DNA from: an uncultured Clostridia bacterium
GTDB taxonomy: Bacteria > Bacillota > Clostridia > Oscillospirales > Acutalibacteraceae
NCBI GenBank assembly: GCA_946004305.1
Contig: CAMFZJ010000001.1
Span: 1-43,754 of the forward strand
Length of the DNA stretch: 43,754 bases
Direction: 5' to 3'
In this document: one piece after another, positions 1 through 43,754 of the stretch
Numbering within the stretch: position 1 is the stretch's first letter
Layout of the letters: each line of letters begins with the position of its first letter
Notes under the pieces: model-generated
Seen by the model: only the letters and a program-made list of their open reading frames with translations
What the model was told of the DNA's origin: nothing
Databases searched by the model: none
Made by a program: the position numbers and the translations under genes

Positions 1-56
1 CAATATGATATAATAACTTAATGAAATATTACACCTGTTATTTATTGGAGGTACAT

Positions 57-557
57 ATGGTTGCGGAGCAGGAAATTAAAAGCAGAAAATTCAAATGTGA
101 TTTTGAAAAGGAAAAGCTGTCTTATCAGGTCAGCAGTAAAGAAATGGAGATTTTTGATGAAAAGAAAACAAAGCTTGCAAAAACACTGAATAATTTTGTA
201 CTGAAACTTGAAATGGATTACGATTGCAGTCGTAACAAAATAGCCGATAAGATTGAAGAAAACTGTCAGCAGAGCTGGGACACCTATAAAAGAATAATAA
301 ACGGAAGATGCAAAGCGACAAGAGTTGCCTTGTATAAATTCTGCATTGGTATGAATCTGAGCAGAGAAGAAGCCGATACCCTGTTCAATCTGACAGAGGA
401 AGGAAGGCTTACCGACGACAATATGGGAGATTATATTTTTGTAAGGGCATTGGGGCAGGATTCAATATTCGACTTTATCGATGAATTTGAAAAGTACACA
501 GGAAAGAGTATAGCCTTAAGGGATAGACGAGAAAATCAAAAGAAAACTATGGATTAA
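57..557 (+). CDS. Putative helix-turn-helix regulatory protein
   Basis: GGAGGT RBS before ATG57 (track start 21). XRE-like segment SWDTYKRIING...RVALYKFCIGMNLSREEADTLF. Confidence 0.5.
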   Translation: MVAEQEIKSRKFKCDFEKEKLSYQVSSKEMEIFDEKKTKLAKTLNNFVLKLEMDYDCSRNKIADKIEENCQQSWDTYKRIINGRCKATRVALYKFCIGMNLSREEADTLFNLTEEGRLTDDNMGDYIFVRALGQDSIFDFIDEFEKYTGKSIALRDRRENQKKTMD

Positions 558-707
558 AGCAGGGGAAAACTTATCCCTCGAATCTAATTATCTGAGAGGC
601 TATAATGAAGACACACTTAAACAAAGGAGGTCTTCAGAATTATTAATCCAAAAACAAATTGCCCAAAAGGCTCTCAGATTATTAAATCACGAAAGGAAAG
701 AAATTTT

Positions 708-1349
708 ATGAAACCCATTATTTTTTGTAATATCGCTTATATGAAGTACTACAAAGGCATTATCGACGGCATTGACGAACCCGTAAACGGCGGAGCATAT
801 GTACAGGAAACAAACGATGCTCACGAGGCGTACAACTTTGACGGCTTTAAATTTACAGACGACAAAACCGATTTCTGCGTAGGCTTCGTAATGCTTGCAC
901 AATCCCTGAAAAATAAAACAAGCCAGTTCCACATTGAAAAAATCAACGGCTGTCAGCTTTCTAAAAACGAGGAAAGCGTTGATGGCGTAACTGTTGTATG
1001 GTGTGCAAAGTCAGACAAGATTGACGATATGAGAGTTATCGGCTGGTACAAAGACGCTACTGTCCACCGATATCCGCAATTTGTTGAATTTGACAACGGA
1101 TACGTTCAGGAATTCAATTTTATTGACAAGAAGGAAAACTGCGTACTTCTGCCTGAAATCGAACGCTTTTCATCAAAGTGGGTTGTTCCGAGAAGTGGTC
1201 ACAAAGGCTATGATTTTGGATTCGGACGTTCAAATTTATGGTATGCTCAGGGTACGGAAAACAATGCAGAATTAAAACGCTACATTGAAAATCTGTCGGC
1301 ACAAATTGAAAACTACAACGGCGAAAATTGGATTAACAAGGAGGTGTAA
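708..1349 (+). CDS. Uncharacterised 213-aa protein (FCNIAYM..Y.G / GG.YV / HE.YNF / VIGWYKDATV motifs), possibly nucleic-acid recognition
   Basis: Clean ORF with AAAGGA RBS. The motifs resemble, from memory, a domain seen N-terminal to HNH nucleases; not verified. Confidence 0.55.
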   Translation: MKPIIFCNIAYMKYYKGIIDGIDEPVNGGAYVQETNDAHEAYNFDGFKFTDDKTDFCVGFVMLAQSLKNKTSQFHIEKINGCQLSKNEESVDGVTVVWCAKSDKIDDMRVIGWYKDATVHRYPQFVEFDNGYVQEFNFIDKKENCVLLPEIERFSSKWVVPRSGHKGYDFGFGRSNLWYAQGTENNAELKRYIENLSAQIENYNGENWINKEV

Positions 1350-1353
1350 TAAT

Positions 1354-3945
1354 TTGAAAAACTTTACCTGGGAAAACTTTGACAATGAATTTTTAAAAGC
1401 AGTTATCTACTCACCCGAAACAAACGCAGACGACCGTCCTCTGCACGAAACGGACGAAAAGGAGGACCTTGTCTGCTCAATGAATCTGATTTGCACCGCA
1501 CCGAACGACAGGTTTGTAAAAAGCTACCGTCAGATTATTGAGGACAAGCTCTTGTGCAAATACCACGACGTTCTGGACGAGGTTTTCAACGCCCTCTGCA
1601 TTACAGGCCAGGACTTCGGCACAAGATTCAGAAGTCTGCGCCAAATGGCAACCTCGCCAAGCCTTATTATCGCATACGCAACTGCGATTGCAAAAATCGG
1701 CGGTGCTGACGTTATTTTTTCAGAGGACACAAAGTTCAGAAGAACTATTGAGCTGAATATGAGAGAAACTCCTGCGGAGGATATTTCGCTCTACGACTTT
1801 CAGAAGGACGCAGTAAACGCCCTCGAAAATCACTTCATCAAGGAAGATGAAAAGTCGGGCTTGCTTGTAATGCCAACGGGAAGCGGAAAAAGCAGAACAG
1901 CCTCTTACTTTTTAATCAAGGATATGATAAGTCAGGGTTACCAGATTCTCTGGATAGTTCACCGTCATATGCTGATTAATCAGGCGGCAGAGTGTTTTTA
2001 CAGATTCGCAGGTCTTTCAAAGCTTGAAAATCCCGACATCAAAAGCTACAAAATCAGCTGTATATCCTCTGAGCACCAAAGCATAAAATCCGTTGATAAA
2101 AACGACAATGTTATCATTGGAAGTATTCAGTCAATTTGCAGAAATCAAAGGCATTTAAGAAGAATTACAAGCAAAAAGCTGATGATTGTCGTTGACGAGG
2201 CTCACCACACCTTTGCACGCTCCTACAGGGACACGATAAAATATCTTCTCAAATACCGCCCCAACGCAAAGCTCCTCGGACTTACGGCAACGCCTGTACG
2301 CAGTAATGATTATGACAGTGCAGTACTGCTAAAACTCTTTGACGACAATATTATCTACAGCATTTCGCTCGGAAACCTGATTGCAAAGGGAATACTTGCC
2401 GAACCTGTATTCACGAGGATAGAAACGAACGAGAACTTTGAGCCCGTTATCACCGAGGATGAGGCACAGAAAATCAAAAGGCGTGGCGAGCTCCCCGATT
2501 CCCTGCTCGGGAAAATTGCCGTCTGCTCCTCACGAAACAGCATTATTATTGGCGAGTACCTCAAAAACGCCGAAAAATACGGCAAGACTCTTATTTTTGC
2601 GCTGAATGTTATGCATTGCAGACTTCTTTGTGACGAGCTGAAAAAGCGTGGCGTAAAATGCGACTGTATTTATTCGGGAAACGAGGACAACAGCTACATA
2701 ATCGAGCAGTTCAAAAGCGGAAAATTCGACGTGCTTGTGAATGTGAACATAATGACGGAGGGTAGTGACGTCCCCAATATTGAAACGGTTTTTCTCACAA
2801 GACCTACACAGAGCGAGGGCTTGCTGATGCAGATGATTGGCAGAGGTATGCGTGGTATTCAGGCTGGCGGAACGGAAAAGGTCAACCTGGTTGACTTTAA
2901 CGACAAGTGGACGGTGTTCAACAAATGGCTCAATCCGAAGTGGCTGTTTGCGGAAATTGACGAAAACGAGGAAACCGAAGAAGAACAGGCACAGGCTGAA
3001 ACCGCAATCAGCGAGGAGGAACAGGAAGAAATATATTCGTGGGAGCTTTGCAAGGAAGCGTACAATATTCTGTCGGCAAAGGCAATGACTTACAACAGTC
3101 TTGTCACTCTCCCCTCCTGCTGGTACTCGCTGATTGACGAGGACGGTTACGATTACCCTCTGCTTGTGTTTGAGGACCAGCTGAAAGGCTATGTAAATCT
3201 GATGAAGGACAAAAAGGAGATTATTTCAAGCGAGTCGATCGATGTTCCGAAGCTGATTGAAAAGTATTTCTCGGGATTCTGTATGCGACCGAGCGAGCGT
3301 GAAATTGCGATGCTGATTGACAATCTCAAAAGCTTTGAGGAAGAACCAAAGGTGCATACGTTTGCAGACCGCAAAAAGATAGACCCATACTATATTGCAA
3401 AACAGGCTCTTGAAGAAAACAAGGACTTCAAGGTGTTGGCAGAACAAGCATATCAGAATTATCCGTTAGCCGAAGAAATATACGGTAGCTGGGAAAACTA
3501 TGCAAGCAAGGTTTTTCACTTCTATATTTACAGAGGCAAATGTCCCGCATACGGCACACGAGTAATCGAGCTTCCCGACGAGCTGATACCGTTTGACAGA
3601 GAGCCGTATTACAACCTTGACGAGCTTGTGCAGGAAGTAAAGGACGAGATGTTTCACGGCTCATACGACGGAATTTCGTCAATCCGCTGGACTGACAAGG
3701 CGTACAAGCAATACTACGGCTGTTATTTTTACAGGGACAACAGCATAGTCATAAATTGCGTTCTCAACTCAAAGGACATCCCGAAAGGGGTTGTTAAATT
3801 CGTAATTTACCACGAGCTTCTTCACCGTGACTATATGCACCACGATAAGCTGTTCAGAGAGCAGGAGCATAAGTACAAGGACTACGAGGAATGCGAGTGC
3901 TTCCTTTACGGTCATATGCCGAAGCTTGAAATCAAGGAATGGTAA
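1354..3945 (+). CDS. SF2 DExH-box helicase (ResIII-like) fused to C-terminal HExxH zinc-metallopeptidase (YgjP/SprT-like)
   Basis: Walker A MPTGSGKS, DEAHH, LTATP, TEGSDVP and QMIGRGMR motifs; C-terminal VIYHELLHRDYMHH..F. Likely start is TTG1354 after GGAGGTG. Confidence 0.85.
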   Translation: MKNFTWENFDNEFLKAVIYSPETNADDRPLHETDEKEDLVCSMNLICTAPNDRFVKSYRQIIEDKLLCKYHDVLDEVFNALCITGQDFGTRFRSLRQMATSPSLIIAYATAIAKIGGADVIFSEDTKFRRTIELNMRETPAEDISLYDFQKDAVNALENHFIKEDEKSGLLVMPTGSGKSRTASYFLIKDMISQGYQILWIVHRHMLINQAAECFYRFAGLSKLENPDIKSYKISCISSEHQSIKSVDKNDNVIIGSIQSICRNQRHLRRITSKKLMIVVDEAHHTFARSYRDTIKYLLKYRPNAKLLGLTATPVRSNDYDSAVLLKLFDDNIIYSISLGNLIAKGILAEPVFTRIETNENFEPVITEDEAQKIKRRGELPDSLLGKIAVCSSRNSIIIGEYLKNAEKYGKTLIFALNVMHCRLLCDELKKRGVKCDCIYSGNEDNSYIIEQFKSGKFDVLVNVNIMTEGSDVPNIETVFLTRPTQSEGLLMQMIGRGMRGIQAGGTEKVNLVDFNDKWTVFNKWLNPKWLFAEIDENEETEEEQAQAETAISEEEQEEIYSWELCKEAYNILSAKAMTYNSLVTLPSCWYSLIDEDGYDYPLLVFEDQLKGYVNLMKDKKEIISSESIDVPKLIEKYFSGFCMRPSEREIAMLIDNLKSFEEEPKVHTFADRKKIDPYYIAKQALEENKDFKVLAEQAYQNYPLAEEIYGSWENYASKVFHFYIYRGKCPAYGTRVIELPDELIPFDREPYYNLDELVQEVKDEMFHGSYDGISSIRWTDKAYKQYYGCYFYRDNSIVINCVLNSKDIPKGVVKFVIYHELLHRDYMHHDKLFREQEHKYKDYEECECFLYGHMPKLEIKEW

Positions 3946-3968
3946 CTTCAGATGAGTTTACAAGTTTT

Positions 3969-4005
3969 ACAGAGCAGGTAGTTTTGGCTATCTGCTCTGT
4001 TTTTT
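3969..4005 (+). terminator. Intrinsic terminator after helicase operon
   Basis: ACAGAGCAGGTAG-loop-CTATCTGCTCTGT followed by a T-run. Confidence 0.8.
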
Positions 4006-4102
4006 GGAATCAATGGAAATTTGACTGCCTATCCGTTTTCTCGTTCTATATGATTTTTGAGTCAGAAACGATGATATTCAATGCTTCCTCCTTGGAAATT
4101 TT

Positions 4103-4990
4103 CTACTCAAGATAATTGTCTCTCGCAGTTCTTGCTTTTTCAAGCCAATCATAATATTCTTCAAAACTCAAAGGCTTTTCAACAGTATCAGGTGTGTTCA
4201 GCGTTCTTTCATAACGCTTATACATTTTACCTCGCTGTGTGTCAAAAACTTTCAGCACCTCATTTCTGTTTGCCAGGATCCGGTGCTTTAATCTCGGCGC
4301 AAACTCCTTACAAGTTTTTCCGTTTTTCAGAACTCTGTCGCAGTACAGGGTTTTCTTTTTTGTCTTTGGCACAAAGTATCTGCCGCAAAGCTGACAGCGG
4401 CAGAGGCGGTATCCGTTCTCAACAAATAAATGTAACAGCAGAAAATAATACTCTGTCAGGTTACGGATATGGTACATCTGTTTGGATTTGTTGTCCTCAA
4501 AATAAAATACGGTGGAAATCTGTACGCTGTTGTAATTGAAATCTTCATTAATATCTATTTCTTTTTGACTTGATAAATCGCTGAAAAAGTGCAAAACAAA
4601 AAACTGAATGGTTTTTATCTGGTTAAGATAGCTTGCGTATTCACGCAGATAATGTTCTGTTGCGTCATCTTCTCCTAAAAAATCCTCAATCATAAGTCTG
4701 TTCAACAGACCGTAAAACGCTCTGTATTTCGACAATGCCTTTTCTGCTTTTGCTGTTAAATTTTTAATCAGTGCAAGTCTTTCTTCACTTTCATCGGGAT
4801 GGGTTCTATAAATCTTTCTGATTTTATTTTGCAGTTCAGAATACTCTTCAAAATCTTCTTCTGAGAAACTAATCAACTCATCTTTGATGGTTGTATTTTC
4901 AATTGGAATCTTATTGTTGTTTTCCTGCATATAGCCGGAAATATTTCCTTTGGAATCAATTTTTAATAATAAACCTTCGTGCTTTGCCAT
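4103..4990 (-). CDS. DUF6076-like Zn-binding protein, possibly C-terminally truncated
   Basis: CRCQLCGRYFVP...TLYCDR...TCKE motif. ATG4990 follows AGAGGTG. Confidence 0.65.
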   Translation of the reverse strand: MAKHEGLLLKIDSKGNISGYMQENNNKIPIENTTIKDELISFSEEDFEEYSELQNKIRKIYRTHPDESEERLALIKNLTAKAEKALSKYRAFYGLLNRLMIEDFLGEDDATEHYLREYASYLNQIKTIQFFVLHFFSDLSSQKEIDINEDFNYNSVQISTVFYFEDNKSKQMYHIRNLTEYYFLLLHLFVENGYRLCRCQLCGRYFVPKTKKKTLYCDRVLKNGKTCKEFAPRLKHRILANRNEVLKVFDTQRGKMYKRYERTLNTPDTVEKPLSFEEYYDWLEKARTARDNYLE

Positions 4991-5055
4991 ATACACCTCT
5001 GTCCTGAAGTAAAAATTATAAAAATCACTTCAATTCACTTTGTCATATATTTTTC

Positions 5056-5403
5056 TTGAAAAGTATGAGATTATTGTATCACACCGGTGAAAAAATTCCA
5101 ACAGCTTTTGGATTACAACTGAATAACTATATTGAAATGATGATAGCAGAAAAATATTTCAACGGCAGCAATGCAGAATTTCTTGAGCGATACAATGCTT
5201 ATTCAGGAAAAAGTCTTTCGGCTCGTATTCTAAAAAGGATGATGAACAAGTGGAAGTATGATCTGAATGACAACCACATTTACTTCAAATCGTATAAGGA
5301 AAATAACATCAGAAAGGTGGAAGTAAAGTATGATTGTGAAAATGATAATTCGGACAGTGAGTACGTTAGGTACGATAAGTACGATGAAAATATAGCTGTC
5401 TGA
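5056..5403 (+). pseudogene. Gene remnant or hypothetical protein
   Basis: 115-codon ORF with no clear RBS and no recognisable motif. Confidence 0.3.
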
Positions 5404-5889
5404 TTTATCGTTTTTATCGTCCTTATTGTCCACAACGCAGATGTTGAGCAGAATTTGGCGGGTTGTCCGACTTTCAGGAAAAAACGGATAAAGTACCCGA
5501 CTTTAAGTAAAAATCGAAATTTGGGCGAATTTACGGCAGAGAGAAAAACAGCTTCTACAAGCAGTTTTTTCAATATCAGCCTGTGATTTACCGGGTAGGT
5601 AGTTAAGCAGGATAAAGGCGTATTCCGTGCAAGCACGATTGCGCCGAAATACACCGTCCGGCAGTGCCGTTCGGGCAATATAAAAGGTGTTACTTTTTTC
5701 AGAAAGTGTTACTAAATGTATTCCGTAATATCTAAAAGTTAGGTGTTCAAGCCAAAAAGCACGGAACAAAAATGTATGACAAGGGAGATAATATGCTTTT
5801 ATTAAAATCATTAACCAAATCAACAGAGAAAGGACGATGAAAGAATATAGACAATCTGCAACTGCATAGTTTTTACCGAGGTGTTTAAG

Positions 5890-6069
5890 GTGAAAACAAA
5901 AATCATCTTTGAAAACCAAAATGAAAATGCAGAGCAGAAAAATGTCAGTAAAGAATTTGAAAATGAAATTAAAAAATCAATCTTCCTTGTACTTCAAGAG
6001 CAGGGTTATCTTACTCAGAATCAGTACGAGGAGTGTCTAAAGAAATTGAAAGCTTATACTAATACCTAA
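5890..6069 (+). CDS. Small protein upstream of serine recombinase (SHOCT-like; candidate directionality factor)
   Basis: GAGGTG RBS before GTG5890. LQEQGYLTQNQYEECLKKL matches a SHOCT-like pattern. Confidence 0.55.
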   Translation: MKTKIIFENQNENAEQKNVSKEFENEIKKSIFLVLQEQGYLTQNQYEECLKKLKAYTNT

Positions 6070-6213
6070 TAAAAAGTAGAAAATCTTTGCGGTCTAATTT
6101 CCACAATACTGCGTTGTCGTCCTTGCAAGGCGTTAGCCTTGCGGCGTCCTCCGCCTTGTCTTGCGAAAATTATCCTCGCAAATATTAATCAACTTTCTAT
6201 CAGGTATTAGTAT
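6056..6213. repeat. ~158-bp palindromic MITE/REP-like element
   Basis: Left end ATACTAATACCTAATAAAAAGT versus right-end reverse complement ATACTAATACCTGATAGAAAGT. Imperfect symmetry extends ~55 bp around a GC-rich core. Confidence 0.6.
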
Positions 6214-6228
6214 TAAAATCCATAACGG

Positions 6229-6301
6229 GAAATTTTCAGAGTGTCACAACAACTGTCGCTCTGAAAATTTCTCTGGACATTGTGAGAATCAATAATATAC
6301 T
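6229..6301 (+). promoter_or_regulatory. 13-bp perfect inverted repeat followed by sigma-A-like promoter of the recombinase
   Basis: GAAATTTTCAGAG (6229-6241) / CTCTGAAAATTTC (6259-6271), then TGGACA-N16-TATACT (6274-6301). Confidence 0.5.
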
Positions 6302-6325
6302 TGTGTTGCCGAAGGAGGTATAAAA

Positions 6326-8008
6326 ATGTTAAATAAGTTTGAAAACGAAGTCAAAAAGATAGCGGCTTACTGCCGCGTGTCAACCGACAATCTCGATCAG
6401 GCAAATTCACTTGAGAGTCAGCAAAGATATTTCAATGAGTATATAAAACGCAATCCGCTGTGGGAACTCTATGAAATTTATGTTGACGAGGGAATCAGCG
6501 GAACGAGTACAAAAAAGCGAGCGTCATTCAACCGAATGATAGAAGATGCGAAAGCAAAAAAGTTTGATTTGATTATCACAAAGGAAATCAGCAGATTTGC
6601 CAGAAACACTCTTGATAGCATTGGCTACACAAGAGAACTTAAAAGCTACGGCATAGGCGTGATTTTTATGAATGACAATATCAACACGCTTGACCCTGAC
6701 GCAGAACTTCGACTGACAATTATGTCGTCAATCGCTCAGGAAGAGAGCCGAAAAACCTCCGACAGAGTAAAGTGGGGACAACGCAGAATGATGGAGCAGG
6801 GCGTTGTGTTCGGCAGAGATATGCTGGGCTACGATGTCCGTGACGGAAAGCTTTACATAAATCAAGAGGGTGCAGAAACCGTCAGATTAATCTATCATAA
6901 ATTTCTCAAAGAGGGCAAAGGAACTCATATTATCGCAAAGGAGTTGCGAGATGAAGGAATCAAGACCTCAACCTATATGAAAGACTGGTCATACACGGTG
7001 ATATTGCGAATTCTCAAAAATGAAAAGTACTGCGGTGATTTGATTCAGCAGAAAACCTACACGCCCGATTATCTGTCGCACAACAAAAGATACAACAAGG
7101 GCGAGGTTGAGTATGTGACAATCCGAAATCATCACGAGCCGATTGTTTCAAGAGAGATGTTTGAAGCAACGCAACGAGAGCTTGAACGCCGAAAAAATCT
7201 TCACGGAGCAAAAAACGGCTTTGCAAACCGATACTCTCTTTCGGGAAAAATAATCTGTGCAGAGTGCGGTTCAACCTTTATCCACCGCAAAAAAACTTCA
7301 TCAAACGGAAATCAGAATGAAAGCTGGGCTTGTATTCAGAATCAGAAGTACGGCAAGGAGCAAACTAACAAAAATAATGAAAAGGTCGGCTGTTCAAATG
7401 TTTCAATAAACGAAAAGGACATTCGTTCAATCCTGCAACATATTATTTCAGATATTATGAAAGATAGAAATAGAATTTTAGAAAGCATATTGCAAATCGT
7501 GTCCGATGTTCTGAAATCAGATAAAGAGAAAGACAACATAACCTATTTTGAAAACGAGCTTGAAAAGATAGAAAACAAAAAACAAAAGCTACTTGATATG
7601 TGCCTGTCGGGTGATATAGAGACCTCGGATTACCGCAAAGCCTGCGAACGCCTCAAAGCAGAATACGAAACAATATCCGAAAAACTGCAAAAAGAAAAAG
7701 CCCACAGCAGTATGCTTGCGGACAAGGAAAAAATAATCAGTGAAATTAAAGCTTATGTAAATTCAATCATAATTGGTGAAGAGTGGAGCGATACATTTTA
7801 CCGCAACATAGTAGATAAAATTGTAGTCAACAAAAATCGTGAGCTTGACATTCACCTTAGATTCATTCCCGACAAGTGGAGTGCTAAAATCCTCTGCGGT
7901 AAGGCTGAAATTGACAGCTATAATGAAAAATTTTCCAACCAAGGCACTTCAGAGCCTATGTCCGTTAATGTTGCTTTTAATTCCGGCAAAGGCATTGTAA
8001 ATCTCTGA
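6326..8008 (+). CDS. Large serine recombinase of the non-phage element
   Basis: AAYCRVST catalytic motif, SRFARN, recombinase domain, C..CG zinc ribbon and coiled coil. AAGGAGGT RBS. Confidence 0.95.
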   Translation: MLNKFENEVKKIAAYCRVSTDNLDQANSLESQQRYFNEYIKRNPLWELYEIYVDEGISGTSTKKRASFNRMIEDAKAKKFDLIITKEISRFARNTLDSIGYTRELKSYGIGVIFMNDNINTLDPDAELRLTIMSSIAQEESRKTSDRVKWGQRRMMEQGVVFGRDMLGYDVRDGKLYINQEGAETVRLIYHKFLKEGKGTHIIAKELRDEGIKTSTYMKDWSYTVILRILKNEKYCGDLIQQKTYTPDYLSHNKRYNKGEVEYVTIRNHHEPIVSREMFEATQRELERRKNLHGAKNGFANRYSLSGKIICAECGSTFIHRKKTSSNGNQNESWACIQNQKYGKEQTNKNNEKVGCSNVSINEKDIRSILQHIISDIMKDRNRILESILQIVSDVLKSDKEKDNITYFENELEKIENKKQKLLDMCLSGDIETSDYRKACERLKAEYETISEKLQKEKAHSSMLADKEKIISEIKAYVNSIIIGEEWSDTFYRNIVDKIVVNKNRELDIHLRFIPDKWSAKILCGKAEIDSYNEKFSNQGTSEPMSVNVAFNSGKGIVNL

Positions 8009-8055
8009 CTAAGGTAACGGAGAGATGCCCCTAATTCACCATCAGGACCTCCATA
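7948..8055 (-). pseudogene. cotJC: Internal 36-codon segment of spore coat protein CotJC (manganese catalase family)
   Basis: Minus-strand translation YGGPDGELGASLRYLSQRFTMPLPELKATLTDIGSE, the conserved CotJC core. No stops or frameshifts. Confidence 0.93.
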
Positions 8056-8074
8056 CCCCTAAATGTGATAGTTT
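8047..8074. other. Left prophage att junction (core ACCTCCATAC 8047-8056 plus phage arm)
   Basis: Core is repeated at 43700-43709. Arm CCTAAATGTGATAGTTTT matches the reverse complement of the right-end arm at 16/18 positions. Confidence 0.9.
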
Positions 8075-9520
8075 TTAGCAATAAAAAAACAGCTCAATAC
8101 TTGATGTAGTGCGATTGAATACTATCTTATCAATAAAACTACGCAGAATTGCGCTTTTTTCGCCTTCTGTGACGTTTTTTGATTTAAGCTTTGATATGAC
8201 ATTTTTATTTTTTTCAATCAAATTTCGCCTTAACTTTGGCAATTTATCATCATTATTAGCTTTTGGTTGTTGCTCACGAAGTCGTGAGATTTGTCCTTGA
8301 ACAAGCTCTCTGCGCTCTTTGTATTCTTCAAGCGTATAAACTCCATCTTCGTAAGCCTCTGTAATTCGTTTTAATTTTAGGTTTTCTTTTTCAATCAATG
8401 CTTCAAAATCAATAGCAGGCTCAGCTGTCCCTGTTTCCTTAACCTTGATTTTGAACAGCCCTGTTTCAAAAGCCTGCTCCAAAGCGAGAATAACCATATT
8501 ATTAATCTTATTAATTGAAATTGAATGTGATACTGAGCAATGGCCGTGGGAGTAGCCTATACATTGAAGGGAAGTGCCTCTGACTGCCATTGACAGAGTT
8601 CTGCCGCAGTTAGAACATTTAACAAGTCCGTGAAGCATAAATTCTTCGTTGCTCTTGTGGTGTGAATAAGGAATGTAGCTTTTTTTGTTCTTGTGTATTA
8701 ATTCTTGCACTTTATTAAAGGTATCTTCATAAATAATAGGCTGGTGTGTACCGTCAACCACAATAACATCCTTGTTTTCAAAATCCCTGTGAGTTTTGCC
8801 CTTAGGGTTCCAACGGATTTTGCCTATGTAAACAGGATTTTGCAATATGTATTCAACGGTCCGATTTTCCCAGTTGTTACCTCTTGTGGTTTTAATTCCC
8901 AAATCGTTCAAGTGTGTAGCAATCTGCCTTGCCCCTTGTCCGGATAGATAATCATTGAAAATCTGCTTTACAATAGGCGCAGAATCAGGGTTGATAACAT
9001 ATTCTTTATCAACAATATCATAGCCAAATGCAGGAACGGAAACAGCTCCGCCACGTTCAACCTTTTCAAGCATCCCTCTTTTGACTTCACCGGAAAGCCT
9101 AATACTGTAGTATTCATCGGACCATTCAATAATACGCTCAATCAGAGTTCCAAAAGGACCGTCAATAACCGGCTCTGAAACGCTGATAACCTCAACACCG
9201 TTTTTGCGTAACTGAGCTTTATAAAATATACTCTCTTCTTGATTTCGAGCAAATCGGCTGAATTTCCAAAGCAGTATAGTAGAAAATGGGGAAGGCTTGT
9301 TTTTTGCTGTTGCTATCATTTTAACAAACTCCGGGCGCTTGTCTGCTCTACGTCCGGAAATACCATCATCACGAAAAATAAACTCTCTTGGTATGATATA
9401 TCCGTTTTGTTTTGCAAATTGCTGAATAGTCTTAATTTGGCTTTGCGGTGACAGTTCCGTTTGATTGTCTGTGCTTACTCTTATGTAGGCGGCAGCGGTT
9501 TTTAATTCACTATTTTTCAT
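8075..9520 (-). CDS. int: Prophage large serine integrase
   Basis: AAYIRVST, SRFARN, CSNCG zinc ribbon. ATG9520 follows AAGGAG. Stop codon abuts the att arm. Confidence 0.95.
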   Translation of the reverse strand: MKNSELKTAAAYIRVSTDNQTELSPQSQIKTIQQFAKQNGYIIPREFIFRDDGISGRRADKRPEFVKMIATAKNKPSPFSTILLWKFSRFARNQEESIFYKAQLRKNGVEVISVSEPVIDGPFGTLIERIIEWSDEYYSIRLSGEVKRGMLEKVERGGAVSVPAFGYDIVDKEYVINPDSAPIVKQIFNDYLSGQGARQIATHLNDLGIKTTRGNNWENRTVEYILQNPVYIGKIRWNPKGKTHRDFENKDVIVVDGTHQPIIYEDTFNKVQELIHKNKKSYIPYSHHKSNEEFMLHGLVKCSNCGRTLSMAVRGTSLQCIGYSHGHCSVSHSISINKINNMVILALEQAFETGLFKIKVKETGTAEPAIDFEALIEKENLKLKRITEAYEDGVYTLEEYKERRELVQGQISRLREQQPKANNDDKLPKLRRNLIEKNKNVISKLKSKNVTEGEKSAILRSFIDKIVFNRTTSSIELFFYC

Positions 9521-9569
9521 TGTATCAACTCCTTGAAAAATTGTGCAAAAATGCCCTTGCATAATTCTA

Positions 9570-9680
9570 TTGCAAATTAAACAAGGGTATGATACAATAT
9601 TACTTGTTCGGGTAAGATTGTATCATACAACCTTGCTTCTTCGCTCTGATGTATTGCAGTACATCAGGGCGATTTTTTAT
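9570..9680 (+). ncRNA. Candidate ~75-nt antisense sRNA with own promoter and terminator
   Basis: TTGCAA-N17-(TG)TACAAT at 9570-9598. Hairpin at 9641-9672 followed by TTTTTT. No protein-coding gene evident between them. Confidence 0.5.
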
Positions 9681-9681
9681 T

Positions 9682-11166
9682 TTACTTAACTTTCATTTTA
9701 CATCTTACAAGCTCTAGGTATTGACCATTTGAAATATATACATATCTTGAATTATCAAAATTATCATTGCTAATAATATTATCACTATTGGTATCTGATG
9801 TTAAAGCGTAGTAAGCACTATAATCACTTGTACAGGTAAGCTTGTATTCTCCGGCAGGCACATCAACACCGACCAAATATTGACCTTCAGTTAAATATCC
9901 ATTATCATATTCAACTTTCTGTCTTTGAGAAACAGGACGAGCTTCGCACCTTGTCAAATCCAAATACTGACCATTAGAAACGGTGAAATAGTTTTGACCG
10001 TCAAAATTGTTGTTTGCAATTATATCATCACCGTTTGCATCTGAATAAATTCCGTAATAAGCACTGTATAAACCTGTAGGGTAAGCGATATATGTACCGG
10101 CAGGAATATCCTTACCAACTTTGTAATAATCTTCTGAATAAATAATAGGCTTTGTTTCTATACCGCCGATATCTACGAATAGCGAAAGGTCTGTCTTTTC
10201 CTTTTTTAAAGCATTGATTTTTATCTTTAAATCATCATAACTGTCATTTGTAGTACATTTTCCGCTGACAGTTAAATAGTCACCTTTATTTATTTTCTTT
10301 TTTGCGTCAAGGTAAATTGTAAAATTAACTTTTTCATAACCGTCAGTTTCATATAAAGTATATTGATATTTACCTTTGCTTTTATCTGCTGAAGTTACTT
10401 TGATTGTTGTTGTTATAAATTCTTCATCATAAATAATTGGATCGTTGCATAGTTTTTTAGTGTTAATTTTTTTAAATTTAGGGTATTTATCGCCAACAGA
10501 TACAAATAGATCTTTTTCATCATAAAGCCAATCATTGCCATATAAGTCGATTTCCAGCTCATCGTTTATGTCATATACACTACATGTACCTTTTACTGTA
10601 ACATAATCACCGATATTGATTTTTTCATTTGGGCTAAGATAAATTTTGATTGAAATTTTATTAAAATTACTAAAACCATATCTGATATAATTATAATAAC
10701 TAAATCCATCTTTATCTTTTTCAATATTATTTACTTTTATTGTTGTAATTATAGTTTTATCGTCATATCGTTCATAATTTTCAACTAAATCTTTAGTGTT
10801 TACGCTTGGAGTTGTTTTTTCAGGTGTAGTGCTTTCTTCAAATGTATCAACCCCTGCTTCGCTAGAGGTTGACGGTTCTATATGTTTCACATTTGAAGTG
10901 TTTGCTATTACTATGCTTCCTAATAAAATAATAGCAATAACAATAAACACAGGTGACCAATGCTTTAACCATTGTTTCGAAAAACGTTTAGGCTCATCAA
11001 TTTCACCGCTAATTTTGAAATTTGGCTTGTTTGCAAAGTCTTTTTCATTTTCATCAACAGTTGTTGTATTTTGCTCAACCTGTAATTTGATTTCTTCTTC
11101 AAGTTTAGTACCACAATTAGGGCAGAATTTACTATCTGCTTCATAACCGCATTTTTGACACTTCAT
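9682..11166 (-). CDS. Membrane-anchored lysogeny-module protein (zinc ribbon, TM helix, two OB-fold-like repeats, two YxVGxDxPAGxY repeats)
   Basis: N-terminal CxxC..CxxC; hydrophobic VFIVIAIILLGSIVIA; duplicated I.TTIKV...GDY.TV.G.C and VG.D.PAG.Y units. Confidence 0.75.
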   Translation of the reverse strand: MKCQKCGYEADSKFCPNCGTKLEEEIKLQVEQNTTTVDENEKDFANKPNFKISGEIDEPKRFSKQWLKHWSPVFIVIAIILLGSIVIANTSNVKHIEPSTSSEAGVDTFEESTTPEKTTPSVNTKDLVENYERYDDKTIITTIKVNNIEKDKDGFSYYNYIRYGFSNFNKISIKIYLSPNEKINIGDYVTVKGTCSVYDINDELEIDLYGNDWLYDEKDLFVSVGDKYPKFKKINTKKLCNDPIIYDEEFITTTIKVTSADKSKGKYQYTLYETDGYEKVNFTIYLDAKKKINKGDYLTVSGKCTTNDSYDDLKIKINALKKEKTDLSLFVDIGGIETKPIIYSEDYYKVGKDIPAGTYIAYPTGLYSAYYGIYSDANGDDIIANNNFDGQNYFTVSNGQYLDLTRCEARPVSQRQKVEYDNGYLTEGQYLVGVDVPAGEYKLTCTSDYSAYYALTSDTNSDNIISNDNFDNSRYVYISNGQYLELVRCKMKVK

Positions 11167-11184
11167 AATTATAATCCCCTTTAA

Positions 11185-11345
11185 TTAAATTATTTTATGT
11201 GAAGCGGATGTGAATCCGCTTTTTTCAGAACCTAATAAATTAACACTTGAATTTTTAATAACAGCAATATTAGACTTTCTTGTAATCTCACTTACCTTAA
11301 CCGGCAGAGAATTACTATTATTATCAATTAAACAGTACCAAGAAA
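11185..11345 (-). pseudogene. Relic N-terminus of a second ImmA/IrrE-type peptidase
   Basis: Start-less frame SWYCLIDNNSNSLPVKVSEITRKSNIAVIKNSSVNLLGSEKSG resembles clostridial-phage ImmA N-termini, from memory. Confidence 0.4.
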
Positions 11346-11367
11346 AAATTTTTATAAATAATGATTT

Positions 11368-11586
11368 TCACCCTGCATTAGCCTCTAATTCATTATGTAT
11401 CACAGGGTTAAAATCATCAAAATGATTTAATTCTATATGTCTAATTTCGTGCTTTGTAGCTTTCTTTTGGGTAGCTATTGATAATTTAGTATTAATATAT
11501 ACGTTATAGTTTCCGTCTGAATCAATAGTCGTTAAACCTTTTACTTTAAGAGGTAATTCAATACCTCTAATAAAAATATCATACAT
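11368..11586 (-). CDS. Short ImmA/IrrE-like metallopeptidase (anti-repressor)
   Basis: G.T......YNVYINTKLS...KHEIRHI (HExxH), directly downstream of the repressor. Confidence 0.75.
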   Translation of the reverse strand: MYDIFIRGIELPLKVKGLTTIDSDGNYNVYINTKLSIATQKKATKHEIRHIELNHFDDFNPVIHNELEANAG

Positions 11587-11603
11587 TCACATCTATCCTT
11601 TAT

Positions 11604-11948
11604 TTAATCTTTTTTTAGTGCTTCAATAATCTTAACCGCTTGTTCAACATCTTCTTTTGTAGCACCCTTTGCAAGAGAAAACAGCATACGCATTTCTTCT
11701 CTATTTTTGAGTTCTTCAAGGTATTCTTGTAATTCATCAGATATTTCAGCTGATTTTTTAGAATCTGTTAGGGTATTCATATCAACGTTAAATGTATCTG
11801 CAATAGCTTCTAATATTTCAAGGCTTGGTTCTCTTGCACCACTTTCATACATGCTAATAGCACTTTTACCAACACCAATTTTTAATCCTAATTCTTCTTG
11901 GCTCATACCGTTTTGCAATCTTAATCTTTTTAAAACATCTTGAAACAT
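11604..11948 (-). CDS. CI/ImmR-like XRE repressor
   Basis: LKRLRLQNGMSQEELG...SAISMYESGAREP HTH. ATG11948 follows GGAG. Confidence 0.9.
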   Translation of the reverse strand: MFQDVLKRLRLQNGMSQEELGLKIGVGKSAISMYESGAREPSLEILEAIADTFNVDMNTLTDSKKSAEISDELQEYLEELKNREEMRMLFSLAKGATKEDVEQAVKIIEALKKD

Positions 11949-11978
11949 CTTGTAATCTCCAATCAATTTTGTATTATC

Positions 11979-12080
11979 ATAGTATCACATAATGTGAAAA
12001 AAATCAAGAAAAAAATTCACAAAATGTGTTGACAAATAAAAATATTAATGCTATTATAAAATTGTTCACAAGATGTGAAC
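11979..12080. promoter_or_regulatory. Divergent lysogeny-switch promoters with three TCACA-N3-TGTG(A/T) operators
   Basis: Leftward TTGATT-N17-TACTAT (12007-11979); rightward TTGACA-N17-TATTAT (12029-12057). Operators at 11985-11997, 12017-12029 and 12066-12078. Confidence 0.8.
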
Positions 12081-12099
12081 AGCGAAAGAAGGTGAGAAA

Positions 12100-12309
12100 A
12101 TGTTAGATGCACATGTAATAGGCTTGAAAATTAGAAATAGAAGAGAAGAATTGCATAAATCAAAAGAAACCTTGTGTAAAGAAGCTGGAATTAGTTTATC
12201 TGCTTTGGCTATGTATGAAACAGGTCAAAGAGTTGCGAGAGATGAAATTAAACCTAAAATAGCTAAAGCACTTGATATGACTATAGAGGCTCTTTTTTTT
12301 GCTATATAA
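12100..12309 (+). CDS. Cro-like HTH protein
   Basis: 69-aa XRE HTH (GISLSALAMYETGQR) divergent from the repressor. Confidence 0.88.
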   Translation: MLDAHVIGLKIRNRREELHKSKETLCKEAGISLSALAMYETGQRVARDEIKPKIAKALDMTIEALFFAI

Positions 12310-12311
12310 GT

Positions 12312-12324
12312 TCACAAATTGTGT
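12312..12324. promoter_or_regulatory. Fourth operator copy just after cro
   Basis: TCACAAATTGTGT fits the same consensus. Confidence 0.6.
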
Positions 12325-12448
12325 ACCTAGTCTGTTTTTATTACGTTTTAATAATAACAAAACCAGTCCCATAATAAGGACAGAAAAGAGGGCTTCAACG
12401 AATAACGAAAACAAGCATTCCTGCATAAAAGATAAGGAGGTGGTTTTT

Positions 12449-12646
12449 ATGGCAAGTCGAAAGCTGACAGCAAAAATGTACATTGAAATAGAGGGCAAGG
12501 ATGTCCTTTGGTATGAAATTGATGAGGACGGCAAAGTCACTTGGCACTTGCCTAAGGAAGAGGGGAAGAAGTACAGAGATAGAATGTTGAAAAATATCGG
12601 TGAGCAGATGAGCAGATATGCTTATGCCCATCCTGAAAGTCTATAA
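12449..12646 (+). CDS. 65-aa hypothetical phage protein (candidate directionality factor)
   Basis: Strong TAAGGAGGTG RBS before ATG12449. Confidence 0.7.
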   Translation: MASRKLTAKMYIEIEGKDVLWYEIDEDGKVTWHLPKEEGKKYRDRMLKNIGEQMSRYAYAHPESL

Positions 12647-12663
12647 AAGAGAGGTGAAGAAAT

Positions 12664-12909
12664 TTGGAAATTCTAACCGAAATGCAAAGAAAACAATTAA
12701 AAACAACGGCTGAAAGAGTTGATTTATGTTTAGGCACTATTAGGGCTATTGGCGGTGACGTTAATACAAAAGCTAGAGTTTTAAAGCTGAATTTCCAAAA
12801 TAGAGATGATGTACAAGCTTTAGCTATTGATTTAAACGCTACAGCATTAATTCTTGATAATGTGAAAAGAACATTAGATTTTGTTCTTGATTATGTTAAG
12901 GAGGTGTAA
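12664..12909 (+). CDS. Hypothetical phage protein
   Basis: GAGGTG RBS; tightly packed ORF. Confidence 0.65.
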   Translation: MEILTEMQRKQLKTTAERVDLCLGTIRAIGGDVNTKARVLKLNFQNRDDVQALAIDLNATALILDNVKRTLDFVLDYVKEV

Positions 12910-12911
12910 AA

Positions 12912-13181
12912 ATGAAAAATATATTATGGACAATACTTGAGCTAATCCAGCTGTACTTATACGCAATCGGCAGTTTAGTACATAAGTTGTTTGTTAAACT
13001 GTTTCCTGCTTCAGCAGCACTGTTTGCTTTATTATTCACAATCGGCTTAGAGTTCGGTGTTAAAGACGGACTGACAGCGAACACAACATCAGTTGTTATT
13101 ACTCTGTTAGTGTTTGTAATTTTGTCTTTACTCTATATTGTGGACAAGCTACACACAAAAGTAAAGGAGAGCGAGAAGTAA
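12912..13181 (+). CDS. Small membrane protein
   Basis: AGGAGGTG RBS; two or three hydrophobic segments. Confidence 0.65.
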   Translation: MKNILWTILELIQLYLYAIGSLVHKLFVKLFPASAALFALLFTIGLEFGVKDGLTANTTSVVITLLVFVILSLLYIVDKLHTKVKESEK

Positions 13182-13276
13182 TGCCCCAAGATTTAGCAAT
13201 AGGGCTGTTGGTATCAGCAGTAATTATTCTTATCGCAAAGCCGATTATAGACCTAATAAAAAAACGCAAAAAATGA
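13181..13276 (+). CDS. 31-aa single-TM peptide (not in ORF track)
   Basis: MPQDLAIGLLVSAVIILIAKPIIDLIKKRKK. TAATG overlap with the upstream stop; AAGGAG RBS. Confidence 0.55.
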   Translation: MPQDLAIGLLVSAVIILIAKPIIDLIKKRKK

Positions 13277-13367
13277 GCCATCGGAAAAAATTCCAAAATG
13301 GCTCACAAAAATTAACTTAATTTGATTATAGACGATTTTTAAAAATTCGTCAAGAGAGGAATTTATT

Positions 13368-14798
13368 ATGAAAACAAGTAAAATTACAATTCGTTCATTA
13401 TTTGGAATAAAAGAAAAAGTGCTAAATGGCACATCAGTAGAGATTACAGGCAAAAAGGGAGCAGGAAAAACATCAATTCTTGATGCAATCCGTTACGCTC
13501 TGACAAATTCATCAAACAGGGATTTAATAATCAAGCAGGGTGCTGATGAGGGCGAAATTCTAATTGAAACTGACACAGGATTGTCTATTAACCGCAAGGC
13601 GAGAAATTCTAAGGCTAATGTGATTAACGTTAGCGATAATGACGAAAGAATTACAAAACCTGAAAGTTATCTCAAATCAATTATTTCTACACTGCAACTT
13701 AATCCGGTAGAATTTACTCAAATGAGTAAGCAGGAACAGAACAGGGCTATTTTGGATTTAATTGAATTTGATTGGGATATGAATTGGATCCGAGAGAAAT
13801 TCGGAGAAATCCCTACAGGCGTTGATTATAATCAGAACATCCTGCAAGTGCTTAATGATATACAGTCCGAAAAGGGCGTCTATTACCAAAGCAGACAGGA
13901 CCTTAACAGAGATATTCGCAACAAACGAGCATTTATAAGTGATATAGCAAAGGATTTGCCGGAAAACTACAATGCTGAACAATGGGAAAACTACGATTTG
14001 CAATCAAAATACACTGAACTTTTACAACGCAAGGATATTAATAACAAGATAGACAGAGCACAGCAATTTAGAGATAACTATAATAATAAACTTCGTGGAC
14101 TACAGGCTCAGCGAGATATTGACATAACCTCAGTAGAAAACAGTATTAATAATGAACGTGAACAGTTAAAAACCTCTATAGCAAGAATGAAAGCAGAGAT
14201 TACTTCAGCAGAGGACAAGCTGAACAGTCTAAACGAAAAATTCAATGATAAAGTATCGGTTATCAACGCAAATTATAATGCGTCCAAGGAAAAACTTGAT
14301 AAAGATACAGACGTAGCTTCTCAGTATGCGGATATGCAGAAACAGCCTGTTAACGAATTACAGGACGATATTTCTTATGCCGAGCAGATGAAAAAGCACC
14401 TATCGGAATACAAGCGGATGAAAGATATGCAGGCTGATTTAGATGCATTAATCTGCAAAGCAGAGGAATATACAGAGAAGATTGAACTTGCAAGAAACTT
14501 GCCCGGAGAGATTTTACAGAAAGCAAGTTTACCTGTTGAGGGATTAACGGTTGAAAACGGCGTTCCATATATTAACGGTTTGCCTATATCTAACTGCTCC
14601 GACGGAGAATTATTAGAACTTTGCGTAGATGTGGCTATAAGCAAACCGAGCGGTTTACAAATTATTCTCATTGACGGAGCAGAGAAACTTGATGATGAAA
14701 GCAGGGAATTGCTCTATAAAAAATGCAAGGAAAAAGGTCTGCAATTTATTGCAACAAGAACTACTAACGATAATGAACTTATCGTTACCGAATTATAA
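13368..14798 (+). CDS. SMC/Rad50-like AAA ATPase with coiled coil
   Basis: GKKGAGKT Walker A, long coiled coil, SDGE signature, IILIDGAEKLD Walker B. Confidence 0.85.
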   Translation: MKTSKITIRSLFGIKEKVLNGTSVEITGKKGAGKTSILDAIRYALTNSSNRDLIIKQGADEGEILIETDTGLSINRKARNSKANVINVSDNDERITKPESYLKSIISTLQLNPVEFTQMSKQEQNRAILDLIEFDWDMNWIREKFGEIPTGVDYNQNILQVLNDIQSEKGVYYQSRQDLNRDIRNKRAFISDIAKDLPENYNAEQWENYDLQSKYTELLQRKDINNKIDRAQQFRDNYNNKLRGLQAQRDIDITSVENSINNEREQLKTSIARMKAEITSAEDKLNSLNEKFNDKVSVINANYNASKEKLDKDTDVASQYADMQKQPVNELQDDISYAEQMKKHLSEYKRMKDMQADLDALICKAEEYTEKIELARNLPGEILQKASLPVEGLTVENGVPYINGLPISNCSDGELLELCVDVAISKPSGLQIILIDGAEKLDDESRELLYKKCKEKGLQFIATRTTNDNELIVTEL

Positions 14799-14812
14799 GG
14801 AGGTATTTTAAT

Positions 14813-15346
14813 ATGGCTACACATTGGAAAAAACTAACAAATCCCAACTATTTGGGTGCTTATTCCATTGAAAACGGACAAGATTTAATATTAACTATTA
14901 AATATGTAAACGAGGAAACTGTTATCGGCACAGACGGAAAGAAAGACAACTGTGTTGTATGTCATTTTGTAGAAAACGTCAAGCCTATGATACTCAATTC
15001 TACAAATATGAAAATGATTACAAAGCTATACAAAACTCCGTACATAGAGGATTGGACAGGAAAGAAAATCCAAGTGGGTATTGAAAAAATTAAGGCTTTT
15101 GGTGAAGTAGTCGAGGCTCTGAGAATTAGGAAAACTATTCCTCAAATTCAAGCAAAAGAATTACCTAAATGTGAAATTTGCGGTAATGATATTCAACCTC
15201 TTAGCAATATGACAGCAGAACAGGTTGCGGTATATACAAAGAATAAATATGGTAAACAGCTTTGCTCTGCCTGTGCTACTAAACTTGCACAGAAAGCAAC
15301 TGAACAGAATGATTCAGAGGGGGAAATAAGTAATGCAGTTGACTAG
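14813..15346 (+). CDS. Phage recombination-module protein with C-terminal zinc finger
   Basis: THWKKLTNPNYLGAY N-terminus; CEICG..CSAC; sits between the ATPase and nuclease. Confidence 0.6.
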   Translation: MATHWKKLTNPNYLGAYSIENGQDLILTIKYVNEETVIGTDGKKDNCVVCHFVENVKPMILNSTNMKMITKLYKTPYIEDWTGKKIQVGIEKIKAFGEVVEALRIRKTIPQIQAKELPKCEICGNDIQPLSNMTAEQVAVYTKNKYGKQLCSACATKLAQKATEQNDSEGEISNAVD

Positions 15347-16103
15347 CGAAAACTACTTTAGCCTTGAAAATCAAATGAAATATATGGGTGTATCCCAATT
15401 CAAAGCCTTTGAAAATTGCCAAGCTTCCGCTTATGCGGAAGTTACTGGCAATTATGAGCAAGAAGCAACCACACCGTTACTTGTAGGCTCATATGTTGAC
15501 GCCCATTTTGAGGGAACCCTTGATATTTTCAAAGCACAGCACCCACAGTTATTTAAGCGTGACGGTAATCTTAAATCTGAATATACCAAAGCTGAGCAGA
15601 TTATTGAACGTGTAGAACGTGATGACTTATTTATGAATTATATGTCAGGCGAAAAGCAAGTTATAATGACAGGAGTTATTGAGAATGTTCCGGTCAAGAT
15701 TAAGATAGACAGTTACCATCCTGACAAGATTGTGGATTTAAAGGTTATGAAAGATTTTCAGCCTATGTACATTCCGGAAAAAGGTAAACTTAATTGGATT
15801 GAGGCTTGGAGATACGATTTGCAAGGGGCTGTATATCAGGAAATAGTAAGACAGAATACAGGCAAAGTCTTACCGTTCTATATAGCAGCAGTAACTAAAG
15901 AGAAAGAGCCGGATATTGGAATTTTTGAAATTCCTCAAAGCTATCTTGATGTGGAGCTTGAGAGTTTTAGAAGCAAGGTTATGTTATATGACACAATTAA
16001 AAAAGGAATGATTGAGCCTGAGAGGTGCGAACATTGCGATTATTGTAAGGCAAGTAAAGTGTTGAGTAAGGCAGTTAGTTTAGAGATGCTTGATTATGAA
16101 TAA
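15333..16103 (+). CDS. PD-(D/E)XK exonuclease (DUF3799/RecE-like)
   Basis: GVSQFKAF, KIKIDSY..DKIVDLK, YDLQGAVYQ and terminal Cys cluster. Confidence 0.8.
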   Translation: MQLTSENYFSLENQMKYMGVSQFKAFENCQASAYAEVTGNYEQEATTPLLVGSYVDAHFEGTLDIFKAQHPQLFKRDGNLKSEYTKAEQIIERVERDDLFMNYMSGEKQVIMTGVIENVPVKIKIDSYHPDKIVDLKVMKDFQPMYIPEKGKLNWIEAWRYDLQGAVYQEIVRQNTGKVLPFYIAAVTKEKEPDIGIFEIPQSYLDVELESFRSKVMLYDTIKKGMIEPERCEHCDYCKASKVLSKAVSLEMLDYE

Positions 16104-16518
16104 TGTTATTTTAACAGGGCGATTAGTAGCGGACCCGGAACTAAAGACAACTCCCTCAGGTGTTGAGGTTACAAGCTTTAGGATTGCAGTCAATCAGAAC
16201 TATGTAAAACAAGGCGAGGAACGTAAGGCGGACTTTTTTAATGTTGTTGCTTGGAGGCAGACAGCAGCATTTATTTGCAGGTATTTTCATAAAGGTGACG
16301 GTATTGATATTGTAGGTAAGCTACAATCACGTTCATATATGGCTAATGATGGCTCAAACAGATATGTTGTAGAGGTAGTTGCAGATAGCGTTGAATTTCC
16401 GCTTTCTAACAGTAAGAAGGAAGAACAGGGATTTAATCAAACAACTGCTGTACCTTCTACACCTTCTCAGGCTGTAGATGTATCACAACTAACTGTTGAT
16501 GATGATTTACCATTCTGA
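16096..16518 (+). CDS. ssb: Single-stranded DNA-binding protein
   Basis: MNNVILTGRLVADPELKTT N-terminus and DDDLPF tail. Confidence 0.95.
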   Translation: MNNVILTGRLVADPELKTTPSGVEVTSFRIAVNQNYVKQGEERKADFFNVVAWRQTAAFICRYFHKGDGIDIVGKLQSRSYMANDGSNRYVVEVVADSVEFPLSNSKKEEQGFNQTTAVPSTPSQAVDVSQLTVDDDLPF

Positions 16519-16528
16519 GGTGTACGGT

Positions 16529-17002
16529 ATGACAATACAAATTGACAGCAGAGAAAAAGCAAGGGCTATTAAAAAGATTATTTCCGAATTTGATAAGCAG
16601 GAGACAACTCACTTTGTTTCAAAACTTCCCTGCGGTGACTATTGCGATTTGGATAATGCAAGATTTTGTATAGATAGAAAACAAAACTTACTTGAAGTTT
16701 GCAGTAACGTCTGTCAGCAACATAAACGCTTCACAGAGGAATTAAAACGAGCAAACAGGTTAGGTATTAGACTTGTGTTTTTAATTGAACACAGCCCAAA
16801 TATCAAGAGTTTAGAGGACGTTAAGAGTTGGGTCAACCCAAGACTTAAAGAGTCTCCTCTGGCGGTTTCAGGCGAAAGACTTTACAAAATATTATCAACT
16901 ATGGAAAAAACTTATGACACAAAGTTTTATTTTTGCAGTAAATCTGAAACAGGACAGAGGATTATAGAAATCCTACAGGAGCAGAAAAATAAAAATGGCT
17001 AA
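16529..17002 (+). CDS. ERCC4-domain nuclease
   Basis: IDSREK, GDY, IDRK and RFTEEL.RA motifs. Confidence 0.8.
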   Translation: MTIQIDSREKARAIKKIISEFDKQETTHFVSKLPCGDYCDLDNARFCIDRKQNLLEVCSNVCQQHKRFTEELKRANRLGIRLVFLIEHSPNIKSLEDVKSWVNPRLKESPLAVSGERLYKILSTMEKTYDTKFYFCSKSETGQRIIEILQEQKNKNG

Positions 17003-17735
17003 TCCACAACTAGACAATGGTTACATAAGAATAGCTAACGAATTGTATATAGAAATATATAAGGCAGATTTGAGTGCATCCGAATTGAGAATAGTGCTTT
17101 TCATTATGTATCAAACATACGGTTTCAACAAGAAAACAAAGAAACTATCCGCTAATTATATTTCAAACAGTATAGGTATTCCGGTCAAAACTATCAGACG
17201 TGCCATAAGCACTCTTATTGACAAGAATATATTAGTAGCTAAAAGCAATGGAAAGAACAATACGGCTAAATCTTATGGAATACAAAAAGATTATGAAAAA
17301 TGGGTACTCAAAAATGAGTACACCCCTACTCAAAAAAAGGTATCCCCACAAATGAGTAGCCCCCTACCCACTAATGGGGTACTCAAAAATGAGCCTTTGG
17401 GTACTCAAAAATGCGTCTTTGACTACTCAAAAATGAGTACCAATAAAAGACAATATAATAAAGACAATATAATAAAAGACAGTAGTAGTAGAACAACCAC
17501 TGACCAAAACGCAAATAAACCAACCTTAGACGATGTTTTTGTTTATGTTCGAAAAAAGGGTTACAGGTTCGACCCAACTAAATTTTTTAGGTACTATGAA
17601 ATTATAGGTTGGAAATACAAAGGTGCCCCTATCGAAAACTGGAAGGCGTTAGCAGACAGATGGAATGATACTGAGAACGTCAGCTGTTCTACATCTGCAT
17701 CTTATGATATTGAGGAATTGGAGAAGATAGAATGA
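16995..17735 (+). CDS. Phage replication initiator (lambda O-like N-terminus)
   Basis: MANPQLDNGYIRIANEL, YQTYGFNKK, and internal iterons. Confidence 0.85.
   Translation: MANPQLDNGYIRIANELYIEIYKADLSASELRIVLFIMYQTYGFNKKTKKLSANYISNSIGIPVKTIRRAISTLIDKNILVAKSNGKNNTAKSYGIQKDYEKWVLKNEYTPTQKKVSPQMSSPLPTNGVLKNEPLGTQKCVFDYSKMSTNKRQYNKDNIIKDSSSRTTTDQNANKPTLDDVFVYVRKKGYRFDPTKFFRYYEIIGWKYKGAPIENWKALADRWNDTENVSCSTSASYDIEELEKIE
17305..17480. repeat. Phage origin: TACTCAAAAATGAGTA iterons plus AT-rich repeats
   Basis: Copies at 17305, 17327, 17380, 17402 and 17424 (22-bp spacing within each block), then AAAGACAATATAAT twice. Confidence 0.85.
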
Positions 17736-17779
17736 ACACAGAAAAAGAATTAAAACCTTGTCCGTTTTGTGGTGGGTAA
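17732..17779 (+). pseudogene. Truncated Lar-family (restriction alleviation) zinc-finger gene
   Basis: MNTEKELKPCPFCGG followed by TAA; LKPCPFCG is the Lar-like N-terminal motif. Confidence 0.6.
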
Positions 17780-17896
17780 GCTGAGTATTAAAAGCGTGGC
17801 AATGTACATTTAGGCATTACCGAAACATCTTTGACGTTTAAAAGATGTTTTGATGTTAAGTAGATATAGAGAGAATTTTAAGAAAGAAGGAACAAA

Positions 17897-19261
17897 ATGA
17901 TTACTAACATTCCAATTAACAAACTCCATGCACACCCGGATAACCCACGTAAGCAGTTAGGCGATTTAAAAGAACTTGCTAACAGCATAAAAGCAAATGG
18001 TATATTCCAAAATTTAACTGTTGTGCCAAATGATGATGACACATACACAATTATTATTGGTCATAGAAGAAAAGCAGCAGCGGAAATTGCAGGATTGAAA
18101 GAATTGCCCTGCGCCATTGTTGAAATGACAGAGAAAGAGCAACTGTCAACTATGTTGCTTGAAAATATGCAACGTTCTGATTTGACGGTATATGAACAAG
18201 CTCAAGGTTTTCAACTTATGCTTGACTTGGGCGAAAGTGTTGAAAATATATCAAAGCAAACAGGCTTTTCAAAAACTACAATCTATCATAGAGTACACTT
18301 GCTTGATTTAGATCCGGAAGAATTCAAGAATTCACAAAAGAGAGAAATTTCCATAAATGATTATATTAAGCTCGAGAAATTGAAATCCACTGAACGAAAA
18401 AATAAAGCACTAAAAGTTATGGGAACGAGCGATTTTGAATATAGATTGAAATCACTTATTGAAGAGGAAAAACGTGAAAGTCAAGCAGCAGAAGTTCTTG
18501 AATATCTTAAAACAATAGCAACAGATATTTCATCTGATGATAGGAAAAAATATTCATATAAGGCTTGGAAATATTGCTACGATTTAAAATCAATCAAGAG
18601 TTTTGTTGAAAGTGTTACTAAAGGTGATTCTAAAGAAAACGTTTACTATTCACTTGATGGTTCATTCATTAATTTCTATGTTGAAGAAACTGAAGATGAG
18701 ATAACAGAAACTAAAGAAACTGCTGAAGAAATTGAGAGAAAACAGAAATTTGAAGAAGTAGCCATAAAAATCAAGCAGACATCTGAAACTATGAGCAACC
18801 TGCGTAAAGATTTCCTAAGGAATTATAAAGGTAAAAAAGAACATTTTGACTATCTTCTTAATTTAGTTCTCGGCACTATGGTTCTAAAGGTTAAAAATTA
18901 TGATAATAACTCAATTTACGAAATCGCTGATTTTATTGGCGATATTCTAAATATAAAAATTGATAAAACTATTTATCCATCAAAATTTGAACAGGAAGAC
19001 TATGAAAAACTATTCAAAGACGATAAAACAAAACTTCTATTACTATGTATTTGCAGTAAATACGAAAAGAAATATGAACGTTATTATAACGGCACTTCCT
19101 ATGAATATGCGGAAAATGAGAAATTGGACAGGCTATATGAAATCCTTGAAACGGTGGGCTATCAGATGTCCGAAGAAGAAAAAGCTTTCAAGGACGGAAC
19201 GCATAAGTTATTTAAAGAAATAAAACTATATTCAAAAAGTGAAAACAGCAATTTAACATAA
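17897..19261 (+). CDS. ParB/Spo0J N-terminal domain protein
   Basis: HPDNPRK, LANSIKANGIFQNL, IIGHRR, ENMQRSDL, and HTH. Confidence 0.88.
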   Translation: MITNIPINKLHAHPDNPRKQLGDLKELANSIKANGIFQNLTVVPNDDDTYTIIIGHRRKAAAEIAGLKELPCAIVEMTEKEQLSTMLLENMQRSDLTVYEQAQGFQLMLDLGESVENISKQTGFSKTTIYHRVHLLDLDPEEFKNSQKREISINDYIKLEKLKSTERKNKALKVMGTSDFEYRLKSLIEEEKRESQAAEVLEYLKTIATDISSDDRKKYSYKAWKYCYDLKSIKSFVESVTKGDSKENVYYSLDGSFINFYVEETEDEITETKETAEEIERKQKFEEVAIKIKQTSETMSNLRKDFLRNYKGKKEHFDYLLNLVLGTMVLKVKNYDNNSIYEIADFIGDILNIKIDKTIYPSKFEQEDYEKLFKDDKTKLLLLCICSKYEKKYERYYNGTSYEYAENEKLDRLYEILETVGYQMSEEEKAFKDGTHKLFKEIKLYSKSENSNLT

Positions 19262-19290
19262 AACGCTTGGAACAGGAGGGCTGATGAAAT

Positions 19291-20013
19291 GTGAGCGATA
19301 AAAAATTAAAAGTGTGCTGGATTTCGGCAGGTGTTTCGTCATTTGTTGCAGGCTATCTCGAAAGAGAAAGCATAGATAAATATATTTACATAGACATTTA
19401 CGACCAACACCCCGACAGTATGCGTTTTATAAAAGATTGCGAAAAGGCATTAGGCAAAGAAATTGAAATATTAAAATCGCCTTATGATAGCGTAGAAAAC
19501 GCTATAAAAACGGCAAAGGTCGTAAGGTTGCAAGGTGGATTTGCTCCCTGCACAAATTGGTTAAAAAAGCGTGTTCGTAAAGAGTGGGAATATGAACATA
19601 GGGACTATGAAATAACTTATGTTTGGGGTATGGATTTGGACGAAAAACACCGTGCCGACAGATTGCAAGAAACAATGTTTGAATTTGAGCATTGTTTCCC
19701 GTTGATTGAGCGAAATTTAACAAAACAAGACGCTCACGGAATTTGTGCAGAATTAGGCATAAAACGCCCCGCAATGTACGATTTAGGTTACAACAACAAT
19801 AATTGCGTAGGTTGCGTCAAGGGTGGTATGGGCTATTGGAACAAAATAAGAGTTGATTTTCCAGAAGTGTTTGCAAACAGAGCAAAGCTTGAGAGAAAAA
19901 TAGGGTATAGCATATTAAAAGAATGTTACCTTGACGAACTTGACCCGTCCAGAGGGCGAATGAGTGAAGAAATACAGCAAGAATGCAACATTTTTTGTAT
20001 GCTGAATATTTGA
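19291..20013 (+). CDS. Phage PAPS-reductase-like (PP-loop) protein
   Basis: WISAGVSS, APCTNWLKK and NNNCVGCVKG motifs. Confidence 0.75.
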   Translation: MSDKKLKVCWISAGVSSFVAGYLERESIDKYIYIDIYDQHPDSMRFIKDCEKALGKEIEILKSPYDSVENAIKTAKVVRLQGGFAPCTNWLKKRVRKEWEYEHRDYEITYVWGMDLDEKHRADRLQETMFEFEHCFPLIERNLTKQDAHGICAELGIKRPAMYDLGYNNNNCVGCVKGGMGYWNKIRVDFPEVFANRAKLERKIGYSILKECYLDELDPSRGRMSEEIQQECNIFCMLNI

Positions 20014-20027
20014 AAGGAGGGCTGACA

Positions 20028-21098
20028 ATGGCAAGACGAGGAGAATGTATCTATAAAAGAAAAGATGGCAGATGGGAAGCAAGATACGAAAAAGGCTATA
20101 ATTCTGAGGGCAAGAAAATATATGGTTCTGTATATGCAAAGACGTATTCTGAGGTTAAATCAAAAAGAAAACTCTATTTAGTAAATCCTCAAAGGAAAAA
20201 AGCAGTTCAATATGGTAGCATTCCTCAAATTGCAAGCGAATGGCTATATATCAAAAAGCATAGTATTGGTATTACTACATTTAACAAATATGAAAGCATA
20301 TTGTTGAATTATATAAATCCTTATTTCAGTAATATGTTGATTGCTATGGTTCGTAAGGTAGATATAGCTAATTTTATCAGCTGGCTCAAAATCAAAGATA
20401 TTAAAATATCAACTATCAATACTATTCTATCTGTATTAAAACAGATATTTTTTCACGCAGAAGAAGAATACAACATTAAATGTCCTGTTATAAGAAAACT
20501 CAAAAATCCTAAATCAAACGATAAAAGAGTTTTATCAAAATCAGAACAGGAAAAACTTGTAAATTATCTGTTGAAAAATGATAGCATATATTCTTTCGGA
20601 ACTCTATTAGCTTTACACACAGGAATAAGATTAGGTGAATTGTGTGCGTTAGAATGGCCTGATATTACGGACGGCAAAATCCACATATCAAAAACTATGC
20701 AAAGGTTGAAAAATGATAAAGGTGAAAGTGTTGTTATGACAACAACACCTAAAACTATCAATTCTAACAGAGCAATTCCAATACCTAAATCTATTGAAGA
20801 AATTGTATATAAGCATAAGAAAGAAAAAGGATATGTTTTAGGAAGAAAAGACAATAAGTTTACAGAACCAAGATTAATGCAGAAAAAATTTGATGAAATT
20901 GTATCTGCTTGTAATCTTGAAAATGTACATTTCCATACCCTGCGACATACTTTCGCTACAAGATGTATTGAAATAGGTTTTGACATAAAAACTCTATCGG
21001 AAATATTAGGGCATAGTCAGACTTCAACAACACTCAATATATATGTACATTCATCAGACGAACAGAAACAAAAATCAATGGATATGATTACTTTGTAG
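20028..21098 (+). CDS. Tyrosine recombinase/integrase
   Basis: Arm-binding N-terminus IYKRKDGRWEAR; GIRLGE, PKT, FHTLRHTFAT, LGH and NIYVH catalytic motifs intact. Confidence 0.92.
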   Translation: MARRGECIYKRKDGRWEARYEKGYNSEGKKIYGSVYAKTYSEVKSKRKLYLVNPQRKKAVQYGSIPQIASEWLYIKKHSIGITTFNKYESILLNYINPYFSNMLIAMVRKVDIANFISWLKIKDIKISTINTILSVLKQIFFHAEEEYNIKCPVIRKLKNPKSNDKRVLSKSEQEKLVNYLLKNDSIYSFGTLLALHTGIRLGELCALEWPDITDGKIHISKTMQRLKNDKGESVVMTTTPKTINSNRAIPIPKSIEEIVYKHKKEKGYVLGRKDNKFTEPRLMQKKFDEIVSACNLENVHFHTLRHTFATRCIEIGFDIKTLSEILGHSQTSTTLNIYVHSSDEQKQKSMDMITL

Positions 21099-21115
21099 TG
21101 GGGAGCGTGAGAAAA

Positions 21116-21451
21116 ATGGCAAGTTGTAAGGATTGCTTACATTACGAACTTTGCAGAGTGGGGTTAAGTTTGCCTGATTATGTTAATTGCAACTACTTTA
21201 AAGACCGCAACAAATTTGTGGAGTTGCCTTGTAAGGTTGGAGATAAAGTTTATTATTTTTTTAGTGATAGTAATTACAAAAAATATGAAGTGTGTGAAAT
21301 CGTTGGATTTCACATTGATAAATATCGTACAGCTTTTCAAATTGAATTGTGTGGATACAAATGTCTTGTTGATACAGAATTTCTTGGAGAAAAGATATTC
21401 TTAACCCGTGAAGAAGCCGAACAGGCACGAAAGGAGCGTGAAACAAAATGA
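21116..21451 (+). CDS. Hypothetical phage protein (LPCKVGD.VY...FLTREEAE family)
   Basis: Motifs typical of small middle-region genes of Firmicutes phages. Confidence 0.65.
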   Translation: MASCKDCLHYELCRVGLSLPDYVNCNYFKDRNKFVELPCKVGDKVYYFFSDSNYKKYEVCEIVGFHIDKYRTAFQIELCGYKCLVDTEFLGEKIFLTREEAEQARKERETK

Positions 21452-21711
21452 ATAATTTTAAAAACTGGACAGAGGTTACAAAAGGACTTTATCGCTATGT
21501 TATAGGTGCAAATATTTGTTATGAGATACATATTTTAAATTGGTACTTTGATACAGATATTCTTACGGCAAAAGCGTCTTTGTATTTAGTGGGCGATTGG
21601 AAACAGTCAAACGGAAATTCGTTTTTTGAAAGAGAAACTATTTTAGCCGAACAACCCGTTTTTAAGTGTCTTGAAGCGGCACAAAAAGACAATGATGAAA
21701 ATAATAAATAG
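21448..21711 (+). CDS. Hypothetical phage protein
   Basis: ATGA overlap with upstream gene; AAGGAG RBS. Confidence 0.65.
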   Translation: MNNFKNWTEVTKGLYRYVIGANICYEIHILNWYFDTDILTAKASLYLVGDWKQSNGNSFFERETILAEQPVFKCLEAAQKDNDENNK

Positions 21712-21713
21712 GG

Positions 21714-22007
21714 GTGAAAACAATGGCTAAATATATTGATATAGAAAGTTTATTTAATAAACACAATAATGAAATTATGATTTGTGGTAGAGGTAGTTGT
21801 GGTAAGCAACTTTTCGTTAATTTTATAACCGAATTGGTGAACGAACCACCAGTTGATGTTGTTGAAGTAGTCAGGTGTAAGGATTGTAAGTGGATTAATA
21901 AAACAAAAATGATTTGTACTAATCCTCACAATAGAGTCTTTAACACAGGAAAAACAGTTTATAGTAATAATTTTTGTAGTTACGGTGCAAAAATGGATAA
22001 GGAGTGA
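21714..22007 (+). CDS. Hypothetical Cys-rich phage protein
   Basis: DVVEVVRCKDCK...FCSYG motif. Confidence 0.65.
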   Translation: MKTMAKYIDIESLFNKHNNEIMICGRGSCGKQLFVNFITELVNEPPVDVVEVVRCKDCKWINKTKMICTNPHNRVFNTGKTVYSNNFCSYGAKMDKE

Positions 22008-22013
22008 ACAGAG

Positions 22014-22196
22014 ATGAAAAAAACATTAATTTCCGTATTAATATTTACCATATTATTAGCAATAAGTTGGGCGATTGTATCAGGATTTATATGGCTTATA
22101 TGTCTTTGTTTTGGCTTTAAATTTAACTTCCTGATTGGCACTGGAATATGGCTTATATTAGTTCTTATTAATCTTGTTTTTAAAAGAACGGAGTGA
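22014..22196 (+). CDS. Small two-TM membrane protein
   Basis: Hydrophobic 60 aa; AAGGAG RBS. Confidence 0.6.
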   Translation: MKKTLISVLIFTILLAISWAIVSGFIWLICLCFGFKFNFLIGTGIWLILVLINLVFKRTE

Positions 22197-22202
22197 ACAG
22201 GA

Positions 22203-22478
22203 ATGATATGCAGTCAATGTCAGAAATGCGGTAAATGTGGGAAACCATATAGTTCAAACAGCAATTACGCTGAAAGATGTAAAGATTTTCAGAAAAAGAA
22301 AATTACTAACTTTGAAAAGATTAAATCAATGACGATTGATGAAATGACTGAGCAACTATTTTTTATTTTTGCTTGTGATAATGGTTGCCCTGTCAAGAAA
22401 GACATAAATTATGACTGTTTATTTACTGGTTGTAAAATAGGTATTAAAAAATGGCTCGAAAGCGAGGCGGTAGAATGA
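22203..22478 (+). CDS. Hypothetical Cys-rich phage protein
   Basis: TNFEKIKSMT.DEM...KWLESE motif. Confidence 0.6.
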   Translation: MICSQCQKCGKCGKPYSSNSNYAERCKDFQKKKITNFEKIKSMTIDEMTEQLFFIFACDNGCPVKKDINYDCLFTGCKIGIKKWLESEAVE

Positions 22479-22711
22479 CACCACAGGAAGCAATTGAAAT
22501 AATCACAAATGCAGTACAAACGGAAAATATGACAGCTGAGCAGGATAAGGCATTGGCAATCGTACAGAAAGCTACTGATAAGCAGACACCAAAGAAACCA
22601 GTAGACGCAGATTATGACGGAAAAATACAAGTCGGATTTTGTCCCGATTGTGAAGAGTGTGTTTCAAGTGATTTTTGTTACAATTGCGGACAGGCTCTTG
22701 ATTGGGGGTGA
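22475..22711 (+). CDS. Zinc-ribbon phage protein
   Basis: KQTPKKP...CPDC..CYNCGQALDW. Likely start is the ATG overlapping the upstream stop. Confidence 0.65.
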   Translation: MTPQEAIEIITNAVQTENMTAEQDKALAIVQKATDKQTPKKPVDADYDGKIQVGFCPDCEECVSSDFCYNCGQALDWG

Positions 22712-22715
22712 TTAA

Positions 22716-23108
22716 ATGACGATAAAAGAATTATCACAACTTTATTACTTAAGTCGTGAAATTGAAATTGAAAAAAGTAAACTTGAAAAGCTTGAAGAAG
22801 TTGCTACAAAGATTACTCAGGTCATTTCGCCTGTGCCCGGTGGTGGCGGTATATCAGATAAAACAGCAACGGCGGCTGCTATTGCTGATTGTGAACTTAT
22901 CATTGAAAGCAAAAAACAACAGGCAAGAGCTGAATACAACAGGTTGGTAAGATATATAGCAAGCATTGATGATAGCTTTATTCGGTCAATAATCAAGTAC
23001 AGATTTATTGACTTAATGAGTTGGATTCAGATTGCAAATAAAATGGGTGGGAACAACACAGCAGATAGCGTAAGAATGGCCTTGAAAAGATTTTTACGGA
23101 AAAATTAA
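22716..23108 (+). CDS. RinA/ArpU-like late transcription activator
   Basis: MTIKELSQLYYL; C-terminal sigma-region-4-like YRFIDLMSWIQIANKMG; last early gene. Confidence 0.75.
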   Translation: MTIKELSQLYYLSREIEIEKSKLEKLEEVATKITQVISPVPGGGGISDKTATAAAIADCELIIESKKQQARAEYNRLVRYIASIDDSFIRSIIKYRFIDLMSWIQIANKMGGNNTADSVRMALKRFLRKN

Positions 23109-23111
23109 AAG

Positions 23112-23145
23112 TTGTTCGTTTTGTTCGTTATGTCTGTTTTATAAT
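23112..23145 (+). promoter_or_regulatory. Putative late promoter with tandem activator repeats
   Basis: TTGTTCGTT twice (23112-23129), then TATAAT (23140-23145), right after the activator gene. Confidence 0.6.
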
Positions 23146-23159
23146 ATATCATAGGAGTT

Positions 23160-23387
23160 TTGAACATGGACGCACAAGTTTACTTACATATGGCTGATGA
23201 GTATTACAGTCAAGCTGAAAAAATAAAAGTGACAATCAAAAAATATGAATCACAGCTTGACAACAATAAAGCTAATTTAGAATATTTAAATTCAAAAATA
23301 TCTTATTACCGCAGTTTGAGAAATGAGATGTTCATAACCGGCAACAAACTAAAAAACAAAGCTGACAAGATTTCTATTCCTTCTTAA
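23160..23387 (+). CDS. Hypothetical coiled-coil protein
   Basis: AGGAG RBS (ATG23166 may be the start); followed by a hairpin at 23400-23431. Confidence 0.55.
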   Translation: MNMDAQVYLHMADEYYSQAEKIKVTIKKYESQLDNNKANLEYLNSKISYYRSLRNEMFITGNKLKNKADKISIPS

Positions 23388-23465
23388 AGATTTTATTTCA
23401 ACAGAGCCGTTCCAATAGGGACGGTTTTGTTGCGTTTGGATGACTAATAGAGAGAGGTGGTGACG

Positions 23466-23852
23466 GTGGCAAAGGGAAAATATCAGAAGTGGCTTGAAAG
23501 TGAAAATCTTGTGCTCCTTGAGGGCTGGGCGAGAGACGGACTGACTGATGAGCAGATCGCTAAAAATATGGGAATTTCATATTCAACATTAAAAGATTGG
23601 AAAAATAAGTATCCGGCTATTTCGGCTGCCCTAAAAAAGGGCAAGGAAGTTGTTGATTTTCAAGTTGAAAATGCTTTGCTGTCATCGGCTCTTGAGGGGA
23701 ACACAACCGCTCAAATCTTCTGGCTTAAAAACCGCCGACCCGACAAGTGGAGGGATAAGCAGAAAGAGGATACAAACGTAGAAGCTCTCGAAAGGCTGGA
23801 TAATATCCTTTTGGAAATCAAAAAAGACGCAGTTAATTCTACAAAGGAATAA
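23466..23852 (+). CDS. terS: Terminase small subunit
   Basis: GWARDGLTDEQIA.NMGIS.STL and TAQIFWLKNRRPDKWRD; precedes terL. Start chosen by RBS spacing. Confidence 0.85.
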   Translation: MAKGKYQKWLESENLVLLEGWARDGLTDEQIAKNMGISYSTLKDWKNKYPAISAALKKGKEVVDFQVENALLSSALEGNTTAQIFWLKNRRPDKWRDKQKEDTNVEALERLDNILLEIKKDAVNSTKE

Positions 23853-23857
23853 TAAAA

Positions 23858-25123
23858 ATGGGATATACTCAAAAACAAAAAGAATACATTGCAAAGGCAA
23901 ATCACCGTTGGAATATCAAAAGCGGTGCAGTTCGTTCCGGCAAGTCTTATGTTGATGTGACTGCTATTGTTCCAATGCGTATCAGGGAACGAATAGGCAA
24001 AGATGGTCTTGTTCTTATTATTGGGGTAAGCAAAGAAACTATTGAACGAAATGTTTTACAGCCTATGCGTGAGAAGTATGGCAAGGATATTGTAGGTACA
24101 ATTAACAATCGTAACATTGCTGTTGTTTGCGGTGAGCCTGTTTACTGTCTTGGCGCTGAAAAGGTCAGCCAGGTCGCAAAGATACAGGGTTCAAGCGCAA
24201 AGTATGTTTACGGTGATGAGGTAGCAAAGTGGAATAAAGATGTGTTCAATATGCTTAAATCTCGACTTGATAAGCCTTACAGTTGTTTTGACGGTGCCTT
24301 AAACCCTGAGCATCCTACGCACTGGCTAAAGGAATTTATTGATTCTGACGCAGACATTTATTTGCAGGAATACACAATATTTGATAATAGTTTTTTATCG
24401 AAGAGCTTTGTTGAAAACTTATGCAAAGAATACGAGGGCACTATTTACTATGACAGGCTTATTCTTGGCAAGTGGGTACGTGCTGAGGGTGCTATATACC
24501 GAAAGTTTGCGGATAATCCAAAGAAATATTACTGTGATATTGTTAATAAATACACCGATAGTCCTCATAAGCAATTTTTGACCTCTCAACTTAACGATAT
24601 AACAATTGGTGTTGACTTTGGCGGTAACGGTTCAGGACATAGTTTTGTTGCAACCGCAAATGTTGACGATTATAAATATTTGGTTGCCCTGAAAAGCGAA
24701 AGGCATTTCGGCGATTATGACAGCAACGATATTGACAGGCTTGTGCTTGAATTTGCACAGTCTGTTTTTGACTTATACGGTGATGTTTATAAGGTTTACT
24801 ATGACAATGCCGAAACCGTACTTGGCAGAGGTTTAAAAAGAGCCTTTGAAAAGAAATTTCCTGATGTAATAGTCAGAGGAGCAAAGAAAGATATTATAAA
24901 CGACCGAATACACTGCACTAATAGGCTGATTGGTGCAAACAGATTTTATTATACAGACGGTTGTGATACTCTCAAAACTGCACTGAGCGAGGCTGTGTGG
25001 AACAGCAACAGTAAAGAGCAAAAGGATGAACGTCTTGATGACGGAACATCAGACATTGACAGTTTAGACGGATTTGAGTACACATTTGAAAGGGATATGA
25101 AAAAATATATTAAAGCAGATTAG
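23858..25123 (+). CDS. terL: Terminase large subunit, PBSX family
   Basis: SGAVRSGKS, YGDE, LNPEHP, GVDFGG and DSLDGFEY motifs. Confidence 0.93.
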   Translation: MGYTQKQKEYIAKANHRWNIKSGAVRSGKSYVDVTAIVPMRIRERIGKDGLVLIIGVSKETIERNVLQPMREKYGKDIVGTINNRNIAVVCGEPVYCLGAEKVSQVAKIQGSSAKYVYGDEVAKWNKDVFNMLKSRLDKPYSCFDGALNPEHPTHWLKEFIDSDADIYLQEYTIFDNSFLSKSFVENLCKEYEGTIYYDRLILGKWVRAEGAIYRKFADNPKKYYCDIVNKYTDSPHKQFLTSQLNDITIGVDFGGNGSGHSFVATANVDDYKYLVALKSERHFGDYDSNDIDRLVLEFAQSVFDLYGDVYKVYYDNAETVLGRGLKRAFEKKFPDVIVRGAKKDIINDRIHCTNRLIGANRFYYTDGCDTLKTALSEAVWNSNSKEQKDERLDDGTSDIDSLDGFEYTFERDMKKYIKAD

Positions 25124-25133
25124 GTGGTGAATT

Positions 25134-26471
25134 ATGAGTTTTACGGACAGTTTGAGAAACTATTGGGGGAGATTATTTCCAATTAAGGATATAAAAACAG
25201 CACTTAATATAAAGGTTGCCTTGTCTGAAACAATGCTTGATAAAATTGAACTATGGCAGAATTGTTACAGCGGTAATGCACCTTGGCTAAGTGAAGATGT
25301 AGTAAGCGTTGGACTTGAAGATGCAATTTGTGTGGAGTTTTCAAATATTGTTTTCAATGAAATGGAATTAAGCGTCAGCAATCCAGAGCTTGACAAAATA
25401 TTCAGGAATGCCATTGATGACATCAACGAGAATTTTCAGTCAGGACTTGCCACAGGCGGTATTATCCTAAAACCCCTTGGGGCAGATAAAGGTATTCAAT
25501 ATGTGCCGGCAAATGAGTTTATACCGGTTGAATATGACAGTAAAGGAAAACTATTAAAGGTGATTTTCCCTGACTTCAAAAAGATTGGTGATAGTTACTA
25601 CACAAGGCTTGAATACCATTGCCTAGATGATAACGGACTGACTATTACAAATACCGCTTATATATCTGCCGACTCTAATTATCTCGGCAGAGAAATTCCC
25701 CTGACTGTTGTGGAAGAATGGGGAAACCTCCCTGTGTCTGTTAATTATCCGTTAATGACAAGGCAGGCATTCGGATATTACAGAAATCCAAAAAAGAATA
25801 ACATAGACAATAGTAAAACACCGATTTCCATTTTCAACAAGGCTATTGAGATTATTAAAAAGGCTGATATTCAGTTTGGCAGGATGGATTGGGAGTTTGA
25901 AAGCGGAGAAAGAATGGTCTTTGCTGATGAAAGCTTATTCAAGGGTAAGGATAAAAACAAATTTTTAGCTAAGCTGAAAAATAGACTGTTTAAAAAAGTG
26001 GATGCTGACGGAGATGTTAATAGTCTTATCAAAGAGTATTCTCCCGAGTTTAGGATTGAAGCTTTAAAAACAGGCCTTGAAGAAATCAAAAGGACCATTG
26101 AATTTTGTGTAGGACTTGCCTATGGAGATTTGTCAAACACTTCAAATGTTGATAAAACCGCTACAGAGGTTAAAGTTGCAAAGCAAAGAAAATATAATAC
26201 CGTAACAGCTATACAGGAGAATGTAAAGGATTGCCTTGAAGATTTAGTATTCGCCTTGGCTTTCTACAATTCAATGACAACAAGCGGATATGAATTTTCT
26301 TGCGTATTCAAAGACAGTATTCTTACTGATGAAGCAGAGGAACGTAAACAGGATATTCAGGACGTTAATATGGGTGTTATGTCAAAAGCCGAATACCGGG
26401 CTAAGTGGTACGGTGAAGATGAAGAAACTGCAAAAAGCAGACTCCCTGAAAACGCAGAGGTAATTGAATGA
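25134..26471 (+). CDS. Portal protein (A118/SPP1-like)
   Basis: Position; WEFESG, IEFCVGL, KTATEV, MSKAEYRAKWYGEDEETA. Confidence 0.88.
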   Translation: MSFTDSLRNYWGRLFPIKDIKTALNIKVALSETMLDKIELWQNCYSGNAPWLSEDVVSVGLEDAICVEFSNIVFNEMELSVSNPELDKIFRNAIDDINENFQSGLATGGIILKPLGADKGIQYVPANEFIPVEYDSKGKLLKVIFPDFKKIGDSYYTRLEYHCLDDNGLTITNTAYISADSNYLGREIPLTVVEEWGNLPVSVNYPLMTRQAFGYYRNPKKNNIDNSKTPISIFNKAIEIIKKADIQFGRMDWEFESGERMVFADESLFKGKDKNKFLAKLKNRLFKKVDADGDVNSLIKEYSPEFRIEALKTGLEEIKRTIEFCVGLAYGDLSNTSNVDKTATEVKVAKQRKYNTVTAIQENVKDCLEDLVFALAFYNSMTTSGYEFSCVFKDSILTDEAEERKQDIQDVNMGVMSKAEYRAKWYGEDEETAKSRLPENAEVIE

Positions 26472-27862
26472 TTTTCACTTCCGGAGAAATTGAGGGTATT
26501 CCTGTTAATCTTGTCCGCACCTTCTCTGATATGGAAAAAAGAGTAATGTCAAGGATTGTGGAAACTCTTAAGGACAACGGTGCCGATATTACAAGAGCTG
26601 TTGACTGGCAACTCCACAGGCTTAATGAACTGGGTAAAACCGATAAGGAAATTAAGGCGGAAATACAAAAGGCTCTTAACTTGTCTGATGAGGAGATAGA
26701 CAAGGTATATTCCGATACCTTGCAAGAAAGCTACCTGAGGGATAGGACCTTGTACGAAAATATGGGACAGCCTTTTATTCCGTATGATGAGAATTTGGAG
26801 CTTAAACAGCTTGTTTCAGCTGTAATTCAGCAGACTAAAAACGAATGCAGAAACATAACCCAATCTCTTGGCTTCGCAAAAAGGCAGTCTAACGGAAAAA
26901 TTACATACACCCCTTTAGGTGATTTCTACAGAAATAAGCTTGACAGCGGTTTAATGGAGATTGCAACCGGTATTACAGATTACAATACTGTTTTAAACAG
27001 GCTTGTTTCCGAAATGACCAACAGCGGAATGCGTTGGGTTGACTATGAAAGCGGTTGGAGCAACAGGGTTGATGTTGCCTGTCGCAGGGCTTTGCTTACA
27101 GGCTACAATCAGGTTGTAGCAAAGGTTAATGAGGATAACGCAGAAAAGCTTGTTACAGAGCATTTTGAAGTGTCATATCATAGCGGAGCAAGACCTACCC
27201 ACCAAATATGGCAAGGCAGAGTTTACACCAAAAAACAGCTTGAAACTGTGTGTGGACTGGGAACAGTAACCGGACTATTAGGTGCTAACTGTTATCACTC
27301 ATACAGTCCGTTTATTCCGGGAATATCAGTACGCACATATACAGATGAAGAGCTTGAGCGTATGAACTCAGAGGATAACACACCTAAGGAATACAACGGC
27401 AAGCAATACACTAAATATGAAGCACTCCAAAGGCAACGCAGACTTGAAACCACAATGAGAGCAGAAAGACAGAAGATTAATCTGCTTACTCAAGGTGGAG
27501 CTGATGAGGATGATATTCTTGCCGCCAAGGTAAGATACAACGGAACATCAGATGAGTATGTAAAGTTTTCAAGAGCAATGGGATTGCCACAGCAAAGGCA
27601 GAGGGTTACTGTTGACGGACTTATGAATATTGGGGACGGTAAGTATACAGGTAATAATATAGCGAAAAATAAAAATCTGGCTAAATCAATTGACATATTC
27701 AATGATAACGATTTAAAAAGTGATGATATTACTCCTAAAGAAATAATTGATGAACTTTCAAAGTCGGCTATTGGGAAAGATACAATAAAACTTTTCGAAG
27801 AGTTACCAGAAAATATCATTCTTACATATGGTTCAAATCCAAATGTTCGTGGGAAGAAATAA
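26468..27862 (+). CDS. Phage minor capsid protein 2 (MuF2-like) with C-terminal extension cut by frameshift
   Basis: H.GARPTH..WQG, GLLGANCYH, QRQRRLETTMR. Extension ends at TAA27860. Confidence 0.85.
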   Translation: MIFTSGEIEGIPVNLVRTFSDMEKRVMSRIVETLKDNGADITRAVDWQLHRLNELGKTDKEIKAEIQKALNLSDEEIDKVYSDTLQESYLRDRTLYENMGQPFIPYDENLELKQLVSAVIQQTKNECRNITQSLGFAKRQSNGKITYTPLGDFYRNKLDSGLMEIATGITDYNTVLNRLVSEMTNSGMRWVDYESGWSNRVDVACRRALLTGYNQVVAKVNEDNAEKLVTEHFEVSYHSGARPTHQIWQGRVYTKKQLETVCGLGTVTGLLGANCYHSYSPFIPGISVRTYTDEELERMNSEDNTPKEYNGKQYTKYEALQRQRRLETTMRAERQKINLLTQGGADEDDILAAKVRYNGTSDEYVKFSRAMGLPQQRQRVTVDGLMNIGDGKYTGNNIAKNKNLAKSIDIFNDNDLKSDDITPKEIIDELSKSAIGKDTIKLFEELPENIILTYGSNPNVRGKK

Positions 27863-28143
27863 AGGGGGCAATTTATGTATATGTGAATAATTGTAAGAAT
27901 GTACAATGGGTTGCCAGGACTATAATTCACGAGTGTACGCATTATCGCTATGGAATAGGCGGAAGTCAGTGGGCAGAGTGTGTTTGCATAGCACAAGAAT
28001 TAAAACATGCAAGAGGGCGTGAATACTTGACAATTCCTGAAAAAAGAGCGATAATTAAGGCAGTAAAAACAGATGAAGATTACAAAAAACTTAATTGGAG
28101 AAAAGGAGGCATAATTAATGGCAGAAGAAAAAGTCATAGATAG
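27853..28143 (+). pseudogene. Out-of-frame C-terminal HExxH metallopeptidase domain of the minor capsid protein
   Basis: The -1 frame reads EEIKGAIYVYVNNCKNVQWVARTIIHECTHYRYGIGGSQWAE. Confidence 0.7.
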
Positions 28144-28297
28144 ACTTCGTAGGGGTGAGAAAATTATGTGTCATGTCTGTAAAAAGAGTTATTATGACGT
28201 GTCTTCTCCAAACAGACAATATTCAAATTATTTTCATTGCGAAGACTCTAATTGCAAAGGATATGTTCACGAACAGAAATCTATTGATGTTGAATAA
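28118..28297 (+). CDS. 59-aa zinc-finger protein, candidate immunity protein (not in ORF track)
   Basis: AAGGAGG RBS; MAEEKVIDRLRRGEKIMCHVCKK...HCEDSNCKG; overlaps the end of the peptidase frame. Confidence 0.7.
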   Translation: MAEEKVIDRLRRGEKIMCHVCKKSYYDVSSPNRQYSNYFHCEDSNCKGYVHEQKSIDVE

Positions 28298-28465
28298 TAA
28301 TCACCGCTTAACATAGTTAGGCGGTATTTTTATACCCAATAATCAATGCGTTATGTGTAGAGCATAGCGCATTTTTTATATCAAAAAATACCTTGCCGGA
28401 GGTTATCCGGCTTAATTTCAACCGCAGGCAAAGCGGAATACAAGTAATGCAGAAAGGATTTTATT

Positions 28466-29026
28466 ATGAAAAACATTCAAACACTATTATCTGAAATCGG
28501 AATTGAAATTCCGGAGGATAAGAAAAAAGATTTTGAAACAGCCTTCAACGAGAATTACAAAACTGTTTCAGAAGTCAACAAATTGCGTGAGGCTCGTGAC
28601 AATTACAAAGAACAGCTTGAAACTGCACAGAACGCATTAAAAGAGTTTGAGGGAGTTGATGTTAAGGACTTGCAAGGTAAAATCGACACCTTAAACAACA
28701 CGCTTCAAACTAAAGAAACCGAATATCAGCAGAAGATTGCCGATATGGAGTTTAATTCTGTTCTTGACAGTGCTATTTCAAAATCAGGTGCAAAGAACTC
28801 AAAGGCTGTTAAGGCTCTGCTTGACCTTGACACTTTGAAAACAAGTAAAAATCAGGCAGAAGACATAACAAAGGCTCTTGATGATATCAAAAAGGATAAT
28901 GACTATATGTTCACATCAGATGAGCCTTTCCAAAATCCTGTCTATAAGACAGACACAAACAATGGCAAGGGTGACCCAATGGAGGCTATGAGGTCGGCAA
29001 TGGGGCTTCCTGCCGAAAAGAAATAA
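28466..29026 (+). CDS. Capsid scaffolding protein
   Basis: Coiled coil, GAKNSKAVKALLD, precedes the major capsid gene. Confidence 0.85.
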   Translation: MKNIQTLLSEIGIEIPEDKKKDFETAFNENYKTVSEVNKLREARDNYKEQLETAQNALKEFEGVDVKDLQGKIDTLNNTLQTKETEYQQKIADMEFNSVLDSAISKSGAKNSKAVKALLDLDTLKTSKNQAEDITKALDDIKKDNDYMFTSDEPFQNPVYKTDTNNGKGDPMEAMRSAMGLPAEKK

Positions 29027-29049
29027 TAATGAAATGAGGTTTAAAATTT

Positions 29050-29937
29050 ATGGCAAACAATATCGCATTAGCAAAAAGCTATGTACCACTTCTTGATGAA
29101 GTTTATAAGAACGCATCTCTCACATCGGACCTTGACGGAGCTCCTGAGCTTGTTAGAGCCGGTGCGAATGCAAACGAATTAATTATTCCTATGATTGAAA
29201 TGGATGGTCTTGCAGATTACAGCCGTAACGGTGGTTACGTTGACGGTGATGTAACACTAACCAATCAGACCGTTGCCTGCAACTATGACCGAGGCAGAAA
29301 GTTTACAGTGGACAGTATGGATAACGCTGAGACTGCAGGTGTAGCTTTTGGCAGACTTTCAGGGGAATTTATCCGTACAAAAGTTGTTCCCGAAATGGAC
29401 GCTTTCAGACTTTCACAGTATGCAAGTGTTGAGGGCATCAGTAAGGCACACGGTGCAATTTCAACAGGTGACAGCCTGATTAAGGCATTGAGAACAGCCA
29501 CAACAAAGATGGATGAGGATGAAGTACCTGCAGAAAACAGAATTCTCTATATCAGAAGTGACCTATACGGTATTATTGATGATATGGATACAACAAAGTC
29601 AAGAAAGGTTTTAGAGAAATTCTCAAAGATTATTTCTGTTCCCTCTGCAAGATTTGCAACAGACATTACCCTTAATGACGGCAAGACAGAGGGTCAGACT
29701 AAGGGCGGTTATAAGAAGTCCGAAAAGTCCATTGATATCAACTTTGAGATTATCCATAAGCCTGCAGTAATCCAGTTTACGAAACACCAGGTGCCTAAGA
29801 TTGTTGACCCTGACACAAACCAGGACGCAGACGCTTGGATGTACGGCTATAGAATTGTGGGTATTGCAAAAGCTTACAAGAACAAGACAGCAGGTATCTA
29901 CTGTCATACAGTTACAGAAATGTCTGCTGAGGCTTAA
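29050..29937 (+). CDS. Major capsid protein
   Basis: GLADYSR..GY, DRGRKF.VD.MD..ET, VVPEMDAFR; position. Confidence 0.88.
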   Translation: MANNIALAKSYVPLLDEVYKNASLTSDLDGAPELVRAGANANELIIPMIEMDGLADYSRNGGYVDGDVTLTNQTVACNYDRGRKFTVDSMDNAETAGVAFGRLSGEFIRTKVVPEMDAFRLSQYASVEGISKAHGAISTGDSLIKALRTATTKMDEDEVPAENRILYIRSDLYGIIDDMDTTKSRKVLEKFSKIISVPSARFATDITLNDGKTEGQTKGGYKKSEKSIDINFEIIHKPAVIQFTKHQVPKIVDPDTNQDADAWMYGYRIVGIAKAYKNKTAGIYCHTVTEMSAEA

Positions 29938-29949
29938 GGGGGGTATTAA

Positions 29950-30318
29950 ATGACTGCTTTTGCAGATTATGATTTCTACAAAAAAGAATATCTATGTGGC
30001 AAGAAAGCAGTCATTGATACTGCTTCTTTTGATTTTTACGCAAAAAAGGCTACACAATACATAAGGCAACAAACCTTTGACAATATCAACGAGGATACAG
30101 AAATTCCAAATTGTGTTAATATGTGTTGCTGTGATATAGCAGAGTTGTTATATAATGCTGACAAAAACGGACACAGCACAATAACCTCTGAAAAGGTTGG
30201 AGATTTGTCGGTTAGCTACGAAAGTGCAGAAAGCCAAGGACAGGCATTGTCAAAGAATATTAAGTCTGCAATATATTTGTGGCTATCCGGAACAGATTTA
30301 CTGTATAGGGGTGTTTAG
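29950..30318 (+). CDS. Head-tail connector
   Basis: ADYDFY, SEKVGDLSVSY, LLYRGV. Confidence 0.8.
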   Translation: MTAFADYDFYKKEYLCGKKAVIDTASFDFYAKKATQYIRQQTFDNINEDTEIPNCVNMCCCDIAELLYNADKNGHSTITSEKVGDLSVSYESAESQGQALSKNIKSAIYLWLSGTDLLYRGV

Positions 30319-30321
30319 CCT

Positions 30322-30741
30322 ATGAATACAAATTCAAAGTGTACCCTTTATTTATTCAACGGTCTGGGGTATGACAGATATGTTGTATCCCGTTGTCATT
30401 ACCAAGAAAATAAAGCAGGTAATGTTCTGAAAAGCGGTATGCAAAATGCAGACGGTATCACTGTGTATATCTCCTTGGATTGCCTTGTAATAACCCCTGA
30501 CAACACTTTGTACCCTGCAATAGATTTGTTCCCCGGAAAGCTTAATGTGCCCAATCGCCCTGCACAGGATATGATTGTAAAGGGTGAATGTGATTTTGTA
30601 TTTGATAATACCGACCAAAAGTCAGTATCGGAAAGCATGAAAAAATTCAACGGTAGCTATAAGGTTCACACAATAATGTCGGTTGATATTAAGGACTATG
30701 GGTCAAAATCATTACAACACATTAAAATCAGCGGAAAGTAG
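30322..30741 (+). CDS. Head closure/adaptor protein
   Basis: Position; DMIVKG and DYGS..LQH. Confidence 0.65.
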   Translation: MNTNSKCTLYLFNGLGYDRYVVSRCHYQENKAGNVLKSGMQNADGITVYISLDCLVITPDNTLYPAIDLFPGKLNVPNRPAQDMIVKGECDFVFDNTDQKSVSESMKKFNGSYKVHTIMSVDIKDYGSKSLQHIKISGK

Positions 30742-30749
30742 GTGGTTGT

Positions 30750-31241
30750 ATGAAAATTGTTCAACCGCCTAACAAATCTATAAACACACCTAATGGTTAT
30801 TTTAACTTGAAATGGACACAGAACTTCGGTAAGTTAACAAACGAGAAGTTTTTAAAAGCTCAAAGGTTTGTAGATAGTGAATGTATAAGGCTCATGATAC
30901 CTTACACTCCTATGAACACAGGAATTTTGTATAAATCTGCAATGCTTGGTACTAAGATTGGCAGCGGCGAAATTCATCAAAACGTACCTTACGCAAGGTA
31001 TCTTTACTATGGTGAGGTATACGGCCCAAACATTCCTATAAAAGAGAACGGTCAGACGATAGGCTTTTTCAGCCCAAAAGGACAGAGAAAAACACCAACA
31101 GGCAGACCGTTACAGTATGACAAAACAAAGCACCCAAAGGCAGGAAAAATGTGGTTCGAAAGAATGAAAGCGGACCATAAAGACGAAATTCTGCAAGGAG
31201 CTGCCATAATAGTAGGAGGTATTCCAAATGAACATAATTGA
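30750..31241 (+). CDS. Neck/minor structural protein (Minor_capsid_2-like)
   Basis: PY.P..TG.L, PYARYLYYG, HPKAG..WFERMK. Confidence 0.75.
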   Translation: MKIVQPPNKSINTPNGYFNLKWTQNFGKLTNEKFLKAQRFVDSECIRLMIPYTPMNTGILYKSAMLGTKIGSGEIHQNVPYARYLYYGEVYGPNIPIKENGQTIGFFSPKGQRKTPTGRPLQYDKTKHPKAGKMWFERMKADHKDEILQGAAIIVGGIPNEHN

Positions 31242-31659
31242 ACTTGTTAAATCTATATTGCAGGAGTTTCCGAAAATCAGTGAGCTTGTACATATTGATT
31301 ATAACGAAAACACACCTGAAGAGTTTGGTTTATATCCTACCGGCGATACTCTGATAAAAGAGGATATACTCGGAAATCAAATAAGAAAACATAGTTTCAT
31401 TCTTTATGTTGTATATCAATCCATAAATGATTATGACCGACTGACTAACAGCGGAACATTGCTTGAACTGCAAATGTGGCTTGAAAGGCAGGCTAAACAT
31501 CAGGAAATATCTGTAACAGTTGATGATAAAGAGCTTACAGGAACGCTCTCTAAACTTTCCTGTGCAAACGGTATGCTGTATCAGATACCGAGCGGAAATA
31601 TGAATGACGGTGTGCAGTATCAGTTACAAATCACCGCAGAATATGAAATATATATTTAG
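31228..31659 (+). CDS. Tail completion/terminator protein
   Basis: Position before tail tube; YQLQITAEY. Confidence 0.65.
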   Translation: MNIIELVKSILQEFPKISELVHIDYNENTPEEFGLYPTGDTLIKEDILGNQIRKHSFILYVVYQSINDYDRLTNSGTLLELQMWLERQAKHQEISVTVDDKELTGTLSKLSCANGMLYQIPSGNMNDGVQYQLQITAEYEIYI

Positions 31660-31676
31660 AAAGAGAGGTTTTTGTC

Positions 31677-32219
31677 ATGGCAGAAACATTAGCAGTTGAA
31701 ACAGAAAACAAGTATTCAGGCAAACTGAAAAGAAGTTACTTAATGCACTACATTGACGCAAGTTTTGGCGGTGAAAGTCCCAAGTGGTTTTTAATTGGTA
31801 AGGATATCGGTGATCTATCAATGGAACTTAATCCTGAGGCAGATGAAAAGAATATCCTTGATCAGACAATCGACAACGGATATGCACCCACTCTTGGTAT
31901 AGAAACGTATTATGCAAATACAAACGATGAGATTTACGATAAGATAAAGGACATTGCAATGAATCGCCTTACAGGTGAAAGTTGCAGAACGAAAATTCTC
32001 GAAGTTCTCGTTGACAATACAGCCACTATTGATTCAACAAACACTATTTCCGGTGCGAGTGCTTGGGTTGAGGATTGTTTTGTCAAGCCTCAGTCTTACG
32101 GCGGTGCAGGCGGAAACAATAGTGGTATTAACATTCCTTATAACATATCACTTGAGGGAAATCGTCAGAAAGGTACTGTCACAATTACAGATAAGAAGCC
32201 AACATTTGTAGCAACATAA
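31677..32219 (+). CDS. Major tail tube protein
   Basis: IGKD...LSMELNP, PQSYGG, G.RQKGT. Confidence 0.8.
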   Translation: MAETLAVETENKYSGKLKRSYLMHYIDASFGGESPKWFLIGKDIGDLSMELNPEADEKNILDQTIDNGYAPTLGIETYYANTNDEIYDKIKDIAMNRLTGESCRTKILEVLVDNTATIDSTNTISGASAWVEDCFVKPQSYGGAGGNNSGINIPYNISLEGNRQKGTVTITDKKPTFVAT

Positions 32220-32275
32220 TTTTTGTATAACAATGGGGTGGTTTATCCACCCCTAAATTTTAAGGAGTTGATTTT

Positions 32276-32707
32276 ATGAATAATCTAAATTTTGATACAG
32301 GATACAAGGAGTATTCAATTAACGGTGACGAAAGCAAAGTAATAAGAATAGATACAACAGATTATGCTTTGTTTGACAGAATTCAAAAGGTCTCGAAAAA
32401 CATTGATAAACTATCCGAAAATTACAGAAATACAAAAGTTGAAACTGACGAACAGGCTAATGAATTGTTTGTAAAGGTTGACAAGGATATCAGAGAGCAG
32501 ATTAACAAAATATTCGGCTATGATGTTTCTTCTGTGGTTTTCGGTATAACAAATTGTATGTCCATAACAAAATCAGGACATATGCTCTTTGAAAATTTCC
32601 TCAATGCTTTAATTCCTGTTATCAAAAATGATATGCAGGAAGCCGTTAACAAGCAGAATGAAAGAGTAAAGAAGTACACTTCCCAAATTCCTAAGGCGAC
32701 AAAATGA
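32276..32707 (+). CDS. Tail assembly chaperone
   Basis: Position between tail tube and Gp15-like gene. Confidence 0.65.
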   Translation: MNNLNFDTGYKEYSINGDESKVIRIDTTDYALFDRIQKVSKNIDKLSENYRNTKVETDEQANELFVKVDKDIREQINKIFGYDVSSVVFGITNCMSITKSGHMLFENFLNALIPVIKNDMQEAVNKQNERVKKYTSQIPKATK

Positions 32708-33249
32708 TTGGTCTACTACCAACGAAACTAAATGTTGATGGCAAGCTGTATTCTATTAACTCTGATTATCGTATTGCTTTACTTATTTTTGAAGCATATA
32801 ACGATACGGAACTTTCACAACTAGAAAAATCAAAAGTGTGTGTAGAATGCTTATACAAAGAATTGCCAAGTGACTTTAGTGAAGCATTAAAACAAGCTGT
32901 GTGGTTTCTTGATGGCGGAGATGCACCAAAGCCAAAACAAGCTCCTAAAAAGCTAATGGATTGGGAACAAGACGAAAGCATTATCTTTCCTGCTGTCAAC
33001 AAGGTAGCAGGATTTGAAACAAGAAGCGTTGAATATATGCATTGGTGGTCTTTTCTAGGTTTATTTAACGAGGTGGGCGAAGGGCTGTTTTCTCAGGTTA
33101 TAAATATCCGTTCCAAACGTGCTAAGGGGAAAAAACTTGAAAAATGGGAAAATGAGTTTTACAGAGAACACCGAGAAATAATAGATATTAAAAATAAGCT
33201 TACCGCAGAAGAACAAGCTGAGGTTGATTTCATAAACAGTATTGTCTAA
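32704..33249 (+). CDS. A118 Gp15-like tail assembly protein
   Basis: INSDYR, DWEQD..II, MHWWSF, VINIR. Confidence 0.8.
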   Translation: MIGLLPTKLNVDGKLYSINSDYRIALLIFEAYNDTELSQLEKSKVCVECLYKELPSDFSEALKQAVWFLDGGDAPKPKQAPKKLMDWEQDESIIFPAVNKVAGFETRSVEYMHWWSFLGLFNEVGEGLFSQVINIRSKRAKGKKLEKWENEFYREHREIIDIKNKLTAEEQAEVDFINSIV

Positions 33250-33347
33250 AGTGTACACATTACATGAAAAAATTGTTGACTTTTTACAAATATTGTTGTA
33301 TCATTACCTTGTATTTTTTATAAAATAAATTGAAAAGAGGGAAAATG

Positions 33348-33581
33348 ATGGTATGTCCGAAATGTCAATCAAATAATGTAATGGTAACAACAGAAACAAC
33401 CGGTATGCATACTCGTAACAGAGGAAGAGGTTGCTTGTGGGGAATAGGCAGACTTTGCTTGATAGTCTGTACATGTGGATTATGGTTATTGATAGGTAAA
33501 TCAAAAGGAAAATCAAACACAAAAGTAAATAATAAGACTGTTTGTATTTGTCAAAATTGCGGAAACAAATGGTACATATAG
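33348..33581 (+). CDS. Moron: split zinc ribbon with central TM segment
   Basis: CPKC...hydrophobic stretch...CQNCG. Own promoter TTGACT-N17-TATCAT (33276-33304) and terminator (33595-33619). Confidence 0.75.
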   Translation: MVCPKCQSNNVMVTTETTGMHTRNRGRGCLWGIGRLCLIVCTCGLWLLIGKSKGKSNTKVNNKTVCICQNCGNKWYI

Positions 33582-33689
33582 TTTATATAGACTTAGCCAC
33601 TCCAAAAGGGTGGCTTTTCTTATGCGTACATCGTATGGTGTGCGCATTTTTTAACCTATTTTAAATTTTTTGAAAGGGGTGAATTTTTA

Positions 33690-36401
33690 GTGGTTGACGG
33701 TAGTTTACTGTTTGATACTAAAGTTAATACAGGTGGTTTTAACCGTGGAGTAAAAAGTATTTCCGGTGCTATAGGGTCTTTGAAATCACAATTTGTAAGA
33801 CTTGGAACTGCAATAGGATTAGCTTTTGGTGTATCTCAACTTGTATCCTTTGGAAAACAAGCTATTGAAACAGCCTCGGACATTACAGAAGTACAGAATG
33901 TTGTTGATACTGCGTTTGGAAGTATGTCGAATAAAATGGAAGATTTTGCTAATACTGCTGTTGATACATTTGGTATATCAAAACTAACCGCAAAGCAAAC
34001 AGGTTCAACCTTTATGGCTATGGCTAAGGGTATGGGTATAGCTCAAGACAACGCAAGTGATATGGCTTTGTCTCTAACCGGATTATCTGCCGACATGGCA
34101 TCTTTTTATAATGTTGAGCAGAGTGTAGCAAGCACAGCCTTAAAATCTGTTTTTACAGGCGAAACAGAAACGCTGAAACAATTTGGTATTGTAATGACAG
34201 AGGCAAATTTAGAGGCATATGCCCTGTCACAGGGAATAACTAAGTCAATATCAAATATGTCACAAGCTGAAAAAGTCCAGCTCCGTTACAACTATGTTAT
34301 GCAACAGACATCACTTGCACAGGGGGATTTTGCAAAAACACAGGACAGTTGGGCGAACCAAACAAGAATATTGTCTGAACGGTGGAAAGAATTCTCTGGC
34401 ACAGTGGGTACTTTGTTAATGAATACTCTGCTGCCGGCAGTTAAGCTGATTAACAACGCATTATCAACATTAATTGATTATGCAAACAGAGCTGTAACAT
34501 CATTATCAAAGATTTTTGGATGGGAGATTGAAACATCAAACGCAACAACGAGTGTTAATAAAAACACCCAAGAAACAGCGGATAACCTTAATAAATCCAC
34601 AAATGAGCAAAATAATCTTACTAAAGCTGTTAACAAGACCAACAAGGCTACCAAAAAGCAGAACAAAGAACTCAAAGATGGTCTTGCCTCATATGATGAA
34701 CTCAATGTTATGGCTCAGAGTAATAATACAAGTGATTCCACGCCAAGCTCATCTACATCCCAAGATAGTGTTGACCCGGTAAGTACTTTATATCAGCAAC
34801 AATCAAAGAATGATAAGAAAGATAATCTCGGAAAGGAATTATCAAATAATATCAAAACAGCTTTTCAAGATTTATACAAAAAGAGCGGACTGGAAGCTTT
34901 TTTTGCTAATATTCAAAAGGGAATAAATACAGTAAATTGGCGTGCTATTGGTGATAAATTTAGGGATGTTTTTAAAAGTTTGAAACCTATTGCAACAACT
35001 TCCTTAAAAGGAGTATTGTCTGTAGGTAAATCTTTTATGAGTGCTTTAGGGTCAAACATAGGCGGACTAGTGTCTGTATGTGGAAAAGCATTGCAAACAG
35101 CTGTCGGTGGTATTGCACTTTGGCTTAGTAACATTAAATATAAAGTTATCGGTTTTATTACAGATATATCTGACAACTTAACAATCGGATTTAATAACCT
35201 TAGTACATTCTTTCAAAATGTTTTTGGCATAATAGGCGGCAGCATAGACCGTGTGAGAGTAGTTATGGAAACATCCATATCAAATATGTTGTCTGGCATA
35301 ACCAATTTTGTAGGTGCAATAGGTATCGTTGTTTCAAGTGCATTTAATATAATAACCGAATCACTTGTTGCTTGGACTGAAAAAGACGGTGCAACAATAG
35401 GAACTTTCTTTGACACTATACAATTTCAGATATCAGATGTAATGAACACAATAGGTACAATATTTAATGACATAGGGTCAATTATTTATGAATGGTGGAA
35501 CGGTGAAGATGGTGGAGCTGTTATATTTAAAAATATATGTGATATGTTCACGAATGTTGGAACAACTCTAATGAATGTTTACAACGAGTGGATAAAGCCT
35601 GTGTGGGACTTTGTTGTGGACACTGTTCTTTCGGCATGGAATAATGCCATTAAACCAGTTTTTACAAAGGTTATTAACTATATAGGGAAAGTTGCAAATT
35701 TAATTGCGGATTTATGGAATAATTACTTATCCCCTATAGTAAACTTGCTTGTAGAATATTTAAAGCCTATTATAGTTAATGTTCTCAAAGCTATTAAAGG
35801 TTTTTTTGATACAGTATTTACTGGTATAGGTGATATTTTAGGAGGTTTTATAGACATATTAAGCGGTCTGATAGACTTTATAACAGGTGTATTCACAGGT
35901 GATTGGAAAAAGGCTTGGAACGGAATTAAGACCATATTTAAGGGTGTATGGGACGCCTTTTTCGGAATTGTTAAAGTCCCTATCAATCTAATTATTGACG
36001 GTATCAATTTATTGTGGAGCGGAATATATTCTGCCGTTAAAGGTATTGTTGACGGTATTGGTGGTATTGCCGGTGCTATTGGAGATTTATTTGGGCAGGA
36101 TTGGCACTTCTCAATGCCGTCAGAGCCTCCGCTTATACCAAAGCTTGCTACCGGCACAGTTGTCCCGGCAAGCTATGGCGAGTATCTTGCTGTTTTGGGC
36201 GATAACAAAAGAGAGCCAGAGGTTGTTTCGCCATTATCCACAATGAAGCAGGCGTTTTTGGAAGCTATGAATGAAAGCGGCGGATTTAGTGGCGGTGATA
36301 TTAACTTAACCGTTACTCTTGATGGTGCTGTAGTTTATAAGAATGTTGTCAAGCATAACAATCAAGACAGAAAAAGACGCGGAAAATCTCAATTAGCGTA
36401 G
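33690..36401 (+). CDS. Tape measure protein
   Basis: 903 aa; EVQNVVD.AFG; Trp/Phe-periodic repeats; IPKLATG. Confidence 0.92.
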   Translation: MVDGSLLFDTKVNTGGFNRGVKSISGAIGSLKSQFVRLGTAIGLAFGVSQLVSFGKQAIETASDITEVQNVVDTAFGSMSNKMEDFANTAVDTFGISKLTAKQTGSTFMAMAKGMGIAQDNASDMALSLTGLSADMASFYNVEQSVASTALKSVFTGETETLKQFGIVMTEANLEAYALSQGITKSISNMSQAEKVQLRYNYVMQQTSLAQGDFAKTQDSWANQTRILSERWKEFSGTVGTLLMNTLLPAVKLINNALSTLIDYANRAVTSLSKIFGWEIETSNATTSVNKNTQETADNLNKSTNEQNNLTKAVNKTNKATKKQNKELKDGLASYDELNVMAQSNNTSDSTPSSSTSQDSVDPVSTLYQQQSKNDKKDNLGKELSNNIKTAFQDLYKKSGLEAFFANIQKGINTVNWRAIGDKFRDVFKSLKPIATTSLKGVLSVGKSFMSALGSNIGGLVSVCGKALQTAVGGIALWLSNIKYKVIGFITDISDNLTIGFNNLSTFFQNVFGIIGGSIDRVRVVMETSISNMLSGITNFVGAIGIVVSSAFNIITESLVAWTEKDGATIGTFFDTIQFQISDVMNTIGTIFNDIGSIIYEWWNGEDGGAVIFKNICDMFTNVGTTLMNVYNEWIKPVWDFVVDTVLSAWNNAIKPVFTKVINYIGKVANLIADLWNNYLSPIVNLLVEYLKPIIVNVLKAIKGFFDTVFTGIGDILGGFIDILSGLIDFITGVFTGDWKKAWNGIKTIFKGVWDAFFGIVKVPINLIIDGINLLWSGIYSAVKGIVDGIGGIAGAIGDLFGQDWHFSMPSEPPLIPKLATGTVVPASYGEYLAVLGDNKREPEVVSPLSTMKQAFLEAMNESGGFSGGDINLTVTLDGAVVYKNVVKHNNQDRKRRGKSQLA

Positions 36402-36585
36402 GATAAATATTTATTGATTTCTGTGTGATATATGTTTTAAAGTAAACAAAGCCACTCCAAATGGGGTGGCTATAGTTTCGCAGAAATTCTAAAAAACTTA
36501 TTAAAATTCAATCTATCCACTAAAGCGTACATTCTACGGAGTGTACGCTGTTTTTATACAATTTTTTGAAAGGAAGTGGTAATAA

Positions 36586-37005
36586 ATGTATGGAGAAAAC
36601 TTTAAAGGCCATTTGCTAAAGTTCACTAAAAGCAAGGCAATATTCCCGACCAAATATATTGCTTTAGACAGTTTTAAAGCGACTCCTTTACAACGCACTG
36701 AAGTAAAAGCCTACCGTGACAGTCTTAACAAGCTCCACAGAGTAACCTCGCCAAACCACAAAACAAAACTCGTGTTTAGCACAACAGCACTCAATCTGGC
36801 AGAGCTTAGAGAGATTTTATCCTTACTGGATAATGCGTATGCAAATAAAACGCAAAGAAAGGTATCTGTGGAATATTGGGATGATGAATTGCTAAGCTAC
36901 CGCACTATGACAGCTTATTTGCCCGACATAACGTACACTAAAGAAAAAATCACAGGAAATGATATACAATACGAACCTGTTGAATTAACTTTCATTGAGT
37001 ATTAA
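36586..37005 (+). CDS. Distal tail protein
   Basis: Follows tape measure gene; ends in LTFIEY. Confidence 0.65.
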   Translation: MYGENFKGHLLKFTKSKAIFPTKYIALDSFKATPLQRTEVKAYRDSLNKLHRVTSPNHKTKLVFSTTALNLAELREILSLLDNAYANKTQRKVSVEYWDDELLSYRTMTAYLPDITYTKEKITGNDIQYEPVELTFIEY

Positions 37006-37019
37006 GGTGGCGGGAAAGT

Positions 37020-38324
37020 ATGCTTAAAATAAATAGTGATGATGAAAAAGATAAGCTATATAAAAGCCTGATTATGAACGAGCTTTTAGATAATATTCTT
37101 GAAATTACCATACTAAATGATGACGGTTTAACTGTTTCAACTATTACAGAGGACAATATTGTTTCCGAAAGTATGACGCTAAAACAAGAAATTTGTGATA
37201 GTGAGAATTTCAGGTTTGGCGGATGTATAGCAAGCGAATTTGACATACAACTGATAGATACTGAAGAAAAAACCTTCAGCAATGATTTAGTAGGTAAAAA
37301 AATTGTTGTAAAATTGTCGCAAGTCTATCCTTTGGAATTTTATCCTTCAACGGATTTGTATCCTAGTGTGGATTTGTATCCCGGATATCATAAGCTTACT
37401 CAGACGTGGCGCTTGTTTGTTGGAACAATAGACAGTGCCAAAATAGATGATGGAAATAAACATATACACAATATTGTGGCTTATGACCCTATTGCTAAGC
37501 TATACCAAAGCAATGTTAGTAACAACCTTTACAATGCTTCAACAAAGGATAAAGCTACAATCCGGGATTTATTATCTTTGTGTTTGGAAAGCTCTGAATA
37601 TAGTGCTGAGGATTTTAACTTATCTTCAGAGTATCAGTATCGAAATTATTATTGGGAAGCCGAGAAACAGAAAAATCCAAATGGGATAAAGATAACTAAG
37701 GGCGAACTCCTTAATGATATTTGTGATGTTAGTTGCGGTTTTGGCTTCTTTAGACCCAGTGAAGCAAAATTAAGGCTTTTGAACTGTAATGATAGCATAC
37801 ACGGAACAGAAAAATATGATTTTTATGAATCTCTAACAACAGATGAAAAATCAACATCCGGTTTTGATGGGTTATTCTTTCCGTATGCAGGAAAAATTGA
37901 AGATAAAAACAATGGTGGAGATTGGAAAAATGAAACAGGCATTTTATCACAAAATGGTTTAGTGGTTGGTGAGGACCCTGACGAATCAGAAAACTATTAT
38001 GATTATTCCGACAACATTCTTGCTTGGGATTATTCTTCGGATAATTCAGGCTCAAATTTAATAAAGGCATATGTTTTATACAACAACTTAAATGATAATC
38101 TATCAACAGAGCTTGATTATGTGCCGATTACCGCCGTTGTAGAAGGTAGATTGTGGGTTGAGGTAGGTGACACAATTATTATTAATGAACCTGAAACAGA
38201 TTTAAACGGTGATTTTATATATGATAACGAAGGAAACCAAGTTTTTACTAAAGTGAAAAGTAGAGTGCTTTCTCGCACTCTTACAGGTATTAAGGCTTTG
38301 ACAGATAGCATAGAAGCTAAGTAA
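37020..38324 (+). CDS. Tail hub/baseplate protein
   Basis: Position; FGGCIASEF, LYPS repeats, WVEVGD, LSRTLTGI. Confidence 0.7.
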   Translation: MLKINSDDEKDKLYKSLIMNELLDNILEITILNDDGLTVSTITEDNIVSESMTLKQEICDSENFRFGGCIASEFDIQLIDTEEKTFSNDLVGKKIVVKLSQVYPLEFYPSTDLYPSVDLYPGYHKLTQTWRLFVGTIDSAKIDDGNKHIHNIVAYDPIAKLYQSNVSNNLYNASTKDKATIRDLLSLCLESSEYSAEDFNLSSEYQYRNYYWEAEKQKNPNGIKITKGELLNDICDVSCGFGFFRPSEAKLRLLNCNDSIHGTEKYDFYESLTTDEKSTSGFDGLFFPYAGKIEDKNNGGDWKNETGILSQNGLVVGEDPDESENYYDYSDNILAWDYSSDNSGSNLIKAYVLYNNLNDNLSTELDYVPITAVVEGRLWVEVGDTIIINEPETDLNGDFIYDNEGNQVFTKVKSRVLSRTLTGIKALTDSIEAK

Positions 38325-38370
38325 TGACTATTAATAATTTAACAAATAAGATAAGAAAGGAAGTATATCA

Positions 38371-40560
38371 ATGGATAGTTATAGCAAAAATTCATGGACA
38401 AATGGTGGCGGAATACCTTTAAGTGCGGAACATCTGAATCATATGGAAGAGGGTATTTATAAAGCCACAGAGAAGCTAATCGAACTTGAAGAATTTGCAG
38501 AAGAAATTGATAATAACAAAGTACACTTTGGAGATTATTCAAGTTCTGTTACTGGTAATATAAGAGTTTTAGATAGTTTTAGAGATAACGAAACCGTATA
38601 CAAAGTCTTGCTATCAGGCGAATTATATGGCGGTACCAAAGATATGTATTGCTTAATGTATAATGCCGGAGATAGTCAAATCCTGTTAAGTGATGACGGA
38701 CAAATCTATTCAAGAAGTACAGCTGATGATATTTTTAAATCAATAACATCAAATAAGCTTGACGATACTGATAACAGCGTCAAGAGTAACAACCTTGCTG
38801 ACGGTGCAGTCACATCAGCTAAAATAGCTGAGGGTGCTGTTACTAGAGGAAAGATTGGGTACCAAGCTATTTCAGATTCACATCAAATTGCCAGCGGAGT
38901 TATTAAAGGCTATACAGCACAATATGATAGGGGACACATAGCCGAAAAGACAATCACAGAATATAACCTTGCCGACAATGTTGTTACAACTGAAAAAATT
39001 GTTGATAATGCTGTTTCATCAGGCAAAATTATGGACAGGGCTGTTGGGTTTAGCAAGCTTGATAAGGACACAATGATTGACACATCTTCAAACAGCAGTA
39101 TGTCATATGCTCTTGCAAGTGACAGCCACATTCCAACCACAGGCTTTGTTAAGGCTATTAACGAGGGAACAAAAGAGAAGATAGATACCGAGATAGCTCA
39201 GGTCAACAAAAGCATTGATAATCTGTTTGTAAAAAAAGAATTGCTTGTTAATCTTTCAAGCTTTATTGACGAAAGCACAGGCGATTACAAAAATCCAGGC
39301 AGATATTACTATAGCTCAGCAGACAAAATAGTGGGAATTTCCAACGATAGCAATTACGCTTGCATTCCGATTGAGCTTAAAGCAGGGTTGTACTCTGTTG
39401 AAAATATTAATCCATATTATTCATTTTATTTACTCAACAATCAGGTTGTAAGGTTTGGCGGTGCAGAAAACGCATTTATAAGTACAACATTTGAGTTACC
39501 AATAGATACCACTTTATATGTGACTATTCGTGTAGTTTCTTCGTCAAACGGTCACGAAACCGTTGCAATTGCAAGCGGTGACACAATCCCTGACGATATT
39601 TCAACTCTTGGTGTGTTTAGCTATGACACCCACACAAAGCTTGACAGCGTAGCGAAGCTTGAAGAAAAAATACCTTCCGTTATTACAGTCAAAAAAGACG
39701 GAACAGGAGATTTTTCAACCTTAAAGGAAGCAGTAGAGTATTCTCAAACTAAAAGTGATTTGACAATTGAGGTATATGAGGGAACATATGACTTGATTGA
39801 AGAATTTGGAGATGAGTATTTTACCAATTTATCAGGTACTTCACAAAGACGGGGCTTGCAGATAGGTAACGGAGTACATTTGATTTTCTCCAGCGGTTCT
39901 AAGGTTGTTTGCCATTATCAGGGAGATAACGAAACAGTAAAAACCTGTTTCTCTCCTTTTAATTATATTCAGTGTACAAAAGGCTTTACCCTTGAAAATC
40001 TAACCCTTGAAGCTTCAAATGTAAGATATGCAATTCACGATGAGGCAGGTTCAAGTACATTGAATATGTATAGAAACACCTATAAGAATTGTAAAATTAC
40101 AATAGATAACTCAAATAATGAGGTTTGGAAAAAACATAAGTGTATTGGTGGCGGATTAGGGCTTCACGGTGAAATAATTATAGAAAACTGTAGCTTTACC
40201 GATATGTATAATGTTGGTTCCAAAGTATCAGCAGTAAGCTACCATAATGTAGTTTCGGAAGGTGCAAAAAGCAGAATTATAGTAACAGGCTGTTACTTCT
40301 CGGACAATGCAACTTTTAGCTTGGCATACTACGGCAACAGTACGGAAATAACGGAAGCATATGTAAGCAACTGCTCTATGACCTATGAGCCGTATGTTAG
40401 AGCTGAAACAAGCGAATACACAACTGAAAACGTAAAGCTTATTATGTGGAATAACACAATTAATGATGGTGCTTCATACACAGCAGGAAACGGAATTAAA
40501 ATTGAAAACAATACTATTTCCCTTAACCTGCCTGTTTATAGCGGAGGTGTAGTCGAATGA
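38371..40560 (+). CDS. Tail fibre/spike with pectin-lyase-like beta-helix (putative depolymerase)
   Basis: LSAEHLNHMEEGI N-terminus; ADGAVTSAKI repeats; ITVKKDGTGDFSTLKEAVE; IEVYEGTY. Confidence 0.7.
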   Translation: MDSYSKNSWTNGGGIPLSAEHLNHMEEGIYKATEKLIELEEFAEEIDNNKVHFGDYSSSVTGNIRVLDSFRDNETVYKVLLSGELYGGTKDMYCLMYNAGDSQILLSDDGQIYSRSTADDIFKSITSNKLDDTDNSVKSNNLADGAVTSAKIAEGAVTRGKIGYQAISDSHQIASGVIKGYTAQYDRGHIAEKTITEYNLADNVVTTEKIVDNAVSSGKIMDRAVGFSKLDKDTMIDTSSNSSMSYALASDSHIPTTGFVKAINEGTKEKIDTEIAQVNKSIDNLFVKKELLVNLSSFIDESTGDYKNPGRYYYSSADKIVGISNDSNYACIPIELKAGLYSVENINPYYSFYLLNNQVVRFGGAENAFISTTFELPIDTTLYVTIRVVSSSNGHETVAIASGDTIPDDISTLGVFSYDTHTKLDSVAKLEEKIPSVITVKKDGTGDFSTLKEAVEYSQTKSDLTIEVYEGTYDLIEEFGDEYFTNLSGTSQRRGLQIGNGVHLIFSSGSKVVCHYQGDNETVKTCFSPFNYIQCTKGFTLENLTLEASNVRYAIHDEAGSSTLNMYRNTYKNCKITIDNSNNEVWKKHKCIGGGLGLHGEIIIENCSFTDMYNVGSKVSAVSYHNVVSEGAKSRIIVTGCYFSDNATFSLAYYGNSTEITEAYVSNCSMTYEPYVRAETSEYTTENVKLIMWNNTINDGASYTAGNGIKIENNTISLNLPVYSGGVVE

Positions 40561-41396
40561 TTAATGTTGAAATGACAAAATCGTCTGGTGTTACGTTAGC
40601 AACTGAAAATACCATTTGCAATGAAAACGTAAAAGTCACTATTGCAAATGGCGAAAATCTAATAGCGGAAAACATTAAAAAAGACGTGCAGATTGCAGAC
40701 GTTGTAGGAACATTTGAGGGTGGTGGCGGTGATGATACCGTTTTGAAAGGTTTAATTCAACGTGATATAACTGAAATTGTTATTCCTGATAGTGTAACAA
40801 GCATTGGAAGTTATGCTTTTTACGGCTTTAACAGCTTAAACAAAATCTCACTTCCCAATAGCTTAATAACGATTGGTGCATGTGCGTTTATGGGTTGTTC
40901 GAGCTTGAGAAGTTTAAAAACCCCATTGAATGTGGAAATACTACCAAAGCAAATGTGTGGGAATTGCACTTCATTATCGTCAGTAACTTTTTTAGGTGAT
41001 ATAAAACAAATAGGTGTAGAGGCTTTTTTGCAATGTTATGATTTGAAAGAACTCATACTTCCAAACAGTCTTATCATGATAGACAATGACGCTTTTACAA
41101 GAAGTGGTTTAGTAAATGTTAATTTACCCACTTCGTTAACAAGCGTAAGCACAAATGCTTTTCGCAGTTGTACAAAATTAGAGTTTGTAACTCTTGAACA
41201 AGGCTTTAATGCGAATAATTTAAACTTATCCGCAAGTAATCTATACACAGCAGAAACAATAGTATCTTGGATTGAAGCACTTGCTGATAGAACAGGACAA
41301 TCCACGTACATATTAACTATTGGTAGCACTAATATTGCAAAACTGACTGAAGAACAAATTGCAATAGCAACAAATAAAAACTGGACTTTAGCATAA
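40557..41396 (+). CDS. BspA-like leucine-rich repeat (LRR_5) protein
   Basis: About six IPDSVTSIGSYAF-type repeats; ends ATNKNWTLA. Confidence 0.85.
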   Translation: MINVEMTKSSGVTLATENTICNENVKVTIANGENLIAENIKKDVQIADVVGTFEGGGGDDTVLKGLIQRDITEIVIPDSVTSIGSYAFYGFNSLNKISLPNSLITIGACAFMGCSSLRSLKTPLNVEILPKQMCGNCTSLSSVTFLGDIKQIGVEAFLQCYDLKELILPNSLIMIDNDAFTRSGLVNVNLPTSLTSVSTNAFRSCTKLEFVTLEQGFNANNLNLSASNLYTAETIVSWIEALADRTGQSTYILTIGSTNIAKLTEEQIAIATNKNWTLA

Positions 41397-41412
41397 AAAC
41401 AGGAGGTAAAAT

Positions 41413-41619
41413 ATGGAACTAAAAATGTTAAGTTTTCCAAGTGGAATAAGAATGGTATTTTGTGAGGATACAGAAAATTTTGTTGTCACAGATGTAGAAA
41501 CCGAAACAATGAGAGCAGAGTTTATCTATTTGGGAAAAGATGATAGCATTGACAACTACAAGGCAATCGATAGAAATACACCTGTTCCTGAACAAACAGA
41601 AAGCGAGGAAACATTATGA
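41413..41619 (+). CDS. Hypothetical tail-associated protein
   Basis: AGGAGGT RBS; YLGKDDSIDNY. Confidence 0.6.
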   Translation: MELKMLSFPSGIRMVFCEDTENFVVTDVETETMRAEFIYLGKDDSIDNYKAIDRNTPVPEQTESEETL

Positions 41620-42047
41620 AAGAATTAATTAGCACCGCTATTGGTGTTGTAGGAAGTTTTATTGCCGGACTTTTCGGCGGATGGAGTACAGGCATGGCGA
41701 CATTATTAATCTTTATGGCAGTTGACTATTTAACAGGCTTAATCTGTGCAGGGGTTTTTAAGTCCTCAGCAAAATCAAAAAGCGGTGGACTTGAAAGCCG
41801 AGCCGGCTGGAAAGGACTGTGCCGTAAAGGTGTTACAATCCTAATAGTGCTTGTTGCTTATAGGCTTGATTTACTTATTGGCACAAACTACATAAGAGAT
41901 GCAGTTGTTATTGCCTTTTGTGCTAACGAATTAATCTCAATCGTTGAGAATTGCGGACTTATGGGTTTACCGTTGCCTAAGCCTATAATTAAGGCTATTG
42001 ATGTATTAAAAAACAAAACAGAAAAGGATGATGAGGAAAATGAGTAA
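41616..42047 (+). CDS. Holin (phage holin 4 / toxin-secretion family)
   Basis: GGW, DYLTG, GLCRK, NELISIVEN.GLMG.P.P. Confidence 0.9.
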   Translation: MKELISTAIGVVGSFIAGLFGGWSTGMATLLIFMAVDYLTGLICAGVFKSSAKSKSGGLESRAGWKGLCRKGVTILIVLVAYRLDLLIGTNYIRDAVVIAFCANELISIVENCGLMGLPLPKPIIKAIDVLKNKTEKDDEENE

Positions 42048-42840
42048 TTCAAAACTTGTTAATTACAAAAAGCTATCACCATATAATAGTGGTCGCCGAA
42101 CTCACAAGATTGATACAGTATCAATCCATTGTGTTGTCGGTCAAATGTCTGCGTTAAGTTTAGGTTATGAATTTTCAAAACCATTTAAAAATGCTTCATC
42201 AAATTATGGTATAGGATATGATGGCGAAATCGGTTGTTATGTAAATGAGGATTCTGTAAGTTGGTGTACATCTTCACAAGAAAATGATAACAGAGCCGTT
42301 ACAATCGAAGTAGCTTCTGATACATTTGCTCCGTATAAAGTTACAAATAAAGCTTATAAGTCGCTTATAACACTTCTAGCTGATATTTGTATTCGTAACA
42401 ATATTAAAGAATTGAAGTGGAAAGCTGACAAGAGCTTAATCGGTCAAGTTGATAAGCAGAATATGACTGTACACAGATGGTTTAATCCGGGAAAGTCTTG
42501 CCCCGGCGATTATCTATATAATCTTCATGGACAGATTGCCAAAGAAGTAAACGAAAGAATTAACTGTGGCTTTAAGATTGGCAAAAAGGTTCGTTTCACC
42601 AAAAATAAGAACATCTACAAGGCAGACTGCAAGACTAGGGTTAAATATAGCTCACTAAACAAAAATTGGAAGGCAAAATCACACAAGGGTATAACAGGTA
42701 AAGCTGTATTTGATAAAGGAGAAACAGCAATTTTGAAAGCTATTGAACACAAAAACGGCAAAGTGTTCGGTGTGTTCGGTGGCAAGAATTATAGAATATT
42801 GCTCGTTGACAAAAAAGGCAAGAAAACCGGAAAACAGTAA
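42040..42840 (+). CDS. Endolysin, N-acetylmuramoyl-L-alanine amidase (Amidase_2)
   Basis: SIHCVVG, ASSNYGIG, TIEVA, HRWF..KSCPG; basic C-terminus. Confidence 0.9.
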   Translation: MSNSKLVNYKKLSPYNSGRRTHKIDTVSIHCVVGQMSALSLGYEFSKPFKNASSNYGIGYDGEIGCYVNEDSVSWCTSSQENDNRAVTIEVASDTFAPYKVTNKAYKSLITLLADICIRNNIKELKWKADKSLIGQVDKQNMTVHRWFNPGKSCPGDYLYNLHGQIAKEVNERINCGFKIGKKVRFTKNKNIYKADCKTRVKYSSLNKNWKAKSHKGITGKAVFDKGETAILKAIEHKNGKVFGVFGGKNYRILLVDKKGKKTGKQ

Positions 42841-42865
42841 TAAGCGATTTATCAGTAAATTAAAA

Positions 42866-42907
42866 TCCCCACTTACTCTGATTGAGTAGGTGGGGAGATT
42901 ATTTTTT
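42866..42907. terminator. Terminator between convergent lysin and HTH genes
   Basis: TCCCCACTTACTC / GAGTAGGTGGGGA stem with A/T-rich flanks. Confidence 0.75.
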
Positions 42908-43262
42908 AGAAATAAAAACTTATTCTGACATTTTCGTTATAAACATCGTGGAACTCTGATTCAAGAGCTTTAATTTGATATTTATTTAATTTTTTCAAAT
43001 CATCAAATGTCATATCATATTTATTTAATATTTTTTCAATTTTTTCTTTTTTAGTCAATATTTCAACTTTTTCATCTACTAAGTCATAAACGGAGCAGTC
43101 AAGAGCTTTGCAAATTTTATCAAGAGTACCCCATTTTATAGAATTCAAGTGCCTAACTTCTCTTTCAATGTCAGAAATGTACTGCTTAGCACAACCGACT
43201 TCATCAGCCAGTTGCTGTTGTGTCAAGCCTCTAAGATTTCTTATTTTTTTCAAATTGTTCAT
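42906..43262 (-). CDS. XRE HTH protein (Aca-like position)
   Basis: LKKIRNLRGLTQQQLADEVGCAKQYISDIE, plus a ~50-aa C-terminal extension. Confidence 0.85.
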   Translation of the reverse strand: MNNLKKIRNLRGLTQQQLADEVGCAKQYISDIEREVRHLNSIKWGTLDKICKALDCSVYDLVDEKVEILTKKEKIEKILNKYDMTFDDLKKLNKYQIKALESEFHDVYNENVRISFYF

Positions 43263-43303
43263 TTTAATATACCTTATTCAAAAATTTAGGATTTTCCTTT
43301 ACC

Positions 43304-43513
43304 TTATATAATTTCATATCCACAAATTTCAAATTCATCTTCGTCAATTTCTCTGTATTGAGGATACAGACGGTGTTCAGAATCAATTTCGAAGTATTCG
43401 CCGTTCCAAAACTCATCTCCGTACTGTTCGAACCATTCACCGAGAGCGTTAATATCGTCTTGAGTTGCGTTTGGATTTAATGCATTGTTTTTTAATTCAT
43501 TGTAGTCGTACAT
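43304..43513 (-). CDS. 69-aa highly acidic protein (anti-defence candidate)
   Basis: 19 D/E versus 3 K/R; aromatic-rich; GAAAGGA RBS. Confidence 0.75.
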   Translation of the reverse strand: MYDYNELKNNALNPNATQDDINALGEWFEQYGDEFWNGEYFEIDSEHRLYPQYREIDEDEFEICGYEII

Positions 43514-43563
43514 GATTTTTCCTTTCCGGTGTTTAGGATTTTCCTTTCCTTATCTTTGACTAT

Positions 43564-43654
43564 ATTATAACACAAAAATATGAATTTGTAAACTATAAAT
43601 GTTACTTTTTTAAATAAAATTATGCACAAATGTTATGTATGTTTTTTGTGCATA
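43564..43654 (-). promoter_or_regulatory. Strong sigma-A promoter with upstream 10-bp inverted repeat
   Basis: TTTACA-N17-(TG)TATAAT (43592-43564); TATGCACAAA-N14-TTTGTGCATA (43621-43654). Confidence 0.75.
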
Positions 43655-43674
43655 TTTACAAAACATTACATTAT

Positions 43675-43709
43675 AAAACTATAACATTTTGGAATACGCA
43701 CCTCCATAC
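43675..43709. other. Right prophage att junction (phage arm plus core ACCTCCATAC 43700-43709)
   Basis: Core identical to 8047-8056; arm AAAACTATAACATTTTGG. Confidence 0.9.
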
Positions 43710-43753
43710 TGTGTGATAATTATTTTAGCAAGCTTTGGGTTTGGATTTTTGAT
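43700..43753 (-). pseudogene. cotJC: 5' segment of cotJC (start codon lies beyond the window)
   Basis: Minus strand reads IKNPNPKLAKIIITQYGG, the CotJC N-terminal region, then runs into phage sequence. Confidence 0.9.
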
Positions 43754-43754
43754 A

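Follow-up and report, generated by a model that had tools for sequence, protein, structure and literature searches.

The window analysed here, the whole stretch of 43,754 nucleotides, raises the question of how a spore coat catalase gene of a gut bacterium might still be used when two mobile elements lie inside it. Reading of the sequence shows cotJC split at two places, by a prophage at Gly31 and by an island at Gly62, with a 95 bp middle piece left between them. The 10 bp core ACCTCCATAC was found at 8047–8056 and again at 43700–43709, and the 5′ piece (..IIITQYGG) joins in frame to the middle piece (YGGPDGEL..DIG) across it, as a sequence-only reading of this DNA had proposed; Pfam Mn_catalase matches the middle piece. 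The phage crossover falls on the GG of Gly31, where arm symmetry extends over 20 of 26 positions (the remaining eight offsets give no more than 9 of 26), and the island crossover on the GG of Gly62, so the host-derived middle piece is bounded by these two dinucleotides (Table 1). The island break had been placed inside the E-E-x-x-H motif of cotJC, but it just precedes that motif, and the 'SE' of the apparent DIGSE ending is element-derived, being island arm sequence that mimics T-E. Each element has a large serine recombinase adjoining its att site. The two genes are convergent with a 66 bp gap, as previously described, but the middle piece does not simply lie between them: 54 bp of it, read on the opposite strand, lie within the island integrase gene and encode its C-terminal tail. 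No function is claimed for this tail swap as a conserved feature, since tail length in excised forms varies between about 6 and over 90 residues. Both elements interrupt the reading frame of cotJC, a mother-cell sporulation gene of the cotJABC operon, which has a sigmaK-type promoter.

Table 1. Features of the split cotJC locus and its two elements, in window coordinates
Feature	Position	Strand	Basis
cotJC 5′ piece, end (codons 14–31)	43701..43754	-	full piece with cotJA-cotJB on contig C175
Phage attL: core 43709-43700, crossover GG 43702-43701, then phage arm	43675..43709	-	
Prophage, ~35.65 kb: repressor, cro, replication, terminase, portal, capsid, tail, tape measure, holin, amidase	8050..43702		
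ORF of 65 aa following cro, candidate directionality factor for phage integrase	12449..12646	+	position and conservation
SigmaK-type promoter-like site AC-N17-CATA before 65-aa ORF	12403..12434	+	motif match
Phage large serine integrase, 495 aa	8075..9562	-	
Phage attR: crossover GG 8049-8048 plus phage arm	8048..8075	-	arm symmetry
cotJC middle piece, codons 31–62, open frame	7955..8049	-	
Island attL: crossover GG 7956-7955 and island arm including 'SE' mimic	7929..7956	-	
Island large serine integrase, 560 aa; last residues from cotJC antisense strand	6326..8008	+	
59-aa ORF, conserved before Gly62-type integrase genes, candidate directionality factor	5890..6069	+	predicted integrase binding
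SigmaE-type promoter-like site ATA-N17-CATA, SpoIIID-like box in spacer	5843..5873	+	motif match
Island cargo, unknown ORFs and named genes; island continues past the window's left end	1..5400		
ResIII/DEAD helicase, restriction/defence-like (island cargo)	1285-3945		
DUF6076 gene (island cargo)	4103-4996		

The earlier description of two independent elements, an intact-looking phage and a non-phage island, is supported; the att geometry and the presence or absence of each element independently of the other are seen directly in the sequences. Between its att sites the prophage has the complete complement of lysogeny, replication, head, tail and lysis genes expected of an intact temperate phage. 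Capsid relatives were found in IMG/VR at 59–79 % (80 capsid loci), and matches to the integrase there came from four loci only. Homologues of the 65-aa ORF were present in six other elements of the Gly31 region, one of them a non-phage element of 6.9 kb. A sigmaK matrix built from 13 of 21 cotJ promoters, a small set of related sequences, ranked the site before this ORF 8/1067 among background ORFs, whereas the site failed with a sigmaE matrix (1041/1067). Only two of the six homologues ranked high with the sigmaK matrix, and that of genome G011 was placed at 863/1067.

In the island, the 59-aa ORF is predicted to bind the C-terminal region of the integrase. Modelled with integrase residues 295–525, it gave a complex score of 0.79 against 0.10 for the best of three controls, although this score may reflect resemblance to solved pairs of integrase and directionality factor (RDF). 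Contacts agreed by at least 88 % between runs, with a partner pLDDT of 76, and with the score mark applied 116 of 157 solved pairs passed, as did 2 of 215 mismatched pairs. The arrangement ATA-N16-18-CATA precedes the ORF in 25 of 29 sequences, compared with 1 of 29 when the DNA further upstream is examined. With the sigmaE matrix, built from 12 distant relatives and likewise a small set of related sequences, the island site in the window ranked 7/1067, comparable to spoIIIAA (13/1067). Neither small ORF had a usable name in Pfam, PHROGs or the protein atlas. Among 80 GTDB loci containing relatives of the island integrase, 72 also contained a cotJC-like piece, which speaks for site specificity; in these the integrase was intact in 66, cut by the locus edge in three and not intact in three. 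The convergent two-integrase layout of the window was present in at least 11 of the 80 loci and recurs in several families.

In Clostridioides difficile, the RDF of the skin element, CD1234, is described as being under sigmaE and SpoIIID (PMC5025042). The −35 elements reported for the two sigma factors are ATA for sigmaE and AC for sigmaK, with cotJ operons sigmaK-dependent (PMC3789822). From the sequence features and the modelled complex we consider it likely that each element excises in the sporulating mother cell via its small predicted directionality factor, rebuilding cotJC for the spore coat, and that the need for two excisions is a hot-spot by-product. The small factors would switch on excision of each element, with the island leaving first under sigmaE with SpoIIID and the phage later under sigmaK, after which the sigmaK-type cotJ promoter would transcribe the rejoined gene. 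The two-excision requirement would then follow from cotJC being a multi-site hot spot that tolerates any self-excising element. Precise excision would restore the frame: for the phage site the rejoined sequence exists on contig C175 of the same assembly, and for the island site there are island-free contigs in runs X2 and X5 and in-silico rejoining in relatives, the far end of the island in the window being missing. Two earlier proposals, that separate excisions of the two elements are needed to rebuild cotJC and that its pieces are probably still in use, are supported by the candidate directionality factors with their mother-cell-type promoters and by relatives whose pieces rejoin to full length. 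Of the host genes, spoIIID, spoIVA, spoIIIAA and a sigE-like gene are present. SigK was not found in the 85 % complete assembly; strong full-length matches in 14 of 16 relatives make an assembly gap likelier than loss of the gene.

A match to cotJC was found in 118 of 120 genus genomes. In a survey of the kind suggested earlier, the gene is split in 48 of 113 classified genus genomes (~42 %), at three hot spots, and the number of pieces in relatives reaches four or more. Four relatives with multi-split, co-oriented pieces on one contig were rejoined in silico to proteins of 201–208 aa, namely G011, G002 and G062 from three pieces and G061 from four pieces spread over 62 kb; G002 is a single-contig genome without an intact cotJC copy. 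That the rejoined frames examined were full length, despite the frequency of splitting, counts against an alternative that we regard as unlikely, in which cotJC is nearly dispensable and the elements inactivate it, excising for their own spread without a developmental cue. In favour of this alternative, mutants of cotJC have been reported to lack an apparent defect in Bacillus subtilis (PMC12122855), so that there may be little selection for restoring it, and to show mild phenotypes in C. difficile (PMC11222575). A Mn-catalase paralogue is present in some relatives, and the allele without the phage on C175 may simply come from a non-lysogen. Passive insertion nevertheless sits poorly with the mother-cell-type promoters, which are kept before the small ORFs though the flanking DNA diverges, and with retention of the integrase even in elements of 2.6–3.8 kb. 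Pairwise pN/pS values (0.03–0.28) were saturated, did not distinguish split from intact alleles and cannot isolate time spent split; this comparison left out G007, L114 and L105, which lacked a clean rejoining, and L106 because of its frame past codon 175. No repeat pair was found bounding the inversion in G007.

The same survey speaks to the earlier proposal of a two-step AND gate, in which the host would keep both elements as staged excisions that tune the appearance of CotJC. Zero, one, two and three sites were occupied in 65, 41, 6 and 1 genomes, against 65.7, 39.1, 7.7 and 0.5 expected. Multi-split alleles thus total 7, where independent insertion would predict 8.2, and this absence of an excess among the 113 genomes leaves a selected gate or timer unsupported. 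Strains with only the phage, or lacking it, exist, phage-only alleles dominate two runs, and the cotJ promoter is already of sigmaK type, so that a gate would add little. Although the candidate RDF promoters differ in type (sigmaE-like and sigmaK-like) and the layout recurs in several families, we judge selection for such a design to be improbable. The many cotJC pieces of relatives apparently reflect heavy use of the gene as a landing site and not the wiring of a logic gate, in keeping with the by-product reading preferred above.

Further alleles were recovered from the same assembly and from the assembled contigs of sequencing runs; RNA runs contained less than a tenth of the sequence words. 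Contig C175 carries cotJA-cotJB-cotJC(1-46), uninterrupted through the phage site and 100 % identical, and represents a phage-free allele; it overlaps both junctions of the window by 55 bp and supplies the cotJA-cotJB-cotJC start that had been expected to the right. The expected resumption of cotJC to the left of the island was not borne out in this assembly, where the 3′ piece was not found using Pfam, tblastn or the island ends of relatives. Of the three pieces originally claimed, two are thus demonstrated here. The junction between island end and 3′ piece was present in one run that also contains the double split. Island-free contigs occurred in runs X2 and X5, and strains with the phage alone and strains without the phage both exist. 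No contig of the assembly carried a phage attP junction, the exact middle-piece pattern had no match in metagenome contigs, and a junction pattern search returned two loci, both from other species. At the phage site the assembly graph has a branch, indicating more than one allele in the sample; that phage-bearing and island-bearing strains were joined artificially at the middle piece, as this branching and the 55 bp overlaps might suggest, is very improbable given a single contig of run X1 that covers 6237–8414 with 19 differences and at least 11 other records with the same layout, of which some carry no MAG label. A joint from 4005 to 1 in run X1 might have marked an island circle, but this reading was rejected because the joint does not coincide with an att site; a repeated terminator-like hairpin is the likelier cause.

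The locus resembles the C. difficile skin element in sigK (CD1231 integrase, RDF CD1234; PMC5025042) in combining a large serine integrase with a small RDF, here a candidate, in an interrupted mother-cell gene. In contrast to skin, a single element in a regulatory gene, two unrelated elements occupy one coat gene and the candidate RDFs have no family match. Phages or non-phage islands also split sporulation genes in SPbeta/spsM, vfbin/spoVFB, vrin/spoVR, gin/gerE and yin/yabG, where excision in sporulation is reported to rebuild the gene (PMC4191935, PMC5595907, PMC10747680), as is predicted here. Those genes are described with one element each, whereas a phage and an island share cotJC, and relatives have three or more. 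CotJC itself has been named with other sporulation genes into which elements frequently integrate (Abe et al. 2013, via bioRxiv 10.1101/2021.11.22.469490). Its multiple sites, double-to-quadruple occupancy and genus-wide frequency were not found in the literature searched, the tables of that 2013 study aside, and no multi-element gene splits in spore-formers were found in print. Heterocyst interruption elements are also comparable, in that one gene is interrupted by several elements: nifD of Rivularia is cut by up to four (PMC4874684), and nifBHDK of Calothrix NIES-4101 is restored by several excisions plus inversions (PMC11249958). CotJC as a target and multi-element genes in cyanobacteria are therefore already known. 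The present case differs from those cyanobacterial nif genes in its endospore mother-cell setting, the intact-looking phage among its elements and the predicted sigma-staged RDFs.

If the proposed excisions occur, programmed rearrangement in spore-formers is not limited to one element per gene: about four in ten genomes of a gut genus would carry it out routinely, in several steps, at a single coat gene. More tentatively, cotJC may be a scrambled developmental gene of gut Clostridia, assembled in the mother cell by up to four site-specific recombinations under sigmaE and then sigmaK with two previously unnamed RDF families, in some strains also by inverting a segment (G007) or by first rebuilding the integrase that excision needs, as a nested step (G163). 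Such a process, present in much of a common genus, would parallel in endospore formers the unscrambling of nif in Calothrix. Because natural alleles hold anything from zero to four elements, one can ask whether elements time host development or hide cost-free in mother-cell genes, and the independent-insertion result favours hiding. The locus is also a source of several sets of serine integrase, att site and candidate RDF acting within 100–300 bp of one another, of use for recombinase logic.

We found cotJC to be split by two elements in this genome, and regard the split as a real feature. The core ACCTCCATAC is present in two copies, and the stretches at these copies encode successive parts of one Mn-catalase, as the sequence-only reading had held for the 5' and middle pieces. 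The 35.65 kb between the copies holds a full temperate-phage gene set, and left of the middle piece stands a second serine integrase, 27 % identical to that of the phage; the genes beyond it are not of phage type and include a DUF6076 gene and a ResIII/DEAD helicase to which PADLOC gave weak restriction-like matches. The pairing of an intact-looking phage with a non-phage island was thereby upheld. An arm-symmetry scan of the core located the crossover of the phage to the Gly31 GG (20/26 versus at most 9 elsewhere). That of the island was placed at the Gly62 GG, around which the window arm pairs with the arms at the far end of five related elements (13–16/26). Given these crossovers, and since the downstream piece in relatives begins G-T-E-E, the host-derived middle piece is 95 bp long; of the earlier reading, about 100 bp ending in DIGSE, the final 'SE' is element sequence. 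Intact cotJC logically requires both excisions. The 3' piece was not found in the genome's own assembly, which is 85 % complete.

Positions of features in the window and of two loci in relatives
Feature	Sequence	Position	Strand
59-aa ORF, island	window	5890-6069	
Island serine integrase	window	6326-8008	+
Integrase C-terminal tail	window	7955-8008	
Host-derived cotJC middle piece	window	7955-8049	
Core, first copy	window	8047-8056	
494-aa probable membrane protein	window	9682-11166	
65-aa ORF, phage	window	12449-12646	
Tyrosine integrase-family gene	window	19983-21098	
BspA-type leucine-rich-repeat gene	window	40557-41396	
Core, second copy	window	43700-43709	
cotJC in four pieces (L036, L037)	G007:C2	127693-151444	
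Site near codon 174 (L140, L141)	G064:C6	114091-130767	

The C-terminal tail of the island integrase is read from the antisense strand of cotJC, host-encoded while the element is integrated, and would be swapped for another upon excision; tails of its relatives vary widely. Within the phage, the neighbours of the tyrosine integrase-family gene, midway through the early genes, are ParB-like and PAPS-reductase-like, the BspA-type gene lies in the tail module, and the membrane protein adjoins the integrase.

Codons 1–46 of cotJC, together with cotJA and cotJB, lie on contig C175 of this assembly, in the gene order that had been anticipated. The contig reads uninterrupted across the phage site and overlaps each of the two window junctions by 55 bp; the source sample therefore contained the lysogen as well as an empty phage site, the latter being either non-lysogen or excised mother-cell DNA. 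No attP junction was present among the assembled contigs. Contigs of 4 runs, out of 20 listed, were compared with the window. The double split occurs beyond the window contig, since a single contig from run X1 covers window 6237-8414 (19 differences), although X1 may have some connection with the source sample. In X2 and X5, contigs that include the phage end part from the window at 7947; the loose end in X2 reads E-L-G-H-L-E-M, an island-free allele. An 887-bp X1 contig, compared with the island end of the relative G001, joins the far island arm to a cotJC 3' piece and has comparable depth (8.6 vs 7.6), with no physical link to the X1 double-split contig. A further X1 contig links window 4005 back to 1 via 27 extra letters (regions 3968-4005 and 1-38), probably through a repeated terminator-like hairpin on both sides of the cargo cassette.

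Relatives of the island integrase occurred at 80 GTDB loci (titled Acutalibacteraceae, Ruminococcus sp., Lachnospiraceae, Oscillospiraceae or Pelotomaculum); 72 of these held a cotJC-like piece and at least 11 the convergent two-integrase layout. cotJC was matched in 118/120 genus genomes. Hand sorting, with seven unclear genomes excluded, gave 65 intact and 48 split among 113, a classification in which three states are incompletely known and 45 weak matches lie beyond those listed. Splits fell near codons 31–34 (19), 62 (21) and 135 (16), every break adjoining the alignment's most conserved motifs, which we take to be Mn-ligand-bearing. In G061 a single contig holds four pieces, separated by elements of 41.5, 8.2 and 12.4 kb, and G011, G002 and G062 have three pieces each; rejoined in silico, these four genes encode 201–208-aa proteins with conserved motifs in place. 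Four pieces also occur in G064 and G166.

The two excisions had been proposed to act as a two-step AND gate. Zero, one, two and three occupied sites were observed in 65, 41, 6 and 1 genomes, against 65.7, 39.1, 7.7 and 0.5 under independence, a rough test, given the non-independence of related genomes and a possible bias of MAG assembly towards empty alleles. By this test there is no sign that double occupancy is selected for, and a gate kept by selection finds no support; these population data instead point to cotJC as a hot spot tolerating any self-excising element.

In the available text of earlier reports, single elements are established in sigK, spsM, spoVFB, spoVR, gerE and yabG (PMC5025042, PMC4191935, PMC5595907, PMC10747680), cotJC is cited as a frequent integration target, after Abe 2013 (bioRxiv 10.1101/2021.11.22.469490), and distant integrases share target genes (Durrant 2022, where 'manganese' is absent from the available main text). 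Genes with multiple elements and inversion steps are described, in the portions available, for heterocysts (PMC4874684, PMC11249958). The single-element kind is thus known; two elements splitting one spore-former gene appear new, as no spore-former gene split by two or more was found in the partial texts of a literature that included few subscription journals. The tables of Abe 2013 may already contain multi-element cotJC cases.

The gene for the island integrase is preceded by the 59-aa ORF, a candidate recombination directionality factor (RDF) with homologues in related elements down to about 25 % identity. Modelling with 28-row alignments predicted binding to integrase residues 362–399 and 470–525 (score 0.79 versus 0.10 for the best of three controls; partner pLDDT 76; contacts agreeing at 88 % or more). 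The complex-score mark is met by 116/157 solved and 2/215 mismatched pairs, and passing it may reflect likeness to solved pairs. Directly upstream of its homologues, ATA-N16-18-CATA occurred in 25 of 29 sequences picked from ORF matches to reduce redundancy (control window, 1/29); the spacer contains ACA(A/G) in 19 of these, and nine fit the full B. subtilis SpoIIID consensus. Scored with a matrix derived from 12 distant relatives, the window's site ranked 7/1067 against background ORFs. The pattern agrees with CD1234, the RDF of the C. difficile skin element, whose gene is controlled by sigmaE together with SpoIIID; the SpoIIID consensus printed for that species is KRTAACARK (PMC5025042, available text). 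A −35 element of ATA denotes sigmaE and AC sigmaK, and C. difficile cotJ operons are sigmaK-dependent (PMC3789822, likewise in part).

The phage's 65-aa ORF comes after cro and has homologues in six other Gly31-region elements, one a 6.9-kb non-phage element; position and conservation make it a candidate RDF. CATA lies 24–25 nt ahead of the start in 7/7. Its promoter region fails the sigmaE matrix. Scored with a second matrix, derived from 13 of 21 cotJ promoters, it ranks 8/1067; of the homologues, two reach 3/1067, two are sigmaE-patterned instead and two fit neither well. The host genome encodes spoIIID, spoIVA, spoIIIAA and a sigE-like gene; sigK is unassembled there, yet occurs in the genus. 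By analogy with known systems, for timing as for compartment, the island would most likely be excised under sigmaE and SpoIIID and the phage most likely under sigmaK, after which a sigmaK-type cotJ promoter would give full-length CotJC in the mother cell, and the spore would retain both elements.

Several relatives displayed further arrangements. The additional site in G064 (R-F-G-E) holds a 16.7-kb element. In G065 (L143, L144), a tiny Y-G-G-P-D-G piece is flanked by two convergent integrases and the 3' piece begins from codon ~65 behind another recombinase, possibly amounting to four elements. 3' ends are duplicated in L051 (G030:C97), G072, G085, G145 and G147, and in G030 a cassette ~70 % like window 708-2963 (helicase) sits between the two copies. 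The four apparent pieces in G007, a MAG, accompany three integrases; one of the pieces is a tiny Y-G-G-P-D-G at about 132077, and the middle piece is inverted. Such an arrangement is consistent with a single composite element whose two opposed attP sites acted first in integration and then in inversion; restoration would take inversion plus excisions. In G007 sigK, too, is in two pieces. The Gly62-type integrase is itself interrupted near codon 51 in L091 and L167 (G163) and L065 (G164). Its N-terminal part was not found in G164; in G163 this part and the small ORF are on a separate contig, and another serine-recombinase element stands before the remainder. A nested, ordered cascade is possible for these broken integrases.
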